This document shows, one piece after another, positions 1-64,000 of a stretch of 64,000 nt of DNA. The translations under genes were made by a program, and so were the position numbers. The notes beneath the pieces are model-generated. The model saw only the letters and a list, made by a program, of their open reading frames with translations, was not told the origin of the DNA and did no database searches. This DNA is from a virus. The stretch lies in IMG/VR virus record IMGVR_UViG_3300020180_000017, positions 1 to 64,000 of that record; one strand, given 5' to 3'. Positions within the stretch are counted from its first letter, which is position 1, and every line of letters begins with the position of its first letter.

Positions 1-3000
1 CTATTACCATTAATTACACCATCAAATTCTCTATACTTTTTATTAATATCTCTTAAAGTAATATATCCATCTTTTAATTTTTCATTTTTCTCTTGTAAAA
101 CACCTTTTTTTATTAATTCTTTTCTTAACTCTTCCAAAGTTTCAGATAGCATTTTTCTTTTATCGTAGAATTCTTCTGATATTTCTATTCTTGTATTTTC
201 CTCTACCCAAATATCATAGTCTTCTTTAGAAATACTTCCTAGTAATAAACTTGCTTTTTTTAATTCGTATTGATCTCTATAAAAATTTTCATTATTTAAT
301 GAAATTACACTTTTTTTATAGGGAGCCATAATATCCCTGTATTTTTGAGCTTGAATAGCCATTTTATACTCTATAGAGCTTTCTTTTTTACCACGGCTTA
401 CAGATATATCATTTACTAGTATTTGAAGCTCTTTAACCGCTTCAGTATGTATCTTTTTCAAATCCAAACTAGAGTCAGTATCTCTTTGTTGTTGAGCTTC
501 TTCTAATTTTTGATAAAGGTTACCTCTGTATTGTGATAGAGTTGTACCATCAATTATTTCTTCTAATAATTCAAAGCCTTCTTGTACTTGTTTTATATAC
601 CTATTCTGTACACTTTCTTTATAGAATTTTCTTTTATCTTCTTTTACAGATTCAAGAACATTTTTTAAATCTTTACCTTGTGAAATTAATATTTGTAATG
701 CAGTTTCTTTTTTCTTTAAAAGATTTAATTCGTATTGATATTCATCTGTATATTCATTTATTAAGCCAAGTTGCTTATGACTTACTACATCAAATTCTTT
801 TGTATCTTCATTATAAATTACACTATCAATCACAGTTAATTCATATAAGAATGGGTCATTTAATTTTTCTGTGTCAATGTTAGTTTGATTTGTTGCTTTT
901 AAATAAGCATCTCTTTTAGTTTGAGCTTGATTTAAAAATTGTTGCATATACTCTTTTGTTCTGAGTTCGTTATCTTTTATTTTTGAAGATAGTGTTTGAA
1001 CAAGAGTTGATCTGCTAATTGTATTACTTTCTACCCACAAATTTAAAAAAGACATATCTCCATTAATTTGAGCTATTAAATCTTTTACATTGTTATTTTC
1101 TTTAAGAGGTAATTTTTTTATCTTCTCTTTGAGAGAGGCTATTTTATCTTTTATAACTCTTTGATTTTTTATATTTGCTGCGGGTAAGTCATTTTCTCTA
1201 TCAAGTATTTCTTGTTCAAATCTTAATTTAGCTTCTGTAGCTGTTGATTCTAAGTCCGTATATATCATATTTTCAACTATAGACTCATAATTTCTCATGA
1301 ATATTGATTTGATGTCATTTGATATATTCCTTGGTTCAGATAATACTCTTGTAAGATTTATTTCTACTCTAGTATTTTTAAGTTTTTCATCTTTTGATAT
1401 AGCATTAGTAAGCATTGAAATATTATTATCTTCTGTAGCTTCCAAAGATAGTCTAATATTAGAAAGTAATATTAAAAAAGGTTCGTGTTCTTCAGCCATT
1501 TCTTTTAATTCATATAATACTCTTAATTTTAAACTTTCATTTGTAATTTTTTGTGCATTAACAGCTTCGGCTTTGAGTTTTTTAAATATAAATGAAATAT
1601 TAAATATTTGTTTTACAATTGATATTAAATCATTTGGGTTATCTTCTATTTTTTCTAATTCTTTTATTAAAATAGTTACACTATTTTTAATGGATGTATC
1701 TTGTAAAAACTTTTGTTTATCAAATAAAAGTTTCCTCATATTTTTTATATTCAAAAGCATTTCTGGCAATTTATCTCTAAATTCATTTGAAATGCTATCC
1801 ACTTTCATTAGTAATTCAAATTCATCAAAGATTGTAGTTTTTATGTCAGCTTCTACAACATTTCTAATAGTATATGGATTTTCTCTGTTAATAGAATTGT
1901 TTGTATTTTCAATTAGTATTTTTTTAGATTCTATTAATGCTGTGAGTTCTTGATATAACGTAGGAGTAGATTTTATTATTCCTATACTATTTAAAGCTTT
2001 TTTAATTAATAATAATAGTTTGTGGAATAAATTATTTTTTTTATTACTCTGCAACCAAGTAATAAGGTAGGGATTACTGTAGTAATCAGCTATTAATTCA
2101 CTTACATTTGCAAATGCTCTGGGTTTTCCATTAATAGTAAATCCGCCTCTTAATACGTCTTCAAATGGATTATTTTCATTTACTTTAATAATTTCTTTAA
2201 GAAGTTTTTCAAATTCAGTAATATCCGAATTTGCTAAAGCATATTCTGTTTGAGCATGACCAATTTCATGGTTTACTACAAAATTTAATACTTCGTTTTT
2301 AGATAAGCCAGATGCAGTAACTAATTCATCTACTTCATTCATGTTAATATTAATACTATTAGTATTACCATCAAAGTAGCTTTTATCTTCATTAGTGTAA
2401 TTTATAGTTACATTAGTTAAATCCTGTATACTTTTTAAATTATCTTTTGTAGCTTGAGATAAGTCGGAACTTATTTTTTGAAAAGGCATTTCTTCTTCAC
2501 TATAACCAAAATTTCCGTTACTTTTTCCCTTTATAGGTTTAACTTCACTTCTAATTAAACTTCTAGGATATTTTTTAGCTACTTCTTTTAAAGCTGCTAT
2601 TTTAGTATTTATTAATGCTTGAGAAGTGTATTCTTTAGAGTTAATTTTAATTTTACCATATACTTCACCTGTTTGATATTCATCTTCATTAATAAACATC
2701 TCTTTAGAAACATCATTATCTATTTGAGTATAGATGAATCCATTATAATTATAAGTCTCAGAATAACCAAAACTTTCAGTACCTAATTCAAATCCTTTTT
2801 TACCTTTTTTTACCGCTTCTTCGTACTCATTATTAGAGATAATTTCAAAATCTTCTTTCTTACTTAAACTACCTTCATTATATTTTACAGTTTTATTTTT
2901 AACACTATCAATACTTTCTTTTAAAGTTTCATTAGTTTGAGTTGGTTGAATTGAATTATAACTTTCTTTTTTTAATTGGTCATATCTTTCTTTAGATAAA

Positions 3001-6000
3001 CTAATTTCATCATTACTATTATCATTGTAAAAATATTCACCATTTCTTTCATATAAAAAATCTAATATTGTATCATTTATTTTTGATTTTCTTATTTCAG
3101 GCTTAACTAACTTACCATATTTTTGATCAAGTATGTTATTTACACCATCAATAATCTTTTTAGTAGAATAAGGAATATCTTCATCATATTCAAGTCTAAA
3201 ATTATTACCTGTTAGTACAATACCAAGCTCATTGTGATGGTGAGCTAAATTGTCTACTACAGCAGCTAAATTAGACTGAACAGTGTTTATGCTATTTAAA
3301 GAAGGATATTTAGTATAACTAACACCAAGTAATTCAGATTTTTTATCTTTATTTACCTTTTCAGAAGCATCCCAAACACTTCCTGAATATACATCTTGAT
3401 TAGAAGCCCAAAGAATATCCTGTGATTGTGGATTAATTTTAAATTTAATCTTACCTCCACCCCCTTCTAAGTGTTCTATTTTTCTATCAACAGGTTTAGT
3501 AATAGCTGAAATAGCAAATTTACCCCCAGCTTTTTCATTATCTTCTATATGATGTAATAGGTTTTGCATCATAAGGTTTACATCAAAATTAGAATAAGCT
3601 CCTACAATAGAAACAAATTCTTGTCCTCTACTATATATTTCTTCTGGATTATATTGAATGTTATTTACTTTCTTCCATTCTTCTATTATTTCTTTTGATT
3701 GTTCATATTCTTTATTTTTTTCTATAAAATATTTAACTGCATAAATAGAACTATTTTTACCCATATACCTATCAAAAGAACCTTCACTTTCTCTTATTTT
3801 ATAAGTAATAGTATAATTATTATCTTTAGCAAATTTTGTATATTGTTCTTTTATATATTCCCAATCTTGGGATAACATTTTACCATCTTTAATTACATTA
3901 GTTACATTTGATGTAGATATATATCTATTAATATCGTTTGGGTCTTTAAAACTTGGTTCTTCTATAAAATCTTTTTCATTTTGTTTAAAATATTTCCAAC
4001 CTCCATATATATAACTATCTACATTTTTGTAATCTTGTAATTTCAAGTTATTTAAATCAAGCTCTTTAACATCTTGAGCTAATTTACTAACATGATTACT
4101 TGCTTCTTGATAAGTTTTATGTTTAACATTATCAGGAGTTGTATATTCTACTTCATATCCTGGAAGTATAAGTTTACTATTACTATAAGCTAATAAATCA
4201 GAAAGTTGTCCTAATGTCATATTATCAGGTAACTTATCTATTTCTACTTCTTTTTGATTTAAAAGACTTCTAATAAAGGCTTTCATTTCTTTAAGTAATC
4301 TTTTAAGTAAAGATATTAACTTACCATCTTTTACATTATCAAGTTTATTAGCAGTCATTAAACCAAGTAATTCTACTAATGCTTCTTCTTGTTGTTCTTC
4401 TAATGTATACTTTGAATTTTCTTTTATGTATTCTTTAGCATCTTGTTCATTAAAAAAAGCAGTGTGTAAAACATTATTTTTATAGACTTCTTGACCTTTT
4501 TGAGTATATATATTTTCTTTATTTACATAATCTTTTTTAATCCTATCCAATACTTCTTTACCTACACCTGTTTCAAGTTCTTTAAGAAGGTTTTGATATA
4601 ATTGTGAATATTCTTTTGATTGAAAAAATGCTTTTTTATATTCTTCTTCTGTTATAATTTTACTTTCCTTTGTATAATTTCCTCCAATATCAGTTTCATC
4701 TCGATACTCCATATTATTTAAATAAAACTTACTTAAATAATCATTTTTATATTTTTCTCCTTTTTCTTTATATTTAATAGCTCTAATAATAGGATGTCCT
4801 AGTATTTCATGTATAGCAGTATCTAATGTAGCATAAGCTAAATTAATATAAGCAACACCATTTTCTATTTTACCTTTATAATTCTTAGTTTTATCAGCTT
4901 CAAATCTAATAGGCATACCTATTCTATCTGACATTGTAGCTGCTAAATCCCTGATGGTTTTTTCAGAGGCTATTATCCCTTCATTAGAATTAGTTTGATT
5001 TTTTTGATATTGAATTTTTTTACTACTTAAAGCATTAATACCAAGTTTATCTCCTACTAATCTAGTTACTTCACCTTGATATTCTGTATTTATACTTTGT
5101 ATAAAATTTGAAACTGTATTAATTTGATTTCTATTATTAATAATATTTCTTATTTTAGAAAAAGTTTCTGGAGAGTTTAAGCTATAGCTATTGGCTACAA
5201 AATCAACTTGCATTTTATTTTGTAGGTAGTTATTACTTGCTATGATTTGTGCTATTCTACTATTATTTTCTTTAACACCTATATACTTTGTTAAAATACT
5301 ATTCTTTTTTTCAATGGATTTTTCAGATTGTTCTAAGTAATTAACTTTTTCTATTTCATCTATTGCTATTTTTGCGGCTTTTAAAATGTCCTTTTTATAA
5401 TTACTTTGCAATTCCTTATCTAAATCTTCTAATGCACTTATTAATATTTTTTCACTTTTGTCAAAAATCATTGATTTTTCAGAATCTTTAGAAAATGAAT
5501 TATGAGAATAAATTAAATAATCACTTAATAAATCTTCTACATTATTAACCAAATTGTCAATTTCATTTTTATAATTGAAAAAAGTAGATTTTGTTTTTAA
5601 ACTGTTTATAAAATCTTTTGTTTGAGTTAATACATCTTTATCAGGTATTAATTGTTCAATAGCATATTGTATTTCGCTATTTAGAAAAACTTTATAGGAA
5701 GGCTCAATTTCTTTTAAATCATTAATGTTTTTATTTTGTTCTGGTGTTAGTTTATTATTTTTATTAACAAATGCTTTAAATTCTGCTATTGTTTCTGGGG
5801 AGTTTAGTATTATTATTTGTTCAGGTTCAAATGCTACAATAGAGCTGGCTAAAATTTCAGGATAACCATCTTGATCCATGTCAACAGATAATGCGCCTAC
5901 TACCCCGTCTTGTTGATTTTTTTCAATAAGTTCTTTAACTTCTATATAGTCTTTTTTAGATCCATTTCTTTTTAATCTATTAAAATAATCATTACCACCC

Positions 6001-6605
6001 TTTCTTAAAAATGAAGTTTCAGCATCTTTATTAAATTGTTTTGTTATATTAAAATCAGGTAGAATATTCCAGATTCCTTGAGTAAAACCATTATAATAAA
6101 TAGGATTTTTTATATTTAATACACTGACTGTTATTTCTTTACCTAATACTTCTTTAGTAACACCCATTTCTAATAATTGTTTTTCTTTATCTTTAGCTAT
6201 TTCTTGAATAGCGTTTAAGTTATCTGTAAAGAAAAAACCTAAAACAGTATCATTAGCAGATGTTTCACTACCTAAATATTTTTTATCAAATTTTTTAATT
6301 TTAGATTTACTAATATGAAAAACAACTTCTTTAATCTTACTATTAGGTATCTTACTTTCTATAAAAGATTTTACCTGCTCATTTGTGTAATTAGCATAAG
6401 CAGGTTCTATTGCTTTTAAATCTTCTATGTTTTTATTTTGTTCTGGACTAATAAATTCATTACTCTTTACAGTAAGGCCATCACCCTCTGTAAATAAACC
6501 AGAGAATTTAGCTTTATCATAAATATCAAGATGCACTTTAGAAAGTCTTTCTTGTTCTTCAATAGATGTATTATCATCTATGTACTGTGGTAACTTACAA
6601 GCCAT
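1..6605 (-). CDS. Giant polyvalent virion/ejected protein (>2200 aa, runs off the left edge). Contains an ART-PolyVal-like ADP-ribosyltransferase, two zincin-like metallopeptidase motifs and a possible second ART-like domain
   Basis: ATG at 6605 overlaps the upstream stop (TAATG); starts MACKLPQYID. Hand translation gives VVFHISKS..FD..GFFFTD..LNIKNP..DG..IVAFEPEQI (~5815-6330), HEILGH (4796-4811) with downstream EEALVELLG, and HEIGH (2256-2270), all in one frame that is still open at position 3. Not in the ORF track because it has no stop in the window; not every codon was checked. Confidence 0.88.
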   Translation of the reverse strand, partial: MACKLPQYIDDNTSIEEQERLSKVHLDIYDKAKFSGLFTEGDGLTVKSNEFISPEQNKNIEDLKAIEPAYANYTNEQVKSFIESKIPNSKIKEVVFHISKSKIKKFDKKYLGSETSANDTVLGFFFTDNLNAIQEIAKDKEKQLLEMGVTKEVLGKEITVSVLNIKNPIYYNGFTQGIWNILPDFNITKQFNKDAETSFLRKGGNDYFNRLKRNGSKKDYIEVKELIEKNQQDGVVGALSVDMDQDGYPEILASSIVAFEPEQIIILNSPETIAEFKAFVNKNNKLTPEQNKNINDLKEIEPSYKVFLNSEIQYAIEQLIPDKDVLTQTKDFINSLKTKSTFFNYKNEIDNLVNNVEDLLSDYLIYSHNSFSKDSEKSMIFDKSEKILISALEDLDKELQSNYKKDILKAAKIAIDEIEKVNYLEQSEKSIEKKNSILTKYIGVKENNSRIAQIIASNNYLQNKMQVDFVANSYSLNSPETFSKIRNIINNRNQINTVSNFIQSINTEYQGEVTRLVGDKLGINALSSKKIQYQKNQTNSNEGIIASEKTIRDLAATMSDRIGMPIRFEADKTKNYKGKIENGVAYINLAYATLDTAIHEILGHPIIRAIKYKEKGEKYKNDYLSKFYLNNMEYRDETDIGGNYTKESKIITEEEYKKAFFQSKEYSQLYQNLLKELETGVGKEVLDRIKKDYVNKENIYTQKGQEVYKNNVLHTAFFNEQDAKEYIKENSKYTLEEQQEEALVELLGLMTANKLDNVKDGKLISLLKRLLKEMKAFIRSLLNQKEVEIDKLPDNMTLGQLSDLLAYSNSKLILPGYEVEYTTPDNVKHKTYQEASNHVSKLAQDVKELDLNNLKLQDYKNVDSYIYGGWKYFKQNEKDFIEEPSFKDPNDINRYISTSNVTNVIKDGKMLSQDWEYIKEQYTKFAKDNNYTITYKIRESEGSFDRYMGKNSSIYAVKYFIEKNKEYEQSKEIIEEWKKVNNIQYNPEEIYSRGQEFVSIVGAYSNFDVNLMMQNLLHHIEDNEKAGGKFAISAITKPVDRKIEHLEGGGGKIKFKINPQSQDILWASNQDVYSGSVWDASEKVNKDKKSELLGVSYTKYPSLNSINTVQSNLAAVVDNLAHHHNELGIVLTGNNFRLEYDEDIPYSTKKIIDGVNNILDQKYGKLVKPEIRKSKINDTILDFLYERNGEYFYNDNSNDEISLSKERYDQLKKESYNSIQPTQTNETLKESIDSVKNKTVKYNEGSLSKKEDFEIISNNEYEEAVKKGKKGFELGTESFGYSETYNYNGFIYTQIDNDVSKEMFINEDEYQTGEVYGKIKINSKEYTSQALINTKIAALKEVAKKYPRSLIRSEVKPIKGKSNGNFGYSEEEMPFQKISSDLSQATKDNLKSIQDLTNVTINYTNEDKSYFDGNTNSININMNEVDELVTASGLSKNEVLNFVVNHEIGHAQTEYALANSDITEFEKLLKEIIKVNENNPFEDVLRGGFTINGKPRAFANVSELIADYYSNPYLITWLQSNKKNNLFHKLLLLIKKALNSIGIIKSTPTLYQELTALIESKKILIENTNNSINRENPYTIRNVVEADIKTTIFDEFELLMKVDSISNEFRDKLPEMLLNIKNMRKLLFDKQKFLQDTSIKNSVTILIKELEKIEDNPNDLISIVKQIFNISFIFKKLKAEAVNAQKITNESLKLRVLYELKEMAEEHEPFLILLSNIRLSLEATEDNNISMLTNAISKDEKLKNTRVEINLTRVLSEPRNISNDIKSIFMRNYESIVENMIYTDLESTATEAKLRFEQEILDRENDLPAANIKNQRVIKDKIASLKEKIKKLPLKENNNVKDLIAQINGDMSFLNLWVESNTISRSTLVQTLSSKIKDNELRTKEYMQQFLNQAQTKRDAYLKATNQTNIDTEKLNDPFLYELTVIDSVIYNEDTKEFDVVSHKQLGLINEYTDEYQYELNLLKKKETALQILISQGKDLKNVLESVKEDKRKFYKESVQNRYIKQVQEGFELLEEIIDGTTLSQYRGNLYQKLEEAQQQRDTDSSLDLKKIHTEAVKELQILVNDISVSRGKKESSIEYKMAIQAQKYRDIMAPYKKSVISLNNENFYRDQYELKKASLLLGSISKEDYDIWVEENTRIEISEEFYDKRKMLSETLEELRKELIKKGVLQEKNEKLKDGYITLRDINKKYREFDGVINGN
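5694..6446. repeat. Degenerate ~51-bp direct repeat (5694-5744 and 6396-6446) flanking the ART domain
   Basis: Encodes PEQNKNIEDLKAIEPAY and PEQNKNINDLKEIEPSY; spacing 702 bp (in frame). Confidence 0.85.
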
Positions 6606-7204
6606 TAACAAATTGTTTTAGGTACTTCTGTATAAAATTCTTTATAATTCTCTTCTTGTTCATATAATGCTTCATCTCCATTATAATAATCAATATCTCT
6701 TTTAATATTTTTTTGCTTGTCAAACTCTATCTCTACTAATTCTGATAAATTATTAATTATGATTTTATCTACGTCACTACTTTTATAGTTTGTAGATCTA
6801 ACTGCATTAGGCCATAATTTATTTACTACTTTAACTATTTTAGCTGCTGCTTGTTTATTATAAAACATATTTACATCTACGTATCTATATATGTCTTGTA
6901 ATATTTTTTCTTTTATTTCTATCTTATCTGTATTAAGTGGAGTTAGTTTAACTGCGTTTAACACATTAATTTCTAAAATACCCATCCTATCAAATAGTAT
7001 TTGACCTTCTCTATTATTAATATACTCCATAAAAGCATATTGTTGCATTGCTTTTTCTGCGTAGAAATACAATTTGTTATTTCTATCTTCAAATATGTTT
7101 TGTTTTATTACTTCATTTAGTATTTCTCTATGTTTATTTTCCATAGCCAGAATACTTGCTTCATCTTTTAAAGCTTCTCTTATATAATCTATTTTACAAT
7201 TCAT
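6605..7204 (-). CDS. Small hypothetical protein (~199 aa) between the giant cargo genes, with Cys only at both ends
   Basis: Track ORF 6605..7210; likelier ATG at 7204 (ATGA overlap with RNAP stop) gives MNCKID...PKTIC. Translationally coupled on both sides. Confidence 0.75.
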   Translation of the reverse strand: MNCKIDYIREALKDEASILAMENKHREILNEVIKQNIFEDRNNKLYFYAEKAMQQYAFMEYINNREGQILFDRMGILEINVLNAVKLTPLNTDKIEIKEKILQDIYRYVDVNMFYNKQAAAKIVKVVNKLWPNAVRSTNYKSSDVDKIIINNLSELVEIEFDKQKNIKRDIDYYNGDEALYEQEENYKEFYTEVPKTIC

Positions 7205-10200
7205 TGACAAGGGTTTATATCTTGTGATCCAACATTAATTCCAATTTCTTTAAAGAAATCTGTTAAAGATACAAAACTTCCTTCAGATATTTTATAAATA
7301 ATTTTATTTAAGTCAAGATTATACTTTTGAATTGATAAAATAGTACTTTTTAAAGCTTCCATACTAAAGCCAATATGTTCTGAGTTTTCATTATTAAAAT
7401 CTTTTTCTCTACCTTCTTGTTCTTCATTTGGTATTTGAATTAAGTAGTCTTTACTAGATTCTACAACTACATCTTGTAATTTTGAAATGTAGTCAATTTG
7501 TTTTTTATCACTTTTAACTTTTTTTATAACAATTACGTCATCAAGAAAAAATATTTCATCAGAACTTACTTTATCAAACGTTTTACCATTTCTAGTATAA
7601 GAAATTACAGAACCGTCTGAATCTGTAATCATATGATAAGTTTTACCATTTACGGTGTTATCAGCAATAATTTCATAATTACCATTTTCTAATAAATGTA
7701 ATTTTTTAATTAAAATTTTATGTTCATACGAAAGTCCTTTTTCATTTTCACCTACATCAAAAGAAAATATTTTACCTACTATATTATTTTCAGTATTATC
7801 CCAATAATCTATTTCAGCTTGCTTTTCAACTTGTTTTTTTAATTTAAGCTGTTTATTTTCTTCATCTACTTTTAAACTTTTTAAATAATCTTCATTAAAT
7901 TGTTCCTCAGTTATAGCATTGCTTACTTTTATTTTTTCCCAATTAACACTACCAAAAGGAGCAGCTACATAATATTTACTTCCATCTTCATTTGTATTTC
8001 TACTATATGAAATATTATCTATATAAAAACTATATGGTATTTCTTTATTGCTTTCTTGATATACAGGAATATAGTCAATATTTGTTTGTGAAGAATTTAA
8101 TAAATTATTCCAATCATATTTATTAATTAAATAATCTAATGCTGTAGCGTGAGAAGGTTCACCAAGTTCTTTGTAATATAATAAAGGTTCGCCTTTTAAT
8201 TTTCCTGATTTTAATTGACTTACTATCCAATCTCTTTGCATATCCAAATCTACGGGGTCTACATCATTTTCTCCAAAAAAGTATACACCTGTTTCGCCTG
8301 TTATTATCCAATTAATATATTTTTCAACAGATTCTTTAGTGGAATTTGTTTGTATTAAATAACGTAATTTTTTATTTGATGTAAAAGGGTTTCCGAAATG
8401 TTGAGCACTTGATCCTGGCATAAAGTTTTGAGTATCTATTCTTGTAGTAACAATTCCATCATTTGTAAAAACTTTTTTTTCTTCTTTAAGAACGCCCCAA
8501 GGAATAATTTTTATATTTTCAGATTTTGTTTTATTACCTAATTGAGAATATATTTCATTAGGACTAATTACTTCATTTAAATTATTAATTTCAAATTCTC
8601 TATTAATAAAATCTTGAGAATAAATAACTTTTTGTTCTTCTGAAAGTTTATTCTTATATCTGTATAATTCAGTTACACTTTCAAATTCTTTTAATTTATT
8701 TACTATTTCTGGATTTCTATTAATTACTTTTAATTCTGTTTTTGGTTGTGTATTAGAAACTTCATTTACTGTATTTAAAACTATAGTATTAGGAATTTTA
8801 TTATTTATAATTTTTACAATTCCATCATTTGAATCTTTCATATTATCAAACCCAAAGTCACTATCAGAATGAATATCATCTAGTATTCTATTATTTCTAA
8901 TATCGTCTATTATTTTTTTTATTTCATTTTTATTATTAATAATACTAATATTATTTTCACCAGTTACTGTTAATAATTGTTCTTCCAAAACAGATGCCCT
9001 TTTATTATTATTAATTTTAATCAATAAAAAAGGATAATTTTTACCTATTGAATTTTGTCCAAGAGAAGTGTCTCCAACAATAAAATATTTATTAGCATAC
9101 TTCCCAGAATATCCACTAGAATAGTAGCTTATATTTTTAAATAATTTATTATTTTCTTTAAATTTATATTTATTATCTCTATTAATAATTTCTTTAGGAT
9201 TAACTTCATTTAAAGAAGTTATATTTTCAGGTGTATATTCTCTTTGAGAAACTTTATTAGATGTATTTAAAACTTTATCTAATTCTTCTCTCCAATTAGG
9301 ATTTGCCATATTAATTGTAGGAATACCTTTCCTTCTAGCCATTTCTACAGCTTGTCCTGTGCCTCCTTTTGGTCTTAATGGATTGGAAGTTTCTTCAGCA
9401 TAAAATAAAACAAAATCAACAGGTGTATCTAAATTTTCTCCAAATATTTGATTAGTATTTCTAGCCATAAGTTTTTTACCCCCCGATTTTAAAGCTGAAG
9501 GATTTGGATGAATTTCTTCCATTACTTTCATTTCTCTATTACCTATTACTCCTGTTACTCCAAATAAATTCTTTTTACTTGTACCAGCAGAAAAAGCTCT
9601 ATCTGCTCCTTCTTCATCTAAACCAACTTGATTACCATGTAGTTTACTTAATTTTTCAGATTCTTTTTTTCTTTCATCATAAACCTTTTTATCATAACTT
9701 TCAGTGGCAGGAAAAGTTTTTCCTGTATTTAGTGTATATCTTCTCTCTAATTCTTTAGCAAGTTCTGTCATTTGAGAAAGAACATTTGCTGGAGTTTCTC
9801 TACTACCTATTCCTGCATATGTAAATGTAGGAATACTAGATTTAAAAGGTAATTTGTTAAATTCTGGTTTATTAATATCTATTTTTATAGGATTAACTTC
9901 ATTTAAAGAAGTTACTTCTTTTTCATTTATCACTGCTTGAGCCATTCCATTATAGTAATCTTTTAATCCTACATTATCTTGTTTTCCTCTATTAACACTA
10001 AATTGAGGGTTAAATTTATAGAATTCTAAGTAGAAATTAGTGGCTAATCCTAATTTTTTATTACTGGATAAAAGTTGGTAATTTTTAAATGCTAATTCAA
10101 ATTCTGGAATTAATATTGATAGAGGCAGTAGTGAAGTAATGTTAAATCTATTTTGTGAAAATCCTCCTTGTTTAAAAGCTAAATAAGTAAATGATTTAAT

Positions 10201-13200
10201 GAGGTCATTTACATCCTTAGTAAATTCACTTTGTTTATCTTTTAATTCATTTGAAGGTCTTCCTGTAAAACCGTTAAAAGATAGTAAACTATTTAATTCT
10301 TTAATATATGTATTTTCTTGAGATTTTATATTTTCACCTCCTAAATTTAATTTTACAACGTAGTTATCAGTCCTGCTAAAACCTTCTCCTGGCATTTCAT
10401 TTTTTATCTTTTCTATTATTATATTGTTTAATATAGAGTAAGTATTAGTTAATCTTTCAAAAGATTTTGGATAATTATTTTTTATAAAATATAATTTAGC
10501 AGCAAATGTTTGAATTGCATTTCCTTTAAATGCACTTCTAGCAATAATTCCTTTGCTTGAAAAAGGTACATTCATATTTTCCACTATAAATTGCATGTAC
10601 TCTTGAAATAATCTTTTTGCTAAAGTTCTTTTTAAAGAATTTGTACCGACAAAACTTTTAACTTTTTCACTAAAGTAATTCAGGGTTTCTTCATCTGTAA
10701 AATAAGGCAGGATAGCTTTTGAAATCTTAATTGATAATTCGCTATTATTAAATAGAGACACTACGCTTTCCTTTGAAAGGTAATTAATTGAATCTGCTGT
10801 AAATAGTGGAACTCCATTTTTTTCAACACCCAGATCAGCAATTTGTTTTTCCATCAATCTTTTAGCTCTTGCTTGAAAAGTATTTGTGATTTTTTTTGTG
10901 TCATCACTATAGTTTTGTGTTAAGTCTTTAAAACTTTGAGCTTTATTATTAAAATGTAAGTAAGTTGCTAAAATATTTAAACTCATTAATTTATATAATT
11001 GAGTTTTACGTACATCTGTAAATTGATCTTTCTTTAACTGTTTTAAATTTTCTGGTGTAATTCTAAAGTTTGAAATATTCAGAAGTCCTTTAATTTCTTC
11101 TTCTTCTGTTACACCATATGATTTAGCTATGTCATTAAACTTAATAAATGGGTTACTCTTTTTTAAGAGATTATATCTCCTAATTATTCCAGTATTCAAC
11201 ATATCCACAATTCTATCAAATGGCACATTCAATGTCAATAGATACTGAACTACTCCTAAATTTTCATATTCAATACCCAGTAAAAAATATGTTGGATTAC
11301 TAGGATTATCCACTGCTTCTGTAACTAATTCTGAATTAATTTCGTTTTTATTAGTTAACGGTGTATTATTAATATTTAATTGAGCTATCCCTTCCACATC
11401 ATATAATCCACTCAAAGATATTTTATTATTACTTACAATAGTATTAAATTCTTTTTGAGTTAGTAATGGAACATATACTTTTTTTACATTCATTTCTACA
11501 ATACCCTGTTGTAAGATTGCTGTTCTTACATTACCCACAGCATATACACCCAAAGCTCTTTGAGCTCCTTGCATAGTTTTATGCATATTTAGCTTGCCTG
11601 TAATGTAATTCAATATAGACATACCTTGAGGTAACTTTAATTTTCCTCCAACAGGAAGATCCTCTTCTTTAATAAATCCCATTTCAATACCATTTTGTCT
11701 TGCAATGTCTTTAATTCTTGAAGAAGAGTTTGGTTTAGTTAATCTTTCATATTGTAAAGGATGTTTTAAAATACTTGTCATTGATTCATTTAATTCATTT
11801 TCAAGCATTTGTTTTTGAGAAAAATCAAGACTTTTTAATTCTTTAAATGTTTCAATCAATTGTTGTTCTATTTCATTATATATAGCGTTACTATCTATAT
11901 CTATATCTCCAAACATAGTAGACAACAAATCTCCACTACTTTTATATATGGAACTACGAACTGCACTATTCCCTTTAAGCGATTTTAGTAATGATTTTAA
12001 TTCTTCTTTATTTTTTTCTATTTCTTTATTTGCTTCTTTATCAATATAAATACCATTTCTTGTTAAAGAAGGCATTAAAACAAATAATTTATCAATGTCA
12101 AAATCCGCACCTGATTTAGAAGTTATTTCGTCATAAGCTTGTATTGTCCACCCCACTGTTGGAGATAAAAACTCTTTAATAGTTAATATCTCCATAGAAT
12201 TTTGTTCTTGTGTTGGTATTCTATAAGCTATTATTGTTAAAGACTTTTTATGTTTTTTTATAAACTTGCTATCTTTTAATAATTCGTTAAGTCTTTTTAA
12301 TGTACCTATTGGTTGATTATCATTATCTTCATCTTGTAAATTCAATAGTTTTTTATACTCTCCAACTAATCCTACTCTAACATCAGCTTCTTTTACATAT
12401 AGTTTTTCATTAATCTTTTCTAAGTCGTAAAAATTAAGCTTATCAAAATAAGCATTTGATAGTAATGTAAATTGTCCTCCTTTTACTTTTTGAACTCTAA
12501 GAGTCTTATCTATGAGTCCAAAAAGTAAATCGTTTACTACTGAAGTAATTCCACTAAACTCAAAGGGAGTTATTAATTTTCCATCCATACCTACCTTTAA
12601 CGAATCTTTTACGTTGACATTCATTTCTAAATTATCCGCTTCTTTTTGCAATTTTTCTATGAATGCTGCTTGATTTTTAACTACTATATTATTACCTTCC
12701 AACTCGATACCAAGTTCTTTGAATAATTCTATTTTATTAATATCAATTAGATTTTTTAAAGCTTGCTTATAATTCTTATATAAAGATTCTATTTCAGAAT
12801 TTGCACTGCCATTTTCAAAAAAGGTAACAAAAAATAATTTTCTAAGTTGGCTTCCTATTATAACTAAACTATCTTTATCATTATCTGTTTTTAATTGTTC
12901 TTTTAAATCTCCACTATATACTTCAGTAATATTTTTACTTATATCACTAAGTAAGTTTACATCTCCTGTATATTGTAATTTAGTTGCACTTCTATGTTTT
13001 ACGTAGGCAATACCATTTTTTATACTTTGATCCGTTACCTTTAGTAATTCTTTACTTCTATATATTAAAGAAGGTAGTAATGGAGCCAAAGACATTTTAT
13101 CATAGGCTGGTCTTTCACTATTTACAATTCCACCACTTAATTGATATTTTAATATGGTAAGATTATATCTATCATCTTTATTTATTAATCCTTCCAATTC

Positions 13201-16200
13201 TAAAAATCTATCTGTTTCTTTTTCAGAAAGTTTTCTCTTTAAAATTTCTTTTTTATAGAATAATCCTTCATATTCATAAGTGGCTTCCATGTATTTATTC
13301 CACCTACCTCCTGTGTTTAATAAGAATTGTCTATATGCATCAATATTAATGTAGGCTTGTCCATCTGCTTTATTCGCTTCATTTAAAGAAAGTCTTTCTT
13401 TTTTTAATTTTTCGTTATTATCTACACTATTTTTTATTCCGTAAACGTTATTAACTTTATTTATATTTTTAACAGTATTATCTACTATATTTTCATTTGA
13501 AAATACATCTGGTATAACTGATGTTTTTGATGTTTTTGAAACATCTATGTTATTAACATTTACTATTTCAGCTAATGTTTGTATTTGAGAATTTTCAAGA
13601 AATTGTTTTGTAGATTCCAATCCATTAACAGGAATTCCTGTTGAAGCTAATCTAGCTACTCTTTTTGTAAAATCTTTGTAATAAGCTAAATTACCTGAAT
13701 TCATGATATTGAATTCAATGTCATGCACCATATTTTTAATTATAAAATCTCTATATATTTTTCTATAATCAATATCTTCTATTTTTCTTGGTGTTTCATT
13801 ACGTTCATCTATGTATATTTTTTTAACAAAAGAAGAATTGTCACCAAATAAATCTATAATTTTTTTTTCAAAAAGAGAAGTGGCTACATTAACATATCTT
13901 TCCAAAGCTATTTTAAATGAACCCAAATTAAAATCACTGTGTTCTTCTTTTGTCATAAAATCAAACATTCCCCAATTACTTGAACTTTCTTTTTTCATCC
14001 ATGCTTTATGAGGTTCGTAAAAGTTTACTATATTTTCTAAATCCGCAGATAAATAACCATTGGGTAAACTATCTGGGTACTTATTATTCACTATTGCTAA
14101 TGCGTAATAAGTAGCTTTACTTTCTGTTCTTGGCCCTTGAATAATATTGTTTTGTGTTAAATTACCCACATCCATTATTAACATATCACTTTCATCAAGT
14201 TTTGCAGTCATTTCTTCATTTATACCATTATAATTTTGTATTTCAATAGAAAATTCAGTATCTCTAAGACCACTTTCATCAAATAATTGCTTTCTGATAT
14301 TTGAATTTCTAAAAAGATCATTGTCCAATTGTGGAAGTCTTTCATATAAATCATCTAGATTTTCTGAATTATTTATTTCATAAGCATTTTTTGTTAAATT
14401 ATTTGCATCAGAAATAATACTTTGTAGTTCTCCTTCACTATTTCTATAAGCAATAGGCTGTATAATTTTAGTGTGTTTTGCTTCTGCTTTTTGAAGAGTT
14501 TTTATAACCCTTCTTATTACAAAGTTTTCCATTGGGTTTTCTTTATCGTATATATAACCTAATGGATTTTGATTGTATGCAGGATCATTTAATACTGTTA
14601 GTAATACACCATTAACTTCTTGAGTATCTGTGTAAAAATCATAAAGTAAAAGACCATTATCCCGAATATTTTCCCATTCATTTTCTACTGTTTCTTGAGA
14701 TAACTTTATTCCAATCACATCAAAAAAAGCAAGTAAGTCTTTTTCTTTTACATCTAATTTATTAATTAGAGGTATTTTTAATACCCTTTTAATAAATGTT
14801 TGTTCATTAACTTCTACGTATTTATTTGCTTTTGTATTTACTGTAAAATTATCAATCCATTCTTGAAGTATTATTTTTTCAGAGGATGAAATTGCATCAA
14901 TATATATAAATCTTGTAAATTCTTCTTCTCCTACTTTAATGCTTATTGTTTTAGTAACTTTAAGTGGTACTATTGGCCTACTGAATGTTCTGAACACTTC
15001 AGCGTATAAGCTAGCACTTTCCAATCCAAAATTAGCTTCACTAGGTACTCTAACTGCCCCTTGCATGTAGCTAGGCATTTTCATTAATCCTTTTAAATAG
15101 AATAGTTCTGGTATTTTTTTATAGGTTGCTTCGGAAAACAATTTTTCAAAAAATTTAGTTTCATTACTTTCTCCAGCCATGTGTAAAGCTACTCTGTTTA
15201 AAAGAGTAACAGAATCTACCATTTTATGAAATCCAAATTCATCCACTGTTTCAATAATACCGTCTTTTGTCCACGTAGCGTTAGGTAAAAGCCTAAATAA
15301 ATTTCTTATGGGTTTTGAAGCAAATTGATAAACGCTTTTTTTATCTCCTCCTTCCTGTAAAGAATATAGATCAACTTCTTCCTCTTCTTCTTTTTCAATG
15401 TACTCTATAGAATTTATTAATGCATCAGCATCTTTAATATTCACATCTAAATTACTGTTATTTAAATGAAATTTTATAAATGCATTGAAGTTTTTAAGTA
15501 TTATTTCTACTTTATCATATTTTTCATCTTTTCCTGCATTTTTATTTTCTTTATCACTTTTTTTATAAGTGTTTAACAATCTATTAAAAGTTCTTTCCAG
15601 ACTTTCATATATTTTTTTAGCTATAATTGGATCATTTAATCCATATATTGTTACGCTTTTAGCTTTTGCTTCTTTAGTACTAAGTAACTTTGATATGTGA
15701 TAATCTGCTTCATCACTAAAATAATTTGCTTCCACTGCATTTAATACTTCTTTTCCTTTTTCGTTGAATATAGACATTCTATTTACGCCAGTAGCAGTAG
15801 TAATTACTTTTTTAGTGGAAAAATAACCATTATCTATTTTATTATATAGATTTCTAATATTTTCTTTTCCAGAAAGAAATGATTGAATTTTAGCAAATAA
15901 ATTTTTGAAAAAGTCCAAAATTTTACTTGGAAAATTTGCATTTTCTTTGTTCTTTTTAAAAGTTTCAAAACCAAATGCTAATTTTTCTTCTAACTTAACA
16001 TCATTGCTTTGAGAATTATAGTACTCACTTTCCTGTTCTAATTCATTTAAAAATTTATCAGTGGATTGAGTAGTTCCTCTGCTTATATTAAATAGTTTAG
16101 AAGCTTCATCCAGTATGTTATTTTGTTCTTCCACTGGAATAAATAAATTAAATGCAACGTGAAATGCTTCGTGGTAATAAGTAGATTTATTAGCATATTT

Positions 16201-17418
16201 TGAAATCTTAACTAACCCTTCTGCAAACATACCAATTGCTTTTTCATTACTTTTTTGTATAGTAATATACTCTTGCACTAACTCTATTGGTATTTGAGGA
16301 AAGTTTTTATTGAACCAAGCTTCTCCAAGTATTCTGGATTCTTCATTCACTACAAAACTATTATTATCTGCTATTCTAAATTGAGCATCATCTTCATAGG
16401 AAGGTAGTATTTCATCAATAGCTTTTTCTTCAAAAGTTCTTCTATCTACAGCCATAGTATAGTTGTCATTCCTATCTTTACTGGCTGTTGCTTTAACATA
16501 TTCATTTCCACTTTTAAATACTTGTATTGGCAATACTGTAATATCAGCATCAATATCTGTTCTTTGTTTTAATAGTGTTGCATATCCAGATTGCTGTATA
16601 CTATCTGATTCTCTATATGAATCATAGTACGTTCCTAATACGTTTCTTCTATTTTGTGTAGATGTTTTTAAATCTATTATAAATACTTTTCCTGTATTTT
16701 TATCAATAGCAAGAAGATCAATAGTTCCAGCTACGTTTTTACCATTAATAACACCCCATAACGTAGGTATATCAGATATTAATTCTAAATTATTTGTAGT
16801 TTTTTTGATTTCACTAAAAATCATAAACAAATCGGATAGCATATCTCCTGTAAAAGGTAAAGATTCTCCTTTATCTATTTTGTTATATTTTTCTATTAAA
16901 TCTTTTTCTGAAATTATATTATTTGAAATAAAATCTCTTAATAAACTATCAATTATAGTTCCTCTATCAGCATCTCCTTTTTTAAAAACTCCAGTCTTTT
17001 TAATTAACGTACTAACTCTATCATATATTTTTCCAAAAGAATCAATATATTCATTTGAATTATTAGGATTTACTATTAAAATGTTTGAATTTAATATTTT
17101 TAATTTTTCTTTTACTTTTTCTATCTCAGCTACAATATTAATTGTAGTTGGTGAAAGGTATTTTTTATTTATTTCAGTAAAATCAGGTAATACTATAGGT
17201 GTAAAAGTATTTTGAGGAATACTCAAGCCTTTTTTTAATTTATTTAATTCTGCATTTAATCTTTTACTTTCTGCATTTACAAAAGTATTTTTAACTGTGG
17301 CTTCAGCTTCTTCAAGTGACATACCTTTACTCCTTAATGCCTCTGCATTTTTAAGTAATTGTTCTTTATTTTCTTTTGTTACGAAATCTATTTTTTCTAA
17401 ACACTTTGATAATGGCAT
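7201..17418 (-). CDS. Virion-packaged two-barrel RNA polymerase of crAss-like phages (3405 aa) with N-terminal PD-(D/E)xK and zincin domains and C-terminal SLOG/DprA-like and DUF4326-like domains
   Basis: Catalytic SGADFDIDKLF (DFDID at 12091-12105) and AYRIPTQ. Accessory motifs: AGTIDLL..IIDLKT; YYHEAFH..LEEKLA; YAGIGSRETP..GADRAF..MARN..GGTGQA; HFGNPF..SHA. Confidence 0.92.
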   Translation of the reverse strand: MPLSKCLEKIDFVTKENKEQLLKNAEALRSKGMSLEEAEATVKNTFVNAESKRLNAELNKLKKGLSIPQNTFTPIVLPDFTEINKKYLSPTTINIVAEIEKVKEKLKILNSNILIVNPNNSNEYIDSFGKIYDRVSTLIKKTGVFKKGDADRGTIIDSLLRDFISNNIISEKDLIEKYNKIDKGESLPFTGDMLSDLFMIFSEIKKTTNNLELISDIPTLWGVINGKNVAGTIDLLAIDKNTGKVFIIDLKTSTQNRRNVLGTYYDSYRESDSIQQSGYATLLKQRTDIDADITVLPIQVFKSGNEYVKATASKDRNDNYTMAVDRRTFEEKAIDEILPSYEDDAQFRIADNNSFVVNEESRILGEAWFNKNFPQIPIELVQEYITIQKSNEKAIGMFAEGLVKISKYANKSTYYHEAFHVAFNLFIPVEEQNNILDEASKLFNISRGTTQSTDKFLNELEQESEYYNSQSNDVKLEEKLAFGFETFKKNKENANFPSKILDFFKNLFAKIQSFLSGKENIRNLYNKIDNGYFSTKKVITTATGVNRMSIFNEKGKEVLNAVEANYFSDEADYHISKLLSTKEAKAKSVTIYGLNDPIIAKKIYESLERTFNRLLNTYKKSDKENKNAGKDEKYDKVEIILKNFNAFIKFHLNNSNLDVNIKDADALINSIEYIEKEEEEEVDLYSLQEGGDKKSVYQFASKPIRNLFRLLPNATWTKDGIIETVDEFGFHKMVDSVTLLNRVALHMAGESNETKFFEKLFSEATYKKIPELFYLKGLMKMPSYMQGAVRVPSEANFGLESASLYAEVFRTFSRPIVPLKVTKTISIKVGEEEFTRFIYIDAISSSEKIILQEWIDNFTVNTKANKYVEVNEQTFIKRVLKIPLINKLDVKEKDLLAFFDVIGIKLSQETVENEWENIRDNGLLLYDFYTDTQEVNGVLLTVLNDPAYNQNPLGYIYDKENPMENFVIRRVIKTLQKAEAKHTKIIQPIAYRNSEGELQSIISDANNLTKNAYEINNSENLDDLYERLPQLDNDLFRNSNIRKQLFDESGLRDTEFSIEIQNYNGINEEMTAKLDESDMLIMDVGNLTQNNIIQGPRTESKATYYALAIVNNKYPDSLPNGYLSADLENIVNFYEPHKAWMKKESSSNWGMFDFMTKEEHSDFNLGSFKIALERYVNVATSLFEKKIIDLFGDNSSFVKKIYIDERNETPRKIEDIDYRKIYRDFIIKNMVHDIEFNIMNSGNLAYYKDFTKRVARLASTGIPVNGLESTKQFLENSQIQTLAEIVNVNNIDVSKTSKTSVIPDVFSNENIVDNTVKNINKVNNVYGIKNSVDNNEKLKKERLSLNEANKADGQAYINIDAYRQFLLNTGGRWNKYMEATYEYEGLFYKKEILKRKLSEKETDRFLELEGLINKDDRYNLTILKYQLSGGIVNSERPAYDKMSLAPLLPSLIYRSKELLKVTDQSIKNGIAYVKHRSATKLQYTGDVNLLSDISKNITEVYSGDLKEQLKTDNDKDSLVIIGSQLRKLFFVTFFENGSANSEIESLYKNYKQALKNLIDINKIELFKELGIELEGNNIVVKNQAAFIEKLQKEADNLEMNVNVKDSLKVGMDGKLITPFEFSGITSVVNDLLFGLIDKTLRVQKVKGGQFTLLSNAYFDKLNFYDLEKINEKLYVKEADVRVGLVGEYKKLLNLQDEDNDNQPIGTLKRLNELLKDSKFIKKHKKSLTIIAYRIPTQEQNSMEILTIKEFLSPTVGWTIQAYDEITSKSGADFDIDKLFVLMPSLTRNGIYIDKEANKEIEKNKEELKSLLKSLKGNSAVRSSIYKSSGDLLSTMFGDIDIDSNAIYNEIEQQLIETFKELKSLDFSQKQMLENELNESMTSILKHPLQYERLTKPNSSSRIKDIARQNGIEMGFIKEEDLPVGGKLKLPQGMSILNYITGKLNMHKTMQGAQRALGVYAVGNVRTAILQQGIVEMNVKKVYVPLLTQKEFNTIVSNNKISLSGLYDVEGIAQLNINNTPLTNKNEINSELVTEAVDNPSNPTYFLLGIEYENLGVVQYLLTLNVPFDRIVDMLNTGIIRRYNLLKKSNPFIKFNDIAKSYGVTEEEEIKGLLNISNFRITPENLKQLKKDQFTDVRKTQLYKLMSLNILATYLHFNNKAQSFKDLTQNYSDDTKKITNTFQARAKRLMEKQIADLGVEKNGVPLFTADSINYLSKESVVSLFNNSELSIKISKAILPYFTDEETLNYFSEKVKSFVGTNSLKRTLAKRLFQEYMQFIVENMNVPFSSKGIIARSAFKGNAIQTFAAKLYFIKNNYPKSFERLTNTYSILNNIIIEKIKNEMPGEGFSRTDNYVVKLNLGGENIKSQENTYIKELNSLLSFNGFTGRPSNELKDKQSEFTKDVNDLIKSFTYLAFKQGGFSQNRFNITSLLPLSILIPEFELAFKNYQLLSSNKKLGLATNFYLEFYKFNPQFSVNRGKQDNVGLKDYYNGMAQAVINEKEVTSLNEVNPIKIDINKPEFNKLPFKSSIPTFTYAGIGSRETPANVLSQMTELAKELERRYTLNTGKTFPATESYDKKVYDERKKESEKLSKLHGNQVGLDEEGADRAFSAGTSKKNLFGVTGVIGNREMKVMEEIHPNPSALKSGGKKLMARNTNQIFGENLDTPVDFVLFYAEETSNPLRPKGGTGQAVEMARRKGIPTINMANPNWREELDKVLNTSNKVSQREYTPENITSLNEVNPKEIINRDNKYKFKENNKLFKNISYYSSGYSGKYANKYFIVGDTSLGQNSIGKNYPFLLIKINNNKRASVLEEQLLTVTGENNISIINNKNEIKKIIDDIRNNRILDDIHSDSDFGFDNMKDSNDGIVKIINNKIPNTIVLNTVNEVSNTQPKTELKVINRNPEIVNKLKEFESVTELYRYKNKLSEEQKVIYSQDFINREFEINNLNEVISPNEIYSQLGNKTKSENIKIIPWGVLKEEKKVFTNDGIVTTRIDTQNFMPGSSAQHFGNPFTSNKKLRYLIQTNSTKESVEKYINWIITGETGVYFFGENDVDPVDLDMQRDWIVSQLKSGKLKGEPLLYYKELGEPSHATALDYLINKYDWNNLLNSSQTNIDYIPVYQESNKEIPYSFYIDNISYSRNTNEDGSKYYVAAPFGSVNWEKIKVSNAITEEQFNEDYLKSLKVDEENKQLKLKKQVEKQAEIDYWDNTENNIVGKIFSFDVGENEKGLSYEHKILIKKLHLLENGNYEIIADNTVNGKTYHMITDSDGSVISYTRNGKTFDKVSSDEIFFLDDVIVIKKVKSDKKQIDYISKLQDVVVESSKDYLIQIPNEEQEGREKDFNNENSEHIGFSMEALKSTILSIQKYNLDLNKIIYKISEGSFVSLTDFFKEIGINVGSQDINPCQ
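9195..9914. repeat. 27-bp perfect direct repeat (taggattaacttcatttaaagaagtta) at 9195-9221 and 9888-9914, flanking the SLOG-like domain
   Basis: Both copies read directly from the sequence; each encodes TSLNEVNP; spacing 693 bp (in frame). Confidence 0.9.
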
Positions 17419-17463
17419 CTTTTATTTTTTACTGAGTACAGATTTTTATTAGAAAAACTTCAC

Positions 17464-20400
17464 TTATTTACATTGAATAAGATCATTCAATTCATTTATT
17501 TCTTTTACAATTCTATTGTAGTCACTTACTTTTTTTACTGATTTAACAGGGCCATATGCACCTTCTAAACTCTGTATTCCAAATTCTATTAGTCCTATAT
17601 CTATTGATGATTTACTTGTTAATTCGTGTATTTCATTTAATAAAGAATTTGATACCTTTTGGGGTTCTGATTTTAATACTGCTAACGCTGCATTATATCT
17701 AGCATTTATTAATTTAATGTTTTCGTATGCTTGAATTTCACTATCAAATATCTTACTTTGTTGTCCAAGTTTTTCCTTATTTTCTACTCTTTTTATAATA
17801 GATAGTAATACTTTTTTTAAAGCTTCTTCTTTATTTTTATCTCCAACCAATTGAGTATTTACAAGATGAGAAGAATACCACCCTTTTATTTTATCCATTT
17901 GAATTATACCAAGTGATATAATTAATTCTTCCTGTCTTCTTTTTTCTATTTTAGCTATTTCAATTTCTAAATCACTCACAGGAATAGGTGCATCAACTTC
18001 CTTTTGGGGTTGGGGTTGTTTATCTAATAGGGATTCTACTGCTTTGGCAGCATTACTATAAGATTGTATTTCTAAATTTGGAAAGGATTGTCTTAATAAA
18101 TCAATTATTTCTGGATTAGAGTTTAGTAAACCATCATTTACTAATATACCTCTAATATCATTAATATTTGTAATCATCCCATCTGTCCCAAGTAATATAA
18201 ATGCACCATCTCTATAAGCGTGTCCTCCTCCTGTTGTTTGAGCAGACACTTCAGGTGCTGTTAATGGTGCTACATCTAATCCTCCATGTCCTCTTTTTGG
18301 ATTAATGCCATTATTCATTAATTCAAATAAATCTTTTAATGCCGAAGCTAAACTGGATTTACCCATTCCATGAGCAGGGATATTAACACCCCCAGCTTCC
18401 GATGCTGCTGTAAAATCAACTGCAAATCCTTCATCTAAATCAGCCCGATTATTACTGTCTTTAGATGATATTCTATTCCAAATAGTTTTTAATTTTTCAA
18501 AAATCTCTTTTCTTTTTGATTTTTCTTCATTAGTGAGTTGCGGAGCATTTACAGTTGAGAATTTGTCTATAACACTTAAAACTTCTCCTCTTGATTTTTC
18601 TTCTTCTGCTTTTTGCCTATTTGCTATTTCAAGTATTTCTTTTGTTCTTTCAAAATCAGAGTATTCATTTCTACCATATAATATTTCATCTCTATTTAAA
18701 AAGTCAGTGTTGTTTTTCTTATTATATTCTTCAATTTCATTCTTATGCCTTGATTGCATTTCTTCATACCTATTTTCAGCATTAGTTAATTCATCATTCA
18801 ATGATCCCACTTCACTTGTAGTTTGAACATCAGTAATTGGGTTTTCTTTACTATAAGAAAAAGTAAAATAAGGAGTGAGTGGTAAACTTCTTAAATTATT
18901 ATCTTTATCTATTAATGGTTTGTAATTTGTTTTTAAATTATTTAATAAATACTCTGTAGCATTTATTTCAACCTCTTCAAATTTGTCATTCAGTATTTTT
19001 AATTTAGTATTCTTATCTAAATCCACAAACGGTAAAGATAGTGTTAAATCCATTGGATCAAAAGATATTTCTTCTGTTCCACTCACTTTAAATAAAGTTA
19101 ATTTTCCATTACTTACTTTTATTACGTAAGGACTATTTTTGTTTTTAGTGGGTTCAAATAAAAGTTTTTTACTTTTTGGAAGAGGAGGCAGTGATTTTAT
19201 AAATAAATATTTAGAAATAAACTTTAATACTAACTCTTTTTGAGCATCGCTCAGTTTTGAGTAATCTAAATCAAATATGTTTTTTACGCTGTTTTTTACT
19301 ACTTCATTTTCATTATCTCCTATTGTTGCTGGAATAACTTTAATATGTTCTTTACCATGTATTTGTACTATAAATGAACCCACACTAAAAAATTCTCCAT
19401 TAAAGTTTACTTTGTTGTCATAAGTTTTCTTTGTTATAAAGGTTAATTTTGGTTTTGCAATTACACTATTTACCAATATATATTGATTTCCATAAGGCTG
19501 TTTCCCTCTACTGGATTCCATAAAGTAAATAGGTATTTTAGTAGCACCTGTTTTATCTCTATCTATTAATTCAATAGCTTCTTCTAATTGTTTTACTTTA
19601 TTATCAACAATGCCATAAACATTTAATATTATCTCTTCCTCACTCATTGCTGGATCAATCTTATCTTTATAAATGCCAGCACTTTTACTTAAATGACTTA
19701 AAAATATATTTTTATCTATATTAAACATGACAACATCACCTGTGTCATCCTGTGTAATTTTTTCATCAACTTTAATCTTAACATATTTTCCATCACTATC
19801 CACTAAAGCAATTACGTGGCCTTCCTGTACTACTCCTGCATCTATACCAGCATTTACTTTATCTGTAAATCTATTTTTTCTTTGTGATTCTTCTGAAAAA
19901 TCTCCTTTTTGAATAACTAATTGAAATGAATTCTCACTTATGAATGACCCAAATCCAGGCATTAACATTAATGCATTCATTTTAATGTCATATTTAGAAG
20001 CTATAATAGGCATAGCATCTATTTCTCCTATTTCTGGTATTATAACTTTTTTTGTTACGTCAACTTTATTTACTACTTCTACTAATGAAATAACAGATTT
20101 GTTTGGAGTCAAATATGGAGTTGCACTATCTTTTATTTCAACTTCCACTTCATCTTCAATAACAACTCCATTAAATAAAGCATCTAATTTTCTTAGTGAG
20201 TCCACTGTTAAATCTGCTTTATACTCTACTTCATCCTGCATTTCAAATATTCTTCCATCTGCATATTTCCTATAGCTTTTACCATTAAACACAACTTCTT
20301 GAAATACACCCACTACAGGTTTAGTAGGGGAAAAATGATTTTCTATTGCTTCTGCTGTTTCATTACTAACTTCAGGAATTATTGTTTTTAAAGGTGCTGG

Positions 20401-23400
20401 TGTTAAAGAGTCAATATCTTCTTGAGTAGTTCCTTCTGGATAATATATATAGTTATCTCCTACTTTATCAAGAAGCCATACTTCCTTATCTTTTTTGTAT
20501 ACGAGTGGTGCAATTTTTACAGGAATATCTTTTTTCTCTAACTTTTTTAAAGCTGCTTCAGCTAAATCTTTATTACTGTATATTTCACCAGAAACGCCTT
20601 GATTAGTTTTAACATTTGCTATTTCATATTCTGTTACTACTCCATCTTCATCTTTTATTTCTCGAATAAAGTATATTGGATCTTTATCAATTATAATTTC
20701 TTCTTTTGCAAGTATTTTAGCTTTTATTTCTGCAATTTCACTTTCAAGTAAATCTATTTTTTTTAGTGTTTCTTTAATGTCATTCTGTTGTTTTTCTATA
20801 TCTATAATACGTTCTTTTTCAATATCATCAATAGAGCCTCTTTCTATATTTAATTCCTCTTGTTTCTTTAATATTTCATCTTTATTAAGAGCAATTAATT
20901 CTTCTTCTTTTTGTTTTAATAATTCTTTTAATTGTTCTATTTCACTTTTTACTTCTGATTCTATTTCCGTTGTTATTTCTGGAGTAGTAGTTTTTGCTAT
21001 TCTTATTTTTTCTTTTAAATATTCTAAATACTCTTCAGCATTCATATTTTTTAAGAGATTTGCTAAGTATTTTGCATTAATAGCTGCATTAGTAAGAGAT
21101 GTTACACTATATATATTTCTAATTTGTTGAGAAAGACTATGTGCTAAATCTGAAAGTTCATTTTGTATTAATACTGCTTGAGCTTTTATATTTTTTTCAT
21201 TTTGCTCAGAAGATATATTAGGATCACTTTTTAAAGAGGCTAATTTGCTTTCAAAAAATATTTTATTAAGATCTCCATAAATAAATTTAGTTACATCTTC
21301 GTATGAAGATAAAGGATTTTTTAAAATTGTAGTATTAATAAACTCATTTAGTGGGTCATTTATTAATGCATCCAATTTGTTTTGTGCTTTAACAAGCCTG
21401 TCTTCTTCTCTTTTTTTACCATCCTCTGTTATTGTTTTACTATCTATGTTTTGTTTTGCTTGATGAATATCTCCATATGCTTCTACAAATTTTAGTAATG
21501 TATCTTGCAATACATTTATTTCTGAATTTTCAGATTTAAACCTTGCAGTGAATATTTCATCTTTATGTTTTTTTACAGCATTATTAAAAATATCTTCATT
21601 AATAACGTGATGAAGAGCTTCATTTTTTCTATTTTCAGCTAATATATTTAAACTTTCATAAGTAATTAAACCACTTTTACTTTGAAATTTATCAAGGTTA
21701 TAATCTTCATTACTTAATACTTTTTTAGATATACTAACATATCTGTCATATATTTTTTCATTTAATGATTCAGGGTCAAGTCCAAATTCTCTTACTTGAG
21801 ATATAGGAGTATTTTTTACTGATTCTAAAGAAGAAAGTATTCCTTGTCCAAATCCAGCATTGTTGCCAGATATAAAATAATCTTTAAAAGTTTGTTCTCT
21901 AAGTACATCAGCAAATGCTGGGCTGACATTATCCAACGAATCAGCTAATATATTTTGTTCATTTAATTTAGTAATCTTTGATTGAGTGGCTTTCATCATA
22001 GCAGTATATTCTAACGCTATTGCATCTAATCTATCTTTATTATCTCCAGGAGCTTTTTTTAGTTGATCCCATTCAGTTTTTAACTCTGCTGTTTTATTTG
22101 CATCCTGCCAAGTATTGTATTTGTTTTGTAGTTTTGCTATTCCAAATACATCTGCATCCTTTTTATTTTTTATTTCTCCATAACCTACTCCACTAAGAGA
22201 GTACCAATTACTATTTATTTTATTTCCTTCTTTATCAAGTTTTCTTTTTTGTAAGTTAGCTTGTGCTACTGCCATACCTCCACCCATTATTCCTCCAAGA
22301 AGTATACTTGTAGCTAATTCTGTATCTCCACTTCCACCAAATAGTGTGGAAGCTTTTTCTGTTTGGCCAGCTATTTGTTGAAAATACTGCCATAAAGCAG
22401 AAGAATCAGGGTTGTAATGAAGGTATTCTTTGTCATTAGACGAATTTATTCTTTCAATAGCCAACTGAGGATTTTCTTCTAAGTATCCTTCTATAACCGT
22501 ACCTTTTATCGCAAGTTTTACTCCTTGAACTACTCTATTATTAAGAAGTTTACTAAGTTCTTTTTTAGCTACAACTTGTTGTGCGTTATTTACTGCACCC
22601 CTTATTGATGGAGCAGCTTGTTTTCCCAATGCTTTAAATAATAACTTTGTTTGAAACATGTTTGTTAAAGAAAGCAATGCTGCATTTGCTAAAAAAGTAT
22701 TTGAAGCTTTATTATTTTTATACTCTTCAAATTCTTCTTGAGATAAATTAAATAAAGGGTCAGTAAAATCTTTCCTTCTTTTATTTAAAGCGTCCACTAC
22801 TCCTTTTGTTTCAAAAAATGATTCAGAAGCAACTGAATAAGCCCATTGAATAGGTGCAGCAATTTCTTTACTGCCAAATAAAGCGTTTGAAGCATTTCCT
22901 AATCTTCCTGTTAACACTCTACCACCAGAGGCTATATTCATTGCAGCAGACGCTTCTTCAGCTACTGTACCTAGTTCTCCAACTACTTGCGCTCTTTTAG
23001 CAAATGACAACCCTTTGCCAATCTTTGAAAATATTCCAGCAACAGGTATCATTGCGGATAGCATAAATGCAAACCCATCTGCTGCTTCACTCCCCCAAAA
23101 TTCAGAAGTAGTCATTTTTTCAAATGCTCCCATACTGTCATATTCAGAAGATTTATAAGTTCTGAACATTGGGTCGTCCTTCATACCTTCTTGTACTTTA
23201 TTAAAGTAATTGGAAAAGCCATTATCTGCCACTTTTAAAAAATAATCTTCTCCAAAAATATTAAGGGGGTTTAGAGCTGAACCAACATATCCCAATCCTT
23301 CAACAAATTTTAACCCTGCTTTAGCTACTATGTTAGTAGCCATAGTTCCAATTGTTTTTAAACCTCTTGTAAGTACATTTTGTTTCATCCAATCATCGTA

Positions 23401-23766
23401 ATACATTTGTTCATTCTCTTGGATTGTTTTTGTTAAGTCATAACCATATTTATCATTAAGGTATTTTTTTTCTTCAAAATTATCAAAGTAAGAATTAAAA
23501 TCTTTTTTTACAAATAATGTAGGATCAAATAAGTCTTGTTCTTGTTTTGGATTATACTCTCGTAAAGTAAGCTTGGCCATTTCTCTAGTTGTCAATGGCT
23601 CTGCATTTTTATTGCGGGCATATTCTCCTTCATCAAATGTTCCAAAATCAAAAGGTTTATACTGTTTTAATATTGCTACATCAGTTGCATTCTTAAAGAA
23701 AGAATTAGCTGCATTATCTTTATCTATGTCTGATTTAAATATGTCCCATTCATTTATATCTGGCAT
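17464..23766 (-). CDS. Giant ejected/cargo protein (2100 aa) with an N-terminal Gly/Ala-rich hydrophobic region (possible channel former) and coiled coils
   Basis: Lies immediately upstream of the virion RNAP; hydrophobic segments FAFMLSAMIPVAGIF and ILLGGIMGGGMAVA; single Cys at the penultimate residue. Confidence 0.75.
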   Translation of the reverse strand: MPDINEWDIFKSDIDKDNAANSFFKNATDVAILKQYKPFDFGTFDEGEYARNKNAEPLTTREMAKLTLREYNPKQEQDLFDPTLFVKKDFNSYFDNFEEKKYLNDKYGYDLTKTIQENEQMYYDDWMKQNVLTRGLKTIGTMATNIVAKAGLKFVEGLGYVGSALNPLNIFGEDYFLKVADNGFSNYFNKVQEGMKDDPMFRTYKSSEYDSMGAFEKMTTSEFWGSEAADGFAFMLSAMIPVAGIFSKIGKGLSFAKRAQVVGELGTVAEEASAAMNIASGGRVLTGRLGNASNALFGSKEIAAPIQWAYSVASESFFETKGVVDALNKRRKDFTDPLFNLSQEEFEEYKNNKASNTFLANAALLSLTNMFQTKLLFKALGKQAAPSIRGAVNNAQQVVAKKELSKLLNNRVVQGVKLAIKGTVIEGYLEENPQLAIERINSSNDKEYLHYNPDSSALWQYFQQIAGQTEKASTLFGGSGDTELATSILLGGIMGGGMAVAQANLQKRKLDKEGNKINSNWYSLSGVGYGEIKNKKDADVFGIAKLQNKYNTWQDANKTAELKTEWDQLKKAPGDNKDRLDAIALEYTAMMKATQSKITKLNEQNILADSLDNVSPAFADVLREQTFKDYFISGNNAGFGQGILSSLESVKNTPISQVREFGLDPESLNEKIYDRYVSISKKVLSNEDYNLDKFQSKSGLITYESLNILAENRKNEALHHVINEDIFNNAVKKHKDEIFTARFKSENSEINVLQDTLLKFVEAYGDIHQAKQNIDSKTITEDGKKREEDRLVKAQNKLDALINDPLNEFINTTILKNPLSSYEDVTKFIYGDLNKIFFESKLASLKSDPNISSEQNEKNIKAQAVLIQNELSDLAHSLSQQIRNIYSVTSLTNAAINAKYLANLLKNMNAEEYLEYLKEKIRIAKTTTPEITTEIESEVKSEIEQLKELLKQKEEELIALNKDEILKKQEELNIERGSIDDIEKERIIDIEKQQNDIKETLKKIDLLESEIAEIKAKILAKEEIIIDKDPIYFIREIKDEDGVVTEYEIANVKTNQGVSGEIYSNKDLAEAALKKLEKKDIPVKIAPLVYKKDKEVWLLDKVGDNYIYYPEGTTQEDIDSLTPAPLKTIIPEVSNETAEAIENHFSPTKPVVGVFQEVVFNGKSYRKYADGRIFEMQDEVEYKADLTVDSLRKLDALFNGVVIEDEVEVEIKDSATPYLTPNKSVISLVEVVNKVDVTKKVIIPEIGEIDAMPIIASKYDIKMNALMLMPGFGSFISENSFQLVIQKGDFSEESQRKNRFTDKVNAGIDAGVVQEGHVIALVDSDGKYVKIKVDEKITQDDTGDVVMFNIDKNIFLSHLSKSAGIYKDKIDPAMSEEEIILNVYGIVDNKVKQLEEAIELIDRDKTGATKIPIYFMESSRGKQPYGNQYILVNSVIAKPKLTFITKKTYDNKVNFNGEFFSVGSFIVQIHGKEHIKVIPATIGDNENEVVKNSVKNIFDLDYSKLSDAQKELVLKFISKYLFIKSLPPLPKSKKLLFEPTKNKNSPYVIKVSNGKLTLFKVSGTEEISFDPMDLTLSLPFVDLDKNTKLKILNDKFEEVEINATEYLLNNLKTNYKPLIDKDNNLRSLPLTPYFTFSYSKENPITDVQTTSEVGSLNDELTNAENRYEEMQSRHKNEIEEYNKKNNTDFLNRDEILYGRNEYSDFERTKEILEIANRQKAEEEKSRGEVLSVIDKFSTVNAPQLTNEEKSKRKEIFEKLKTIWNRISSKDSNNRADLDEGFAVDFTAASEAGGVNIPAHGMGKSSLASALKDLFELMNNGINPKRGHGGLDVAPLTAPEVSAQTTGGGHAYRDGAFILLGTDGMITNINDIRGILVNDGLLNSNPEIIDLLRQSFPNLEIQSYSNAAKAVESLLDKQPQPQKEVDAPIPVSDLEIEIAKIEKRRQEELIISLGIIQMDKIKGWYSSHLVNTQLVGDKNKEEALKKVLLSIIKRVENKEKLGQQSKIFDSEIQAYENIKLINARYNAALAVLKSEPQKVSNSLLNEIHELTSKSSIDIGLIEFGIQSLEGAYGPVKSVKKVSDYNRIVKEINELNDLIQCK

Positions 23767-26450
23767 TATTTTCTTTGTATTATTTTATTTCTAAATTGAT
23801 TTAACAAAATTAAAGCTTTTTCAAACGTTAAAATATTTCCATACTCTCCTATAGGATTATCCCATACTCCATTTTTCTTTTCTTCAATCGAATATGTCAC
23901 TCTACCATTACTATCTTTAAAAGCTTTTATCATTACTGGAATTTTAATTCCATCTCCACTTGGTACATTCATTTGTCGTAACACAGTTTCTTTTCCAACT
24001 GTTAAAGGGCTTTCTTCAAATGCATGTTTAAGGTTCAATAAGTCTTTGTTATCTGTTAATCCTGGAATTGTATTTGTATTAGTTATATTTATATCACTTT
24101 TATAAGCAATATAATTACCTGCTTCAGATTTCATTATTCTTGCACCAGCAGCAATTAATTTATTTTCATTTACTTCTCCTCTTTCATTTATTACTTTATC
24201 TGGAGTTTTTAATACAATTTCATTGTATTTTGTATAACCCATTACTTGATAACCGTCTTCTATGAATTCTTTTGCACTTCCTTGAAATTTTGTAGCTCTT
24301 ATTGCATCTGCTACTAATATATCATATAGCTTTGGATCACTACTAAATTTTTCTTTGTATATTCTATTACTTTCTATTATTGCTATGCCATAAATATTAT
24401 TCTCTAACTCTTTAATATCATTAATTCTTTCGCTAGATTTACTTTGTACATCTCCTAATAAATTATAGACGGGATGTCTAGATGAATGAATTTCCCCATT
24501 ATTTACTATTTGTGGGATTTCTTGTCCATTTTTAAAGATTATATACTTTGTATCAATAACACCTGTTCTCCCATTTGTCATTTCTTTTTTAATAAATATA
24601 GAACCATCATTACTTTTACCATTACTATTTGTAAGTGCTTCTCTTAATTGGTTTCCTTTAACAACTTGACTTCCATAATTAACTGTTTTATTATCCACTT
24701 CTCTCATTACTTCTGTTATAGAAGGAATTTCTTTATCTACTCTAGCTTGATTTATCTCTATAATTTTCTTTTTAGTTTCTATTTCAATGGATTTTTCTTC
24801 TACTACAGATAAATAGTCTTTAATTGCATTTACTGTATTAGTCCTGTAAGTGTTTGCTATTTCTGCAACTTGCTTATCCTTGGGTAATACTCTATTTTTT
24901 TGACGTATTAATTCATTTTCATTTTCTATAGTGTTATATGCTTTTACTACTGACTCTAAATAAGTAATTTGTTGATCTCTATTTATTGCTATATTTGGAT
25001 CAAATCCTTTATTTATATCAGCTCCTATTCCAGTATAGAATCCTGCATCTCTATCTTCTATTTTTGCAGGGCTTAATTTATTAGACAGTGTATTTCCTGC
25101 ATCAACTATTGATTTACTTGCACTAGCTACTTCTGCATTTAATTGAGCAGCATATATATTTCCTTCTTTATCTTCTGTAGTACTTTGTTTTAATACTATT
25201 CCTTCATCTAATGGAGCTGAATTAGGATCTGTAGATACAGATCCAGTTCTTCTATATTCTTCTGTTTTATACGAATTACCAACTTTTATTTCTTCCAGTT
25301 CTTTATTTTGCCCATGTTCTTTATCACTCATAAAGATTTCATTTTTAAAGTCATTAGCATCTTTTAAAGTTTGAAAATTTTGTTTTTGTATAATTGCATT
25401 TGCTTCATTTAAGCTAAATTCATTTGAAGTATCAGGTGTTGCAAATTCATTACCCATTTCCCTTGCATGAGAAATAACAGCTAGTTGATAGGCATATCTG
25501 TTCATATTCTGACTTACATCAGAATAATCTCCTCTGTTAATATCGCCTAATCCTTCTTGTAATTTGTCTATTTCCCCACTCAAAGATGCTGCAAATTCAG
25601 TCCAATATTTAAACTTAACTGGATCTATTTTATTTTCATTAGCCAGTAATCTTGCTTTTGTTAATCTTTCTGTCTTCTCTTCTATATTTGTTGCTCCTAT
25701 ATTTCTCCAAGCTAAAGCTAACCCTTCTGGGTTATTGTGGTATTGAACTTTTTTTCTTAAAGCTATTTGGTATTTTGCTTTATCTGATAGTTGATCTAAG
25801 CATCCTGCTATTTTTGAAGCAGTTAAAGAATTGTTTGTTTTTGTTTCATATGTTAACGGATCTTCTCCAGAAAACATTATTGTTTCTTTATTTGGTTTAC
25901 ATTGTTTTAGTAATTCAAGACTCTCTTTGGAAACATCATAGTAAGGTGTATAACTTACTTGCTTATCTAAATAATCTTTTGACTCGTCTCCATTTTCAAT
26001 TCCTTTTTTAAAATCTTGGTAATGGTTCATTACATCTTGAGCACTTAACTCATTGTAGTCTTTTCCTGCATTTTTAGTTCTATCCCTATTAATTTTAGCA
26101 AATTCAGATTGATAATAAGTTGTGTTTTTATGGTTATCCATCATTTCAACATCTTTATATAATGGAGCATAAATGCTAATTGCAGAAGCAGCATTGTCAT
26201 ACATACTTAAATCATTTGAAAGAGCTTTTTTCAATTGTTCATTTGCTCCTTCCATAAATGTTTTAAGTCTATTTTTTGCAATATCTCCAGATATAGCTAA
26301 TCCTGCTGCACTTTCGTAAGCAGTTTTAACCCTTTGTACTCCTTGTTTCCAATAAGCTTCTTTTACTTCTAACCCTTTTAATATTCCAGCGTAATCAGTC
26401 TGAAACGGTTGTACTTTATCGTAATTATATTTTTCTACGTAACTAGGCAA
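23766..26450 (-). CDS. Putative virion cargo/ejection protein (894 aa)
   Basis: Long helical ORF in the crAss cargo block, TTG start, coupled to the next gene. Confidence 0.65.
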   Translation of the reverse strand: MPSYVEKYNYDKVQPFQTDYAGILKGLEVKEAYWKQGVQRVKTAYESAAGLAISGDIAKNRLKTFMEGANEQLKKALSNDLSMYDNAASAISIYAPLYKDVEMMDNHKNTTYYQSEFAKINRDRTKNAGKDYNELSAQDVMNHYQDFKKGIENGDESKDYLDKQVSYTPYYDVSKESLELLKQCKPNKETIMFSGEDPLTYETKTNNSLTASKIAGCLDQLSDKAKYQIALRKKVQYHNNPEGLALAWRNIGATNIEEKTERLTKARLLANENKIDPVKFKYWTEFAASLSGEIDKLQEGLGDINRGDYSDVSQNMNRYAYQLAVISHAREMGNEFATPDTSNEFSLNEANAIIQKQNFQTLKDANDFKNEIFMSDKEHGQNKELEEIKVGNSYKTEEYRRTGSVSTDPNSAPLDEGIVLKQSTTEDKEGNIYAAQLNAEVASASKSIVDAGNTLSNKLSPAKIEDRDAGFYTGIGADINKGFDPNIAINRDQQITYLESVVKAYNTIENENELIRQKNRVLPKDKQVAEIANTYRTNTVNAIKDYLSVVEEKSIEIETKKKIIEINQARVDKEIPSITEVMREVDNKTVNYGSQVVKGNQLREALTNSNGKSNDGSIFIKKEMTNGRTGVIDTKYIIFKNGQEIPQIVNNGEIHSSRHPVYNLLGDVQSKSSERINDIKELENNIYGIAIIESNRIYKEKFSSDPKLYDILVADAIRATKFQGSAKEFIEDGYQVMGYTKYNEIVLKTPDKVINERGEVNENKLIAAGARIMKSEAGNYIAYKSDINITNTNTIPGLTDNKDLLNLKHAFEESPLTVGKETVLRQMNVPSGDGIKIPVMIKAFKDSNGRVTYSIEEKKNGVWDNPIGEYGNILTFEKALILLNQFRNKIIQRK

Positions 26451-26487
26451 TTTTGTAAATTTAGTTTATTATTAATAACTCCGCAAA

Positions 26488-28395
26488 TTATTTTCTTTTT
26501 ATATAACCTCCATATTTATTTCGATATGGTGTTTCTTTATTTACTAGTAATTTTATTAATGAATTATACAGAACTGATTGTGCTTTTTCATCAGTTGTAC
26601 CATTTATTGCTTGTCTCAAATTAGATATTTCTTCATCAAATATACCTTGTTTTTGACTTTGTGGCATATTCCAACCATCCACTCCATTAAATTTAAAATT
26701 ACCCATCCAATCAGGGCTATAAGCAGTATTATACATTCTTTTACCTACTGCATTAGTAATATAATTTCCGTTTTTATCTTTCATTGGATATTGCGGCATT
26801 GTACTTAATGCGTGTTGCATTTGTTGATTTTGCCCGTAGTATCCTATAAATTTGTTTAAATATTCTGTGGAATCATTTATTTTTTGTTCGTTAATTCTAC
26901 CTACTGTAGTATCTGTCAATACGTTGTAATTATTATTATTCTGTACGTTTCTTGCATTTACAGCATTAAAACCTCTATTGTTATAATCATTTTGAGCATT
27001 TTGTATTTCTACGTTACCGCTATCGTATTGACTTCTAATTTTATTAGCATTATCCATACTTTCAGTAAATGCTTTTTGAGCCATAGCATTATTACCTGAT
27101 AATGCTCCAATTCTTTGAAATTGCAAATAATTATCAGCATTTTGTCGTAATGCTAGATTTGGATTTAGTAATTGAGATTCCAATGATTTAAAACTATCTC
27201 GTAAACTATTTGGATACAAATATTTACGAGTGGAATTTATTGCTAAACTTCCAAACAAACTTAATATTTGTCCCGTATTAAACGGAACTTTTTGATTGGT
27301 ATACTCACTTCCAGGATTATCTATTTCTGCTTGTTGTATATCTGATAATTTTTTAGGTGAAGTATTTGTTGCTTCTAAAATACTTTGAGGTGCAAATTTA
27401 TCTATTGGAGTGGGTCTTTTAACTGTATATTCTCCTGTAATTCTTTGTCTTTCTTTATTTGGTATAAAGTTGTCTACAGGTTGTATAACTCTTGGATTTT
27501 TTTGAGGTACATTAGGAGTAACTATTTTTGGAGCTTTTTTTGCTTCTTCTACTATAACTTTTTTCTCTTCTTCTGTGCATTCCTCACATACTTTATTTAT
27601 TAAGTTAGTAAGAACATTACCATAGGGTAATTTTTGAATTGCTGCTCTTACTTGTTTTGGATCATTGAGGTCAATTGAATTAGTTGAAGTAGTATTTGAT
27701 GGCATTGTTGCAGGTGGTGTTAATTCATTTCGGTTAAAAACGTAATTAAGCCGTTTCCCATCAAAAGCAACTCCATATTTATTACCTCCAAGTTGTGCAT
27801 ATTGTTTAGATGTATCTATGCTTGTTTTAGTGTTTTCTGAAAAAATAGGTTCAGTTCCTTCAGAAAACTTTGGTGTTCCCTGTTTAAATTCTTTTTTAGC
27901 TTCTTGTAAAAACGCTATTTGACCAAGATATTCTTGATTTTTTTGTAGCATCTCCTTAGCTGTATTCTTTGCTGTTACATCTCTATTTTTAACATCACTA
28001 AGTATACCTGACATTTGATTGTGGTTTTCAATGTTAATTTGTCTCTCTACTAATTTTGCTGGTGTATTATATTTTTTGGCACTTCCTCCTAATTTAAATC
28101 CAAAAGCTTCTTGTTGTTTTTTAGGTATAGCCATTGAGTTGTCTCTGGAAAAGATAAATGAATCTTCTTCAATGTTTAATTTAGTTCCACCTTGACTATG
28201 GCGTTTTCCTCCAACTCTATATAGATTCATTAAATCAGGGCTTACAACTAATTCACCTAACTCTGCTTCAAGATTCGCTACTTCTTCATCAACAGGTTTT
28301 AACGTAGTACTAACATTAGGAAGTTCATTACTCCTATTTATATTAATTACATTTCTCTCTGCTCTATTAGGATTTGTTACTATTTGAATTCTCAT
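26488..28395 (-). CDS. crAss-type cargo protein (635 aa)
   Basis: N-terminal NLEAELGE..GGKRHSQGGT..FIFS motif typical of crAss-like cargo proteins; Gln/Asn-rich C-terminus. Confidence 0.65.
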   Translation of the reverse strand: MRIQIVTNPNRAERNVININRSNELPNVSTTLKPVDEEVANLEAELGELVVSPDLMNLYRVGGKRHSQGGTKLNIEEDSFIFSRDNSMAIPKKQQEAFGFKLGGSAKKYNTPAKLVERQINIENHNQMSGILSDVKNRDVTAKNTAKEMLQKNQEYLGQIAFLQEAKKEFKQGTPKFSEGTEPIFSENTKTSIDTSKQYAQLGGNKYGVAFDGKRLNYVFNRNELTPPATMPSNTTSTNSIDLNDPKQVRAAIQKLPYGNVLTNLINKVCEECTEEEKKVIVEEAKKAPKIVTPNVPQKNPRVIQPVDNFIPNKERQRITGEYTVKRPTPIDKFAPQSILEATNTSPKKLSDIQQAEIDNPGSEYTNQKVPFNTGQILSLFGSLAINSTRKYLYPNSLRDSFKSLESQLLNPNLALRQNADNYLQFQRIGALSGNNAMAQKAFTESMDNANKIRSQYDSGNVEIQNAQNDYNNRGFNAVNARNVQNNNNYNVLTDTTVGRINEQKINDSTEYLNKFIGYYGQNQQMQHALSTMPQYPMKDKNGNYITNAVGKRMYNTAYSPDWMGNFKFNGVDGWNMPQSQKQGIFDEEISNLRQAINGTTDEKAQSVLYNSLIKLLVNKETPYRNKYGGYIKRK

Positions 28396-30308
28396 TATAA
28401 ATTTTTTATATTGTATCCCATTGCCTTTAATTGCATTGCTTGTATGGGTGTTACTTCATAAGTTCCACCCTCTTTAAAATTCTGAATTTCTTGAAAGAAT
28501 TGCTTTATTTTATTTGGTTGCCCAGTAATATCCATTGCTGCTCTTGCATTTCCATTTAATTTTTTGTAGTGATAACTATTTTTACTATGTACTGGATCAA
28601 TTTTAGCATCTTCTTCTCCATCCTCTGTTACATTTAACCCTAAGCTTTTTGCTAAAATTTTAGCTTTACTCATTGTTTCTGAATTTTGTGAAGCAAAGTG
28701 GCCGTGATTACTATGCCCTCCTAAAGGAGTATTTTTAAATCCTCTTTTATTATTATAGTTTAAACCTATAGGGTCATAAAACATTTCTGAAATATCATTT
28801 CCTTTGTAAGTTTGATTGATAGGACTTTTACGAACTTCTACATCTTTATTATTTTTATATTGTCTTGAAGAACTATAATCTTCATTGACAATATCCATAC
28901 CTTTCTTATATCTATCTTTTTTCTTTCTTATTCTTTCTGCATATTCTTCTTCACTTGAGTCTGTTTTTTCTTTTGTTTCTTCTTTTGGTTTTATATCTTC
29001 ATCAAAAAGTTCAAAAAAGTCTATTTCATCTTCTTCTGTAAACATTCCACCCTTTTTAAAATATCCTTTATTTACTCCTTGTGAATAACCATATTGATTA
29101 GTTACGTCTACGTAAGGATCATTTTGTTGAATCCTATTATTTCCTTGTTTTGTCTTCTCGGCATTATTAGCTACCATTTGTCCAATACCAGAGAGAGTAC
29201 TACCTAATAAAGAACCCAATGGGTTAAAACCAAATTGATTTTGCATTGTATATTTTGGTTTTTCATTGTAGGCTTTTGTTAAATCATCTGTAACAGGGTC
29301 TCTATTTAAACGCTTAAAATAGGCATCCATTTCTTTTTGTCTTTGAGCTTCCTGTCTTTTTTTCATTTCTTCTAATGTTTCAGGTGCTATTCCTTTTGGA
29401 GGGACTAAATTAGGGTCTATATAACCATCTTGTGGTGGTTTTGGAAATACATATCCGGCATCTTGATATTTTTTTAATCCTCCGTGTTTAAAAACGGGTG
29501 TGGTAGTTAGAAAAACAAATGAAGGAGATTTCAAAGTTGTTATTGTACCTTCTTTTAATTTTTTCTTTAGTCCATCCATTAATTGTTGAGATGTCTTAGC
29601 AATTCCTCCTTTACTAAATTTTCTTATTTTTAAGTTTTCTATATCTTCTGGAGTTAATGGTTGACCATTCTGAGTCCAAACTGGGCCAAATGCTCCAGCA
29701 TGATGCCATGCTTTTTGTTCTACTGCACTTGTTGGAGTATTACTTTGAGGTAATGATTGTTGAATTGGTATTTGTAATGGTTGCGGGTTTGTTCCAGTAA
29801 ATCCTGCTATTGGTACTTGCTGACTTAAAGTAGGGTTAGCTACAATCCTTTGTCTATTTGATAATACTTTTTCTGGTTGCTCTTTTAGTTTTGGTATTAC
29901 TACTGGTTTTCTATAAATAGGGTATGCCATACCTTCTCCCCAATCTTTAGTTGCTATAGGTTGTATTTTACCGGGAAATTTACCTGTTCTATAATATTCA
30001 TAATCGTAATCTATATTATTTCTTCTTGCAAAAGCATTTGTTCTAAATCCATCTACTACATTATACCAACTAGGAGGTAATCCATTATAATGTTTAGGAT
30101 TTTCTATATCTTTTGTTTTTTTATAAAGATTACTACTATCACTCCTATTTTGTAAAGCTTTTTTGTATTGTGCTTCATCATCATACCATTTTACAAATTC
30201 TTTAGGGTCTTTTGACTTATTACCACCCTTCTGCATTACAGGCATATTCTTAGGATAAGGAACAAATTCCCATTCATCTGAATCAATGTATTTTTTATAT
30301 TTTTGCAT
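28395..30308 (-). CDS. Virion cargo protein (637 aa) with repeated KxGG/QxGG motifs and a C-terminal peptidase M15-like domain
   Basis: MQKGG, FSKGG, FKHGG, FKKGG, FKEGG; C-terminal GGHSNHGHFA..HSKNSYHY..AMDI. Confidence 0.6.
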   Translation of the reverse strand: MQKYKKYIDSDEWEFVPYPKNMPVMQKGGNKSKDPKEFVKWYDDEAQYKKALQNRSDSSNLYKKTKDIENPKHYNGLPPSWYNVVDGFRTNAFARRNNIDYDYEYYRTGKFPGKIQPIATKDWGEGMAYPIYRKPVVIPKLKEQPEKVLSNRQRIVANPTLSQQVPIAGFTGTNPQPLQIPIQQSLPQSNTPTSAVEQKAWHHAGAFGPVWTQNGQPLTPEDIENLKIRKFSKGGIAKTSQQLMDGLKKKLKEGTITTLKSPSFVFLTTTPVFKHGGLKKYQDAGYVFPKPPQDGYIDPNLVPPKGIAPETLEEMKKRQEAQRQKEMDAYFKRLNRDPVTDDLTKAYNEKPKYTMQNQFGFNPLGSLLGSTLSGIGQMVANNAEKTKQGNNRIQQNDPYVDVTNQYGYSQGVNKGYFKKGGMFTEEDEIDFFELFDEDIKPKEETKEKTDSSEEEYAERIRKKKDRYKKGMDIVNEDYSSSRQYKNNKDVEVRKSPINQTYKGNDISEMFYDPIGLNYNNKRGFKNTPLGGHSNHGHFASQNSETMSKAKILAKSLGLNVTEDGEEDAKIDPVHSKNSYHYKKLNGNARAAMDITGQPNKIKQFFQEIQNFKEGGTYEVTPIQAMQLKAMGYNIKNL

Positions 30309-32587
30309 TACTTTCTTTTAAAATATCCATTTAATTCTTTAGCATGAATAATACCACCCAATTGTTTTTTTGGTTTTACAATTACATCTGGTAAAGGATG
30401 TATTGCATCAAAAAATTGTGATGTCCTTTCTATATTATTTTCAATAAAATCTTCTACTTTACGAGGATAAGAACCTTTAGCTCTATACAATTGATTTTCC
30501 ACTAAATTCTTTTTTATATATGCTTCTATATCTTTTTCAGTTGGTTTTTCACTTTTAGATTGAAAAGGACTAAGTGCGTCGTCTACTGGAGCTTGAGATA
30601 AAACTTTTATAGCTTCTTTTCTTAATCTTTCTTTAGGGTCTTTAATAGAACCTCTATTCCACATATACGGTGTCCATCTACCTATTCCTCCACGTATATG
30701 TTCTGCATCAACTCCAGGAATACCTATTAAATCTTTTGAAAGATTTTCTCCTTTATTTTGTAAGTATTTCCTATTTCTAATATTCATTGCTACCATTAAT
30801 GGTAGCAATTTATCGTAATCATATAAATCCTTTGGACTATTGATATTAAATGTATTTTTAAGATCTGGAGCTAGTGTTGAAAATCTTATTTGTCCTGGCC
30901 CGATACTTTTAGTTTTTGGTTTAAAAATACGTTCAAAAATTGATTCTAAAGATTTTGAAGTGTTAAATTTAGATTCCTGCCATAATTCACCAGCAACATT
31001 CAACATTTCATCGTCAACTTCTGCTGTTGATGTATTTAGTATTTTAGCTAGCTTATTTCCTGTTTGTGTATTATTTGCAAACTCTAAATATTTTTTTAAA
31101 CCTTCTGGTGGGTTTTTTGCTAATTTTGATTCATCTCTTATTTTATATTCCCAAAGATTTGGGTTTTCAGTTTCAAATTTATTTATAGAATTTCTACGAA
31201 ATATTGCTTCTTTAGCTTCTGGATTAAATATTCTTTCTTGTTCAAGAGCTTCTTTATCTAAAGAATAACCTGGTCTTGTTACTAAACGTTCTTTGTTTTT
31301 AATTAATTCTTTAAGTTCATTTTGAGATAAATCTCTTTCTTCAAACGTTGATTTTCCCGAAGTACCTACAATCTTATATCTTTTTTCTCCTTCTTTTTCA
31401 TAAGAATTCATTATAATTTTTGCATCATAAGCTTTACCTTTATCAGTTGTAGCTTGAACAATATCTCCAATTTTAAAATTATCATTTACCCAATATCCAT
31501 CTTCTTTCTTTTCATTTTCGTCTTTACCTTTAATATTATCAGATAATTTTGTATTACTTAAATATCTTCCTTCATTCCATTTTTTACCTGATTTTTCCAT
31601 TAAGCCACATACTCCATCAATACAAGTGTTTTCTTCATTTGTTAAATTAACACCATTATCTTTTATTTTTGTTCTATCTGCTCTAAAATAAGGAATTGCT
31701 GATGTACCTATTATATTGCCATCTGCATACAAGTTTTTTAATTTTTGTTGGTATTCTTCTCTATCTTCTTTTGAATTATAAAAAGAACCACCCAATTGAA
31801 GTTTAAGCTTAGTTCCAAATTTACTTACATTTGTATTACCTAATACTCCAACACCCATTTTATATCCACTTGTTTTATTTTTTGAATTGGCAAACCATTC
31901 AGCTTGTTCAGTAGTGGGAAACTCTATATATTCTTTAGTATTATCTGCATAATCCCAAGCTGCGTCTCCTGTTAAATGTTCAAGTTTACCATTGCGATTT
32001 ACAATTTCAGGGTAAACTCTTTTTGTGTTAGGGTCGTAAGCCATGAGATGAGTGGATGGGTCAGTTTCACCAGGTATCATTAAAGTTTTAGGATTTTGTT
32101 CATATAACCTTTTTACGAATTCTTTTTTATTTCTATTAGCATTAAGTGTACTATCTACAAAACCTTGTTTATTTGTATTCCACAAACCACCCAATTGGTA
32201 TAAAGGTTGTTCAAATACTTTTGTAGCTCCAGGAAAATAATGTTCTTCTCCTTTATTCATCATTCTGGGTTTACCTACATTTGGAAATGCCATTACTCTA
32301 TTGGGTAATGTATTCATTCCCTTTTTATCTTTCATGGTTATCCTGTTTCCAGGAATTATTACAGGGCCATTTTCTTCCCAAAGTCCATTTGGATTTGTTG
32401 GTATCCCACCCAATTGTTTTTTTGGTAGTGTTGCTCCTGCTATTGCTGCTTTTTTAGTAGGGGCTACATACGTATTATCACCTATAGGTATAACTATAGG
32501 TTTATTAGCTAAAGTTTTCTTTCTTTTGCTAAAATTCAATCCAAAAAGATCTGCCTGTTTAGGGTCACTCAATTGATATTTTTTCAT
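30308..32587 (-). CDS. Modular virion protein (759 aa) with QLGG-delimited modules and putative peptidoglycan hydrolase domains (NlpC/CHAP-like, lysozyme/SLT-like)
   Basis: Four QLGG motifs; NTCIDGVC..GDIVQ; LWQESKF..SIGPGQI. Confidence 0.6.
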   Translation of the reverse strand: MKKYQLSDPKQADLFGLNFSKRKKTLANKPIVIPIGDNTYVAPTKKAAIAGATLPKKQLGGIPTNPNGLWEENGPVIIPGNRITMKDKKGMNTLPNRVMAFPNVGKPRMMNKGEEHYFPGATKVFEQPLYQLGGLWNTNKQGFVDSTLNANRNKKEFVKRLYEQNPKTLMIPGETDPSTHLMAYDPNTKRVYPEIVNRNGKLEHLTGDAAWDYADNTKEYIEFPTTEQAEWFANSKNKTSGYKMGVGVLGNTNVSKFGTKLKLQLGGSFYNSKEDREEYQQKLKNLYADGNIIGTSAIPYFRADRTKIKDNGVNLTNEENTCIDGVCGLMEKSGKKWNEGRYLSNTKLSDNIKGKDENEKKEDGYWVNDNFKIGDIVQATTDKGKAYDAKIIMNSYEKEGEKRYKIVGTSGKSTFEERDLSQNELKELIKNKERLVTRPGYSLDKEALEQERIFNPEAKEAIFRRNSINKFETENPNLWEYKIRDESKLAKNPPEGLKKYLEFANNTQTGNKLAKILNTSTAEVDDEMLNVAGELWQESKFNTSKSLESIFERIFKPKTKSIGPGQIRFSTLAPDLKNTFNINSPKDLYDYDKLLPLMVAMNIRNRKYLQNKGENLSKDLIGIPGVDAEHIRGGIGRWTPYMWNRGSIKDPKERLRKEAIKVLSQAPVDDALSPFQSKSEKPTEKDIEAYIKKNLVENQLYRAKGSYPRKVEDFIENNIERTSQFFDAIHPLPDVIVKPKKQLGGIIHAKELNGYFKRK

Positions 32588-32799
32588 TACATATATCTTT
32601 GCATCCCACCTTTTCTTGCTTGTGGAGGTATGTACTGCTCTTCTGGAGCTTGTTCTGGAGCTTGTCCTTCACCCATTAACTGTTGCATCAACATTTGTTG
32701 GCCTTCAGGGGAAAGCTGTTGTATTGCTTGTAATATTGCTTGAATCATTTGTGATTCATCTTGTGGGGCTTGGCCACCATCTTGATACCTTTTGTACAT
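32587..32799 (-). CDS. Small Gln-rich virion protein (70 aa) with YQDGG/RKGG motifs
   Basis: Coupled ORF sharing the xxGG motif of its neighbours. Confidence 0.65.
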   Translation of the reverse strand: MYKRYQDGGQAPQDESQMIQAILQAIQQLSPEGQQMLMQQLMGEGQAPEQAPEEQYIPPQARKGGMQRYM

Positions 32800-32801
32800 A
32801 A

Positions 32802-35800
32802 TTATCTAATTGAATTGGTTATTTTTGAATTTAAAAATTTAAATATAAATTGTGTTCTACCTGAAACTTCTTTTGCCAACCATATTTCGTGGTAAGAATG
32901 TCTGAATTTTGATATTTTAGAGGAATCCATATTAATTGTATATAAAGATCTTGTGTATCCGTTATCGTCATTTTTGAGTATGTAAGCATCCATATTAGAA
33001 AATTCTCCTCTATCTTTTACTATATTGTTAAAACCATTAAACCTATATCTGTTTTCTTTTTTTATGCATAAAACATCTGTCGTAAAGTTATTTACTACTT
33101 TAGGGTAATTATATAAGTCAATGTCTCTCACTTCTGTTTTTGTTATGAGATTTAACATTCCAGAATTTTGTTCTGAATTTGATACTATGGCTCTGTCAAA
33201 GTTTTCTTTTAAGACGTGATATTTATCCAAACAATTATTTATGTAGTGATAAGCTTCTAATTGATATTCAAATGAATTTAATATGTTTATTTCTTGACCG
33301 TAAGAAATAATTGGAGAAACTTCCCAAGGATAATCTTTTCCGTAGAAATTACAGTAAGACCCACAATTATCATTATGTTTCCATAATGCATTATTTTTAA
33401 TTGTAAGAAAGTGATCTTCCAATTGAACTACTCCATCTGGATGCCAATCATGAAAGGAAATAAATCCTTCATTTTGTGCTCTATAACTTAATGTCCAAGA
33501 AGCACTTTTAAAATAAAGTGGGTTATTTAGTGATATTGGGTTACCTTGATATTCAAATTGTTTTTTAATGGAGTTATATATAATACTTTCTAATAAAGGA
33601 ACGTAGTCTTTTTTACAGAGATATATCGTTTCGTAAAAATTATCATATACCATACTATATCCTACACCACATGCTATATTATCTTCTTCTGCATAATTTG
33701 GAAAGACTTTCTTTAACTTTAAAGGCATAAACTCTTTACTCCAAAAATGTATACCTTGTTTAGTCACATCATCCAAAGATTTTTCTGAAAATCTAAACAA
33801 TCTTCCTTGTGATGCAGAAGGGTAGTAGTACCCAGATGGAGTTGATAAAAAAGCATATTTTGATTGTGTACTTCCATAAGCTACATCAGTATGCATTATT
33901 TCTCTTGGTTGTCTTGCAAATAATCCTCCATCCCCTATTGTAATTGTGTCATTATTCAATTGCAATTCACTTCTACCCACTGATAAATACGGAGAAGCTT
34001 TATCAAACAAAAATATTAATCTGTCCATATCAACAGAGTGAACACCAATAAGATTTCCAAATTGTAGATTATCAAAAGAGTAATAATTATTATTTAAAAA
34101 AGATTTCCAATTATTTACTCTTTGATTTTTAAAAGCAGGTAATGAATAAATTACTGCATTTTTATCTCTGAATAAATCATCTATTTTCAATTGTTGTTGA
34201 GAAAATATTTGATTAGTTTCCAATTTAAAAAAAGAAGGGCTCAACTTAAACTCTTCTGCAAATTCTAGTCTGTCACTTCTAAATATGGATGATAAATTTG
34301 AATTTTCTGAAGAGTAATGCGGATGTGTAGTTTCTTCTCTAAACCAAAGATTAGCATCTGCTTCAACTATGTGATTTACTACTCCATTAATTGAAGTGTA
34401 CATGTATTCATCTGTTACAGTAAACAGATTTTTATTATTTTTTTTGCAATCTAAATTATGGTTTTGTGCTGGTAACTTTCCTTGACTTGGAGCCTTGCTA
34501 ACTATATTTGTTAATTCATAGGGTTCATTATTATAGTAGAATCGAGGGTAACCAAGGTTACGATAATTTTTATAGTTAAAAATAAAGTCATCTGCATTAT
34601 TATAATTAGAAATACTCTGTGAAAATACTTGCCTTCTAGTTTGAAAAGATGTTTGTACAATAACACAGTCTCCTCCTGCTATTACTGGAGACTCGTAAAA
34701 TCCACTTCCACTTACAACTATTGGGCAAGAATGAGTTTTAACGTATTGTCCACTATCAAGTGTCCCATATTGATTTCTATTTGAAATTTTTGAAATGGCG
34801 TAGTACATTGCTGCTGAACCAGATGTTGTATTTGTAATGTCATTGCACACTCCAAATTCTGTTGCAGTTCTATTGCTATTATCTTCAAATGTAATTTCTG
34901 GAACTTCTTTATTTAACTCTACGTATATAGTTTTATTTCCTTTAAAGTTATTAAATATTGTGCCATTATTAAGTTCTACATTATTATCTGGAATGTATAG
35001 ATAATCCTTTACGTATCTTCTTTTATTAATGCATTTACTTTGATTAAATGTAGCTACACTATTATGTTGATAAGCATAGCTACGGGGCTTTACTAATTTT
35101 TGAATTATATCTAGCCATATTTGAGCATGTTGAGAAGCAAGTAAAGTAAAACCCAACGTTTTAGCAGTTGTTTGAAGTATTCCCATTAACACTCTATTAG
35201 GTTTTAAAGCTAACAGATCTTCTGTATTACTTGTGGATTTATTCCATAGAGTATCACATGTTTCAAATAATGTAGTTTTAGCTACTACAGTTGTAGTTGT
35301 TGTAGCAGGAGGTGTTGTTGTTACTGTTGTAGTGACTTCAGGATTCTTTTTTTGAGTTGTTTTACATACTTTACCATTTAATTCTAAATAGGCTTGTATT
35401 AGTCCTAAGAATGAAGCTAAATACAAAGAAAAGTTAGTTATCAATGTAGCTTTTGGATGTCTGTATACTTCTTCAAAACTACCTTTAACTTCAGCTTTTT
35501 CTTCTGTTAATATTTTTAATTCTTCTCCTAAACCTGTTTTTAATCCGTAATTAGCATCTGCTGTATAAAAACTAAATCTATCTTTATAAACTTTTGATAA
35601 AGGATTAAAACCTTGCTCTTTATTATTCTTACTATTTACAATGGTGGAAGAATGAAAACTATCTGGTGATTGATCGTTAAACGGATAATTTTGGTAGAGT
35701 ATTTCTCTTTTTTGATCCAACATACTTCTTATGTTAGATAAATATCCTGTGGCCAATACAGATTTATTTCCTGCTTCTCTACTTTGCCTTAATATTTCAT

Positions 35801-37355
35801 AACCAACAATATCTTTTCTATATGCCCCATCTTTATTTTTAGGGTGCTCAATTTTTTTAAATTGCCACAACTTTAAATTGATGTGTATCACTCCATCTAC
35901 ATTAGTATATCTTTCTGCTATACATTCATCAGGAAATTTAGGATAACGAATTGGAGTACAAGCGTCATCTCCAAATAGTAACTTATCACTAGGATAAAGT
36001 TCTGTACTTTCAAAGTACGCCATTTCTCCTTTTCCTATTATTTTGCCGTCACAAAGAAGGGTTTCTTTTCTTATTAAATTACCCGCAGTGTTTTTTACTT
36101 GCCATTGTTGAATTTTTTCTGGAGCATCACAAATATTCAGATTTTTATCCAATTCAAAAACTTCGTCACCACTTGCATTACTACTATCTTTTCCTGTTTT
36201 TTTTCTTCCTGGTATATGATACCTATTTGATTTTTCTCCTTTATTTGTTATCCATCTAATTGCAGGAGAGTAGTTTTCATCTCCAAAGTACCCAAAATCA
36301 AAATTATTTTTATAATATTCTAAGGGTACTTGTTTTATTACATATTCCACTTCAATATTCATTGCTTGTAATTGATAGTCAAGTGGCTCTGAATATTGTA
36401 TATCTGAATAAAGTAAGTATTCGCTATTACTAGTTATATTACCTACTTTACTTGGAATTCTATTTTCTATTATAACTCTGTCCAATGTTTCCCTTATATT
36501 GGATATATCGGATATAGTTACTTTTGATTGTGAAGTCGAGTAAGGTCCGTAAGTGTAGTATGATTCGTTATTAACTGCTGAATTTTCCTGTCCATTAAAT
36601 GCTGTATTAACAATTAATAAAATTTGATATTCTTCGTAGTTTTGATCAAGATTTTTTATGGTTAAATCAATTCCACCTCTATTTTGATTAAATATTTGTA
36701 TAGGGGTTGATAGTGATTGATAGTCTCCAATTTTATCTCCACCTGCTAAATAAGATATACCCACAGAATAAGTGCCATTAGGTAAGTTTCCTCTTCCTTT
36801 TTTTATTTCCAAGCAAGGTATTGTCGTTTCTTTAAATTGAAATAATTGCTTACAATCAATTTCATTGCCAATTATTTTTTCCTTACAGTTAGTATCTTTA
36901 TTGATAGTATATTTATAAGGTATATTAGATAGGTTTATTTCTCCTATATCAATATCTTCATTTCCAAACACAACATACTCTTCTACATTATTTAATATTC
37001 TGCTTCTACCTATAATTGGTTTACAAGTGAACTTATATTCTGGGCAATCAACTTTAAACAATTTTTCATAGGTACAGTTTACTATATTTAATATGCCAAA
37101 CTCTCCATTTTGCTGTATTATTAATAATCTATTATCCCTTAACTGTATTTGAGATAAAGGAGTAGACTCAAATTGATAGCATAACTTATTACTTTGTTCA
37201 TTGGATAACGTAAATAATTGCCCATCCATACCATGCACCATTGTGTTTCTGGCATGTTTCCATGTATCACTCCCATTAAAGTTAGAGTGAACATCTTTTA
37301 CTAGTTTTTTAGTAAAGGTGCTTGTTTTTATATTTGAAATTTCTTTTTCTGCCAT
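32802..37355 (-). CDS. Tail stabilization/muzzle-like protein (~1517 aa)
   Basis: Size and position (after ring proteins, before cargo genes); motifs HARN..LSNE, IGDGGLF, WTLSY..FISFHDWHP. Start moved to ATG 37355 (TAATG overlap). Confidence 0.75.
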   Translation of the reverse strand: MAEKEISNIKTSTFTKKLVKDVHSNFNGSDTWKHARNTMVHGMDGQLFTLSNEQSNKLCYQFESTPLSQIQLRDNRLLIIQQNGEFGILNIVNCTYEKLFKVDCPEYKFTCKPIIGRSRILNNVEEYVVFGNEDIDIGEINLSNIPYKYTINKDTNCKEKIIGNEIDCKQLFQFKETTIPCLEIKKGRGNLPNGTYSVGISYLAGGDKIGDYQSLSTPIQIFNQNRGGIDLTIKNLDQNYEEYQILLIVNTAFNGQENSAVNNESYYTYGPYSTSQSKVTISDISNIRETLDRVIIENRIPSKVGNITSNSEYLLYSDIQYSEPLDYQLQAMNIEVEYVIKQVPLEYYKNNFDFGYFGDENYSPAIRWITNKGEKSNRYHIPGRKKTGKDSSNASGDEVFELDKNLNICDAPEKIQQWQVKNTAGNLIRKETLLCDGKIIGKGEMAYFESTELYPSDKLLFGDDACTPIRYPKFPDECIAERYTNVDGVIHINLKLWQFKKIEHPKNKDGAYRKDIVGYEILRQSREAGNKSVLATGYLSNIRSMLDQKREILYQNYPFNDQSPDSFHSSTIVNSKNNKEQGFNPLSKVYKDRFSFYTADANYGLKTGLGEELKILTEEKAEVKGSFEEVYRHPKATLITNFSLYLASFLGLIQAYLELNGKVCKTTQKKNPEVTTTVTTTPPATTTTTVVAKTTLFETCDTLWNKSTSNTEDLLALKPNRVLMGILQTTAKTLGFTLLASQHAQIWLDIIQKLVKPRSYAYQHNSVATFNQSKCINKRRYVKDYLYIPDNNVELNNGTIFNNFKGNKTIYVELNKEVPEITFEDNSNRTATEFGVCNDITNTTSGSAAMYYAISKISNRNQYGTLDSGQYVKTHSCPIVVSGSGFYESPVIAGGDCVIVQTSFQTRRQVFSQSISNYNNADDFIFNYKNYRNLGYPRFYYNNEPYELTNIVSKAPSQGKLPAQNHNLDCKKNNKNLFTVTDEYMYTSINGVVNHIVEADANLWFREETTHPHYSSENSNLSSIFRSDRLEFAEEFKLSPSFFKLETNQIFSQQQLKIDDLFRDKNAVIYSLPAFKNQRVNNWKSFLNNNYYSFDNLQFGNLIGVHSVDMDRLIFLFDKASPYLSVGRSELQLNNDTITIGDGGLFARQPREIMHTDVAYGSTQSKYAFLSTPSGYYYPSASQGRLFRFSEKSLDDVTKQGIHFWSKEFMPLKLKKVFPNYAEEDNIACGVGYSMVYDNFYETIYLCKKDYVPLLESIIYNSIKKQFEYQGNPISLNNPLYFKSASWTLSYRAQNEGFISFHDWHPDGVVQLEDHFLTIKNNALWKHNDNCGSYCNFYGKDYPWEVSPIISYGQEINILNSFEYQLEAYHYINNCLDKYHVLKENFDRAIVSNSEQNSGMLNLITKTEVRDIDLYNYPKVVNNFTTDVLCIKKENRYRFNGFNNIVKDRGEFSNMDAYILKNDDNGYTRSLYTINMDSSKISKFRHSYHEIWLAKEVSGRTQFIFKFLNSKITNSIR

Positions 37356-38164
37356 TAGTAAAATGGAATAAACCATTTATTGTAAAATGCTGCTTGCTCT
37401 TCTTTATATCTTTTATTTAATTGCCTAATTGATTCACTTTTTATATAATTATCAAAATCTACATAAGTAAGATTCATTTGTTTTTCTGCATATTGTAATT
37501 TTCTTTCTACGTCATCCTCTGAATTCATAAATATATCCTGTAGTATTTTAACTTTTACACTCCATTCGTAAAAAAAATATAATTGAGGTTGCTTCGGTAT
37601 TAGCCCTATGGCATCCATATCTATATAATAAGTTATGATTGCTTTTCCTGTAGTTACTCCAAATTCTATTAAACTTTCGTCTCTATTAATTTTGTAAGTG
37701 TGTTTATTGCATTGATCTATTGATGGAGTAAGAGTAGAGTGTTCAGTAAATACTAAAAATTGTTCTTTGCTTTGTTTATAAGGTATTGTCCAATAGCAAA
37801 CTCCGCAATCATTTATACAACCAAGTGGTGTATAAACAGGTTCACCTTCTTTTGGTTTTTCACATACTTGCTCTGTCCAATTTTGATAAAAAGGTAATGA
37901 AGAAGGTACTTTGAAATTGGATATAATATCTATAGACTTTACTTTTTTTAAATTGTCAGGTAAAGTTGCTACGCCATTTTCTATTTCTAAAATACTACAC
38001 TCAATCGGATTTATTCTTATACCTGCTATACTATTTGTATAACTTATTATTTTATAGAGTCCAGAGACATCAATAATCCCACCTTCAAAATATTTTTTAA
38101 AGTCTCCTTTAATAGAATCAAGAAGTTGTTTTAATGTAATATATTCTGTATTAACTAAATTCAT
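37355..38164 (-). CDS. Tail ring/tubular protein (269 aa)
   Basis: LEIENGVATLPDNL..YY..D..GLIP pattern; immediately precedes the muzzle gene. Confidence 0.65.
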   Translation of the reverse strand: MNLVNTEYITLKQLLDSIKGDFKKYFEGGIIDVSGLYKIISYTNSIAGIRINPIECSILEIENGVATLPDNLKKVKSIDIISNFKVPSSLPFYQNWTEQVCEKPKEGEPVYTPLGCINDCGVCYWTIPYKQSKEQFLVFTEHSTLTPSIDQCNKHTYKINRDESLIEFGVTTGKAIITYYIDMDAIGLIPKQPQLYFFYEWSVKVKILQDIFMNSEDDVERKLQYAEKQMNLTYVDFDNYIKSESIRQLNKRYKEEQAAFYNKWFIPFY

Positions 38165-38799
38165 TTGTTTTCATTTTTATCTATCTTTTCTTGGTTTACT
38201 ATTTGTATTGAAATAGACATTTCTTTTATTGCAAATTCAATTGCTTGAGCTTGTAACTTTTCAGAAATCATCCACTCTTTATCCAAATATCTTTTACATT
38301 TATTGCAATCAATTACTTCTTCTTTGAATACAGCTAATATGTTTATTTGTTTGGGAAGATCTCCATAAATATAACCTCCTTGATAAAAATAAAACTTTTC
38401 TGTTTTTGGAATCCAAGGACTTTCTTTTTTGGAAGGGTAAGAAGATATTGTAGAAGAATTTAATTCTGTACTATTATCTATTGAACTTACACTTTTAATC
38501 ATTACACCAAGACTATCTTCAAATAAATCTGGTATTTTTTCTTTTGTCCTTTTAATTACGCACTTAGTAGTTATTCCACAACAAGGGTCTACTTTTGGTA
38601 CATCAATTACAGTAGCACATTTATAGGATTGATTAATTTTACTTCTACGCCCTAACTTAAATGTTTCAGACTCTCTTTCCATTAACCAATTAGCATGTTT
38701 GTTTAATATCGTATCAATTTGTTTATTGGTTACTCTATTATCAGCGTTAATCTTTTTTAAGATTGTTTTAACATTACTTATTGCTTCTCTTTTTGTCAT
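38161..38799 (-). CDS. Tail ring protein (212 aa)
   Basis: Cys-containing VPKVDPCC..KRTKEKIP..YFYQGGYIY..AVF pattern; synteny. Confidence 0.65.
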   Translation of the reverse strand: MTKREAISNVKTILKKINADNRVTNKQIDTILNKHANWLMERESETFKLGRRSKINQSYKCATVIDVPKVDPCCGITTKCVIKRTKEKIPDLFEDSLGVMIKSVSSIDNSTELNSSTISSYPSKKESPWIPKTEKFYFYQGGYIYGDLPKQINILAVFKEEVIDCNKCKRYLDKEWMISEKLQAQAIEFAIKEMSISIQIVNQEKIDKNENK

Positions 38800-39314
38800 T
38801 TAATGGGTTTGTGAAGTTTATTAACATCTTTATATTGATTGCCATTTTGTTTTATGCCTTCATTACACATTTTATTTATTTTTCTAACTGCTCTAAATCC
38901 TAAGTAAGACAGGAAAAAATGCACTCTACGTGCAAATTCTGTTTTCCATATCATTTTTGCAGGTTTATTATTTGTGTGGAAATTTAAGTATTTTATGGGT
39001 TTACCTGCTTCTGCACTTGCTTTTATATCTATTACGTTATGTACTCTTAACAATCCAAGTTTCATTTCTCCCATATTATTTCCTAATTGGATACCATCAG
39101 GTTCTTCAATTATCAATGAAGCCATAGCGTATGAAATGCTTTCCCAATCTTTTAATATTTCAGCATCTTTCTTTTTATATTCTGGATAAGCCTTTCTAAA
39201 TTTATCAAAAAATGATTTAGTTAAAAGTTGTTCAGTATATTTTGACTTACCAAATCTTTTTGCTTTTCTATCATTAATATTTAAAATTAATTTTTCTGGT
39301 TGTATTTCATCCAT
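38796..39314 (-). CDS. IHF/HU-like protein of the crAss structural module
   Basis: Helical N-terminus, then DGIQLGNNMGEMKL beta-arm pattern; likelier start MDEIQ at 39314. Confidence 0.55.
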   Translation of the reverse strand: MDEIQPEKLILNINDRKAKRFGKSKYTEQLLTKSFFDKFRKAYPEYKKKDAEILKDWESISYAMASLIIEEPDGIQLGNNMGEMKLGLLRVHNVIDIKASAEAGKPIKYLNFHTNNKPAKMIWKTEFARRVHFFLSYLGFRAVRKINKMCNEGIKQNGNQYKDVNKLHKPIK

Positions 39315-39395
39315 AATAAAAATATAATCTTTTTTTGTAATAAAAACTAAAATAACTTGACAAATTAATATCAAGTTATTTTAAGGTTAATCTAA

Positions 39396-40685
39396 TTATT
39401 TAAATCTTATTACTTGTCTCATTGGTTCAGGCATTTCCAACCAAAATAATTCTATTACTACTCCTGCTTTACTTGAACCAAAATTTACTGTTTGCCAATC
39501 TGACCCATCTGCTATACTTGGTATGCTAACATACCTAAATGATTTAGCTTCTGTCTCTGCATATTTATGTTGATCTGCCTTAATGAAACTTACATTTACT
39601 TTTTTAGGATTTATTCCTTGTTCTAATATATAATCAGTTAAATAACTTTCTGTTTTTGAATCTATAACAACTGGTAATGGACTTTTTTGATGTTTTTCAT
39701 CTTTACCATGTATTGCAAAAAGAATATGTTCAGTAGCTAAATTTATTTCTGTAATTAAATCTGTAGAGTTATTCATTTCTACAAAAGGGAATTTTTGAGA
39801 TACATACAATTTAAGCCATTCATTTGCCATATATGAAAATCCAAGACCTGTGTGGTTACTATTGTTAACTTCTACGATTTTATATTTATTGGCTATATTA
39901 GAACTGAATATATCGTCATAGAATATCTTACGAGAGGATACGTAATCATCAAATTGCTCTTTATTAGAAGAGGATTTTACTATGTGTCCCCCTCTTGTTG
40001 TTTGTTCATTCCACCCATTCATTTGATCTCCAAGAGAAACAATGACTAATTCATTAATTCCCTTAAATTGACTTATAATGCTTTCTGAAACAGTTTTTAA
40101 TCTACCTTGATAAGTGTGTTTTGTGTATTTACCATTTTCAAGAAGCATACCAATGTGATCATCTGAAATATAAATAACCATAGATGTTTTTGCTACATTT
40201 TTAGAACTACCTTGTTCAAATGGTTTTATAGTATTAGGGAACAGCTCTTTTAGTTTTTCTTTGAGTTCTCCTTCATTATAGAAATCCTGAACATTATATC
40301 TGAGATCTACGCTATAATCCCACTCTGTTCCATTTTTAGCACTTTTATTCCATACTCTTGCTACTTTAGTATTTATACCATCAGCCCCTACTAATTCACT
40401 TATTTCAGTGGGTGTGAGTGGTCTATTAGACTTAATCTTTATGTTATTTTCTGTTTTTGAAGTGATGTGTGGTTCTTGATAAGTCTCTGTAATTTTATCG
40501 TCATAAAAAGTTACATCTTCTATTGCAGCCAAAGCTGAATTTAGTTTACTGGCTTTATACTTACTCTCTTTAATATCTTCAATAGGAACTCCAAACCTTT
40601 TTGATAGTTTAGGATTGGATATGTAATTAGTATCCATCAATTTAGGATTATCTATAAATGCCTGTGTTACTTTGTCAATTATCAT
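39396..40685 (-). CDS. Calcineurin-like metallophosphoesterase (429 aa) with an N-terminal HTH-like region
   Basis: Motifs ISDDHIG, SLGD, SNH, IHG, ADQH. Confidence 0.8.
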   Translation of the reverse strand: MIIDKVTQAFIDNPKLMDTNYISNPKLSKRFGVPIEDIKESKYKASKLNSALAAIEDVTFYDDKITETYQEPHITSKTENNIKIKSNRPLTPTEISELVGADGINTKVARVWNKSAKNGTEWDYSVDLRYNVQDFYNEGELKEKLKELFPNTIKPFEQGSSKNVAKTSMVIYISDDHIGMLLENGKYTKHTYQGRLKTVSESIISQFKGINELVIVSLGDQMNGWNEQTTRGGHIVKSSSNKEQFDDYVSSRKIFYDDIFSSNIANKYKIVEVNNSNHTGLGFSYMANEWLKLYVSQKFPFVEMNNSTDLITEINLATEHILFAIHGKDEKHQKSPLPVVIDSKTESYLTDYILEQGINPKKVNVSFIKADQHKYAETEAKSFRYVSIPSIADGSDWQTVNFGSSKAGVVIELFWLEMPEPMRQVIRFK

Positions 40686-40704
40686 TTTATTTATTTAAGA
40701 TTAG

Positions 40705-40775
40705 TAGAGCTATTAGGATTCGAACCTAAACTAATCGCTTAGAAGGCGATTTTGCATCCATTACAACATAGCTCT
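40705..40775 (-). tRNA. trnR: tRNA-Arg (anticodon UCU), CCA not encoded
   Basis: Acceptor stem AGAGCTA/TAGCTCT; anticodon arm ATCGC-CTTCTAA-GCGAT; T arm TTAGG-TTCGAAT-CCTAA. Confidence 0.93.
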
Positions 40776-40777
40776 AT

Positions 40778-40801
40778 AAAAAAAAGGGGTATTACCCCCT
40801 T
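40778..40801 (-). terminator. Intrinsic terminator-like hairpin immediately 5' of tRNA-Arg
   Basis: AGGGG-GTAATA-CCCCT followed by a T run on the minus strand. Confidence 0.65.
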
Positions 40802-40814
40802 AATAATTCTTTTA

Positions 40815-40982
40815 TTACATAGCCAAACCGTTACGATATTGATTACTCATTATTTTAAATAATGCTGTTTTTTTAAATTTATTTATTGTACTTTCTTTTA
40901 TACCTATTCTCATTGAGATTCTTGCACTACTGCATTTAATGTAGGAAGGGTTTTCTTGCAAAAATTTTACTGTTGTTTTCAT
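40815..40982 (-). CDS. Small basic hypothetical protein (55 aa), possibly HTH-like
   Basis: Hand-translated MKTTVKFLQENPSYIKCSSARISMRIGIKESTINKFKK...; A-rich leader; below the track cutoff. Confidence 0.6.
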   Translation of the reverse strand: MKTTVKFLQENPSYIKCSSARISMRIGIKESTINKFKKTALFKIMSNQYRNGLAM

Positions 40983-40986
40983 TTTT

Positions 40987-41307
40987 TTAATTTAAAAGGT
41001 TATTGATATTTTCTGTTGCTTGCTTTAACTTATTTAAAGTTATTTGAAATTTAATTAATTGATTATCTAACTTATTTATAACTGTGGAGGGTGAAGATTC
41101 AATTACTGGATTGTCTTTTTCTTTTTCTCCAGGAAACTCACTTAAACAGTTTTGAATAATTATGGTTGTACCAAGTACATCGTTTAATTGATCTACTTGA
41201 TTTTCTAACACTCTACATATCTCAACAAACGCTGGAGATTGTTTATAAGGAACTTCACCTAAAGTGCATGAAGGATCGTTTTGGAGATAGCAATTATCTA
41301 TTTTCAT
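40987..41307 (-). CDS. Hypothetical coiled-coil protein (106 aa)
   Basis: ORF track; A-rich leader; operon context. Confidence 0.6.
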   Translation of the reverse strand: MKIDNCYLQNDPSCTLGEVPYKQSPAFVEICRVLENQVDQLNDVLGTTIIIQNCLSEFPGEKEKDNPVIESSPSTVINKLDNQLIKFQITLNKLKQATENINNLLN

Positions 41308-41316
41308 AATTTTGTT

Positions 41317-41592
41317 TTAAAATGTTTTTGTTTTTACCTTAATGAAGTTTGGTACTTTTTGTTTTAAATTTGTTATTGGGTTTACTTCTATTATAAAACC
41401 ATCTTGGAACTGGTCATGTCCTTTTAAATGTGCTTTGAGGTGCTTTTGCTCTCTCCTTTGTTCTTTTTTGGAGTCAAAGTCTTTTATCTTACCTCCAAAA
41501 GATCTTGTTTCAGAGGGTTTTCGATTTTTGTTTTGGTGAGTATTCATATTCTTATTTTGTTTACACAAATGTACAACTAATTTATTTAACAT
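41317..41592 (-). CDS. Small basic hypothetical protein (alternative start at 41547)
   Basis: ORF track; directly downstream of the LeuRS-like gene. Confidence 0.6.
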   Translation of the reverse strand: MLNKLVVHLCKQNKNMNTHQNKNRKPSETRSFGGKIKDFDSKKEQRREQKHLKAHLKGHDQFQDGFIIEVNPITNLKQKVPNFIKVKTKTF

Positions 41593-41599
41593 CGCCTAA

Positions 41600-42829
41600 T
41601 TAAAAACAAACATTAAAAAAAGTTAGGAGTTCTTCTTTTTGTAAATTAGAAATATTAATATTTTTGTTCTTATTTAGAAATATCATCCATTCAGATACTA
41701 CTTTATTTACTTTCCAACTTTCAAAGTAATTTACAATAGTATTTTTAAATTGCTCTAAGTCAAGTTCTACTGCTTCTAACTCATTATACTCTAACCATTT
41801 AAATATTCTATTTTTAAATCTTTCACATCCTTTATACCCGTCATCTTTCCATTTTCCACCTTCAAAATAATGATTAATAAACATCAAATACATTCTTAAT
41901 GTTTGAGGATCGTAATCTATGGGGTTTACTGTATTATTAAGTGACTTACTCATTTTATTACCATCCTCTCCTAATATCATCCCTTGATGTATTACTTTAA
42001 GGAATGGTTCATCAAAATCTATGTAACCTATATCAAATAAAAATTTAGTTATAAACCTAGCATATATGAGATGCATACAAGCATGTTCATTTCCTCCAAC
42101 ATACAAGTCAACAGGTCTGTTTTTATCATATTCAATAGTATAAAAAGAACTATCAACAAATGTATCTAAAGTATCTTCTTCTCCATTTACAGGTATTGAA
42201 CACCCCCATTTTCTTTGCCTACTTACACACCAATCAGTTAAGTTATGTAGCCAATGTATTTGTTGTTTTTTAGTTTTTTCTGGGTAATCTACTTTGTCAA
42301 GGTCATTAATCAATCTTTCTTTGTAATCTGTAATTTTAAAAAACCACTGATTTAATTCTTTTTTAATTACTTCAGTATTGCATCTTTCACATTTTTTATC
42401 TTTTACTTGTTCTTTAGCTAAAACAGTTTCACATGAAATGCAATAATCTTGTTCTCTATTAGCCTTATAAGCTAATCCATGATCTAATAGTTTATTGAAT
42501 AACCACTGAGTTCTTTCTTGATATTCTTTAGAATGTGTTGAAAGTTTATATTCAAAAGAAGTATTCATTCTTTCCATTTCTTTTGAAAAAGCCACTATAT
42601 TTTCTTCAGTTATTTCTTTTGGATCTCTATTTACTTTTTTAGCGTAATTTTCTGTTGGAAGACCAAAAGCGTCAAAACCAAAAGGTTGAAATATTTCATA
42701 GCCTAAATACTTTTGTATTTTACAATAACTATCTACAATAGAATAATTATAGTAATGTCCTACGTGAAGATTTGCTCCACTTGGGTAAGGAAACATTACA
42801 GTTACATACTTATTTTCTTTTTTTATCAT
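41600..42829 (-). CDS. leuS: Minimal leucyl-tRNA synthetase-like protein (409 aa; catalytic core only)
   Basis: MFPYPSGANLHVGH (HIGH), GFDAFGLP, CxxC..CxxC knuckle, QWFFKIT, DWCVSRQRKWG, DTLDTFVDSSFY, PVDLYVGGNEHACMHLIYARF, EPF, GNKMSKS. Confidence 0.92.
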   Translation of the reverse strand: MIKKENKYVTVMFPYPSGANLHVGHYYNYSIVDSYCKIQKYLGYEIFQPFGFDAFGLPTENYAKKVNRDPKEITEENIVAFSKEMERMNTSFEYKLSTHSKEYQERTQWLFNKLLDHGLAYKANREQDYCISCETVLAKEQVKDKKCERCNTEVIKKELNQWFFKITDYKERLINDLDKVDYPEKTKKQQIHWLHNLTDWCVSRQRKWGCSIPVNGEEDTLDTFVDSSFYTIEYDKNRPVDLYVGGNEHACMHLIYARFITKFLFDIGYIDFDEPFLKVIHQGMILGEDGNKMSKSLNNTVNPIDYDPQTLRMYLMFINHYFEGGKWKDDGYKGCERFKNRIFKWLEYNELEAVELDLEQFKNTIVNYFESWKVNKVVSEWMIFLNKNKNINISNLQKEELLTFFNVCF

Positions 42830-42859
42830 AATTTATTTTGTTGTTTACATAACTCCGTT

Positions 42860-43147
42860 TATCCCTGCAAGTGTTTTCACTTTGGGTTAAAGATTATTAG
42901 AGTAATAACATAATCTTTAAGTTAACCTATAAACTCCCACACCCCTGTTTCGACTTTATTAATTCTTGGGAATTAAGTCTGTGTTTTATGTGGAGGAATA
43001 CGCTTTTTCCCAAGAATTACTTGCAGGGCATTGTTGTGACGGTAACACAGAGCAACTATTTTACGTATCCTATACCAGTAAGGCCAAGTTTCCACTCCTT
43101 ACTGAGTTTATAATAACTATCTTTTATTGACTCTAGGACTAAAAGAT
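42860..43147 (-). ncRNA. Candidate multi-stem structured RNA upstream of the LeuRS-like gene
   Basis: Nested inverted repeats ccctgcaagt/acttgcaggg, aattcttggga/tcccaagaatt, ttaaagatta/taatctttaa; hairpins cagtaagg/ccttactg and atctttta/taaaagat; GC-richer than the flanks, no good ORF. Confidence 0.6.
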
Positions 43148-43162
43148 GGAAAAAACCCGAAT

Positions 43163-43193
43163 AAAAAAAACCCCTTGTATTTCTACAAAGGGC
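43163..43193 (-). terminator. Intrinsic terminator/attenuator within the leader region
   Basis: GCCCTTTGTA-GAAA-TACAAGGGG followed by T8. Confidence 0.75.
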
Positions 43194-43311
43194 TAATTTA
43201 GACAGGAGATTGAGAATACAGTTGTTACACTGTAAAGATATGAAATTTATTTTAATTACTAATTATATTTTTGCACTAACTCCTGTCTAAGAAGCATTTT
43301 GCTTTACATAA

Positions 43312-43343
43312 CAAATGTATACTTTTAATTAATATCCACCAAA
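43312..43343 (-). promoter_or_regulatory. Bacteroidota housekeeping-sigma promoter
   Basis: TTTG (43343-43340), 20-nt spacer, TACATTTG (43319-43312); matches TTTG-N19-21-TAnnTTTG. Confidence 0.65.
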
Positions 43344-43455
43344 TTTATTTGTATTATTTTACTACTTAATAATTCCTCCTAAAGTTGTAGTAATCCATAA
43401 AGGAAGGTGAGTTGAGCTTAATGTTATAGTGTATTTCATACTGCAAATATACAAC

Positions 43456-43487
43456 AAAAGAGGGGCCAGTATAGAAATACTACCCCT
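43456..43487 (-). terminator. Terminator-like hairpin after the tail gene block
   Basis: GGGGTAGTAT-TTCT-ATACTGGCCCC followed by TCTTTTGTT. Confidence 0.55.
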
Positions 43488-43509
43488 GAAAAACAAAACA
43501 AAACAAATT

Positions 43510-44673
43510 TTAAGGATAATTTATGTAAAAACTCTTAATATCCGACTTAGGTACGCCAACACAAGGATAAGATTCTACCCTAATAGTATGATAACCTTTA
43601 TTTAAATTTAATAGAGAGACACTTGCAGCCACTTGAGGTTGTGCAGGTGACGTAATCAAGATATTATCTAAATACACTCTAAATGTAGTTTCTACACTTG
43701 TCCACGAAGTTGTTGCAACGTCATTAACTATTACTGGTGTATTAACTACTATAGAAGAGCATCCAGAAGTTACTGAAAGAGACGTAGTTGTAGAGCCAAA
43801 AGTTACAGAAGCTACTGACCCACCATTGTTACAATAAGCTTGTATTTTAAGCCAGTAAGGTGTTGATGGGGATAATTCTGAGAATGTAGCAAAAGGTACA
43901 ACAAGGTTAGCTTGAGTTGATCCTGGAACTAGTACAGTTAATCCTGCATCAGTGTAGAGAGAAACAGTCCAAGTAGTGTTATTACTACCAGAAACCCAAG
44001 TATAAAATAATGAAGTAGATGTAATACCTATTGCAGTTACACCTGTTATTTCACTGCAATTAGATAAAGAAGCTACACAATTTAATACAGATGTGCAAAA
44101 TCCAGGAAGAGCAACTAAGTAGTTTAAAGCACATTGCCAGTCTATTGTTGCTTGTATTTTTTCGTTAAAACCTGTATTTACTTTTGAAAAAGTAATGCAT
44201 TGAGTGCTTAACAATTTATCAAATAAATAGCTTGTAGTTGTATCTGTTGCAGATATTTTAACTTTTTCATCAGGTGGAGTTGATACAGCTCCAGTTGCAG
44301 TCACTTGTACTTTTTCAATTCCTGAAACTGTTATAGGACTTAATAAAATACCAGTACCAGCAGTTAACATTGTTGAAAGATACTCTGGTGTTGCATCAGA
44401 ATTGTCTCTAAGTACTTTTCCTTTATAAATGTTATAATCACATTTCCAAGATTCTAATTTTCCAACAAGATCATACAGAGTTTCATTTGTTTCAAAATCA
44501 AGACAAGTAAAAACTATATTAGTGCCATTTACACTTTTTTCTTTTAACTGTATACAGCCAAATGGAAGTTCATTGTCACATCCCATTATAGAATAGTCAG
44601 GAAGATTACAAGTGCATAGATTATCACATTGATCACATCCACATTTATTGCAAGGATTTGTATTAACACACAT
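43510..44673 (-). CDS. Cys-rich tail fibre/appendage protein with a fibronectin type III-like domain
   Basis: Cys-rich N-terminus; ITSTSLFYTW..LSPSTPYWLKIQAYC FN3 signature. Confidence 0.65.
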   Translation of the reverse strand: MCVNTNPCNKCGCDQCDNLCTCNLPDYSIMGCDNELPFGCIQLKEKSVNGTNIVFTCLDFETNETLYDLVGKLESWKCDYNIYKGKVLRDNSDATPEYLSTMLTAGTGILLSPITVSGIEKVQVTATGAVSTPPDEKVKISATDTTTSYLFDKLLSTQCITFSKVNTGFNEKIQATIDWQCALNYLVALPGFCTSVLNCVASLSNCSEITGVTAIGITSTSLFYTWVSGSNNTTWTVSLYTDAGLTVLVPGSTQANLVVPFATFSELSPSTPYWLKIQAYCNNGGSVASVTFGSTTTSLSVTSGCSSIVVNTPVIVNDVATTSWTSVETTFRVYLDNILITSPAQPQVAASVSLLNLNKGYHTIRVESYPCVGVPKSDIKSFYINYP

Positions 44674-44684
44674 ATTATATTATT

Positions 44685-45290
44685 TTAAGGGAGAATTGGA
44701 TTACAAATATCTATGGCTGTATAACCAACAGGTAAACAACTGCCTGAAACAACACCTTTTAAGTAAAGAGTGTGGTTACCACTTGGGTTGTTTATTTTAA
44801 CTTCTGGAATAAAAGAACCTATAGTTTTTAAAACTAAAAAATACTCATTAAAGTTAGTACTAATAATAGATCTTACTGCCGTAGCTTTTAATCTGTAATT
44901 GTTAAGATTGTTAATAGCGTTTGCTAGAGTGTTAGGTGTCAAAGTATTATAATTAATTGGTGCTATAGCCGACAGCACATTATTAATTATAACACCTGTA
45001 AATGTATAATTAGTATTGTTTAAATATCCATAAACGCCATTAATAGCGTCAAGAAATAATAAACTCCAATCCACTATATAACAAGCGGAAGGTAAATTGG
45101 TTATTGTGACACAAGCAGAACTTGCTGCTGCATTACCAGATATATTTGTATATGTGATTTCTGTAGCAGCATCATTAATATAAAGGGTCTCTCCAAAAAT
45201 ACCAGTCATTACATGAGCTGTACCTGTTAAAATGTAGCGAATTTCTACACTACCTGTTGTTCCTGTTACTGTAACTACACATGAAGGCAT
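44685..45290 (-). CDS. Putative tail structural protein (201 aa)
   Basis: Beta-rich, Cys-containing; within the tail block. Confidence 0.55.
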   Translation of the reverse strand: MPSCVVTVTGTTGSVEIRYILTGTAHVMTGIFGETLYINDAATEITYTNISGNAAASSACVTITNLPSACYIVDWSLLFLDAINGVYGYLNNTNYTFTGVIINNVLSAIAPINYNTLTPNTLANAINNLNNYRLKATAVRSIISTNFNEYFLVLKTIGSFIPEVKINNPSGNHTLYLKGVVSGSCLPVGYTAIDICNPILP

Positions 45291-45300
45291 AATAATTTAT

Positions 45301-45792
45301 TTAAGGGCAAGCGTCTATTTGTGGTTTAACATAGAGACCATTAGGCCATTTTCCTGTGATAAATGTAAGTTTTAATTCTATCTTATCTACATAACCTGAA
45401 GGCATTCTTAAGCTAATTACATATTGACGACTAGAGTTATTAGCAGTGGATGTTAAAAAGCTATTTGTTATTCCAGCTACATTCATAAATCCTGGTGGTG
45501 GAAAAACTAATATTGAAGCAGAAGGTGACATTAAAAAATCTATAGGAAAAGAAACTCCACTAATAATAACAGAATCAATTCTAGCTCCATCTGTAGGGTC
45601 ATAAAAATTTACATCTGCATCATCCAAAGAAAAATGAAAACTTGCACAAACAGGTGCTGGAACATTAAAATCCAAGCAATCAGAATTTATATCAAGACCA
45701 CCACTATTTGTAATAGATAGTAACTCTACGTCTTTTGGTAAATAAACACATTCTCCTGGTTTTATTGTTATTGTTTGGATATTTGTTGTCAT
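45301..45792 (-). CDS. Putative tail structural protein (163 aa)
   Basis: Beta-rich, Cys-containing; within the tail block. Confidence 0.55.
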   Translation of the reverse strand: MTTNIQTITIKPGECVYLPKDVELLSITNSGGLDINSDCLDFNVPAPVCASFHFSLDDADVNFYDPTDGARIDSVIISGVSFPIDFLMSPSASILVFPPPGFMNVAGITNSFLTSTANNSSRQYVISLRMPSGYVDKIELKLTFITGKWPNGLYVKPQIDACP

Positions 45793-47003
45793 ACTAATAC
45801 ATTATTTATTGTGTTAACTGAATATACTATTACTACTTCTCCAGTTCCGCTGCCTACGCATACTTTACAAACAGGGCAAGAAGGATCGTTAGTAAAATAA
45901 GTTCTGCATTCACATATAACACAAGTCAGCCCCGGCCCAGCCATAGTAACTTTTAAACATAATGTTAATGGCTTAGTAGTATTAAATGGAGTTATATCCA
46001 ATTCAGGGCTAAATCCATTTTGAACTACGTTTAATCCTGTGTAAACTCTTTCATGACCAAATTCATCGTTGATAGTTAAAGTAGACAGTGTGTCAACAAA
46101 ACCTGTTGGAATAAATGTACCCATAACAGATGTGTAATGAAGTGTAATTCCTGTACCATCTTCGTTAATGGCTACTTCAAATCCAATTTTAATATCTTCA
46201 CATTTAACTTTACAAGCACAAGCTTCTAAAGCTGTTAGTCTATTTAAAGCACTGCATATTGCAATCCACTGATTATTATCACTATCTGCTAATGTAGTAG
46301 GAGCTTGAATAAAGTTAGCGTCTCCTATAAAAGAAACATTAAGATTAGAGCATTGTCTACCTATTGCTGTATCTATTTGTACTAAAGAACCTACTTTGTT
46401 TTTATAAGTGCAATAATTGGTAGCTAATAAGTTTACTGCTTGTGATAAAGGCTGTGCTGTATATACACAAGAGCTTAATACTGGCTCTGTATATATTGGA
46501 ATAGCGTCTATTTGACTTTGTAAGCTAATTATTGTTCCTCCAATGCTACTCAATTGCAATTTATGTGTGCAAGTTTCATTTATTAATACTTGCAATATTG
46601 ATTGCACGGTATAAGTGACATTACCAAAAGCATCCGCTACACTTAAACATTTTAAATCCAGAGCTAAATTGGTATCATTTAAATCATCAATTCTTTTATT
46701 GATTCCGTCAATAAGTTCTTTTAAAGAACAATCATTATCAATTAATAACTGTAAGTAAGTAGCAATGTTCTTATTGCCGGGTTCTTGTATATTAAATTGG
46801 TCTAAAAGACATTGAGTAGAGATAGAAGATATGTCCATTGGAGTTGTTAATTGACATATCTTATCAACTATAACACAAATGATTTGATTTATGTAATCTC
46901 CATTATATACGCCTATACAAGGAATATCTGGCCCATCATACTTAATACAGTTAGTGTATGAAGTGATGCAATCCCTTTGTTTTTCTCTTTTATTAATAGG
47001 CAT
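45789..47003 (-). CDS. Cys-rich tail fibre shaft-like protein (404 aa)
   Basis: CIKYDGPDIPCIGV motif, repeated Cys-capped coiled coils. Confidence 0.6.
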   Translation of the reverse strand: MPINKREKQRDCITSYTNCIKYDGPDIPCIGVYNGDYINQIICVIVDKICQLTTPMDISSISTQCLLDQFNIQEPGNKNIATYLQLLIDNDCSLKELIDGINKRIDDLNDTNLALDLKCLSVADAFGNVTYTVQSILQVLINETCTHKLQLSSIGGTIISLQSQIDAIPIYTEPVLSSCVYTAQPLSQAVNLLATNYCTYKNKVGSLVQIDTAIGRQCSNLNVSFIGDANFIQAPTTLADSDNNQWIAICSALNRLTALEACACKVKCEDIKIGFEVAINEDGTGITLHYTSVMGTFIPTGFVDTLSTLTINDEFGHERVYTGLNVVQNGFSPELDITPFNTTKPLTLCLKVTMAGPGLTCVICECRTYFTNDPSCPVCKVCVGSGTGEVVIVYSVNTINNVLV

Positions 47004-47238
47004 TATTTAGTTCTTTTATTTTGGAAAAATCACATCCTTTAGTTATTTCACAAGCATCTTCGTAATTAATATAATCACTATTTTCCAATAAATTAATTAA
47101 AAGGCTATACTCTTTTATTTTTAAATCTCTATCTTCAAAACTTGCACAAGTTATCATGTAATCATTTTCTATTTTTTCGTCTGTAAGTATAGAAACAATT
47201 TTACATTTTAATTTAGCAAGAATAGCAGCCTTGTCCAT
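46993..47238 (-). CDS. Small structural protein (81 aa), possible tail hub component
   Basis: Coupled ORF; synteny. Confidence 0.5.
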   Translation of the reverse strand: MDKAAILAKLKCKIVSILTDEKIENDYMITCASFEDRDLKIKEYSLLINLLENSDYINYEDACEITKGCDFSKIKELNNAY

Positions 47239-47755
47239 GTTGATTTAATTTAATATTGACATCTTCGTATTTCTCCAATGCATCTTTAACGTCTAAACAC
47301 TCTTCTGCTGCATATTTAGCAGCGTATAAAAGTTCTTTTATTTTATATAAGTCTTCTAATTTCTTATTAAATTCTTTTTTTGTAGTTACACATCTTTCTT
47401 TCCACAACTTACAATTTTCATTTAAGTACTTTTTAAATTGAGTGCAATTACGAAAATGGTTAAATTCAACCATTAATTTTTCATTTGGAGCAACTGAGTA
47501 TTTTATTTCGTAGTTACCATCAGGAAGATCATTATATTTTTCTGAAGAAGTACTGCAACAAATACCCAGTGAAACACAATTAACAATTTTGGTAAATCCT
47601 GGCCTTACATCAAAAAATACAAAACAATCTGCTCCAGGAGGTTTTATTTCTAATATAGCATTAAATATATCAGATCCTTCGTTATATATAGAAGTGTCTC
47701 TAATGACAAGACTTCTACAATCAGTTCCAGTTATATCAACGTTTAGTATAGTCAT
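47213..47755 (-). CDS. Tail hub-like protein (180 aa)
   Basis: LVIRDTSIY..LEIKPPG..LPDGNYEIKYSVAP pattern; follows the auxiliary capsid gene. Confidence 0.6.
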   Translation of the reverse strand: MTILNVDITGTDCRSLVIRDTSIYNEGSDIFNAILEIKPPGADCFVFFDVRPGFTKIVNCVSLGICCSTSSEKYNDLPDGNYEIKYSVAPNEKLMVEFNHFRNCTQFKKYLNENCKLWKERCVTTKKEFNKKLEDLYKIKELLYAAKYAAEECLDVKDALEKYEDVNIKLNQHGQGCYSC

Positions 47756-47760
47756 AATAG

Positions 47761-47795
47761 AAAAAGGATAGTAGGTATTATCTACTTACTATCCT
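47761..47795 (-). terminator. Intrinsic terminator after the 724-aa structural gene
   Basis: AGGATAGTAAGTA-GATAA-TACCTACTATCCT followed by a T run. Confidence 0.75.
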
Positions 47796-47815
47796 CTTTT
47801 TTTAATTTAATTATA

Positions 47816-49990
47816 TTACCAATTGATTACGCCCTCTCTTTTATTCAAAACAATATTTGTTGAGGAAATTGCTTTAGCAAACATTTTTTCAAATGTACCA
47901 GAAGCTGCATCAGTTTCTTTAAAAATTACCAAAGGTTCGAATATTCTTGGTTGCTCTGCGAAAGTATTTACACCAGCTCTGCTTTCAACAAATTTAGTAT
48001 AATACACTTTATAAAAAGCATTTCTATCCACTTGTGAAAGAACTTCTTGACCCAGTGCTTCTCTAAATCTAGGGTTAACGTTCCAAGAACTTGCCCAATG
48101 GTATGCACTCCACTCAATCAACTTACGAATAACCCACTCACCACTTTGCCTACGATACAGTTGCTCTTCTACATTTTTAATAACAGGCAGAGAACCTAAC
48201 TTACAAGTATCAGGATAATTAAGCTCCCAAATAGCTTCCAAATGAGGTGGTTCATTTTCATAAAAATCTTGTGGATCAAAAGAACAATCTCCAAAAACTG
48301 TTTCAGGTACTTCAGCCTGAATAGTAAAACCACATTTTCTAGTTGGGTTAACAGATACAACTTCAGGAACAACAGTCCAAACTTGACCGTCAAATGAACC
48401 AAGATTTGTGTAATCACCAGAATCAGTAGCCAAACAATCATCGGTAAGACAACCATTAGACCATTGTTCTATTGTATATGTATCTTCGCAACCCACTGAA
48501 CCACTTAATTTAAGAATAGTTCCAGATACTACATTAGGTGTAGTAGCATAAAAAGCAGTTAATTCAGATAATCTATCTGCATCATTACAGTCAGTACGTT
48601 GAAGAGTAACTTTTAATTTACGCTTAGTTTTATAAGCTGTTCCACAAACTGTCCATGCAATTGCTGTAGCAGCAACGCTGGGAGAACAACTTGCTTCAAT
48701 CTTAACACCTACTATTACTGTATCAGACAGTAGAGCTACAACAACTGTACCTGTGGGTACTTCAAAACTAACTGAAGCAGTAGCACCACTCTGAGAGTTA
48801 AATCTAGCGTTAATTGGACTGTAAGCAGTGTATGCAGTAGCAATTGTACCAGCATAAGTTGCTTGAGCACCAATAGTAGATAAATTAGTAGAAGGAGTAA
48901 TCGGACGAACAATTGTAATTGTATCCATTGCTGCTACAGCAGTGTATCCAGTAGGGCACACACCACATATAGATAGTAATACATCTTGTGTCGGAGTGAA
49001 ATTACCAGCAGCTACATCACCACAATAAGTATATTGAGATTTACAATCAGCTCTACCAGTACGGGTTACCACACCTGCTACACCTGCATTTGTTTGAATT
49101 GCTTGCAATGCAGGAGTATCTCCATTATCACAAACTTCCAAACAATATTTATTCCTTCTATTAGAGGGAGCAGAAAATGTTGCAATAGGAGCACTTGAAT
49201 AACCACTACCTCCAGCAGTTATTGTAACAGCAGTAATAACGCCGTTAACAACTGTAGTTGTACCAGTAGCACCAGTTCCATCACCTGTAAAAGTAACAGT
49301 ACCAGAGGTATAACCAGTTCCACCATTTACTATAGTCACACTGGATACAGCAGTACCTGTAACTACAGCAGTACCAGTAGCTTGAACTGAAGGAGCACTA
49401 TAAAGATTAGAAACAAAACGAGCTTTTACGCCAACTTGTTTCAGCTCTATTTCATCGTTGATTAATTTAACAATAGCTTTTGTGTGTAGTTCACAGTCCA
49501 AAGTAGTATCTGGACAAGTGGCACAATCTTCTCCACAACAACCAGTGTTGTAAGAAATAATCTTTTCAAGAGGTTTACCAAAGTACCTAAGTATTGGAGA
49601 ACCCTTCAAATAAATTTTAAGAACGTAATTTTTATCGCATTCATACTTAATTCCAAGAGAATCACTTGCACCTGAATAGCCAATAGATAGTTTATTTGAA
49701 CGTGTAATCTTTTGAGCATTACTCACTTCAAAATTAACTACATCCTTCACTTTAAAGAAGGTGCTTTTTTCTGAATCTTTCAAACCAGAAACGTCTCCGA
49801 TAGAATCATATTTGCGAGTAGATCCCATAGCAAAGAAAATTTCTTCTCTAGGGCTGGGTGAGCTAACTACGCTATAATTATTTCTACTGTAAAGACCAAG
49901 TTGGCCTGGGGCAATGTCATTGACATGGCCTGATGTTGCAATTCCTGAATTAACTACAAACACAGGAAAATTGTACTCTTGATTATGCAT
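47816..49990 (-). CDS. Abundant structural protein (724 aa), auxiliary capsid-like, with an inserted Gly/Thr-rich beta repeat
   Basis: Follows MCP and ring genes and ends at a terminator; tandem VTIVNGGTGYT / VTITAGGSGYS repeats. Confidence 0.6.
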   Translation of the reverse strand: MHNQEYNFPVFVVNSGIATSGHVNDIAPGQLGLYSRNNYSVVSSPSPREEIFFAMGSTRKYDSIGDVSGLKDSEKSTFFKVKDVVNFEVSNAQKITRSNKLSIGYSGASDSLGIKYECDKNYVLKIYLKGSPILRYFGKPLEKIISYNTGCCGEDCATCPDTTLDCELHTKAIVKLINDEIELKQVGVKARFVSNLYSAPSVQATGTAVVTGTAVSSVTIVNGGTGYTSGTVTFTGDGTGATGTTTVVNGVITAVTITAGGSGYSSAPIATFSAPSNRRNKYCLEVCDNGDTPALQAIQTNAGVAGVVTRTGRADCKSQYTYCGDVAAGNFTPTQDVLLSICGVCPTGYTAVAAMDTITIVRPITPSTNLSTIGAQATYAGTIATAYTAYSPINARFNSQSGATASVSFEVPTGTVVVALLSDTVIVGVKIEASCSPSVAATAIAWTVCGTAYKTKRKLKVTLQRTDCNDADRLSELTAFYATTPNVVSGTILKLSGSVGCEDTYTIEQWSNGCLTDDCLATDSGDYTNLGSFDGQVWTVVPEVVSVNPTRKCGFTIQAEVPETVFGDCSFDPQDFYENEPPHLEAIWELNYPDTCKLGSLPVIKNVEEQLYRRQSGEWVIRKLIEWSAYHWASSWNVNPRFREALGQEVLSQVDRNAFYKVYYTKFVESRAGVNTFAEQPRIFEPLVIFKETDAASGTFEKMFAKAISSTNIVLNKREGVINW

Positions 49991-50004
49991 TTTTTTAGAT
50001 TTTT

Positions 50005-50670
50005 TTAGTTGTTATTCTCTACGCTAGTAGAATTTCTTTGATATTGATTATTATTATCCATGTCACCAGCTATTATTTTTGCCGCTTCATCTATAATCAA
50101 CTCCATTACATCATCTTTTAATTCAAAATATTCGTAAGGTTTATTAGAATCGTATTTTTTAGGATTCTTATAATAGGAAAGTGTAACTTCTTTTGGTAAA
50201 AATTCTTTATTGTGGTACACTTTAATTTTATTGCTGCTTATTGTGTGGAAAACCTGTTCAAAATCTAAAGATGGTTTTGTACCGTCTGTATTTAATAAAA
50301 CATCTACATTGCTATCTTCAGCCAGTTGAGAGGGAATAATAATTTCTCCACAATCATCTTTATGTAAAAAGTAAACTCTATTAAAATATCTGTAATCTCG
50401 TGGTAAATTATTTGATTCTGAATAAACACCTCTATCTGTCATTGTCAACTTTCTTGAACTTAATAGAGGTTGTAAGTCATCAATCCTAATTCTACTTTCT
50501 TCATTACCTTCTTTTAGTATATTATTACCGTGGTAAGTTCTCCTAAACCAATCGTTAAAAGCTTTATTTATTACTTCAGATGCAGCATCTTTATCTATAT
50601 TTTCAAAATCTTGAGTTCCAGATTTATTTAGTCTATATTTTAGTTTTGTAAAACCATCTATATATTGCAT
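50005..50670 (-). CDS. Head-tail connector ring protein (221 aa)
   Basis: RLNK..RIDDLQPL..LPRDY..KPS..YYKNP..IIDEAA pattern; synteny. Confidence 0.7.
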   Translation of the reverse strand: MQYIDGFTKLKYRLNKSGTQDFENIDKDAASEVINKAFNDWFRRTYHGNNILKEGNEESRIRIDDLQPLLSSRKLTMTDRGVYSESNNLPRDYRYFNRVYFLHKDDCGEIIIPSQLAEDSNVDVLLNTDGTKPSLDFEQVFHTISSNKIKVYHNKEFLPKEVTLSYYKNPKKYDSNKPYEYFELKDDVMELIIDEAAKIIAGDMDNNNQYQRNSTSVENNN

Positions 50671-51647
50671 TATAAGTCATTCGTTAATAGTTTCATGGTA
50701 TCAGAATACATTTCATCAAAAATATCTCTATTGGATGGTTTCATTAGTTTCTGAACACATTCGTCTAATGTTTTTCCTAGCACTATACCATTTGGAGTTA
50801 CGTACATATTTTCTCTATTGGTGTAAATGTAGTTGTGGTAATCTGCAATCCTTATGATTACTTTCATCATAAAAATGTCTCTATCTGCTTTATATTCAGA
50901 ATAGCTTTTGACAAATTCATTTACAGCCAATTTCTTACCTCGATCTTTAGTCTTACCATCTACAAAATTATAAAGAGCTTTTACTAATGTAGCAATATTT
51001 GTACTTTTAGAAAAACCAAGCATCTTATCTTTTCGATCTCCTAAACTCCAAGATAAGTACAATAGAGCTTCTTGATCACCAGTTTCAGCTAAATTTCCTA
51101 TCATGGAAATTGCTTTAACTTTATTTAATTCATCAAGACTATCTCTAATTTCAGCATCTTTTATTTCTTGTAGAAAATAAGGCGAGCTTTTATACATGGC
51201 ACATTCCATATTATAAGCAACCAATCCAAATGCGTCACAAACAATTTGCCAGTAAAGTATTAAATGTTCAAGCCTGTCTGTATCATAAACTAATGAACTT
51301 GTTTCATTAGTAATATCTAACTTACTATATTGTGGTTGTGACCACATGTATTTATCAGTGTCATCAATCTCCTTTTTTTCACTTCCAAGTAGTTCTTTTG
51401 AAACACGTTTGTAAGCTTCTTTTTGAGCTTTAAGAAGACTTACTTTTTCTTCTTTGGGAATATACTTATTTCTTTCAATTGGTTCAGGACTAAACCCAGT
51501 ATTAAACCTAAATTTTCCATCCCCAATGATAATGCTATTTATTTCTTCTGATTGAAATACTATCAGATTTTGAGCAGTATCTACATTTGTTATATTACCA
51601 ATTGTTTCTTCGGGGTTGTTTTCTACAACGCTAATTTTAAATCGCAT
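50670..51647 (-). CDS. Conserved-type crAss protein downstream of MCP (~325 aa)
   Basis: Likely start MRFKIS at 51647 after an A-rich leader; the track's 5' extension covers the ribozyme. Confidence 0.65.
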   Translation of the reverse strand: MRFKISVVENNPEETIGNITNVDTAQNLIVFQSEEINSIIIGDGKFRFNTGFSPEPIERNKYIPKEEKVSLLKAQKEAYKRVSKELLGSEKKEIDDTDKYMWSQPQYSKLDITNETSSLVYDTDRLEHLILYWQIVCDAFGLVAYNMECAMYKSSPYFLQEIKDAEIRDSLDELNKVKAISMIGNLAETGDQEALLYLSWSLGDRKDKMLGFSKSTNIATLVKALYNFVDGKTKDRGKKLAVNEFVKSYSEYKADRDIFMMKVIIRIADYHNYIYTNRENMYVTPNGIVLGKTLDECVQKLMKPSNRDIFDEMYSDTMKLLTNDL

Positions 51648-51667
51648 GTTTTTTGTTTTATTTTGTT

Positions 51668-51719
51668 TGCTCCATCTGAATTTATACAGGCTGTGGACTG
51701 TCTTTGGCTTCATTAAGCA
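51668..51719 (-). ncRNA. Twister self-cleaving ribozyme (type P1)
   Basis: Minus strand UGCU-UAA-UGAA-GCC-AAAG-ACAG-UCCACAGC-CUGU-AUAAA-UUCA-GAUGG-AGCA. P1 UGCU/AGCA, P2 UGAA/UUCA, P4 ACAG/CUGU, pseudoknot CCA/UGG; core matches the canonical twister segment for segment. Confidence 0.92.
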
Positions 51720-52477
51720 GTAGGGTTGACCCCTACTACGTATGTAAATTTAAAATTTCCTGCTGATTTCCTATTCCCTTTTAACACTCTGCTAATGTGT
51801 GAAATTTTAATTTCCAAACTATTTGCAGCTTCTGTAAGTGATGAAAACTCTTTTAAAATATTTCCATTTAAATCTAATTGAAGTATGGATTTTTTAGAAG
51901 TGCTCGCAGAAGATAATTTTAATTTATCTTCTTTATTTAACGTAGTTCCTTTGTTGTGAACTGTGTGTGTTTTAAAATATTCTTTTTTATTACTGGATAT
52001 TTTTTCTTTTGTCTCTTCAGATTGTATTTTACCTTTGTGAAACTCAGACATTTTTTGTTTATACTCTTCACTTCTTTTCTTTCCAGTATTAGCATTTACA
52101 ATTTTAGCTACGTGATCTTTTGAAAGTTTCTTACCTGTGTGAGCAACGGACATTTTAAGTTTGGATTCTTCACTATGCTTTCCACCTTTACCTCCTTTTT
52201 GAAGATTTAATAGTAAGATACCTGACTCTCTATACTGTTCAATAAAAAATATTTCGTAATTATCTAAAACTTCTTGAGAAACATCTTTTGGTAATTCTTG
52301 AACTATCTCCATTCTATGATTTGTAGAGCCATATTTCATAAAAGAGTTAAATAAAAGAACTTGGTACTTATGTCTGCTTGGAGAACATGTATATCTATAC
52401 AACCTGTTTTCAAGATCCCAACTCTGCCCAATATAAACTTTTTCACTTGGACTTGTGATTTTGTAGATTCCTACCAT
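51713..52477 (-). CDS. Free-standing GIY-YIG homing endonuclease with NUMOD3 repeats and a C-terminal NUMOD1/HTH domain
   Basis: MVGIYKITSPSEKVYIGQS..R..E..LN; HSEESKLKMS, RSEEYKQKMS, QSEETKEKIS repeats; ILQLDLNGNILKEFSSLTEAA. Confidence 0.93.
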   Translation of the reverse strand: MVGIYKITSPSEKVYIGQSWDLENRLYRYTCSPSRHKYQVLLFNSFMKYGSTNHRMEIVQELPKDVSQEVLDNYEIFFIEQYRESGILLLNLQKGGKGGKHSEESKLKMSVAHTGKKLSKDHVAKIVNANTGKKRSEEYKQKMSEFHKGKIQSEETKEKISSNKKEYFKTHTVHNKGTTLNKEDKLKLSSASTSKKSILQLDLNGNILKEFSSLTEAANSLEIKISHISRVLKGNRKSAGNFKFTYVVGVNPTA

Positions 52478-52495
52478 ATTTTATAATTTAGATTA

Positions 52496-52526
52496 CAAAG
52501 ATACAGTGGATAAGTGATACTACAAA
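52496..52526 (-). promoter_or_regulatory. Bacteroidota-type promoter for the homing endonuclease, overlapping the MCP 3' end
   Basis: TTTG (52526-52523), 19-nt spacer, TATCTTTG (52503-52496). Confidence 0.6.
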
Positions 52527-54172
52527 GTAAAGTTTGATAGTTTAGGGTTCTTAGGAACCAATTTTAAAAGCTTCGACGCATCTTTCACCCAAGGAGTACT
52601 TACTCTTTTGGTAAAGAACATGCTAAAACCTGTTGCATTTCCAGAACTGTCATGTCCACTATAACCATTCATACTTTTCTTAAAGAATGGATGTGCTTCT
52701 GTTCCAGCAACGTGATGCCAAGTAGTTTCTCTTTCATCTCTAATATCTCTTAGTATCTTAATATTATCTTTGCTCATAACATAATCATCAATTATGAATG
52801 AATAAGAGGATAATCTATATCCTGTATGTATATATGGATTCAATAGATCATTTGCAAACGTAGGGTCAAAACTTGGCTCATATTCAAACCTAAACTCTAC
52901 TTGACCAGGGATAACTAATCTTGTATAGAAAGGTTTAACTGCGCCAAGACCTGTACGTGCAGTACCTTCAATTATACCTAAAGGTTGAGCTTGTTGCTGG
53001 TAACCTCCAAGAGAATTTACAGCGTACCTTTCAATCAAAGGAGATACTAGTTGCAAACCTCCTTTACCTGTACGAACTCTTACAATTGGTTCTACACCTT
53101 GTTGAACCAAAGGCATTTTACCAGAAGTAAATTTACGATAAGCATTAAGTAGTGTATCCAGGCTAAAGGTATTTAAATCAAAAATATCTTTATAACCATT
53201 TTTGTCTAATTGATGGTAAATACCTATTGGTAGTCTACCTTTATCAAGACCGTCTCCACCACCAACTACACCACCCTTACCAAACATTATGTAATTACTG
53301 TCTTCGTGAGCAAGCATTTTAAAACAAATATCATCCAATGAATATACTAATGCAGATGCTTTTACATTACCATTACCACCCGCAGCTCTGTATTCATCCA
53401 TGTACTTAATCTGAGGATCAATTGGGCTATCCATGAAAAGATATTCTGTAACAGACTCTTTCATTTGAGCCAATGTCTTAGTGCCAATATCAGATAAAGA
53501 CATACCATTAGAATATCTAACAGCTTCTCTAGTTAAATTATAATGTATTTGTAGTTCAGCAGTGGCTAGTTCTTTTAAATACTTCCTTTCAGAAGCACCT
53601 TTAAATTGAAAACTATCCCAATTTTGACCAAACTCAGAACTCCGAGCAGAAGCCATTTTAAACATCTTACTACCAGTAGTCAAAAATTCAGAAGGTATAA
53701 ATTTATCTTCTGTCCAACCAGAACCTTGAACTATTTTAAAGCGGTAAGCCCATTTGTCACCCATTTCTTTTACACCAGTAACTTCAAGTTCGGGAGAATT
53801 AGAAAGTTTGTCAAATGTTACAATACTACCGTGACCACCCAAAGCTCCATTGGAAAGTATCAAAGAAAATTCTTCACCACCTTTACCAATTTGAATTTGC
53901 TTATTTGGATTTTCTATAATCTTAGTAGATGTATCTGAAGCTGTTGGCAAACTAAAATAGTATGCTCCATCAACATAAGTAATGTCATTGTTAATGACAA
54001 AACCAGCATACATAGGAATATCCTTTACATTTTTATTTGCCCAAAGATCAACAAGACCAAAATCTGTTGGTTTTCTATCACTGGCAAGTTTGAAAATGGA
54101 GGTTTTATCTAATTGAGATGACACTACACCAAGAGTTGTTTCTTTAATGAGTGTACCAGGAATTAAAGCCAT
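52520..54172 (-). CDS. Major capsid protein (550 aa)
   Basis: Size, position after portal and scaffold; motifs IGIYHQL, VRTGKGG, FD..P...GYRLSSYSFIIDD. Confidence 0.85.
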   Translation of the reverse strand: MALIPGTLIKETTLGVVSSQLDKTSIFKLASDRKPTDFGLVDLWANKNVKDIPMYAGFVINNDITYVDGAYYFSLPTASDTSTKIIENPNKQIQIGKGGEEFSLILSNGALGGHGSIVTFDKLSNSPELEVTGVKEMGDKWAYRFKIVQGSGWTEDKFIPSEFLTTGSKMFKMASARSSEFGQNWDSFQFKGASERKYLKELATAELQIHYNLTREAVRYSNGMSLSDIGTKTLAQMKESVTEYLFMDSPIDPQIKYMDEYRAAGGNGNVKASALVYSLDDICFKMLAHEDSNYIMFGKGGVVGGGDGLDKGRLPIGIYHQLDKNGYKDIFDLNTFSLDTLLNAYRKFTSGKMPLVQQGVEPIVRVRTGKGGLQLVSPLIERYAVNSLGGYQQQAQPLGIIEGTARTGLGAVKPFYTRLVIPGQVEFRFEYEPSFDPTFANDLLNPYIHTGYRLSSYSFIIDDYVMSKDNIKILRDIRDERETTWHHVAGTEAHPFFKKSMNGYSGHDSSGNATGFSMFFTKRVSTPWVKDASKLLKLVPKNPKLSNFTL

Positions 54173-54192
54173 TGTTATATTTATTTAAATAT

Positions 54193-55242
54193 TTAAGTGT
54201 AATTTCCAGTAAAAGGGTTAAAAACCTTATCAGATTTATTTTCTTTTTTTCTGGAGGTTGCCTCTGAATGAGACTCTGTTGTATCTGAAGCAAATTTTAA
54301 TTTGCCTCTTAAATCTTTTGCTACTGCTCCTCTAACTCTATTTGTATAGAGTTCATCAAATCTTTCTTCATTTTCTATTAGCATGATTGCTTTTGCAAGT
54401 GTATCAAACTTTCCTTCTGCTTGTAGTTGCTCTATTTTTTTATAAATTGTAAATCCTTTAACATCAGGATTATAAGATAGATTATTATAAATAATATCTT
54501 TATCTTCATCTTTTAACTTCATCCCACCTATTTCTTTATTAGAAAGAAACGTTAGTACAGATTTTTCATTTTCATCTATTGCTTTATAAAAAGAAGCAAT
54601 GTTATTTTGTTCGTCAGCTAACTTTTGTTTCTTTTCATTCTCAAAATGAGAAACAAGAATAGGTTTATACTTATTTGCTCTTTCTGAAAGTTTATTTCTC
54701 TCTCTTAAATCTGCAATCTCTTCTTCAATTACTTCTTTTGGTTCATTTCTAAGCCTCATGTAATTTTCAATTACTAATTCTGCATCATTCAGATCTGTGG
54801 TGTCTAAACTACTATAATCATCAATTACTTTTTGTGACTCAATTATAGAGTATAACTTAGACATGTCATCTCCTGCAAATTCAGCCATTTTTGCAAATTC
54901 TTGAAAAACAGGGGATTTAGATTCGTACCAAGTTTTATCAACAGTTTTAATGGCTTGCTCATATCTAAGATCAGCATTCATATCAATGAACTCAACTACG
55001 TCTTCGTAAGATTCAATTTTTTTATCTTCCCAAAAAGCAAAGTTGTAAGTTTTATCGTCTCTTAACTTTTCAAAGACATCTACCAAATTTAGATCTTCAC
55101 TTTCACGCACCTCTTCCTGTATAGGAAGTGGTTCTTGTTCGTTTTGATTTTCAGGTAGTTGATCAGTAGACTCAATAGGAGTTTCCACTTTATTGCTATC
55201 TTGCATAAACCAAGAAGCATCTTCGGTTTGTTTAATATCCAT
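54193..55242 (-). CDS. Acidic scaffold-like protein (349 aa)
   Basis: Acidic and helical; sits between portal and MCP as in crAss-like phages. Confidence 0.65.
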   Translation of the reverse strand: MDIKQTEDASWFMQDSNKVETPIESTDQLPENQNEQEPLPIQEEVRESEDLNLVDVFEKLRDDKTYNFAFWEDKKIESYEDVVEFIDMNADLRYEQAIKTVDKTWYESKSPVFQEFAKMAEFAGDDMSKLYSIIESQKVIDDYSSLDTTDLNDAELVIENYMRLRNEPKEVIEEEIADLRERNKLSERANKYKPILVSHFENEKKQKLADEQNNIASFYKAIDENEKSVLTFLSNKEIGGMKLKDEDKDIIYNNLSYNPDVKGFTIYKKIEQLQAEGKFDTLAKAIMLIENEERFDELYTNRVRGAVAKDLRGKLKFASDTTESHSEATSRKKENKSDKVFNPFTGNYT

Positions 55243-55316
55243 TTTGTTTTGTTTGTCTATAATAAAAGTATAACCCTAATTATAGAGATTAAAAAATATA
55301 TTGTTAAATGATATAA

Positions 55317-58130
55317 CTATTTCTTTAAAACCTTCTTATCCAGTGAAGAATCTGAAGAACTGTTCCTGTTTACAACAGCTTGCTTTAGTTTTTTATCGTC
55401 ACTTCTATCTTTCTGTAAAAGTTTATCTCTTTCAATACTTAAGTTGTCTTGATGTATTTCTTGTTGCAGTTGTAAAGAAGAAATTGATTGAGCTTCTTTT
55501 GCTTTTAATTCTCTTTGTTTTAAAATATATTTAAAATTCTCCATACTATCAATTTCTGTATTTGTATTACTATCAGTTTGTAAGCCACCACCCAATATGT
55601 TTAATTGAGCTATATACTCTTTTGATTCTCTATCCAAATCTTTTTGAATATTGCTATTCTCCAGTTCTTTATCCAGCAACAATTGTTCGTGATCTTGTAG
55701 AGCTTTTAATTCAGCTTGTTTTGCTTGCTCTGCTTTACTTGCATTTTCTTGAGCTTGTAATTCAGCTTCTTCTAATATTGTTAAAACTTTAGTTACATTT
55801 TCATCTGCTTCAGCAACAACTTTAAGACGGGTTAATAAACTTTCTTGAAGTGTATTATCAAAAGCCATTTTTTTCAATAGCTGTGTAAATTCTTGATTAT
55901 CAAAAGAATATTTTGGAGTACACATAAAATCTTTATGCAGTAATTCTAAACCAGTTATATCTAACCAAGTATTTTCATCTTTTTCATTTAAATATGTTAT
56001 TCTAAACTCTTTGTTGATAGTAGAATAGTATTGTGTGGCTTCCAGCATTTTCTGATAGAGATCAGGCATAAGTCTAGTGTTAAATTCGTCAAATATTAAC
56101 TCTGTTTGTACTTGTGATATTTGTTGAGAAGCTTGTACATTAAACACGCCTTCTGAAGCTTTTATTTCTCCCATAGCCTGTGGTGTCACACCAACTGTTC
56201 TAAGGGCGTTATACCATATCCTTTCAGCTAATTGATCGTACTTAAGAGCTTCATCTAATGTAGATAAATTTAATACGGTTGGAGCAGACATTTGCCCACC
56301 TGCGTTTTGCATATATTGTTTGTCATATGTTAATCTCAATGTTTTATTTTTCTTTATTTGATCTTCGTAATTTTTTACTATTTGACCGTCATCACTGTCA
56401 TCACTATCCCATCTGCTAACAAGATTTGTAGGGTAAGCTAAAACCAGTCCTCTATCTTGAGCAATGGCTTGTTTAACTCTATTTTTGCAAATATTATATA
56501 TTACTTGATCTTGTTTCAACAAAGAAACTACAGAAACTGCTTTTACACCTCTTTGTTTTAATTCAATACCCACAATTGGTGGTTGCACACCAAATGGGGT
56601 TTTATCGTTTTTAAATTGAAAGTCAAGAGAGTTCCCGTCAATGTAAATTTTATCAAGATTAATACCTAAATTATTAAAATTAGAATGTGTATTATTTGGA
56701 GAAAGAACAATAAATCTTCTCCAATCAGGAACCCACTCCCAATCAATATGTTCTCCATAAACAAGTGTTTCTACTGTTTTATCTTTTAATTTGGCAAAAT
56801 TATAAATGGGTTGTTCTGTAACAATGTAATCTTCATTTATCCAATCAGAAAATTCTATTTCACCTGTTCTACCTATTTTAGTTAACCACCCAATTCTTCT
56901 TTGACTTTTTAAGTATAGGTACATTGTCCTGTATATACGATCTTGTCCATAAGTAAAATCAGGATTTACATCTGGATTAGATAGAGTTACTGTAGTTGTA
57001 TTTGTAAACTCTATCCCTGTAGTATTTTTTAATTCTTGCTTATATCTTGCTACATCCAAAGGCTCATTTGGTTGAGCATTATACGGTCTTGTAGCATCAT
57101 ACCCTTCTTGGCCTATTACTGCACTTGTTCCACCTTGTCCTGTCCTATCCTGTACTTCGTTATTAAAAGAAGATATGAGATTTAAATTATTTCTACCTAT
57201 TGCTGTGTTAACTGTTTTTAATCTATCAATGTCTTCTTGGGTAAGTATTTTACCAAAGTTATCAAGAAGTTCCCCTATGTTCATCCATTTAAACCAGCCT
57301 ATATAATCACTATCAGTTATGTAAACTGAATTAGGAACAGACCCATTAAAAGCAAATGCTTCATCAATATGTTCCACGTGAAACTTATCTTTTAACATGT
57401 TAATATGAAAAATAACTTTGGAAGAATTTAAATAACTCTCTTTAAAAGCTTGTTTCATCATATTACGAATATTGAATTTTTCGTAATTTATTTTATGTAC
57501 TCTATTAGCCCATTCTACTGCTACGTCTTTATAGTTTTTAAATTTTAATTGAGCTTCAATTAATTTTTCTTGCTGTGCTTTACCATCAACAGGTTCTCCA
57601 TTAATAGAAGCATCCCTCATTTCAAGTAGCATACCTTTTAATGCATCTTTAAATATTTGATCTTTTATATCAAATAACTCTGCCTTACTAAATTCGTCAA
57701 TTAAAGAAAATGTCACTTTATTATTTCTTTTTAATTGGTAACCAGTAAAAAGATTTACAAGATTTGGAACTAACGGATAAAATTCCATACCTCCATCATC
57801 TTCTAAGGGAGCATCTAAAGTTATACCAGATTTGTTAAATACTTCATATTGATTTGTATTCTTAACTTTTTTATAGTCGTTAATATCAAGAACACCAGAA
57901 GAAATCCATCTATTTTTAATTATACTATTATAGTTTTGAGCTACTTTAGTTAAACCTATGTGTTCGTAGTAATCTGCAACAGAAGCTTTCCAATCATCTG
58001 TTTTTTCAGATTTAGGTAGAAAATGTATTACTGTATTTGATAGGACAGATGTGTTTTGACCTTTTCTTTTAAAGTATTCTCCTTTCCACATATCTACACC
58101 TCGTAAAATCATTTTGTCTACTCCGGCCAT
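55317..58130 (-). CDS. Portal protein (937 aa)
   Basis: Follows terminase; LPKSEKTDDW, FYPLVPNLVNLFTG, WEWVP, VGVTPQAMG; coiled-coil tail. Confidence 0.85.
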   Translation of the reverse strand: MAGVDKMILRGVDMWKGEYFKRKGQNTSVLSNTVIHFLPKSEKTDDWKASVADYYEHIGLTKVAQNYNSIIKNRWISSGVLDINDYKKVKNTNQYEVFNKSGITLDAPLEDDGGMEFYPLVPNLVNLFTGYQLKRNNKVTFSLIDEFSKAELFDIKDQIFKDALKGMLLEMRDASINGEPVDGKAQQEKLIEAQLKFKNYKDVAVEWANRVHKINYEKFNIRNMMKQAFKESYLNSSKVIFHINMLKDKFHVEHIDEAFAFNGSVPNSVYITDSDYIGWFKWMNIGELLDNFGKILTQEDIDRLKTVNTAIGRNNLNLISSFNNEVQDRTGQGGTSAVIGQEGYDATRPYNAQPNEPLDVARYKQELKNTTGIEFTNTTTVTLSNPDVNPDFTYGQDRIYRTMYLYLKSQRRIGWLTKIGRTGEIEFSDWINEDYIVTEQPIYNFAKLKDKTVETLVYGEHIDWEWVPDWRRFIVLSPNNTHSNFNNLGINLDKIYIDGNSLDFQFKNDKTPFGVQPPIVGIELKQRGVKAVSVVSLLKQDQVIYNICKNRVKQAIAQDRGLVLAYPTNLVSRWDSDDSDDGQIVKNYEDQIKKNKTLRLTYDKQYMQNAGGQMSAPTVLNLSTLDEALKYDQLAERIWYNALRTVGVTPQAMGEIKASEGVFNVQASQQISQVQTELIFDEFNTRLMPDLYQKMLEATQYYSTINKEFRITYLNEKDENTWLDITGLELLHKDFMCTPKYSFDNQEFTQLLKKMAFDNTLQESLLTRLKVVAEADENVTKVLTILEEAELQAQENASKAEQAKQAELKALQDHEQLLLDKELENSNIQKDLDRESKEYIAQLNILGGGLQTDSNTNTEIDSMENFKYILKQRELKAKEAQSISSLQLQQEIHQDNLSIERDKLLQKDRSDDKKLKQAVVNRNSSSDSSLDKKVLKK

Positions 58131-58140
58131 AATATTATAA

Positions 58141-60405
58141 TTAATAATTTGTAAAATTAAATTCCTCTACATTTTCATTTATATAATTATATAAATAGTT
58201 GGTTGTAGGTTTTATTACTTTGTCTGTTTTTATTTTTAATCTGTGAATACCATTTTTGATTGCATATAATTTCATTATGTAATAACCAGCAAAATCAGAT
58301 ATAATTCTATCAAAGTTTTCTATGTTATCGTCATTGTAAAATTTTAATTCTTCTAAAAACCAATAATCAGGTATTCTATCTATCCCTTTATAGGTCTTAA
58401 TAACTTTTTCATTATCTTTACCAGTATTGATAGTGATACTTCCATATTCAGCATGTAAGTATTCTTTAAATATTTTTTTAAATTCTTTAAATATTTCAGC
58501 CGCTTTACCGTTACTTCCTTTGTAAAACCCGTAGGATGAATTATCTCTACCAAACGTATTTTCTTTAAACATATCTATCTCTCTTTCTTTTGCTAAAAGG
58601 TGAGACAGCATTTTTCTAATTACGTAATTTATAAAATTTGGTTTATTTCTTTCTACTAATGTGTAAGCGTTATAAAGTTTTATTAAAAGATTGGCGTGTT
58701 CATTTGTTTCTTCTGTAGTATCAAACCTACCTCTCCAATTTGCAACCATTTTATCCCCTGTAATCTTTATTTGTTTTTCACCTTTTTCGTCTAAATACTC
58801 TTCTTCAACAGGTCTTTTCCAAATTGAAATAGAAAATACAGATTTTGATGTAGTAGTAACTCCTGTTTCTACAGGATCCACACCAGCAAAGTAAGTATAA
58901 AAAGGAGCATTTTTTTCTGGTTCTTCATATATTGTTACTAAACCCCTTTTATCTTGCATTTTTGGATCAACAGGGTAACCTATTTCTTCTGGCAGTTTAT
59001 TTAGTTGATATTTAGTCTTTCCATCACTATCAATGTATAGTAAACATTTTATTGGTTTAACATCCCAACTGTTTTCTTTATCTTTTATTTTTATAACTGC
59101 TTGTGCTCTTTCTATTGCTTGTACGTCAAACTCTGATACGTTTCTCCATGCAAAAGCCTCTTTAATATTTTTTGGATTTTGAGACTTTTTAAGTATGTAC
59201 TCTCTAGGCTCAAGAGCAATCCATGCGGGTTCGTCATCTATTCTACCATACTCTCCTGCTTTAAACCCTTCAAATTCAGCTTTGTTTAAAAGTGTTAAAG
59301 CTAACTCTATTTGAGAGTTACCATGAATATCAGTTGCCTCAGGCATACCCCATTGAGCAGGAACAAATAATCCGCAAATGTGCTCTACACCACTTTCATC
59401 GTAATATTCTGTGGGCACTCCAAAAAACCCGTAATTAAAAGGATTTTTAATAAATTTTTCCAAAGGTTTACATTCAGTAAGATCACCCACCGAACCTCCA
59501 ATACAAAAACTACCCACTCTACTAAGACCAGATGTTAATGCTGGTTCCATGTATTGCAGTGTAATATCAGCCGTGGGAGCAATTCCACCTTCTTCATACC
59601 AAGCCCAAAACGTAGGGCCACCCACACCTTTTTTAGGATCTTTATTAAGTGTGTTTGCTACTATAGTTGATTCATTTCCTTCCCACTCCCATTTATTCTT
59701 TACTCCTTTAACTTGTTGTCTCTGCCTTATCTCCCCTCCTTTATCAGGAGAAAATTCTCTATTCCAATCAGTGTGGTTATTTAAATGTGTTTTAAAATGG
59801 TTAAGGATAGACCAAGAACCATCCACGTCATCAATAAATTTATCATCTGAAGCAAACCATTTAATACGTCTTCTATTTTCAAACCAAAGATAATTTACTG
59901 ACTTAGCTACGTGAGCATAACTAAATACAAATTGTCTACGTTTAAGTATGCAAGAGTGCTTATGAAATATTTCAGCAATCTTTTCATAGAGCATCATGTG
60001 ATACTGTCCATCTCTTATAGTAACAAAAGTTTCTTTGTAGCCTTGTTCTTTATTTATGATTGGACAAAAATTAATAAAAAAATAGTAATCTCTACATGTA
60101 TACCAATAATTATTTTTATCTTTCCAAATAACCCCAAGTCTACTTTTTAATTCTTCTCCATCCCAAAACTCATTGTATTCTGGAGTGGATTCTGCATATT
60201 CTGTGTATCTATTGTTTTCTAACCAAGTTTTTGCAGGTTTATTCCACTCACATATTTTATCCTTGTGAAAATTATAATCCCCAGGTTTTTTAAAACATTC
60301 CTTAAGTAGGAAATTACCAAATTCTAATTGAGTATTAAATGATGTCTTACTCCATTGTTTAATGTCAAAGTTATAAGTGGGTATATTTTTTATAGGTACT
60401 ATCAT
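58141..60405 (-). CDS. terL: Terminase large subunit (754 aa)
   Basis: YYFFINFCPI, LKRRQ (Walker A region), WYEEGG (Walker B), GGSVGD, FAGVDP (RNase H), LVERN, NFDRI. Confidence 0.92.
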   Translation of the reverse strand: MIVPIKNIPTYNFDIKQWSKTSFNTQLEFGNFLLKECFKKPGDYNFHKDKICEWNKPAKTWLENNRYTEYAESTPEYNEFWDGEELKSRLGVIWKDKNNYWYTCRDYYFFINFCPIINKEQGYKETFVTIRDGQYHMMLYEKIAEIFHKHSCILKRRQFVFSYAHVAKSVNYLWFENRRRIKWFASDDKFIDDVDGSWSILNHFKTHLNNHTDWNREFSPDKGGEIRQRQQVKGVKNKWEWEGNESTIVANTLNKDPKKGVGGPTFWAWYEEGGIAPTADITLQYMEPALTSGLSRVGSFCIGGSVGDLTECKPLEKFIKNPFNYGFFGVPTEYYDESGVEHICGLFVPAQWGMPEATDIHGNSQIELALTLLNKAEFEGFKAGEYGRIDDEPAWIALEPREYILKKSQNPKNIKEAFAWRNVSEFDVQAIERAQAVIKIKDKENSWDVKPIKCLLYIDSDGKTKYQLNKLPEEIGYPVDPKMQDKRGLVTIYEEPEKNAPFYTYFAGVDPVETGVTTTSKSVFSISIWKRPVEEEYLDEKGEKQIKITGDKMVANWRGRFDTTEETNEHANLLIKLYNAYTLVERNKPNFINYVIRKMLSHLLAKEREIDMFKENTFGRDNSSYGFYKGSNGKAAEIFKEFKKIFKEYLHAEYGSITINTGKDNEKVIKTYKGIDRIPDYWFLEELKFYNDDNIENFDRIISDFAGYYIMKLYAIKNGIHRLKIKTDKVIKPTTNYLYNYINENVEEFNFTNY

Positions 60406-60956
60406 TCAAGATCCTCCTGTTTTTTCCTATTCTTTTTACCTCCCCCTCTTATTTGCTCTACGTTCATTTCTTCTTCTAATTCTTTATAGGAATCATTTGT
60501 TTTTTTATTGAGATCTTCTAATGCAGAAAGGGCTTTATTTACTTCAGCCATATTACCATCCATTTTATCAAGTGATACTGGCGTAAATCTTATTTGAGTA
60601 AGTATTTTTTCATGAAGTTCAGTAATAGCTTTATGTGCTCTGTATTTTGGAGTTGCGTAAAGCTCTTCTACTAAATCTAAAGCTTGTTCAATTAATTCAT
60701 CTTCCATATCTACTACTAACTCTAATTCTGGATATGTGCTTCTTAATATTGTTTCATATTTATTATTGGATGATAAATTAGCAAATGGATTAGTGTTTGG
60801 ATTGAGATCGTAGCATTTATCAAATATTTGAAATAATTTTAAAGAGTTTTGCTCTCCGTATTTGTCTATTATTTCTTGAAGATACCAAATGTCTTTAGTA
60901 GCTTTAGTTATTTTTGCTTTGCCGTTATTATCTATGTCAAATATATTAACCTTCAT
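60402..60956 (-). CDS. Helical protein upstream of terL (candidate small terminase)
   Basis: Coupled to terL; C-terminal IRGGG motif. Confidence 0.55.
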   Translation of the reverse strand: MKVNIFDIDNNGKAKITKATKDIWYLQEIIDKYGEQNSLKLFQIFDKCYDLNPNTNPFANLSSNNKYETILRSTYPELELVVDMEDELIEQALDLVEELYATPKYRAHKAITELHEKILTQIRFTPVSLDKMDGNMAEVNKALSALEDLNKKTNDSYKELEEEMNVEQIRGGGKKNRKKQEDLE

Positions 60957-61662
60957 TAAGTTTTTTAAATTTAAACATTTTTATTACTTCTTCTTTCATA
61001 TAGGGAACTTCAATTAATTCGTTTGAAGTAATTTTATCTTTATCGTTCATTATTATTTGTCTTATGTATAATTTCCCTATTTTAAGACTTTTATTATTTT
61101 CCCAAGCAAGATACATGTACAAAGATATTTGCAATACAATGTCATTGTAATTGCATTGATCCAAGTGACTTAATGGAGCTTGCATGGTAGCACCCCTCAC
61201 TTTAAAACCTTTATCTGTAGTAAAAGAACTTGACCTATATATTTTTTCAATCACTTTATTATCAGTAATATTAATCGTATTTCTTTTTACGTCAATCCTA
61301 TCTGCATACCCAATAATCCCATGTTTAGTTGAAAATAAACATTTTTCAAGGTAGGTTTTATTATTTTCAAGTTTGCAAATGTTTTTATCTATAGTTTTCC
61401 ATTCTTCATAAGGACTGTATACACCTAACACGGCATTTTTATTTGTGGCAATTTCTTTTTCACAAAGTTTTTTTTGTACATTAATCCCTCTATCTATTTT
61501 TCTATCCCACTCAGCTAGAATTAAAGATACTTCTTCAGAAAGATTTTCTTTAGTGACTTTATCACCTCTATCCCTAATGATTTTTTGAGCTTTACTTGTA
61601 GCTTTAGAATTCCTATCAAAAGACTCTTTAAATTCCTCTATAAAAATTTTTACTCCTATCAT
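60946..61662 (-). CDS. PD-(D/E)xK (Cas4/lambda-exo-like) nuclease
   Basis: E..L....GIIGYAD..ITDNK..LQISLYMY pattern. Confidence 0.75.
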   Translation of the reverse strand: MIGVKIFIEEFKESFDRNSKATSKAQKIIRDRGDKVTKENLSEEVSLILAEWDRKIDRGINVQKKLCEKEIATNKNAVLGVYSPYEEWKTIDKNICKLENNKTYLEKCLFSTKHGIIGYADRIDVKRNTINITDNKVIEKIYRSSSFTTDKGFKVRGATMQAPLSHLDQCNYNDIVLQISLYMYLAWENNKSLKIGKLYIRQIIMNDKDKITSNELIEVPYMKEEVIKMFKFKKLNEG

Positions 61663-61949
61663 ATTACATTTGCTGAAAAATACAGTGTATGTGAATCTCC
61701 ATTTTGTCTAAATGAAATTGATTTGCTATTATTACCTCTTGCATTTGCAGAATAGGTAATAACTAATTGAGCAGTTTGATTTGGCGGAATAGGGTTAATT
61801 GACATAGCTTCATTTGTACAACCACAAGACGTAGTAATATTCTTAATTTCAAGAAAATCCTGACTATCATTAATTATATCATATTGTAACGTGACAGGCA
61901 CATTGTAAGGTATATCCCCTAACTGTTTTGTTGTTATTGGTATTATCAT
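61659..61949 (-). CDS. DUF1573-like Ig-fold protein (96 aa)
   Basis: IKNITTSCGCT..IPP...LVITY signature. Confidence 0.75.
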   Translation of the reverse strand: MIIPITTKQLGDIPYNVPVTLQYDIINDSQDFLEIKNITTSCGCTNEAMSINPIPPNQTAQLVITYSANARGNNSKSISFRQNGDSHTLYFSANVI

Positions 61950-62275
61950 ATTGTTGTTTTAAATTGATCCCATTCTTTTTTTGTTTTCATAAAAGGAAAA
62001 CATCCATGTTTACATGCTGGGTCAGATAGTAAGCTTTCCTTTAAACTGCATTCGCAATATTCACATTTTCCTAATTCAAAACATTTAGGATTGTGTATCT
62101 TAACTTGCTCTTCTCTCCAACTTGCTTGTTCTAATATGTGTTCATCCACTATATTAAAATTCTTAGCAAAATCTCTTATGTGCCCTTGTATAAAATATTT
62201 TATAGTAGTGGCATTAATGATTTTTGGTTCTTTAATGCTTTTTCTATTAAATAGGTATTTGAGTAATGTTTTCAT
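61946..62275 (-). CDS. Cys-rich Zn-binding protein (109 aa)
   Basis: C..GKCEYCEC..ACKHGCFPFM. Confidence 0.65.
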   Translation of the reverse strand: MKTLLKYLFNRKSIKEPKIINATTIKYFIQGHIRDFAKNFNIVDEHILEQASWREEQVKIHNPKCFELGKCEYCECSLKESLLSDPACKHGCFPFMKTKKEWDQFKTTI

Positions 62276-62645
62276 AATGTTTTTTTAATTCTTTTCTTTC
62301 CATGTAATTATCTCCGTATCTTTTCTTTTTAATGTCTTCTTTATCTTTTATGTATTGTTCAAACATTCCTATTATTAAATTTGAATTCTCTACAAATTTA
62401 CTGTGTTCTTTTGATCTATTATAACCCTCTGTAAATTCTTTTTTTATATTTAAAGCTTCTTGTAGCTTTTTATGCCTCCAATAAAATTTACCAAAATATT
62501 TAATACTTAATATTAAGTTATCCGGGTCTTTTGACCAATTTTTTATGCCATCTGTTATAAATGTTAACAATATTTTGATGTAATTTTCATCAAGATTAGT
62601 TTTTGCAGATATGGCTCTGTATAATATATTTTTTCTATACTGCAT
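62247..62645 (-). CDS. HU/IHF-like DNA-binding protein (132 aa)
   Basis: Two N-terminal helices, then LSIKYFGKFY. Confidence 0.55.
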   Translation of the reverse strand: MQYRKNILYRAISAKTNLDENYIKILLTFITDGIKNWSKDPDNLILSIKYFGKFYWRHKKLQEALNIKKEFTEGYNRSKEHSKFVENSNLIIGMFEQYIKDKEDIKKKRYGDNYMERKELKKHYENITQIPI

Positions 62646-62994
62646 TCATTATTTTATAATCTAACCCAATAATTTCATCCCATTTATTTGGTAGCCACTC
62701 TTCAGAAAAAACTTTTTTGTACTTTCCTTCATTTTTAATGATATTTAATGCAACACATTTTGACAGTGTATTTCTAACGCTATCTTTTGTTTTTATAGTT
62801 GTATTAATTAAACATAAATTACTGAGTTCTTCAAAGTCTTTTTCATTTTCTATTCCACCCATTTCATACATATAAAAAAGAAGCTCTCTAATACCATCAG
62901 ATATATTAACACCAAGTTGCTTTGATTTAATATATAAGTGTATTAGAATCACTTCTTTTTTAAAGAGTATTATTTTATCAGTTATTACTATCAT
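62635..62994 (-). CDS. Putative winged-helix DNA-binding protein (119 aa)
   Basis: KDSVRNTLSKCVALNIIKNEG wHTH-like segment. Confidence 0.5.
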   Translation of the reverse strand: MIVITDKIILFKKEVILIHLYIKSKQLGVNISDGIRELLFYMYEMGGIENEKDFEELSNLCLINTTIKTKDSVRNTLSKCVALNIIKNEGKYKKVFSEEWLPNKWDEIIGLDYKIMNAV

Positions 62995-63328
62995 TTATGT
63001 TTTGTATTAAATTATAAATAGCAGAAAATGTAACGTCATCTTTAAACAGTTCATTAATCTTAAGATTATCCCAAAGCAATATATCTTTTTCGTCATCCCA
63101 TAATAGGATATGTCCAAAATGTTTTAAGAGAGGTTTTAATTGTGTTTGACTTAAAGATAGGATAAAAGTTTTTTTATCTTCTTTATGTTGATTAATAGAA
63201 TCTCTCAATTCTTTTAAACTTTCTTTTTTAGAGCCGTAGAATTTTGTTTTAGGAGAATGATCTACTGTTGTTAATTGCTTAGTATTACCAAAATCATCTT
63301 CATATGTATTTACGTCGTTTATTGTCAT
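62978..63328 (-). CDS. Hypothetical protein (116 aa)
   Basis: ORF track; operon context. Confidence 0.6.
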   Translation of the reverse strand: MTINDVNTYEDDFGNTKQLTTVDHSPKTKFYGSKKESLKELRDSINQHKEDKKTFILSLSQTQLKPLLKHFGHILLWDDEKDILLWDNLKINELFKDDVTFSAIYNLIQNINDSNN

Positions 63329-63378
63329 GTGCAGAGAGAGGGGTTGAACCTCTCACTAAACCTTTAATTTATTCTGCA
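63329..63378 (-). ncRNA. tRNA-like minihelix (acceptor-like stem plus T arm, no D/anticodon arms)
   Basis: TGCAGA..GAGAGG-TTCAACC-CCTCTC-TCTGCA: 6+6 bp coaxial stems with a TTCRA loop. Confidence 0.45.
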
Positions 63379-63608
63379 TTTTGAGTTTCTACTTGAGCTT
63401 TAATTTGCTTTTCCACACTGGACTGCAAATCTTCTCTTTCTTGTTCATCCTCTTTAGCTTCTTTTAAGAACTCGACTGAAATCTTTTTGGCTTCAAGGTA
63501 GTAATACATTTTGTCGTATTCACTCTTGTTAAACCGAGCAATTAATTCATTTTCTAGAACCTTAGCTCTAAACTGATCAAATTCAGATGATTTTTCTACT
63601 TTTGTCAT
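63369..63608 (-). CDS. Hypothetical acidic coiled-coil protein (79 aa)
   Basis: ORF track. Confidence 0.6.
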   Translation of the reverse strand: MTKVEKSSEFDQFRAKVLENELIARFNKSEYDKMYYYLEAKKISVEFLKEAKEDEQEREDLQSSVEKQIKAQVETQNAE

Positions 63609-63648
63609 AATTAATATTTATTGTTAATAAAAATATACCGATTAATTT

Positions 63649-63963
63649 TTAAAATTCAAAATTTATTTCTAATTCCCGTGTTAATTCTTCTATATTTATT
63701 TTATCTAAGCCTGTGCAATTCTCTATTAATTCTTTTAACTTATCTAAGTCATTTTCATTTATTGCAAACCTATTAATACTGTAATATTCGTAGGGAGAGC
63801 AATGCTCTGGAATGTAAATCTCTTTTAAATCCACTCCAATTAATTTATTAATACTACAGTAAGTGATATACTCTATGTGATAGATATTATCTTTAACCAC
63901 CCAATTTTTAACAGGTATAACAGAAGGTTTATTACTGTCATCCACACAAATGCATTTAATCAT
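63649..63963 (-). CDS. Hypothetical phage protein (104 aa)
   Basis: CICVDDSNKP..Y..LKEI..PYEYY..RF pattern; A-rich leader. Confidence 0.65.
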   Translation of the reverse strand: MIKCICVDDSNKPSVIPVKNWVVKDNIYHIEYITYCSINKLIGVDLKEIYIPEHCSPYEYYSINRFAINENDLDKLKELIENCTGLDKINIEELTRELEINFEF

Positions 63964-64000
63964 AGTTTTTTTTCCAAAGCATAACTTTATGTATATCTCC

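Follow-up and report, generated by a model that had tools for sequence, protein, structure and literature searches.

Neighbour-paired terminal cysteines in the split virion RNA polymerase cargo of a divergent crAss-like phage

Architecture of the cargo module

No viruses of the human gut are more abundant than crAss-like phages. We analysed a window of 64,000 nucleotides from an IMG/VR virus record (IMGVR_UViG_3300020180_000017, positions 1 to 64,000), in which four consecutive open reading frames (ORFs) on the minus strand encode what is predicted to be the virion RNA polymerase cargo of a divergent crAss-like phage. The first protein of the series, A (17464..23766), has 2100 aa and a gp47-like N-terminal part; the second, B (7201..17418), is a 3405-aa virion RNA polymerase with added domains; C199 (6605..7204) is a short link protein of 199 aa; and the fourth, D (3..6605), is open at the contig start and exceeds 2201 aa, with 2201 residues visible. 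A 45-nt gap separates A from B, the stop codon of B overlaps the start of C199 (ATGA), and C199 and D overlap in TAATG. The module closes a block of terminase (58144-60405), portal (55320-58166) and structural genes on the same, minus strand.

The designation of the 3405-aa protein as an RNA polymerase, made in a sequence-only reading of this DNA, was confirmed. The DFDID catalytic motif of two-barrel polymerases lies at residues 1772-1776 of B (12091..12105, minus strand) and aligns with DFDVD 1483 of crAss001 gp50 and DFDID 1361 of phi14:2 gp66 (PDB 6VR4). The core of B matched phi14:2 gp66 (E 3e-19) and crAss001 gp50 (E 7e-13) by blastp and was 24-26% identical to crAss-like phages by tblastn (E 4e-14 to 6e-8); phmmer against the PDB gave no match. 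Residues 139-446 of A matched residues 80-366 of the 1797-aa first cargo protein of phi14:2 (E 8e-12), and no Pfam or PHROG family was found for A. A further domain of B, termed X (residues 331-550; 15769..16428, minus strand), matched the C-terminal domain of crAss001 gp47 (residues 2070-2307, E 1e-13), so that the break between A and B falls before X in the window and after X in crAss001; the same landmark is also internal in fused homologues. A suspected SLOG-like domain was borne out by a profile match to the DprA-like phrog_768 (E 8.9e-39; residues 2533-2722, 9253..9822, minus strand), and it is 55-67% identical to the SLOG domain of giant homologues.

Residues 94-190 of C199 resemble the domain that follows M-x-C in the last cargo proteins of other crAss-like clades. 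Over residues 522-1401, D shares 50% identity with its closest relative, the last cargo protein of locus L001 (2369 aa); that protein carries a Cys near its N-terminus but none near its C-terminus, and its C-terminal domain at 1892-2347 is gp49-like. The window shares with the Crassvirales cargo module (crAss001 gp47/gp50/gp49; phi14:2 gp66) the DFDxD motif, the core homology, a gp47-like first protein and the gene position, but differs from it in an identity of only ~24%, in the break before rather than after X, and in the addition of the 199-aa link protein, SLOG and other domains. Depending on lineage, the same module is encoded as two to five polypeptides.

Cysteine depletion and terminal placement

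When the four ORFs were translated, A was found to contain a single Cys, residue 2099, the second-to-last (..LIQCK; codon 17470..17472, minus strand), and none at its N-terminus. B has only Cys6 (MPLSKC..; 17401..17403, minus strand) and Cys3404 (..INPCQ; 7207..7209, minus strand), and C199 only Cys3 (MNC..; 7196-7198, minus strand) and Cys199 (..KTIC; 6608-6610, minus strand). These positions, and the MAC start of D, are those given in the sequence-only reading, which had left internal Cys in the ORF at 1-6605 unchecked; we found Cys3 (6597-6599, minus strand) to be the only one within the 2201 visible residues of D.

The four ORFs total 7,905 residues with just 6 Cys, every one no more than 6 residues from a terminus. 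Their Cys frequency is 0.076%, against 1.71% (152/8,908 residues) in the remaining ORFs of the structural module, which lie at 32.8-61.7 kb; at that rate ~135 Cys would be expected (Poisson P(<=6) = 2e-49). Were 6 Cys placed at random, the probability of all of them falling inside the 42 terminal positions would be 2e-14. SLOG domains embedded in cargo likewise have no Cys, against 1-4 in four of five stand-alone homologues, which weakly supports the suggestion that acquired domains have lost theirs; the DUF4326 match named with it (B residues 2940-3115) was weak and below threshold (E 0.15, 13.2 bits versus a Pfam cut-off of 25).

The depletion extends to four ORFs upstream of A (894, 635, 637 and ~786 aa; 23766..32668, minus strand), with 6 Cys in 2,860 residues. 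None of the four carries a terminal Cys or has a PHROG match, and they are context, outside the proposed chain. They occupy the place of the gp44-46-like muzzle and cargo genes of crAss001. Beyond them, ORFs at 32.8-50 kb contain 1.0-5.8% Cys, with the single exception of 39399-40694, which has none. Since a virion or structural identity could be assigned to only some of these ORFs, their description as tail proteins is supported in part.

Conservation, neighbour pairing and gene breaks

In giant homologues we counted a C-terminal Cys when it lay within the last 10 residues, and in IMG/VR loci an N-terminal Cys when it fitted M-x(1-4)-C. A C-terminal Cys was present in 55 of 64 giant homologues (1,881-5,750 aa), which together contain 131 Cys in 256,781 residues (0.051%), 72 of them terminal. 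The expected conservation of the terminal Cys in relatives was thus found, and the pairing of a C-terminal Cys with an N-terminal Cys in the next product recurred in three sets. At 58 junctions in 40 non-redundant loci, which are related so that the counts are not independent events, Cys was found on both sides in 31, on neither in 16 and on one in 11 (Fisher P 1e-5); control junctions within the same loci had Cys on both sides in 3/70. In a second, independent set, all 8 cargo junctions had both (7 loci of 9 returned), as did 18/18 junctions in 15 annotated reference genomes from Steigviridae, Intestiviridae, Suoliviridae and Fipvunavirus, including crAss001, DAC15, phi14:2 and p-crAssphage, although two of the 18 fit only with a second in-frame Met as start. 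The outer ends of the series are free of Cys in the reference genomes, both at the N-terminus of the first protein (0/15) and at the C-terminus of the last (0/15).

Of the 11 discordant junctions, eight adjoin a non-cargo gene inserted in the series, ferritin-like in L013, L017 and L030 and DUF5856 in L011, and two further ones lie between the last cargo protein and a Cys-rich protein. Short proteins with Cys at both ends, like C199, recur in L070 (290 aa), L024 (307 aa), L023 (421 aa) and L003 (478 aa). There are also exceptions to the pattern: the L024 protein ends in ..FYSC but is followed by an ORF that lacks an N-terminal Cys; in L003 the 478-aa protein ends in a Cys with no partner in view, and the Cys of a 1446-aa protein lies at -18. 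A Cys was found at -11 in cr10_1 and at -9 in crAss001 gp50. Further, p-crAssphage gp47 (857 aa) and crAss002 gp30 each have a lone near-C-terminal Cys and a next gene without an N-terminal partner, so that a terminal Cys can have another use.

The Cys pairs were found to follow the gene breaks, as the comparison of split and fused genes was predicted to show. The gp47-like and gp50-like parts are fused in Suoliviridae and Fpv1, as are the gp50-like and gp49-like parts in p-crAssphage, and neither fusion point has a Cys. Conversely, breaks lie at non-homologous positions among lineages, each with a Cys pair: before the X domain in the window and L011, after it in crAss001 and phi14:2, before SLOG in L003, L033 and L045, just after SLOG in most loci, and ~680-820 residues or a D domain later than SLOG in the window, L001 and L016. 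In distant phages with one unsplit giant SLOG-bearing protein (L036-L040, L042, L043 and L047), that protein has 0-1 Cys, none terminal.

A candidate disulfide chain and its alternatives

The pattern suggests, as its best reading from sequence, a head-to-tail disulfide, or at least a direct pairing of termini, in place of the peptide bond of a split polyprotein. We consider it somewhat probable that each C-terminal Cys is bonded to the N-terminal Cys of its successor by an intermolecular disulfide formed in the virion, so that the split module would form one thread. This had been proposed in the sequence-only reading, which is supported in part: all of its named comparative predictions came out in its favour, whereas disulfide formation, ejection order and reductive release are inferences. 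Selection has stripped nearly every Cys from the cargo, a trait shared with other proteins that are ejected across the envelope, and retains exactly one within ~10 residues of each end that faces a neighbouring polypeptide of the series. In the proposed scheme, the thread would run A-S-S-B-S-S-C199-S-S-D in the window and gp47-gp50-gp49 in crAss001, would be packaged in fixed stoichiometry, and would be pulled unfolded through the tail channel, protein by protein. Stubs of only 1-10 residues past each Cys may make the joint slender enough to pass the channel, a lack of Cys elsewhere would make the connectivity unique, and the reducing host cytoplasm would open the links. With at least two links, alternative topologies account for the Cys count just as well, such as a cyclised middle protein plus a bond between the first protein and the last. 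A further point against the chain is that searches of the 72.5-kb record, which is ~52% complete, gave no thioredoxin, glutaredoxin or Erv-type oxidase; a control search for Erv was also without a match. GenBank notes record the phi14:2 homologues as present in the virion. In the sections covered of PMC10172136, gp47, gp49 and gp50 of crAss001 are virion proteins, and purified virions have disulfides in the tail and portal vertex.

The pairs might instead be a by-product of the DNA, for example of a TGT-containing signal for translational coupling, frameshifting or read-through, or reflect chance and shared ancestry. Start and stop codons do overlap at two of the three window junctions and TGT is the commoner codon, but terminal Cys are encoded by TGT and TGC in background proportion (27/5 and 27/8 versus 228/55 overall), junction gaps range from -10 to +120 nt in the 40 loci, and the Cys position varies from 3 to 6 at N-termini and from -1 to -4 at C-termini. 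In crAss001 and DAC15, moreover, the first cargo protein is encoded on the strand opposite its presumed partner, with the gp47 and gp50 Cys ~11 kb apart in crAss001; this excludes a DNA junction motif and indicates that the feature acts at the protein level. Together with the chance probability calculated for the window alone, these observations make such an origin highly improbable and refute it as far as sequence analysis can. Split inteins and trans-splicing were considered separately and rejected: no Pfam family reached E <= 0.01 in A, C199 or D, B gave a weak PDDEXK_1 match, and Cys 1-6 residues from the ends leave no room for intein halves.

Two other explanations keep the Cys functional, and we regard both as unlikely. 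Consecutive cargo proteins may dock non-covalently through their termini, the Cys serving as contact, redox-sensing, processing or recognition residues, with no disulfide in natural anoxic conditions. The cytoplasm in which virions are assembled is reducing and the gut habitat of the phages is anoxic, which counts against a disulfide and for docking. Docking is also favoured by a conserved ~100-residue domain after the N-terminal Cys in one large clade (C3 invariant in 9/9 sequences) and by the recurrent C-terminal motifs ..YKKTC, ..DPFTC and ..KLC(Q). However, Cys is the sole invariant residue of otherwise very diverse termini, it is strongly selected against elsewhere in these proteins, any residue could serve a purely non-covalent contact, and the pattern is also present in phi14:2 and Fpv1, which infect aerobic hosts. 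Alternatively, the terminal Cys could be anchors or packaging tags bound to something other than the neighbouring cargo, for which the candidates are a Cys in the portal, the tail or the inside of the capsid, another copy of the protein in a homodimer, or a bridging metal ion. The partnerless Cys of p-crAssphage gp47, crAss002 gp30 and the 307-aa L024 protein fit such a role, as do H-C at three of the four Suoliviridae C-termini first examined and the disulfides between crAss001 structural proteins (PMC10172136, covered in part). Anchoring leaves unexplained the coupling of C-terminal and N-terminal Cys between neighbours, the free outer ends and the loss of Cys on gene fusion, and a comparison of terminal contexts found in general no conserved His or second Cys beside the terminal one.

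The disulfide chain, the reading we favour, may be compared with known systems. N4 virion RNA polymerase lacks Cys, as the sequence-only reading had stated and as the sections covered of PMC11445570 state, where passage through the periplasm is the explanation. The Schitoviridae ejection proteins (N4 gp50, DEV gp71-73) likewise include a giant virion RNA polymerase ejected through the envelope with near-total lack of Cys, and a 'beads-on-a-string' model of unfolded ejection exists for them (PMC13434306). The N4 enzyme is one polypeptide with zero Cys and a T7-like fold, whereas the crAss-like module comprises 2-5 polypeptides of two-barrel type with one Cys per internal end; its Cys content is far below that of the proteome, yet complete absence including the termini, as in the N4/DEV type, was not found. 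T7 gp14/15/16 and P22 gp7/16/20 are internal virion proteins that exit through the tail, either ahead of the DNA or together with it (PMC10172136, covered in part), and no covalent linkage is reported for these ejectosome proteins. A search of titles and abstract openings found no disulfide-linked phage ejection proteins, and we found no description in print of terminal-Cys pairing in crAss-like cargo; the word 'cysteine' has 0 occurrences in the sections covered of PMC10172136 and of the phi14:2 preprint on this module.

Diphtheria toxin and the clostridial neurotoxins consist of two chains that a single interchain disulfide ties together until it is reduced in the cytosol of the target cell. 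The likeness to the cargo would be functional only, in an unfolded membrane crossing while tied by a disulfide and a separation by reduction; there is no homology, and the toxin chains derive from a nicked precursor and use internal Cys, whereas the cargo would be a row of as many as four separate gene products, each linked by its end to the next. As a bolder and tentative generalization, to which we give somewhat less than even credence, every crAss-like phage would deliver its RNA polymerase module as one covalent thread of ~6,000-8,000 residues, stitched post-translationally by disulfides, with a Cys pair replacing the peptide bond at each gene cut and the Cys purge fixing a single connectivity, ejected in gene order through the tail and cut into working subunits by the reducing cytoplasm of the host.

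How RNA polymerase proteins of ~700 kDa pass through a narrow tail is a question raised in PMC10172136 and PMC13434306. If true, a covalent thread would be a new way for a virus to order and meter protein injection, and unique connectivity would join the avoidance of periplasmic oxidation as a reason why ejected proteins are poor in Cys. A rule of one Cys per junction identifies ORFs of the ejected series in uncultured phages, flags pseudo-splits such as that of L024, and indicates where translation of crAss002 gp33 and cr110_1 gp_23009 probably starts.

Cargo module of the window and its cysteines

The identity of four consecutive minus-strand open reading frames (ORFs) of the window, termed A, B, C199 and D, was examined. 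The source record is 72,551 bp long with an estimated completeness of about 52%, and the window, its first 64 kb, is AT-rich (25–33% G+C), with nearly all long ORFs on the minus strand. PHROG profiles identified a large terminase (58144–60405) and a portal (55320–58166). B contains a DprA/SLOG-like domain (phrog_768, E=9e-39), and a region of B matched, at 24–26% identity, proteins of crAss001 and numerous uncultured crAss-like phages that are named 'putative RNA polymerase'. At residue 1772 of B we found the catalytic DFDID, aligned with DFDVD of the crAss001 RNA polymerase (RNAP) gp50 and DFDID of its homologue phi14:2 gp66, which is PDB 6VR4, titled 'DNA-dependent RNA polymerase'. The homology of B to 6VR4 rests on local blastp, and phmmer of B or its RNAP core against the PDB returned no relevant chain. 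Residues 331–550 of B (X domain) matched the C-terminal domain of gp47, the first crAss001 cargo protein (E=1e-13), and the N-terminal part of A matched the first cargo protein of phi14:2 (E=8e-12). A domain of about 850 residues in D recurs, 50% identical, in the final cargo protein of metagenomic locus L001, which ends in a domain like crAss001 gp49; by comparison with this relative, D is predicted to end without a Cys. A, C199 and D matched no Pfam or PHROG family. Taken together, the terminase and portal context, the SLOG domain, the RNAP match with its DFDID motif and the gp47-like matches demonstrated that the four ORFs belong to a distant crAss-like phage and make up its virion RNAP cargo module. 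In crAss001, gp47, gp50 and gp49 were detected in virions by mass spectrometry and are thought to leave through the tail partly unfolded (PMC10172136). B 227–322 (16453–16740, minus strand), just upstream of the X domain, also weakly matched a PD-(D/E)XK nuclease family (PF12705, E=0.0038, short of the cut-off).

The sequence-only reading had proposed that the cysteines of these ORFs are exclusively terminal, with D still to be scanned for internal ones. Translation bore this out. The sole Cys of A (23766–17464, minus strand, 2100 aa) is residue 2099; B (17418–7201, minus strand, 3405 aa) has only Cys 6 and Cys 3404; C199 (7204–6605, minus strand, 199 aa) has Cys 3 and Cys 199; and D (6605–3, minus strand), open at the contig end, has only Cys 3 across its 2201 visible residues. 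A and B are separated by 45 nt, B and C199 overlap by ATGA, and C199 and D by TAATG. The other structural-module ORFs (32.8–61.7 kb) contain 1.71% Cys, a rate at which 135 would be expected in the 7,905 residues of the four ORFs, where six were observed; the probability of all six landing in the 42 terminal positions by chance was 2e-14. The terminal-Cys observation in the window is exact and far beyond chance. Upstream of the series lie a Cys-poor 635-aa ORF (26488–28395, minus strand), whose only two Cys form a CxxC (residues 270 and 273), and an 894-aa ORF with Cys 184 and 217.

The short link protein C199, modelled alone by AlphaFold2, gave an unusable structure (mean pLDDT 35). As a query it found no match in viral contigs and no homologue of near length, and distant matches came from exhaustive phmmer only. 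These revealed that C199 94–190 resembles an N-terminal domain shared by a protein family with an invariant C3 (9/9 sequences). In the loci fetched with this family the domain opens the last cargo protein (M-[PA]-C-[KP]-I-E-I..), and a giant protein ending in ..YKKTC or a near variant always precedes it. Seven of the nine loci were used as a second, independent set (L067 and L073 were dropped because their match statistics were the same as those of L066 and L072), and both Cys were present at 8/8 cargo junctions; the 290-aa link protein of L070 resembles C199 in having a Cys at each end. The N-terminus of C199 (MNCKIDYIRE..) resembles the start of the domain matched by its own residues 94–190 (MPCKIEIRKT..). 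The halves of C199 (6605–7204, minus strand) may represent a tandem duplication.

Conservation and neighbour pairing of terminal cysteines

A search with B yielded 64 other giant proteins of 1,881–5,750 aa, containing 131 Cys in 256,781 residues (0.051%), of which 72 lay within 10 residues of an end. Cys was found among the last 10 residues in 55/64 and among the first 10 in 17/64, while five had the N-terminal Cys alone and four had neither; the C-terminal Cys is thus conserved in homologues, as had been anticipated. Many fused RNAP homologues (P0007, P0009, P0012, P0016, P0017, P0023, P0025, P0026, P0030, P0036, P0037, P0039, P0045 and others) also carry an internal Cys within the RNAP core in a conserved context, ..Y-C-E-[IV]-[ML]-[ILV]-x-x-W-F.., about 1,100–2,000 residues from the C-terminus; it is missing in B.

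Neighbour pairing, the matching of a C-terminal Cys by an N-terminal Cys in the next gene product, was scored in IMG/VR loci. A SLOG-domain profile retrieved 51 loci, leaving 40 after removal of 11 near-identical ones. A junction was counted if at least one partner had at least 1000 aa and less than 0.3% Cys, and was scored for Cys within 10 residues of the C-terminus of the upstream protein and of the N-terminus of the downstream one. The results revealed both Cys at 31 of 58 junctions, neither at 16, the N side only at six and the C side only at five (Fisher P=1e-5), and both-sided Cys at 3/70 other junctions of the same loci, so that the proposed pairing held.

Most of the 11 one-sided junctions could be explained. 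Eight adjoin small genes inserted between a giant ending in ..C and a giant starting M-x-C, ferritin-like in L013, L017 and L030 and DUF5856 in L011; two mark where the last cargo protein is followed by a Cys-rich one, and in L003 the Cys is at −18. A GIY-YIG endonuclease gene likewise sits between two cargo proteins of L023, which are too short for the junction to count. In L024 a 307-aa protein ends in ..FYSC and the next ORF lacks an N-terminal Cys; a Cys-less break in the same locus (L024:7280–7400) splits the RNAP core between 2202-aa and 1269-aa ORFs overlapping by 11 nt, and probably reflects a frameshift or misassembly instead of a genuine gene break. In L003 a 478-aa protein lying at the locus edge has Cys as its last residue. 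True exceptions to pairing are few. The ferritin-like genes (L013:10393–10890, L017:12484–12975 and L030:13657–14154; PF00210, E=1e-17 to 6e-24) encode 163–165 aa with internal Cys and sit exactly between a Cys-ending giant and the next giant, starting MISCP..; the DUF5856 gene of L011 occupies the same place.

These findings were extended to 15 annotated reference genomes: Steigviridae (crAss001, DAC15, phi14:2), Intestiviridae (p-crAssphage, cr110_1, crAss002, cr8_1), Suoliviridae (cr4_1, cr55_1, cr50_1, cr118_1, cr60_1, cr7_1, cr10_1) and Fipvunavirus (Flavobacterium phage Fpv1). Both-sided Cys was found at 18/18 junctions. Cys occurred in the first 10 residues of 0/15 first proteins and the last 10 of 0/15 last proteins examined, the latter count including ctcc615 (without its upstream partner) and omitting cr10_1, whose last ORF was not read to its end. 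The cleanest case was phi14:2, whose three cargo proteins, structural and proteomically confirmed according to the record notes, have Cys at −1 only (1797 aa), at 3 and −2 only (2180 aa) and at 3 only (1421 aa). Off-standard spacing was seen in crAss001 gp50 (Cys at −9) and cr10_1 (−11). An in-frame M-S-C matching the orthologue N-terminal motif (p-crAssphage gp44 begins MSCGNIK) lies 14 codons downstream of the annotated start in cr110_1 gp_23009 (L057:16437–16485) and 32 codons downstream in crAss002 gp33 (L062:12088–12190), suggesting that the true starts are probably further downstream than those deposited. The pattern is general in all three Crassvirales families sampled, Fpv1 and the crAss-like metagenomic loci examined, and the observation thus reaches well beyond the window.

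Three minor observations were made in these genomes. In cr10_1 an ORF starting MKIICPNL.. (L076:19770–19940) follows the 4460-aa protein, and the annotation table has no CDS for this stretch. Two cargo-like proteins encoded upstream have a single Cys, at −2 in p-crAssphage gp47 (L058:5588–8161, 857 aa) and at −8 in crAss002 gp30 (L062:1393–3066), each followed by a gene product without N-terminal Cys. The cr110_1 homologue of these two has no Cys whatsoever.

Cysteine pairs at gene breaks and fusions

The Cys pair was compared between lineages in which cargo genes are split or fused. The Steigviridae module consists of three proteins, gp47, gp50 and gp49. The last two are fused in Intestiviridae, where p-crAssphage gp44 (4070 aa) has gp50-like and gp49-like regions, and the first two in Suoliviridae, Fpv1 and most metagenomic relatives (4,400–5,700 aa); in other loci the module comprises four or five polypeptides, as in L045 (2713, 1293, 987 and 1311+). 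Fusion points carried no Cys: the 4401-aa protein of Fpv1 has a single Cys at −2, and in the 4551-aa protein of cr55_1 the sole Cys are 4026 and 4548. Break points are non-homologous across lineages, and a Cys pair was found at every one: breaks precede the X domain in the window and L011 and follow it in crAss001 and phi14:2; they precede SLOG in L003, L033 and L045, directly follow SLOG in most loci, and come about 680–820 residues or an entire D domain later in the window, L001 and L016. Unsplit SLOG-bearing giants of more distant phages have 0–1 Cys, none terminal (L036–L040, L042, L043, L047). The pair is thus present at splits and gone at fusion points; because non-homologous breaks all carry it while fusion points and unsplit giants lack terminal Cys, the compared sequences indicate that it tracks the gene break itself and no particular domain.

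Proposed linkage of the cargo proteins

The simplest model explaining the whole pattern is that a head-to-tail intermolecular disulfide would stand in for the lost peptide bond at each junction. Such a model accounts for the presence of both Cys per junction, the free outer ends, the loss of Cys on fusion, its extreme terminal placement and the purging of other Cys. Two rival explanations are that the terminal Cys bind other partners and that the proteins dock only non-covalently. A third, that the pattern is a by-product of the DNA, is effectively excluded. The gp47 gene of crAss001 and its DAC15 counterpart lie on the opposite strand to the presumed partner and Cys is still at both ends; in crAss001 about 11 kb separates the gp47 stop from the gp50 start; the spacing at junctions ranges between −10 and +120 nt; Cys is at 3–6 (once 10) and −1 to −4; and TGT:TGC at the terminal Cys was 27:5 and 27:8, similar to the background of 228:55. 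A DNA-motif or translational-coupling origin was rejected on these strand, distance, spacing, position and codon data. A split-intein origin was also rejected, since Hint domains are absent and there is no room for them. The linking hypothesis of the sequence-only reading passed every comparative test run here, and we lean modestly towards covalent head-to-tail linking of the cargo proteins. The full ordered-ejection model is more tentative, and we would put it at somewhat under an even chance.

In the proposed disulfide mechanism, a joint with stubs of 1–10 residues would fit through the quoted 25–50 Å constrictions (PMC10172136), the linked chain would resemble the single 'beads-on-a-string' virion RNAP of N4 (PMC13434306), and cytoplasmic reduction would free the subunits. 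For N4-like phages it is established that Cys is suppressed in the proteins they eject, which was attributed to passage through the periplasm (PMC11445570). The literature searched, by titles and abstract openings, gave no account of terminal Cys in crAss cargo proteins. The main text of PMC10172136, Extended Data Tables and supplements aside, uses 'cysteine' zero times and 'disulfide' seven times, for the tail and portal vertex, and neither word occurs in the phi14:2 preprint (as distinct from the Nature version) or in PMC13434306. The terminal-Cys pattern adds a new feature to a known system and lends itself to direct tests on cultured phages.

The tail barrel, fibre hubs and gp57 dimer of purified crAss001 virions all contain disulfides (PMC10172136), indicating that virion Cys of crAss phages can be oxidised. 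No phage thiol oxidase or thioredoxin was found in the 72,551-bp record, a negative of little weight given that the record is about half complete and that the Erv control was positive in 0/14 control genomes. In three genomes of Intestiviridae, p-crAssphage (L058; gp39 and gp37), ctcc615 (L055) and cr8_1 (L074), the annotation places thioredoxin genes a few kb past the cargo module.

What the first reader, a model, noticed from the sequence alone, without database searches (positions are those of the whole stretch)
41600..42829. Phage-encoded minimal LeuRS, about half normal size, with intact catalytic motifs
Seen: HIGH (HVGH), KMSKS, the Zn knuckle and the leucine-pocket motifs (MFPYPSG, DAFG, DTF..SSFY, EHA..H) are all intact. 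The CP1 editing domain is replaced by a few residues (QIHWLHNLTDW), the insert after WG.IP is reduced to VNG, the leucine-specific domain is absent, and the protein ends partway through the helical bundle with no C-terminal domain. Established: bacterial LeuRS is about 800-950 aa and uses its C-terminal domain to bind the tRNA elbow; CP1 loss is known from some Mycoplasma. Inference: several clean in-frame deletions point to streamlining rather than decay. Possible roles are non-editing or promiscuous charging, charging of damaged tRNAs or minihelices (anti-defence), Leu-AMP or Ap4A synthesis, or leucyl transfer to a non-tRNA acceptor.
Basis: partly seen in the sequence, partly recalled or inferred. 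Interest (0 to 1): 0.85.

Follow-up and report, generated by a model that had tools for sequence, protein, structure and literature searches.

The report
Half-size leucyl-tRNA synthetase of phages
A crAss-like phage encodes a well-conserved leucyl-tRNA synthetase cut down to its catalytic core, one of a large phage-borne family whose members often sit beside the phage's own leucine tRNA genes.

Summary
Window 41600..42829 (-) is an intact 409-aa ORF ending in TAA. It is derived from bacterial LeuRS: TIGR00396 E 3.6e-99 but 333 bits against a cut-off of 548. The closest solved relative is the CP1-less Mycoplasma mobile LeuRS.

It lacks the N-terminal 25 residues, CP1, a 52-residue insert after WGxPIP, the leucine-specific domain, the end of the helical bundle and the C-terminal domain. 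HIGH, KMSKS and the four-Cys zinc knuckle are invariant in 61 relatives.

It is not decay. Of the best 120 homologs, 109 are 390-450 aa. dN/dS is 0.06-0.24 where dS is finite. The AlphaFold2 model has pLDDT 90.7. The proteins form one starred phage clade, on contigs up to 633 kb.

In 9 of 16 related loci the gene lies beside tRNA-Leu genes. In three phage contigs scanned whole, 13 of 14 tRNA-Leu genes lie within 6 kb of it.

Best reading: a non-editing LeuRS that charges tRNA-Leu, host tRNA in this phage. How it binds tRNA without the C-terminal domain is unknown. Verdict: new variant of a known kind; no description found in print.

The parts
41600..42829 (-). CDS of the compact LeuRS-like protein (409 aa, ATG to TAA)
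   Evidence: Pfam tRNA-synt_1 4.9e-38; TIGR00396 3.6e-99, 333 bits against cut-off 548
42755..42766 (-). HIGH signature, H22-V-G-H25
   Evidence: Read. H22, G24 and H25 are invariant in 61 compact relatives.
42380..42442 (-). ZN1-type zinc knuckle: C130, C133, C147, C150
   Evidence: All four Cys are invariant in 61 relatives. Three of the four columns (C130, C147, C150) are at least 90% conserved in 73 full-length LeuRS.
42230..42253 (-). Junction where CP1 would be inserted (W193-L-H-N-L-T-D-W200)
   Evidence: 199 residues of P0124 (223-421) have no counterpart. Model positions 222-409 are unmatched. M. mobile LeuRS has a longer linker at this point (alignment).
42182..42190 (-). V214-N-G216, all that remains of the insert after WGxPIP
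   Evidence: 52 residues of P0124 (441-492) are absent. The 508-aa relative in L005 keeps CPKC...CPVC at this place.
41942..41971 (-). G287-E-D-G290 linker in place of the leucine-specific domain, then N291 and K292-M-S-K-S296
   Evidence: The M. mobile enzyme has GKDG-Q-KMSKS at the same place (PMC3643597). K292, M293, S294 and K295 are invariant.
41603..41845 (-). Four helices of a truncated anticodon-binding bundle (residues 329-409); the protein ends here
   Evidence: Helices 329-347, 358-370, 374-388 and 395-408 in the model. P0124 733-827 is absent. K373, N375 and S379 are invariant.
41317..41592 (-). Downstream ORF, 91 aa, lysine/arginine-rich, starts 8 nt after the LeuRS stop; not conserved beside relatives
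   Evidence: No Pfam family above cut-off. No homolog in 15 related loci.
40783..40801 (-). Terminator-like hairpin closing the four-ORF unit that begins with the LeuRS gene
   Evidence: 6 terminator-like sites found in the region against 0.7 expected from shuffles.
40704..40775 (-). tRNA-Arg(TCT), the only tRNA in the window
   Evidence: AGA makes up 77% of Arg codons in 15 long ORFs.
38161..38799 (-). crAss-type tail ring protein 2 (context: identifies the phage type)
   Evidence: PF25702, 2e-15, 57.5 bits against cut-off 27
58141..60405 (-). Terminase large subunit (context: shows the window is phage DNA)
   Evidence: phrog_6681, 1.1e-43. 22-24% identity to terminases of crAss-like phages of Bacteroides, Flavobacterium and Cellulophaga.

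Best explanation
The gene encodes a working, extremely reduced bacterial-type leucyl-tRNA synthetase. It keeps the Rossmann-fold active site with HIGH and KMSKS, the leucine pocket, the first zinc knuckle, the stem-contact fold and four helices of the anticodon-binding bundle. It has shed everything else.

Shown here:
- It is a LeuRS derivative.
- Its active-site residues are conserved across more than 100 phage homologs of the same length.
- It evolves under purifying selection.
- It is predicted to fold like the CP1-less Mycoplasma mobile LeuRS.
- In huge-phage relatives the gene sits within or next to the phage's tRNA-Leu genes.

Inferred:
- It makes Leu-AMP and transfers leucine to tRNA-Leu without post-transfer editing.
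- In huge phages the substrates are the phage's own tRNA-Leu. In this crAss-like phage no tRNA-Leu is found in 72.5 kb, so the substrate would be host tRNA-Leu.
- The benefit would be to raise or secure Leu-tRNA supply for a genome that is 25-37% G+C (per 2-kb bin), in which TTA is 56% of leucine codons.

Not explained: how tRNA is held without the C-terminal domain.
For: Family and fold:
- TIGR00396 3.6e-99, far ahead of the Val, Ile and Met models.
- PDB sequence search: M. mobile LeuRS 3.4e-71, then 16 other LeuRS entries.
- AlphaFold2 pLDDT 90.7, pTM 0.88.
- Foldseek top hit 3ziu with TM 0.91-0.93 on the query; other LeuRS 0.80-0.87.

Active site:
- 141 columns are at least 90% identical in 73 full-length LeuRS. 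Across the 109 compact proteins, 31 of these fall in deleted modules. Of the other 110, 83 keep the same residue in at least 80% of members, 10 partly and 17 are replaced.
- The window protein has a residue at 109 of the 141 columns and the LeuRS residue at 86 of them.
- The GEDG linker matches the GKDG of M. mobile LeuRS, shown experimentally to substitute for the leucine-specific domain (passages of PMC3643597).

Selection:
- Nei-Gojobori omega is 0.06-0.24 for all pairs with finite dS. For the window it is 0.235 against L006, 0.236 against L007 and 0.106 against L019.

Spread:
- 109 of the best 120 hits are 390-450 aa.
- 17 viral loci lie on contigs up to 508 kb.
- The clade of 41 rows has SH-aLRT 100.

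tRNA link:
- tRNA-Leu genes lie in the fetched flanks (up to 6 kb; 4 kb for L005; 3 kb for L084) in 9 of 16 loci.
- In three phage contigs scanned whole (two rated 100% complete, one 43%), 5 of 6, 4 of 4 and 4 of 4 tRNA-Leu genes lie within 6 kb of the gene. Only 11 of 62, 8 of 55 and 8 of 43 of all tRNAs do (Fisher p 3.9e-4, 2.1e-4, 5.7e-4).
- None of 10 related phage records has a LeuRS match over the curated cut-off, so the compact gene is their only LeuRS.
Against: - Deleting the C-terminal domain abolished aminoacylation in T. thermophilus and E. coli LeuRS (passage of PMC3561953). This protein lacks that domain and about a third of the helical bundle.
- Score 333 bits is below the curated LeuRS cut-off of 548.
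- 17 columns that are near-invariant in LeuRS are replaced in the family.
- The window's own record (72.5 kb) and its closest large relative G009 (173 kb) have no tRNA-Leu. The tRNA adjacency therefore comes from the other subclade.
- The three contigs tested genome-wide were picked because tRNA-Leu had already been seen in their loci. Tandem tRNA copies are also not independent.
- Loci L004 and L009 have ten tRNAs each, none of them Leu.
- No activity was measured.
Confidence: 0.6

Rival explanations
1. The protein activates leucine but does not charge tRNA-Leu for translation. Leu-AMP would be used for another acceptor (a modified base, a protein or a small molecule) or for signalling. Precedents are truncated synthetase paralogs such as GluQRS/YadB and PoxA, and the archaeal LeuRS-I, which binds tRNA-Leu and makes the adenylate but cannot aminoacylate.
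For: - Loss of the C-terminal domain, which is required by E. coli and T. thermophilus LeuRS (PMC3561953).
- LeuRS-I and the other paralogs are listed in PMC9437257 (passages).
- 17 LeuRS-conserved columns are replaced.
- The window's phage has no tRNA-Leu nearby.
Against: - The stem-contact fold and four bundle helices with invariant residues are retained. The truncated paralogs named above are recalled to lack the anticodon-binding domain altogether.
- There is tight linkage to tRNA-Leu genes in relatives.
- No conserved neighbouring gene could supply another acceptor or partner.
Confidence: 0.2
2. It is one subunit of a split enzyme. [quoted passage not shown]
For: - The C-terminal domain is needed in studied bacterial LeuRS.
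- A basic 91-aa ORF starts 8 nt downstream of the gene.
- L017 carries a 65-residue C-terminal extension.
Against: - Apart from the LeuRS gene itself, no ORF family is shared by more than 3 of the 16 loci compared.
- The 91-aa ORF has no homolog beside relatives and no Pfam family above cut-off.
- In 10 related phage records nothing matches LeuRS model positions beyond about 800 of 843. A short, diverged domain could escape that search.
Confidence: 0.1
3. It binds tRNA-Leu or a host factor without catalysis. It would act as a decoy or regulator, for example shielding tRNA-Leu from a host nuclease or titrating a host inhibitor of LeuRS.
For: - Adjacency to tRNA-Leu genes.
- Halobacterial LeuRS2 keeps tRNA affinity with little activity (PMC9437257 passage).
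Against: HIGH, KMSKS, the leucine pocket and the adenylate-binding residues are invariant in 61 relatives. A pure binder would not need them.
Confidence: 0.05
4. It is a decaying remnant of a captured leuS gene with no function.
For: One relative (L022) is broken into two ORFs of 280 and 191 aa.
Against: - Omega is 0.06-0.24.
- 109 same-length homologs at 57-76% identity.
- The deletion boundaries are the same across the clade.
- The fold is predicted with high confidence.
Confidence: 0.02

Closest known systems
Mycoplasma mobile LeuRS (PDB 3ziu; 637-aa chain)
   Same: - Best match by sequence (3.4e-71) and by fold (TM 0.91-0.93).
- CP1 is replaced by a short linker.
- The leucine-specific domain is replaced by a G-x-D-G tetrapeptide just before KMSKS (GKDG there, GEDG here).
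- The enzyme is active in tRNA-Leu charging and does not edit (PMC3643597 passages).
   Different: The phage protein is about 230 residues shorter.
- It has no N-terminal 30 residues.
- The CP1 linker is about 8-9 residues shorter.
- The roughly 60-residue insert after WGxPIP is gone.
- It ends about 115 residues earlier, so it has no C-terminal domain (alignment).
Canonical bacterial LeuRS (TIGR00396; E. coli, T. thermophilus, N. gonorrhoeae structures)
   Same: Catalytic core, ZN1 knuckle, CP-core strands (DWxxSRQRxWGxPIP), stem-contact fold and the first bundle helices are shared. 86 of the 109 conserved columns present in the window protein are identical.
   Different: About 410 residues are missing, in seven blocks. 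There is no editing site. The score is below the curated cut-off.
tRNA synthetases of huge phages (Al-Shayeb et al. 2020, PMC7162821)
   Same: That paper reports up to 15 tRNA synthetases and up to 67 tRNAs per huge phage genome, and proposes that they charge phage tRNA variants (passages read). Two of its genomes carry reduced LeuRS genes (LR745206: 422 aa; LR756501: 508 aa).
   Different: The passages I read say nothing about truncated architectures or about LeuRS. Its supplementary tables could not be opened and may list these genes. The window is a crAss-like phage fragment, not a known huge phage.
Engineered LeuRS urzyme LeuAC (Carter laboratory)
   Same: An artificial LeuRS core without CP1 and without the anticodon-binding domain still acylates RNA, and prefers a minihelix to full tRNA (abstract of PMC11229368).
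   Different: LeuAC is a designed fragment, recalled to be about 130 residues and to derive from an archaeal LeuRS. The phage protein is natural and three times larger. It keeps ZN1, the stem-contact fold and part of the bundle.
Aquifex aeolicus split alpha-beta LeuRS
   Same: It is a LeuRS whose tRNA-binding C-terminal part is not on the same chain as most of the catalytic domain (mentioned in PMC3561953 and PMC3643597 passages).
   Different: No gene for a second subunit was found beside the phage gene or elsewhere in 10 related records.

Membership tests
Bacterial-type leucine--tRNA ligase (NCBIfam TIGR00396 leuS_bact, equivalog) | Whole-protein score at or above the curated cut-off (548.4 bits) | tested here: not met
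   333.1 bits, E 3.6e-99. Still the best family by far: the next is ValRS at 135 bits.
Bacterial-type leucine--tRNA ligase (NCBIfam TIGR00396 leuS_bact, equivalog) | Class I signatures HIGH and KMSKS | tested here: met
   HVGH 22-25 and KMSKS 292-296. Invariant in 61 relatives apart from the variable second residue of HIGH (V23) and the last Ser (at least 90%).
Bacterial-type leucine--tRNA ligase (NCBIfam TIGR00396 leuS_bact, equivalog) | Conserved leucine and adenylate pocket columns (PYPSG, D in GxDxFG, SxxY, EH...H) | tested here: met
   These columns are at least 90% identical in 73 full-length LeuRS and 94-100% identical in 109 compact proteins. Assigning them to the leucine pocket is recalled from the T. 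thermophilus structure papers, not from a call.
Bacterial-type leucine--tRNA ligase (NCBIfam TIGR00396 leuS_bact, equivalog) | CP1 editing domain with threonine-rich and GTG...D..D motifs | tested here: not met
   Model positions 222-409 are unmatched. P0124 223-421 is absent.
Bacterial-type leucine--tRNA ligase (NCBIfam TIGR00396 leuS_bact, equivalog) | Complete anticodon-binding bundle and C-terminal tRNA-elbow-binding domain | tested here: not met
   The match ends at model position 744 of 843. P0124 733-827 is absent.
Bacterial-type leucine--tRNA ligase (NCBIfam TIGR00396 leuS_bact, equivalog) | Leucylation of tRNA-Leu | not testable with these tools
   Only context is available: linkage to tRNA-Leu genes in relatives.
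Naturally minimal, CP1-less LeuRS of the Mycoplasma mobile type | CP1 replaced by a short peptide linker between the two CP-core strands | tested here: met
   W193-LHNLT-DW200, against the nonapeptide-containing linker in M. mobile (PMC3643597).
Naturally minimal, CP1-less LeuRS of the Mycoplasma mobile type | Leucine-specific domain replaced by a flexible G-x-D-G tetrapeptide | tested here: met
   GEDG 287-290. G290 is conserved in at least 90% of 61 relatives.
Naturally minimal, CP1-less LeuRS of the Mycoplasma mobile type | Retains full helical bundle and C-terminal domain | tested here: not met
   The alignment to 3ziu stops at chain residue 520 of 637.
Naturally minimal, CP1-less LeuRS of the Mycoplasma mobile type | Common descent with the Mycoplasma enzyme | tested here: inconclusive
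   The phage clade is separate from all 39 non-phage rows in the tree (32 full-length and 7 short, 541-700 aa; SH-aLRT 100). No sequence labelled M. mobile was in the tree, and the backbone is unresolved.
Split alpha-beta LeuRS (Aquifex type) | A second gene encoding the C-terminal tRNA-binding part | tested here: not met
   No conserved neighbour. No match to the C-terminal model positions in the window's own record or in 10 related records.
Synthetase-like paralogs with non-translational acceptors (GluQRS/YadB, PoxA, LeuRS-I) | Activates the amino acid but does not produce aminoacyl-tRNA for translation | not testable with these tools
   Considered as a rival. Linkage to tRNA-Leu genes argues against it but does not exclude it.

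The most novel reading that the evidence does not exclude
The compact enzyme has evolved a way to recognise tRNA-Leu that needs neither the C-terminal domain nor the full helical bundle. With the phage-encoded tRNA-Leu genes beside it, it would form a self-contained charging pair that is partly insulated from the host LeuRS. Several of those tRNAs are only 73-78 nt and lack the long variable arm. Such a pair would keep leucine decoding going when the host shuts down or attacks its own tRNAs or synthetase. It would also be a natural, half-size orthogonal LeuRS/tRNA pair.
Probability: 0.3. Interest if true: 0.85.

Novelty: new variant of a known kind. Interest (0 to 1): 0.66.

Why it matters
Textbook bacterial LeuRS needs its C-terminal domain to charge tRNA. 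The smallest studied natural LeuRS (M. mobile, 637-aa chain) still has it.

A 400-420-aa LeuRS kept under selection in more than a hundred phage lineages would show that far less protein is enough for the core task. It would give a natural counterpart to engineered minimal synthetases.

It would also add a concrete, testable piece to the idea that large phages run their own tRNA-charging module. An editing-free enzyme would imply tolerated or even useful mistranslation during infection. For synthetic biology, a half-size LeuRS with matched tRNAs is a candidate orthogonal pair.

Tried and rejected
- Read-through or another genetic code: rejected. The stop is TAA, the following ORF is out of frame, and the window's ORFs of up to 3405 aa are open under table 11.
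- Leader RNA or T-box upstream: Rfam found only the tRNA at gathering thresholds. In 40600-43600 the only other hits were two chance-level matches, E 0.35 and 0.75. The sigma-70 promoter scan was at the level of shuffles (18 against 16.5) and would not suit Bacteroidota promoters anyway.
- Conserved partner gene: none found.
- Pfam on nine neighbouring ORFs gave only the crAss ring protein above cut-off.
- PHROGs on ten large ORFs named only the terminase, an exonuclease-like protein and a structural domain.
- Expression: the look-up of sequencing runs listed no RNA holder.
- Complex prediction (for example a homodimer test) was not run, because I make no binding claim.
- Literature: searches found no paper describing a truncated phage LeuRS.
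- Origin of the phage clade among bacterial LeuRS: unresolved. The backbone forks are open in the quick tree.
- dN/dS: many pairs are saturated (dS infinite) and carry no information.
Full report
**1. The observation**

Window 41600..42829 on the minus strand is an uninterrupted ORF of 409 codons, from ATG to TAA.
- Pfam places it in tRNA-synt_1 (4.9e-38).
- NCBIfam's bacterial LeuRS model is much the best family: 3.6e-99 and 333 bits, with ValRS next at 135 bits. The score stays under the curated cut-off of 548 bits because only model positions 5-221, 410-429 and 484-744 of 843 are matched.
- Against solved structures, the best sequence match is the naturally CP1-less Mycoplasma mobile LeuRS (3ziu, 3.4e-71), followed by E. 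coli, T. thermophilus, Agrobacterium and Neisseria LeuRS.

**2. What is missing**

I aligned 109 compact proteins, 8 mid-length ones and 73 full-length LeuRS. Compared with the closest full-length representative (P0124, 827 aa, 54% identity), the window protein has no counterpart for these residues:
- 1-25;
- 223-421 (CP1);
- 441-492, the insert after WGxPIP, which in the 508-aa phage relative L005 carries CPKC...CPVC;
- 513-527, 651-667 and 707-715;
- 733-827 (end of the helical bundle and the C-terminal domain).

The leucine-specific domain of E. coli LeuRS is replaced by GEDG. This is the same arrangement as GKDG in M. mobile LeuRS (PMC3643597 passages). That loss is not peculiar to the phage, because P0124 also lacks the domain, and so does B. 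subtilis LeuRS according to that paper.

**3. What is kept**

141 columns are at least 90% identical in the 73 full-length LeuRS.
- 31 lie in the deleted modules.
- Of the remaining 110, 83 carry the same residue in at least 80% of the 109 compact proteins, 10 do so partly, and 17 are replaced.
- The window protein has a residue at 109 of the 141 columns and the LeuRS residue at 86 of them.

In an alignment of 61 compact proteins (57-76% identical to the window protein), the invariant residues include PYPS, H22/G24/H25, D53, the four cysteines 130/133/147/150, DW..SRQR, F224/S227/Y230, E248/H249/H253, KMSK, and K373/N375/S379 in the retained bundle. Assigning some of these to the leucine pocket rests on my recollection of the T. 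thermophilus structures.

**4. Fold**

AlphaFold2 on that alignment gives mean pLDDT 90.7 and pTM 0.88. Foldseek against the PDB ranks M. mobile LeuRS first (TM 0.91-0.93 normalised to the query). Forty-five further LeuRS chains (TM 0.80-0.87) and three MetRS chains make up the rest of the 50 rows shown. The model ends in four helices (329-408), which are the start of the anticodon-binding bundle.

**5. Not decay: a family**

- The word-indexed search found 3589 proteins of 224-716 aa at E 1e-10 or better. Of the best 120 listed, 109 are 390-450 aa, 8 are 514-533 aa and 3 are fragments. Their contigs reach 633 kb.
- tblastn against deposited phages found a 422-aa form in LR745206 (634,780 bp, 58.8% identity) and a 508-aa form in LR756501/LR756503 (735,411 bp). 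The other records hold ordinary-length LeuRS or other class I synthetases.
- IMG/VR gave 17 loci on contigs of 35-508 kb.
- I computed Nei-Gojobori estimates on 19 coding sequences: the window plus 18 loci. L005 was left out as too distant and L022 as broken. Omega is 0.06-0.24 for every pair with finite dS. For the window it is 0.235 against L006, 0.236 against L007 and 0.106 against L019. Many pairs are saturated and say nothing.
- I built a quick IQ-TREE of 85 rows: the window, 14 locus proteins, 20 compact, 7 mid-length, 11 short representatives and the first 32 of the 73 full-length. Duplicates L008, L011, L020 and L021, and the broken L022, were left out. The tree puts 32 compact proteins, the 8 mini-CP1 proteins and L017 in one clade with SH-aLRT 100 on a branch of 0.55.
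- In the same tree, L005 (508 aa) and P0216 (419 aa) form a separate reduced lineage (97).

**6. Phage-specific**

The pattern scan of one genome from each of 185,579 prokaryote species kept 80 loci. Only one is a compact form: L084, 424 aa, 60% identity, on a 16.5-kb contig of a metagenome-assembled genome. That contig carries a tRNA array and looks like phage DNA. The scan finds close relatives only.

**7. Link to tRNA-Leu**

ARAGORN on 15 loci around reduced LeuRS genes found 93 tRNAs, 30 of them tRNA-Leu, in 8 loci. In L010 and L017 a tRNA-Leu ends 16-22 nt before the start codon. L084 adds a ninth locus, with 6 tRNA-Leu among 10 tRNAs.

I then fetched three whole contigs and scanned them.

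| Record | Size | tRNA-Leu within 6 kb of the gene | All tRNAs within 6 kb | One-sided Fisher p |
|---|---|---|---|---|
| G005 | 368.5 kb | 5 of 6 | 11 of 62 | 3.9e-4 |
| G003 | 482 kb | 4 of 4 | 8 of 55 | 2.1e-4 |
| G006 | 152 kb | 4 of 4 | 8 of 43 | 5.7e-4 |

Caveats:
- These three were chosen because tRNA-Leu had already been seen in their loci.
- Tandem tRNAs are not independent events.
- L004 and L009 have ten tRNAs each without any Leu.
- Five loci and the window have no tRNA-Leu nearby.

In 10 related records, including five of 452-635 kb of which four are rated at least 97% complete, no LeuRS match passes the curated cut-off. The compact gene is therefore the only LeuRS they carry. The weaker matches belong to other class I synthetase genes of 463-749 aa.

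**8. The window's own setting**

- The record is a 72,551-b linear fragment with a CheckV completeness estimate of 52%.
- It has a terminase (phrog_6681) and a crAss-type tail ring protein (PF25702).
- It has giant ORFs of 3405, 2100, at least 2203 and 1524 aa.
- Its terminase is 22-24% identical to those of crAss-like phages of Bacteroides, Flavobacterium and Cellulophaga.
- It is therefore a distant crAss-like phage, probably of a Bacteroidota host.
- G+C is 25-37% in 2-kb bins.
- Its only tRNAs are Arg(TCT) in the window and Ile(TAT) outside it. These match AGA (77% of Arg codons) and ATA (54% of Ile codons). TTA is 56% of Leu codons, and Leu is 8.1% of 14,548 codons.
- Its closest relative on a large contig, G009 (173 kb, 24% G+C), has a single tRNA (Lys). 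In this subclade the enzyme would therefore have to act on host tRNA-Leu.
- The gene heads a run of four ORFs closed by a terminator-like hairpin at 40783-40801.
- The three downstream ORFs have no family above cut-off and no homologs beside relatives.

**9. Mechanism**

Shown:
- a LeuRS-derived catalytic core with all activation residues;
- selection on it;
- a confident LeuRS-like fold;
- genomic linkage to tRNA-Leu in relatives.

Established elsewhere:
- M. mobile LeuRS charges tRNA-Leu without CP1 and without the leucine-specific domain, and its short linkers are functional (PMC3643597).
- Deleting the C-terminal domain abolishes charging in E. coli and T. thermophilus LeuRS (PMC3561953).

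Inferred:
- The phage enzyme makes Leu-AMP and leucylates tRNA-Leu without post-transfer editing.
- It holds the tRNA through the catalytic domain, ZN1, the stem-contact fold and the four remaining helices.

The missing C-terminal domain is the main reason my confidence is 0.6 and not higher. The rivals are, in order, a Leu-AMP enzyme with another acceptor, a split enzyme with an unseen partner, a non-catalytic binder, and decay.

**10. Known or new**

Phage-encoded synthetases are known. Al-Shayeb et al. report up to 15 per huge phage and suggest that they charge phage tRNAs (passages of PMC7162821). JGI already labels some of these proteins 'leucyl-tRNA synthetase'.

I found no description of the half-size architecture, of its conservation, or of its linkage to tRNA-Leu clusters. 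Supplementary tables could not be read. I therefore rate it a new variant of a known kind. It is smaller than the 'exceptionally small' M. mobile enzyme, and it lacks a domain held to be essential in bacterial LeuRS.

Noticed in passing
L005 3012-3085 and 3090-3164; L010 3955-4029, 4138-4212 and 4586-4660; L012 4797-4870; L015 5779-5853 and 7891-7965; L018 4084-4161; G005 284848-284920: About a third of the phage 'tRNA-Leu' genes beside reduced LeuRS genes are only 73-78 nt. They have a short variable loop instead of the long arm of bacterial tRNA-Leu, and an A before the terminal C. Whether they are really leucine tRNAs, and whether they go with loss of the LeuRS C-terminal domain, is open.
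   Followed up: partly
L019 5998-7560 (520 aa); proteins P0029, P0042, P0062, P0066, P0073, P0081, P0082, P0089: Sister proteins of 514-533 aa carry a miniature CP1 of roughly 113-125 residues. In the six of eight mid-length proteins whose CP1 segment was extracted, it reads TTKP(E/Q)T and GVP(N/R)DDxRD, which look like the LeuRS editing motifs. These forms sit at three places inside the window's own subclade of the tree. CP1 was therefore lost repeatedly or moved between alleles.
   Followed up: partly
L005 3986-5512 (LR756501, 735-kb phage) and P0216: A second, separately branching reduced LeuRS lineage of 508 and 419 aa. In L005, the only member examined, it lacks CP1 and the C-terminal domain but keeps the CxxC...CxxC insert. 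Five tRNA-Leu genes lie just upstream. An ORF of 256 aa lies between them and looks, by eye only, like a GIY-YIG homing endonuclease.
   Followed up: no
G003, G005, G006 (whole contigs) and L084 2525-2605: ARAGORN tRNAs with anticodon CTA per huge-phage contig (labelled Pyl) and one with anticodon TTA in L084. These are candidate stop-codon suppressor tRNAs.
   Followed up: no
L022 5947-6789 and 6693-7268: One homolog is split into two overlapping ORFs of 280 and 191 aa. This is a frameshift, either a sequencing error or a broken copy.
   Followed up: no
L017 6001-7464: This compact homolog has a 65-residue charged C-terminal extension not seen in the others.
   Followed up: no
G006:C1:86091-86384 (+), about 1 kb downstream of its compact LeuRS gene: A 102-aa open frame gives a weak match (E 6.7e-5, 16.9 bits) to LeuRS model positions 630-745. 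It may be a remnant of a second copy or chance.
   Followed up: no
window 42830-43509: A 680-bp gap without a long ORF lies upstream of the LeuRS gene. It contains a strong terminator-like hairpin (43169-43194, minus strand). There is no Rfam match above chance.
   Followed up: partly
window 3-6611, 7201-17418, 17464-23766, 32802-37376 (all minus strand): Giant ORFs of at least 2203, 3405, 2100 and 1524 aa, as in crAss-like phages. Four other large ORFs (635-894 aa) had no PHROG match.
   Followed up: no
own record G000:C1:69286-69375 (outside the window): A 90-nt tRNA-Ile(TAT), unusually long. It may hold an intron or an extra arm.
   Followed up: no
L095 (Woesearchaeota MAG), L132 (Patescibacteria MAG), L104, L160: Single-piece tblastn matches run across the CP1 insertion point. 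This suggests CP1-less LeuRS genes in some small-genome archaea and bacteria, or in phage contigs binned with them.
   Followed up: no

What the first reader, a model, noticed from the sequence alone, without database searches (positions are those of the whole stretch)
42860..43147. Large, probably pseudoknotted RNA directly upstream of the mini-LeuRS
Seen: a 10-bp helix (42863-42872/43019-43028) encloses an 11-bp or longer helix (42961-42971/43008-43018) and another long hairpin. On the minus strand, the large loop carries CUCCACA and GACUU, complementary to downstream UGUGGGAG and AAGUC. Two further hairpins lie 5' of this. It does not match T-box, hammerhead or group I cores that I can recognise. 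Inference: a novel ncRNA, either a cis-regulator or an RNA partner or substrate of the truncated synthetase.
Basis: partly seen in the sequence, partly recalled or inferred. Interest (0 to 1): 0.7.

Follow-up and report, generated by a model that had tools for sequence, protein, structure and literature searches.

The report
Orphan structured RNA leader before phage mini-LeuRS
A roughly 300-base non-coding stretch in front of a phage's shortened leucyl-tRNA synthetase gene can fold into a stable structure and has hardly changed in a related phage, so it is probably a functional RNA, but it belongs to no known family and is not a regular companion of this enzyme.

Summary
The described helices are real. 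Three perfect inverted repeats (10, 13 and 11 bp) nest within 170 nt, two hairpins lie 5' of them, and the loop complementarities exist. The fold beats shuffles (z about -3.4), but equally on both strands, and it is not the most stable stretch of the window. The minimum-energy fold replaces the 13-bp helix with a nested alternative, so the pseudoknot is optional.

The best evidence for function is comparative. A contig from a second metagenome, about 96.5% identical, has 4 differences in 331 nt of this block. Synonymous sites of the adjacent LeuRS gene differ at 0.145 per site. One change turns A-U into G-U on the minus strand. Two others hit the two opposed positions that close the 11-bp hairpin.

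No Rfam family, tRNA or tmRNA matches. Neither sequence nor covariance-model searches find the element in about 100 other mini-LeuRS loci or 19 whole phage records. The closest relatives have a protein gene directly upstream. More distant ones often have tRNA-Leu genes there.

Verdict: probably a lineage-specific structured RNA that acts as the 5' leader of the LeuRS operon. The partner or substrate idea is unsupported. With two sequences, covariation cannot be tested. Interest is moderate.

The parts
42830..43160 (-). Whole conserved non-coding block between the terminator's U-tract and the LeuRS start codon.
   Evidence: 4 differences in 331 nt in the contig of run X2, against 0.145 per synonymous site in the adjacent gene. 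No open frame spans it. G+C is 0.36-0.38 against about 0.28 beside it.
43119..43147 (-). 5' hairpin 1: AUCUUUUA/UAAAAGAU with a 13-nt loop.
   Evidence: Present in the folds. The X2 change at 43134 lies in its loop.
43076..43104 (-). 5' hairpin 2: 8 bp (43104-43097/43083-43076) plus 3 inner pairs, with a GGAA loop.
   Evidence: Present in the folds. No X2 difference is listed here.
43019..43028 (-). Outer helix, 5' strand (CCCUGCAAGU). It pairs with 42863-42872.
   Evidence: Perfect 10-bp inverted repeat. Pair probability 0.84-1.0.
42863..42872 (-). Outer helix, 3' strand (ACUUGCAGGG).
43007..43018 (-). Inner helix, 5' strand (AAUUCUUGGGAA). It pairs with 42961-42972. Alternatively UUCUUGGG pairs with CCCAA..GAA at 42886-42876.
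   Evidence: Perfect 13-bp repeat counting 43019/42960. Pair probability is only 0.2 because of the competing fold.
42961..42972 (-). Inner helix, 3' strand (UUCCCAAGAAUU).
42988..42995 (-). CUCCACAU in the 34-nt loop. It pairs with GUGU-G-GGAG at 42934-42942, either as a pseudoknot or nested in the minimum-energy fold.
   Evidence: Duplex energy -9.6 kcal/mol and pair probability 0.2-0.74. The X2 change at 42991 turns A-U into G-U on the minus strand.
42934..42942 (-). 3' partner of the CUCCACAU segment.
42975..42979 (-). GACUU, complementary to AAGUC at 42952-42956.
   Evidence: duplex energy -5.4 kcal/mol. With the full inner helix formed, the 4-nt linker makes this pairing strained (inference).
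42887..42920 (-). 11-bp perfect hairpin with a 12-nt loop.
   Evidence: Pair probability 0.59-1.0. X2 changes both loop-closing positions, 42909 and 42898: G.A becomes U.U on the minus strand.
42830..42862 (-). A-rich stretch with little predicted structure between the structure and the AUG. It contains a GGAG followed by the minimal frame AUG-UAA.
41600..42829 (-). Mini-LeuRS gene, 409 aa.
   Evidence: Pfam tRNA-synt_1, E 4.9e-38. The best solved relative is 3ziu, a 637-aa leucyl-tRNA synthetase, aligned over its residues 35-520.
43163..43194 (-). Intrinsic terminator that bounds the block upstream.
   Evidence: 11 pairs, followed by a T-run. The X2 change at 43170 turns G.U into G-C on the minus strand.

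Best explanation
The block 43160-42830 on the minus strand is a functional, lineage-specific structured RNA that forms the 5' leader of the transcript carrying the mini-LeuRS gene.

It consists of two 5' hairpins and a core of about 170 nt closed by a 10-bp helix. The core is a three-way junction. Its centre can adopt either of two nearly isoenergetic forms:
- a 12-13-bp helix stacked on the closing helix, giving a duplex of about 22 bp;
- a nested fold in which CUCCACAU pairs with GUGUGGGAG.

It most likely acts in cis on the LeuRS message. It would control stability, processing or access to the A-rich initiation region 33 nt downstream, perhaps through a bound protein or a double-strand-specific nuclease.

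Shown: the helices, the non-coding status, the position, and the low divergence and its pattern.
Inferred: transcription of this strand, the cis role and the mechanism.
For: Position:
- It lies in the largest non-coding gap of a tightly packed window: 680 nt, against 320 nt for the next largest gap left by the ORFs of at least 90 aa, part of which may be short coding sequence.
- All long genes are on the minus strand.
- A minus-strand terminator ends just upstream, and none lies between the block and the AUG.
- No frame spans the block.

Conservation:
- A 1359-nt contig of run X2 covers 41968-43308 with 47 substitutions and 5 gaps.
- 30 of the listed differences fall in the LeuRS gene: 23 synonymous over 158 synonymous sites (0.145) and 7 non-synonymous (0.010).
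- Only 4 fall in the 331-nt block (0.012). Fisher p is 8e-9 against synonymous sites.
- The 148 nt upstream of the block carry 6 listed substitutions and 4 indels.

Pattern of the 4 changes:
- 42991 gives A-U to G-U on the minus strand. On the plus strand it would be an A.C mismatch.
- 42909 and 42898 are the two opposed bases closing the 11-bp hairpin. The chance of such a coincidence is about 1e-3 by a rough count.
- 43134 lies in a loop.
- None breaks a predicted helix.

Fold: z is -3.45, and G+C is locally raised.
Against: - Only two sequences exist, so there is no covariation test.
- No RNA data exist.
- Both strands fold equally well.
- The three main helices contain no G-U pairs, so a DNA-level palindrome would look the same.
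- The stretch is not among the 15 most stable of 1275 windows.
- Divergence between the two phages is patchy. A 382-nt tract inside the gene (42222-42603) has only 3 differences. A recombination tract could therefore mimic constraint.
- 7 of the contig's 47 substitutions were not listed. I infer that they lie beyond 43210. If all lay in the block, the contrast with the upstream flank would vanish (p 0.79), though not the contrast with synonymous sites (p 1.4e-5).
- No promoter of the Bacteroidota type, even with one mismatch in the second element, lies between the terminator and the AUG (the consensus is recalled).
- The element is absent from every other mini-LeuRS locus searched.
Confidence: 0.4

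Rival explanations
1. It is a free-standing stable non-coding RNA gene. It would be co-transcribed with, or processed from, the translation-related module (RNA, mini-LeuRS, tRNA-Arg) and would act in trans, as the stable RNAs in the T4 tRNA region are thought to do (recalled).
For: The conservation and structure evidence is the same as above. The block sits in a module with a synthetase and a tRNA-Arg gene at 40704-40775. Near-uniform conservation over about 330 nt is more typical of a folded RNA with tertiary contacts than of a simple leader.
Against: No terminator or recognisable processing signal separates it from the LeuRS start 33 nt downstream. No own promoter was recognised. There is no second copy or relative anywhere.
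Confidence: 0.2
2. There is no RNA-level function. The inverted repeats arose by chance or act at the DNA level (promoter or operator, recombination or replication signals). The low divergence reflects a recent recombination tract shared by the two phages.
For: - Both strands fold equally well.
- The helices are perfect Watson-Crick pairs.
- Inverted repeats of 10 bp are common in this AT-rich DNA: 46 in 64 kb against about 35 in shuffles.
- Other windows fold as well or better.
- A tract of equally low divergence exists inside the LeuRS gene.
- The promoter for the LeuRS operon must lie somewhere in this block, unless the terminator is read through.
Against: - Three mutually compatible repeats nest within 170 nt. 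By my arithmetic, about 0.12 are expected per 170 nt.
- The A-to-G change keeps a pair only in minus-strand RNA.
- The two loop-closing bases changed together.
- The block is flanked on both sides by high divergence. Within 42604-42829, 6 of the 10 differences are synonymous. Upstream there are 6 or more substitutions plus 4 indels in 148 nt.
- The GC skew does not switch here.
Confidence: 0.3
3. It is a tRNA-Leu mimic bound or charged by the mini-LeuRS, either as an autoregulatory operator or as a substrate.
For: It is adjacent to the synthetase gene. In 4 of 14 related viral loci scanned, tRNA-Leu genes occupy the same position directly upstream of the mini-LeuRS (L006, L008, L011, L013).
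Against: - ARAGORN finds no tRNA, intron-bearing tRNA or tmRNA, even at relaxed thresholds.
- The Rfam tRNA model gives nothing at E up to 10.
- No CCA follows any helix.
- The element is absent from all other mini-LeuRS loci.
- The 7 closest loci with upstream sequence have gaps of only 2-180 nt before the gene.
Confidence: 0.06

Closest known systems
T-box leader RNAs of aminoacyl-tRNA synthetase genes (Rfam RF00230)
   Same: A long structured 5' leader directly upstream of a synthetase gene, with alternative pairings in its core.
   Different: There is no match to the T-box model at E up to 10. No terminator or sequestering helix lies next to the start codon. I recognised no specifier-loop or T-box sequence. 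T-boxes are typical of Firmicutes (recalled), whereas this phage's genes lack Shine-Dalgarno sites.
E. coli thrS operator and pheST leader (synthetase autoregulation or attenuation; recalled, not read here)
   Same: Control of a synthetase gene's expression by its own leader RNA.
   Different: No tRNA-like arm was recognised. A 12-codon frame with three Leu codons lies upstream in the neighbouring unit. Masking it does not open the terminator in silico.
RNase III processing hairpins in phage T7 and lambda leaders (recalled)
   Same: A phage intergenic structure at the start of a transcription unit. The coaxial 10 + 12-13 bp duplex is about two helical turns, the size such enzymes cut.
   Different: Those sites are single irregular hairpins of about 60 nt. 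Here about 330 nt are conserved, loops included. Cleavage was not tested.
Stable RNAs of the T4 tRNA region, and large orphan structured RNAs of phages such as GOLLD and ROOL (recalled; the latter are in Rfam)
   Same: A phage-borne structured RNA of unknown function near tRNA and translation genes.
   Different: No Rfam family matches at the gathering thresholds or at E up to 10. Those families are widespread. This element is known from only two near-identical phages.

Membership tests
Any Rfam 15 family | Covariance-model score at or above the family's gathering threshold. | tested here: not met
   the only match in the window is tRNA at 40705-40775; at E up to 10 over 42700-43600 there are only noise hits, at most 24 bits against thresholds of 39-80, and none covers the core.
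T-box leader | Stem I with a specifier loop, a conserved T-box sequence, and a terminator/antiterminator or start-site sequestering helix. | tested here: not met
   The T-box model gives no hit at E up to 10. There is no terminator between the structure and the AUG.
tRNA, tmRNA or tRNA-like | Cloverleaf with D and T arms and an acceptor stem; for tmRNA, a tag reading frame. | tested here: not met
   ARAGORN at default and at relaxed thresholds, with introns allowed, finds nothing in 42700-43600. The Rfam tRNA model gives no hit at E up to 10.
Group I intron | P3-P9 core with P4-P6 and P7/P3/P8 domains, and insertion in a host gene. | tested here: not met
   The Rfam intron model gives no hit at E up to 10. 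Only 34 nt lie between the arms that would be P3, too few for P4-P6. It lies in intergenic DNA.
Conserved leader or partner of the phage mini-LeuRS family | Co-occurrence with mini-LeuRS genes in other genomes. | tested here: not met
   - blastn and nhmmer: 0 credible hits in 101 loci (best E 0.023, a 48-nt match at 75% identity lying downstream of the gene).
- blastn: nothing below E 0.025 in 19 whole records.
- Model R1: 0 of 19 other records (one hit of 16.8 bits at E 0.38) and 0 of 81 loci.
Some of the loci are the same contig held in two collections.
Functional structured RNA (general) | Compensatory base changes in homologs. | tested here: inconclusive
   Only one diverged copy is available. 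It shows one A-U to G-U change, one joint change of a loop-closing pair, and no helix-breaking change among 4 differences.

The most novel reading that the evidence does not exclude
The block is the founding member of a new class of large structured phage RNA that senses the leucine charging state. It would do so through uncharged tRNA-Leu, leucine, or the mini-LeuRS protein itself. It would then switch between its two nearly isoenergetic core folds to set expression of the phage's own minimal synthetase. This would be a functional analogue of T-box control in a host group that lacks T-boxes and Shine-Dalgarno-led initiation.
Probability: 0.1. Interest if true: 0.75.

Novelty: new variant of a known kind. 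Interest (0 to 1): 0.4.

Why it matters
How phages control the translation genes they carry is largely unknown, and no leader-RNA control of synthetase genes is described for hosts of this type, as far as my three literature searches show. A conserved 330-nt structured leader in front of a minimal LeuRS would give a concrete object for studying that control, and possibly a new RNA fold. At present it is an orphan known from two near-identical phages, so its wider importance is unproven.

Tried and rejected
Homolog searches that found nothing:
- blastn of the 371-nt stretch against 50,697 phage records gave one 28-nt hit on the terminator only.
- Exact-pattern scans of viral contigs gave 3 chance hits in coding DNA and then 0 hits twice.
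- An exact-pattern scan of genome contigs gave 0 hits.
- A search for relatives of the upstream tail-fibre-like gene found none.
- A search with the terminase found one 6.3-kb contig, without the element.
- There is no second copy in the phage's own 72.5-kb record.

Other ideas tested and dropped:
- Decayed-gene idea: 18 proteins encoded upstream of the closest mini-LeuRS genes give no match in 42830-43509.
- Upstream gaps of 10 other mini-LeuRS loci show no shared architecture.
- Leader-peptide attenuation in the neighbouring unit: masking the Leu codons leaves the terminator intact.
- Origin of replication: the GC skew does not switch here.

Expression: no RNA holder is listed among the sequencing runs. 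Parts of the stretch without cover in run X2 (43368-43887) say nothing.

A genome-contig search with the LeuRS returned mostly cellular full-length enzymes and gave no hint about the host.

Literature: three searches returned nothing on a phage LeuRS leader RNA (listings only). Of PMC9437257 I read only the passages on LeuRS duplicates.

Full report
**Setting.** The window is part of a 72.5-kb virus record estimated at 52% complete. It is AT-rich (25-37% G+C), and all long genes are on the minus strand. The genes include a terminase and a portal protein. The genes have A-rich upstream regions without Shine-Dalgarno sites. From recalled knowledge, this suggests a Bacteroidota-like host.

The gene at 41600-42829 (minus strand) encodes a 409-aa class I synthetase (Pfam tRNA-synt_1, E 4.9e-38). 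Its best solved relative is the 637-aa leucyl-tRNA synthetase 3ziu, aligned over that protein's residues 35-520. By recollection 3ziu is the Mycoplasma mobile enzyme that lacks the editing domain. 'Mini-LeuRS' is therefore a fair name.

Upstream of the gene lies a 680-nt gap, 42830-43509. It is the largest in the window; the next largest gap left by the ORFs of at least 90 aa is 320 nt, part of which may be short coding sequence.

**The observation.** The three helices are perfect inverted repeats of 10, 13 and 11 bp. The two 5' hairpins and the loop complementarities CUCCACA/UGUGGGAG (one bulge) and GACUU/AAGUC are present on the minus strand.
- The 5' strand of the outer and inner helices is one continuous 22-nt segment. 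The core is therefore a three-way junction with two coaxial helices.
- The fold is better than shuffles (z -3.45, 0 of 100 as good), but the plus strand does as well (z -3.36).
- In a scan of 1275 windows of 300 nt the stretch is not among the 15 most stable.
- Perfect repeats of 10 bp or more are common: 46 in the window against 34.9 +/- 4.9 in shuffles. Three compatible ones within 170 nt are unusual. By my arithmetic about 0.12 are expected per 170 nt, which gives roughly 0.1 after allowing for all positions in the window.
- The minimum-energy fold (-48.1 kcal/mol) does not use the 13-bp helix. It pairs UUCUUGGG with CCCAA..GAA further 3', and it forms both 'pseudoknot' pairings as nested helices. 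The best fold that keeps the three perfect helices is -46.4 kcal/mol.

The element thus has two nearly isoenergetic core folds, and a pseudoknot is not required.

**Is it known?** No.
- Rfam gives only the tRNA-Arg at the gathering thresholds, and only noise at E up to 10.
- ARAGORN finds nothing, even at relaxed thresholds or with introns allowed.
- No reading frame spans the block.

**Is it functional?** The decisive data come from public reads. Besides the probable source sample, one run from a different habitat holds a relative. A 1359-nt contig of that run covers 41968-43308 with 47 substitutions and 5 gaps.
- Of the 40 listed substitutions, 30 lie in the LeuRS gene. 23 are synonymous (0.145 per synonymous site) and 7 are non-synonymous (0.010).
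- 4 lie in the 331-nt block 42830-43160 (0.012).
- 6 substitutions, plus 4 indels, lie in the 148 nt upstream of the block.
- The block is thus as constrained as amino-acid-changing sites (Fisher p 8e-9 against synonymous sites).

The four changes are informative:
- 42991 changes A-U to G-U in the CUCCACAU/GUGUGGGAG helix, but only if the minus strand is read as RNA.
- 42909 and 42898 are the two opposed bases that close the 11-bp hairpin (G.A becomes U.U).
- 43134 lies in a hairpin loop.
- No predicted helix is broken.
- The upstream terminator also gains a G-C pair from a G.U pair on the minus strand (43170).

Caveats:
- Seven substitutions of this contig were not listed. Because the table is ordered by place and stops at 43210, I infer that they lie beyond that point. 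If all lay in the block, the contrast with synonymous sites would remain (p 1.4e-5), but the contrast with the upstream flank would not.
- Divergence is patchy. A 382-nt tract inside the gene has only 3 differences. A shared recombination tract is therefore a live alternative.
- No RNA run holds the sequence, so nothing can be said about expression.

**Is it tied to the mini-LeuRS?** No. I collected:
- 17 viral loci and one phage record;
- 80 metagenome loci;
- one further mini-LeuRS contig from a genome bin.

Some of these are the same contig held in two collections. Results:
- blastn and nhmmer find nothing credible in 101 loci.
- blastn finds nothing below E 0.025 in 19 whole records.
- A covariance model of the 176-nt core finds only its own source among 20 records and nothing in 81 loci.
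- The seven closest loci that include upstream sequence (67-74% identity) have gaps of 2-180 nt before the gene. Five of them have a protein gene ending 2-47 nt before it. These upstream proteins are unrelated to each other and to this window's gap.
- In 4 of 14 more distant viral loci, tRNA-Leu genes sit directly upstream.

The gene therefore moves between contexts, and this RNA is peculiar to one lineage.

**Mechanism.** A strong terminator (43194-43169) ends just before the block. Nothing terminator-like follows the block before the AUG. The structure ends 33 nt before the start codon, in an A-rich tract. I therefore favour a cis-acting 5' leader of the LeuRS operon. It would affect stability, processing or initiation, possibly through the 22-bp stacked duplex or through the switch between the two folds.
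- A separate stable RNA is the second choice.
- A DNA-level or neutral explanation is third.
- A tRNA-Leu mimic is unsupported.
- No host-type promoter is visible inside the block (the consensus is recalled), so the transcription start is unknown.

**Comparison and novelty.** The element resembles T-box and other synthetase leaders in position only, and it fails their defining tests. It is best called an orphan candidate RNA family: a new variant of the known kind 'structured leader of a translation gene'. Three literature searches gave no description of such an element (listings only). Interest is moderate. The conservation signal is real but rests on one comparison.

Noticed in passing
window 43162-43343 (minus strand): A second candidate RNA unit lies upstream of the block. 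It has a promoter-like TTTG-N20-TACATTTG (43343-43312), an 11-bp long-range helix (43290-43280/43208-43198) and the terminator 43194-43169. The 147-nt stretch folds with z -5.2 against mononucleotide shuffles. It holds a 12-codon frame (MLLRQELVQKYN). It is much less conserved in run X2 than the block studied.
   Followed up: partly
L006 2902-2985, L008 2617-2698, L011 2779-2853, L013 2813-2985: In 4 of 14 related viral loci scanned, tRNA-Leu genes lie directly upstream of the mini-LeuRS gene. Two more loci (L012, L014) have tRNA-Leu genes 1.3-2.1 kb upstream. This suggests a recurrent synthetase and tRNA-Leu module in large phages.
   Followed up: partly
L014 2722-2780: A tRNA-like sequence with acceptor, D and T arms but seemingly no anticodon arm lies upstream of a mini-LeuRS gene. 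ARAGORN did not call it.
   Followed up: no
L001 5537-5610, L008 2188-2260, L010 4586-4664: ARAGORN reports tRNAs with 4-nt or 2-nt anticodons (gtag, acat, aa) in phage tRNA arrays near mini-LeuRS genes.
   Followed up: no
L015-L017 and L085-L090: Some mini-LeuRS relatives are about 526 aa long and match the query in a 1557-1596-nt span. They seem to carry an insertion of about 110 aa relative to the 409-aa form.
   Followed up: no
window 43362-43439 (minus strand): A 25-codon frame encodes a hydrophobic peptide (MKYTITLSSTHLPLWITTTLGGIIK). It lies between the first terminator-like hairpin (43486-43460) and the promoter-like site.
   Followed up: no
window 49001-49500: This is the most stable predicted RNA folding in the window (-95 kcal/mol per 300 nt; 3.3 sd below the G+C trend). 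It lies inside the 724-aa structural gene, in a locally G+C-rich stretch.
   Followed up: no
L118 5253-5375 (record positions 69253-69375), plus strand: A weak, 90-nt tRNA-Ile(tat) call (Rfam 29.6 bits against a threshold of 29) lies on the strand opposite to all genes. No tRNA-Leu was found in the 72.5-kb record.
   Followed up: no

Follow-up and report, generated by a model that had tools for sequence, protein, structure and literature searches.

A self-cutting RNA probably trims the capsid message of an uncultured crAss-like phage. In the window, the 64,000-nucleotide stretch of viral DNA analysed here (positions 1 to 64,000 of IMG/VR record IMGVR_UViG_3300020180_000017), a type-P1 twister ribozyme lacking the P3 stem lies downstream of the major capsid gene and ahead of the next structural gene, directly behind a predicted hairpin (Table 1). 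Judging from the comparison with relatives, hairpin and twister appear to form one module, and we consider it probable that this module processes the capsid mRNA in the phage; among the functions weighed, mRNA processing has the best support and is held with reasonable, though not high, confidence. The evidence consists of the fold and its coordinates, its compensatory conservation, the presence and absence of an endonuclease gene beside it, and an equivalent slot in relatives, all of which are established at the level of sequence comparison. The conserved UAA of the twister is also the stop codon of that endonuclease gene, as a sequence-only reading of the stretch had noticed. This stop-codon overlap is real, and it is most likely a consequence of the insertion of the endonuclease.

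Table 1. Features around the capsid gene and the predicted ribozyme, with positions in the window
Feature	Position	Strand	Basis or remark
Portal	55317-58130	(-)	phrog_6547, E 1.4e-38; upstream of the capsid gene
Major capsid protein gene, 550 aa	52520..54172	(-)	distant member of the crAss-type capsid family, via homologues
GIY-YIG homing endonuclease ORF, 254 aa + TAA	51713..52477	(-)	Pfam and PHROG
9-bp hairpin directly 5' of the ribozyme	51717..51739	(-)	predicted; last 8 residues of the endonuclease, VVGVNPTA
UAA, twister J1-2 and endonuclease stop codon	51713..51715	(-)	predicted scissile bond U51715/A51714
Type-P1 twister ribozyme, P3-less	51668..51719	(-)	RF03160, full model, 43.5 bits
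A-rich leader, ribozyme to downstream start codon	51648..51667	(-)	conserved with L113
Downstream gene, 325 aa, viral hypothetical protein	50670..51647	(-)	start ATG 51647

The twister fold that the sequence-only reading had drawn on the coding strand was recovered at full length by the twister-P1 covariance model (RF03160; Infernal, Rfam 15), which covers model positions 1-68 of 68 at 51719-51668 on the minus strand. E-values are 1.3e-8 for the local 301 bases, 2.7e-6 for the 64-kb window on both strands and 7.3e-10 in the search of the phage's own genome. This is the sole ribozyme match in the window among all 4227 Rfam families searched with Infernal, and in the 72.5-kb virus record twister-P1 is matched at this one place only. 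The score of 43.5 bits is below the Rfam gathering score of 67.2 because only the optional P3 stem is missing, the model's P3 hairpin being deleted in the alignment, and for the same reason of score the element is not listed by a default Rfam scan. According to the available text of PMC5408937, the essential twister stems are P1, P2 and P4, while P0, P3 and P5 are optional. In the window, P1, P2 and P4 occur in the P1-type permutation order, all pairs are standard and both pseudoknots are intact: on the minus strand, P1 joins UGCU (51719-51716) with AGCA (51671-51668), P2 joins UGAA (51712-51709) with UUCA (51680-51677), P4 joins ACA (51701-51699) with UGU (51688-51686), pseudoknot T1 joins CCA (51696-51694) with UGG (51674-51672), and pseudoknot T2 joins GC (51708-51707) with GC (51691-51690). 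The segments UAA, GCC, UCC, AGCC, UAAA and GA.GG are all present in the model alignment. The fourth base of L4 is a C, common only to the window, L113 and L016 among 31 distinct viral twisters, 28 of which have an A there. As to the site of cleavage, the available part of PMC5408937 places the scissile bond in J1-2, between a less conserved U adjoining P1 and a highly conserved A; the cut predicted earlier between U51715 and A51714, inside the stop codon, fits this published U-A dinucleotide.

When JGI metagenome contigs were scanned with the closest capsid homologues as an alignment, two loci came up. One of them, L113, whose capsid protein is 81% identical, reaches past the capsid gene and is the only close relative that was obtained with such context. 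In L113 the capsid gene is followed by a 210-nt spacer, then come a hairpin and a twister, the A-rich leader and the orthologous downstream gene; the endonuclease is missing, which answers for this one relative the question raised by the sequence-only reading of whether relatives without the endonuclease keep a twister after the capsid gene. The L113 twister aligns to the full twister-P1 model (35.1 bits, E 9.1e-5); compared with that of the window it scores lower, has weaker T1 pairs and a J4-2 shorter by 1 nt. From the window to L113, two pairs of P1 are changed on both sides (UGCU/AGCA to UAUU/AAUA), as are one pair of P2 (A-U to C-G) and one pair of T1 (C-G to U-A).

In a wider survey of viral sequences, a strict twister pattern was found in 49 further viral contigs, which gave 40 non-identical copies including those of the window and L113. 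The published architecture, with both pseudoknots, was placed on an alignment of six P3-less viral twisters (window, L113, L002, L004, L020 and L038), the helix positions having been left free by the search patterns. All 96 cells of this alignment hold standard pairs, as do all 16 pairs, and nine of the 16 are altered on both sides, whereas slid partners pair in 27-42%. The third T1 pair, a position likewise unconstrained in the search pattern, is standard in every one of the 31 distinct viral twisters (A-U 15, C-G 9, G-C 5, U-A 1, G-U 1), and P2 is fully paired in 30 of them. T1 covaries in the viral copies; T2 is invariant and therefore offers complementarity only, and no covariation. In the viral copies, the twister fold is under selection. 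It could still be that the sequence in the window is a chance match or a functionless, inactive relic, and the score under the gathering threshold, the non-consensus L4 base, and the weaker T1 pairs and shortened junction of L113 would all agree with this. However, an E-value of 2.7e-6 for the whole window, the intactness of all helices and both pseudoknots and the four compensatory changes relative to L113 argue against it, as does the optional nature of P3 in the family (PMC5408937, available text), so that we regard chance or decay as improbable. By sequence and covariation, the element very probably belongs to the twister fold.

The genes from 58130 down to 47816 are all on the minus strand and separated by short gaps, in the order portal, 349-aa ORF, 550-aa ORF, endonuclease, 325-aa ORF, 221-aa virion structural protein and 724-aa ORF, the last of which has virion-protein-like segments. 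The capsid protein itself gave no Pfam or PHROG match, nor one to PF23898 at E up to 1. Since its homologues P0005 (67% identity) and P0024 (29% identity) match PF23898 (Crass_capsid) at E 1.4e-9 and 4.6e-18, respectively, the term 'capsid operon' is reasonable for the window. The phage GenBank collection held no DNA or protein match to the region or to the capsid protein, a single-protein scan of the viral contigs gave no match, and the genome contigs contained no capsid relative; a clade-specific twister pattern was found neither there nor in the viral contigs. For the 325-aa downstream protein, Pfam and PHROG suggested no function, and its atlas matches are viral hypothetical clusters. The ORF finder had started this gene at the ATG at 51713, which overlaps the TAA. 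We rejected that start, as the L113 orthologue (53% identity over 321 residues) aligns from residue 1 of the protein that begins at ATG 51647 and the L113 frame upstream of it closes after 9 codons. With the start at 51647, the ribozyme becomes part of the downstream gene's 5' untranslated region. Beside the other viral twisters stand small ORFs of 50-245 aa and no capsid genes; the link to the capsid gene is therefore lineage-specific.

The hairpin reads GUAGUAGGG, loop GUCAA, CCCUACUGC (51739-51717, minus strand), and the order from 51739 to 51640 on that strand is hairpin, U, UAA, a compact structured segment to 51668, an A-rich run and the ATG at 51647. As the sequence-only reading had stated, it encodes the last residues of the endonuclease and shares bases with the 5' strand of P1, namely its last three (51719-51717). 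The minimum free energy structure combines a 7-bp form with P1, while the centroid has the 9-bp form without P1 (z -2.8). The hairpin of L113 is unrelated in sequence and occupies the same place directly before the twister; its predicted fold touches only the first base of P1, and on reading the sequence an overlap with P1 is unneeded. Predicted cleavage would leave a tail of 2 nt on the window's hairpin and of about 4 nt on that of L113. An intrinsic-terminator scan did not call the window's hairpin, because it has no T-run. In 17 of the 40 non-identical viral twisters, the 34-nt segment that runs up to P1 folds more stably than usual, within the best 5% of control windows drawn from the respective locus; this count is descriptive only, since the copies fall into fewer independent families. 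At 10% the number is 20 of 40, and half are without an outstanding upstream hairpin.

The endonuclease ORF is intact, and ORF and domain searches agree that its TAA at 51715-51713, which is the twister UAA, terminates a GIY-YIG gene. GIY-YIG, NUMOD3, NUMOD1 and an I-HmuI NUMOD-like domain are above the Pfam cut-offs (PF01541 at 25.8 bits against a cut-off of 22.6; also PF07460, PF07453 and PF22083), and PHROG homing-endonuclease families are matched, phrog_314 at E 5.7e-32. In tblastn, the matches to phage endonucleases, among them those of crAss001 and Kehishuvirus, stop at residues 246-251 in eight of eight full-length rows and at 246 in six of these; the homology ends near residue 246, which is the start of the hairpin. 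Because L113 has the module without the endonuclease, and with compensatory changes in its twister, the module is the resident element and the endonuclease arrived by later insertion. The simplest history that these sequences allow would be that hairpin and twister came first, that a free-standing GIY-YIG gene then entered the gap after the capsid gene, just upstream of the hairpin, and that its frame reads through the hairpin and halts at the first in-frame stop, the invariant UAA of the ribozyme. The mobility of the endonuclease, present in the window and absent in the collinear L113, is seen in one comparison.

One could also imagine that twister and endonuclease move together as one mobile cassette, the ribozyme for example restoring expression downstream of the insertion. 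The two are adjacent and overlapping, and phage genomes often carry ribozymes and homing endonucleases according to reviews, including the available part of PMC6765202. Nevertheless, L113 has hairpin and twister at the same place and tblastn traced the endonuclease neither there nor in any other fetched locus; in tblastn, the 49 further viral twisters fetched had no endonuclease relative beside them; and the region from the ribozyme to the start codon is conserved with L113, where the endonuclease region has no counterpart. A common cassette is thus very improbable, and independent insertion next to a resident module is the reading that we retain.

Three frames lead into the ribozyme of the window, of which one stops at the UAA, one continues for 11 codons inside the ribozyme and one runs into the downstream gene. 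As one frame in three ends at the invariant UAA, the overlap is a roughly 1-in-3 chance outcome of insertion. Among the 40 non-identical viral twisters, a long frame ending in the twister TAA exists in the window only (255 open codons); a 57-aa ORF ends there in L036, and in the remaining 38 copies the frame stays open for 41 codons or fewer. Reading frames closing at the twister UAA are no recurrent design in this set. The sequence-only reading had presented the overlap as a selected control, in which the nuclease made from a stop-less message would be tagged by ribosome rescue and degraded and competition between hairpin and P1 would couple cleavage to translation. UAA and stop codon do coincide exactly, and the cleaved RNA would have an intact last sense codon with one base after it, a typical ribosome rescue substrate. 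Moreover, the other frames enter the ribozyme for 11 codons or would join the ORF and the downstream gene into one reading frame; the UAA frame is the least disruptive and could therefore have been favoured after insertion. On the other hand, the overlap is absent in L113, which keeps the hairpin-twister module without any endonuclease, and one long ORF plus one of 57 aa among 40 twisters has to be set against a chance of about 1 in 3. Rescue-linked decay and melting of the hairpin would also harm the capsid message, which would make the arrangement a cost rather than a design. Competition between hairpin and P1 looks doubtful, too, as the 7-bp fold with P1 and the 9-bp fold are 0.6 kcal/mol apart, P1 is dispensable for cleavage in vitro according to the available text of PMC5408937, and the hairpin of L113 need not overlap P1. 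We therefore judge it unlikely that the overlap arose as a control device. The endonuclease mRNA without a stop codon is most likely a by-product of the insertion site; it may hold endonuclease output low, and the UAA frame was possibly kept as the least harmful one.

The post-capsid slot was also inspected further afield, in 62 loci from viral contigs that an alignment-based search had picked out and whose capsid proteins show 25-39% identity. RF03160 matched in none of the whole records searched, which covered 50 of the 62, and other Rfam families at gathering level in none of the 15 loci searched; a hatchet ribozyme scored above its cut-off in one of the 50 records, about 18 kb from the capsid gene and therefore outside the slot. 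A twister regular expression run over the 62 loci had three matches, with the loosest pattern only, and these were judged to be chance. The spacers between the capsid gene and the next gene contain a strong hairpin, followed in one group of loci by a conserved motif. This motif fits a minimal HDV-like ribozyme with a nested double pseudoknot of P1, P1.1, P2 and P3 and almost no P4: a 6-bp P1 starting from G1-U, a P2 pseudoknot, a P1.1 of CC with GG, a P3 of 3 bp whose loop is of the UCCNCGU type, C(U/C)AA ahead of the 3' strand of P2, and a C in J4/2. A descriptor anchored on P3/L3 matched 16 of 62 forward strands versus 2 of 62 reverse strands. Eleven of the forward matches are in the capsid spacer and one (L064) is after the next gene; the other four (L065, L077, L087 and L095) are in or before the capsid ORF and were counted as false. 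L056 and L066 carry the motif with a J4/2 longer by one or two bases. In an alignment of 10 distinct rows, from which the duplicates L058/L063, the P4-bearing L053/L064 and the variant L051/L052 were left out, 95.9% of 169 cells are paired versus 24-50% in slid controls, G1-U is present in all 10 rows, and 10 of 17 pairs are compensatory, including one in P1.1 and four in the P2 pseudoknot. No curated HDV-type model matched significantly; RF02682 (HDV-F-prausnitzii) aligned over its full length with only 12.4 bits (E 4).

In each of the 13 HDV-like loci, G1 is preceded, at a distance of no more than 4 nt, by a hairpin of 6 bp or longer. Among the other loci, a hairpin with a T-run is present in at least 19, and another 28 carry one of 6 bp or longer that falls short of the T-run criterion, many of the latter being clearly terminator-like by eye. 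In a capsid tree (quick maximum-likelihood search, midpoint root, long-branch warnings), a branch with 100% SH-aLRT has on one side the twister pair, L065, L051/52 and all HDV-like loci (20 rows), and on the other 43 ribozyme-free loci. The HDV-like anchor does not occur in the window's own genome. As the HDV-like motif represents a ribozyme class different from the twister of the window, the likeness is one of position, by analogy, and not of homology.

From the arrangement in the window and its relatives, we infer cleavage in vivo and, with it, effects on stability. After cleavage behind U51715, the capsid message would finish on a stable hairpin that carries a tail of 2 nt and a 2',3'-cyclic phosphate. 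In general bacterial RNA decay, a hairpin with such a cyclic phosphate end is a poor substrate for 3' exonucleases, and 5'-OH ends have stability effects as well. At its front the downstream message would bear a 5'-OH and, like a cap, the folded body of the ribozyme, followed by the A-rich leader; transcription would run on to the later structural genes, and the capsid mRNA would have a stability of its own. The division into a capsid mRNA capped by a hairpin and a downstream mRNA with a 5'-OH, already proposed by the sequence-only reading, gains comparative support from L113 and the HDV-like loci. In the twister and the HDV-like ribozymes alike, nearly the whole ribozyme would stay on the 3' product, and either of them, placed after a hairpin, would produce a capsid mRNA with a hairpin end, a tail of 1-4 nt and a cyclic phosphate. 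Terminator-bearing relatives would obtain a similar capsid 3' end via a transcription stop, while the ribozyme version would permit full read-through. Since the endonuclease stop is the twister UAA, cleaved transcripts would carry a stop-less endonuclease ORF. The endonuclease would thus ride on the capsid message, and ribosomes translating it on cleaved copies would presumably melt the hairpin, stall at the 3' end and call for ribosome rescue.

The available text of PMC6765202 suggests that such ribozymes split polycistronic transcripts into parts that differ in stability or translation, and the comparison of the window, L113 and the HDV-like loci appears to be a concrete, conserved case for this idea. 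More tentatively, in one branch of crAss-like phages interchangeable ribozyme classes, twister in the lineage of the window and minimal HDV-like in related phages, could act behind the hairpin that follows the capsid gene as a 'post-transcriptional terminator', with cleavage throttling the endonuclease where one is inserted. If this were true, the capsid mRNA would acquire a protected hairpin end without RNA polymerase being stopped, and phage twisters and theta ribozymes not associated with tRNAs would have a concrete biological role; the role of bacterial and phage twisters is described as still open in the available part of PMC6765202, which also notes that bacterial twisters are known near phage genes.

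What is new is the context of the twister and not the kind of RNA. With known type-P1 twisters (RF03160; Roth et al. 2014, via the available text of PMC5408937), the element shares P1-P2-P4, T1 and T2, the U-A dinucleotide in J1-2, conserved bases of L1 and L4 other than the fourth L4 base, and the optional status of P3. It differs from them in its location in a crAss-like structural operon, right after the capsid gene and with a hairpin before it, in a UAA that doubles as stop codon, in the change from A to C in L4, and in a score below the cut-off. Similarly, the HDV-like elements of the 13 loci share with the theta ribozymes of Caudoviricetes, as far as the available text of PMC10879173 describes them, the double pseudoknot, G1-U, the C of J4/2 and little or no P4, and the A-rich leaders of these loci fit the Bacteroidota hosts reported there. 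The theta ribozyme function given in that text is tRNA 3' processing, and of its 526 non-tRNA-associated phage hits those in non-coding regions are left with 'unknown biological functions'. In contrast to theta ribozymes at tRNAs, the elements of the 13 loci follow the post-capsid hairpin; they may already be among the supplementary non-tRNA hits of PMC10879173. Our literature search turned up neither a self-cleaving ribozyme behind the capsid gene of a crAss-like phage nor one that overlaps the stop codon of a homing endonuclease. The available part of a Crassvirales review mentions introns as the only ribozymes, and a preprint, in the portion available, describes hatchet ribozymes as largely confined to Crassvirales.

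Two unrelated ribozyme classes and ordinary terminators share the slot; in every case a hairpin comes first, and the gene ahead of it is the late gene with the highest expression. This gives the testable hypothesis that ribozyme-made 3' ends set the ratio of capsid to accessory proteins. The RNase III sites of T7 leave protective 3' hairpins in polycistronic mRNAs, and RiboJ is a synthetic ribozyme insulator. The module of the window would resemble both in a cut beside a hairpin that uncouples stability and translation of neighbouring cistrons, but, unlike at the T7 sites, the RNA would cut itself and need no host nuclease. Free-standing phage GIY-YIG homing endonucleases are of the T4 Seg/I-TevI type. 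The endonuclease of the window has the same catalytic domain with NUMOD modules, intergenic insertion and presence/absence polymorphism; unlike the known ones, it has borrowed its last 8 codons and its stop from the resident hairpin-ribozyme module. A stop codon split by a predicted cleavage site is a natural collision of RNA self-cleavage and translation termination, and could be used for the study of ribosome rescue and of the control of selfish nucleases. As for other sequence data, no RNA sequencing run is listed as containing the stretch, and in one diverged sequencing run 51643-52823 is without contig cover, with no joints; one other DNA run yielded short identical contigs, including the start of the endonuclease.

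In distant relatives of the capsid gene, HDV-like ribozymes immediately follow a hairpin 3′ of that gene or, at one locus, are placed after the next gene (see the table), and a real P4 hairpin has been retained in the elements of L053 and L064. In the variant of L051 and L052, A or C takes the place of G1, the first base of P1; this variant may be inactive or may cleave at a different site. In the window itself, no HDV-like element was found 3′ of the tRNA-Arg. One further capsid relative (L115) harbors a hatchet ribozyme, located about 18 kb from its own capsid gene.

Ribozyme-related and other features in the window and in viral contigs
Feature	Location	Strand	Remarks
Minimal HDV-like (theta-like) ribozymes	L053-L058, L060-L063, L066, L069, L109; about 5590-5810 per locus		immediately after hairpin 3′ of capsid gene
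Minimal HDV-like (theta-like) ribozyme	L064 6670-6754		after next gene, not in capsid spacer
HDV-like variant	L051 5719-5775; L052 5718-5796		P1 start A or C
Hatchet ribozyme	L115 (G004:C1:87166-87350)		55.4 bits, exceeds Rfam cut-off
P3-less twister-P1	L002 8665-8717	-	53.3 bits; phi29-like contig
P3-less twister-P1	L003 469-521	+	53.3 bits; phi29-like contig
57-aa ORF	L036 1133-1306	+	stop codon is twister UAA
tRNA-Arg (anticodon TCT)	window 40704-40775	-	sole tRNA of window
TAnnTTTG-like motif	window 52499-52506	-	22-29 nt upstream of endonuclease start

Twisters also occur in two phi29-like contigs, which encode a terminal protein together with a DNA polymerase of type B; here too a hairpin lies 5′ of the twister, and a 123-aa gene follows downstream. 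Among 40 viral copies, the ORF of contig L036 is the sole case besides the window in which the twister UAA serves as stop codon.

TAnnTTTG is a Bacteroidota -7 promoter box. The match before the endonuclease start could be due to chance, the DNA being AT-rich; L113, the closest relative with context, has a comparable motif after its capsid stop. Short contigs from a second DNA run of a different study (lake water, going by its label) are identical to window positions 52364-52514 and to three further 151-base pieces of the window; the endonuclease start is among the parts covered. The endonuclease-bearing variant is thus present in more than one sample.
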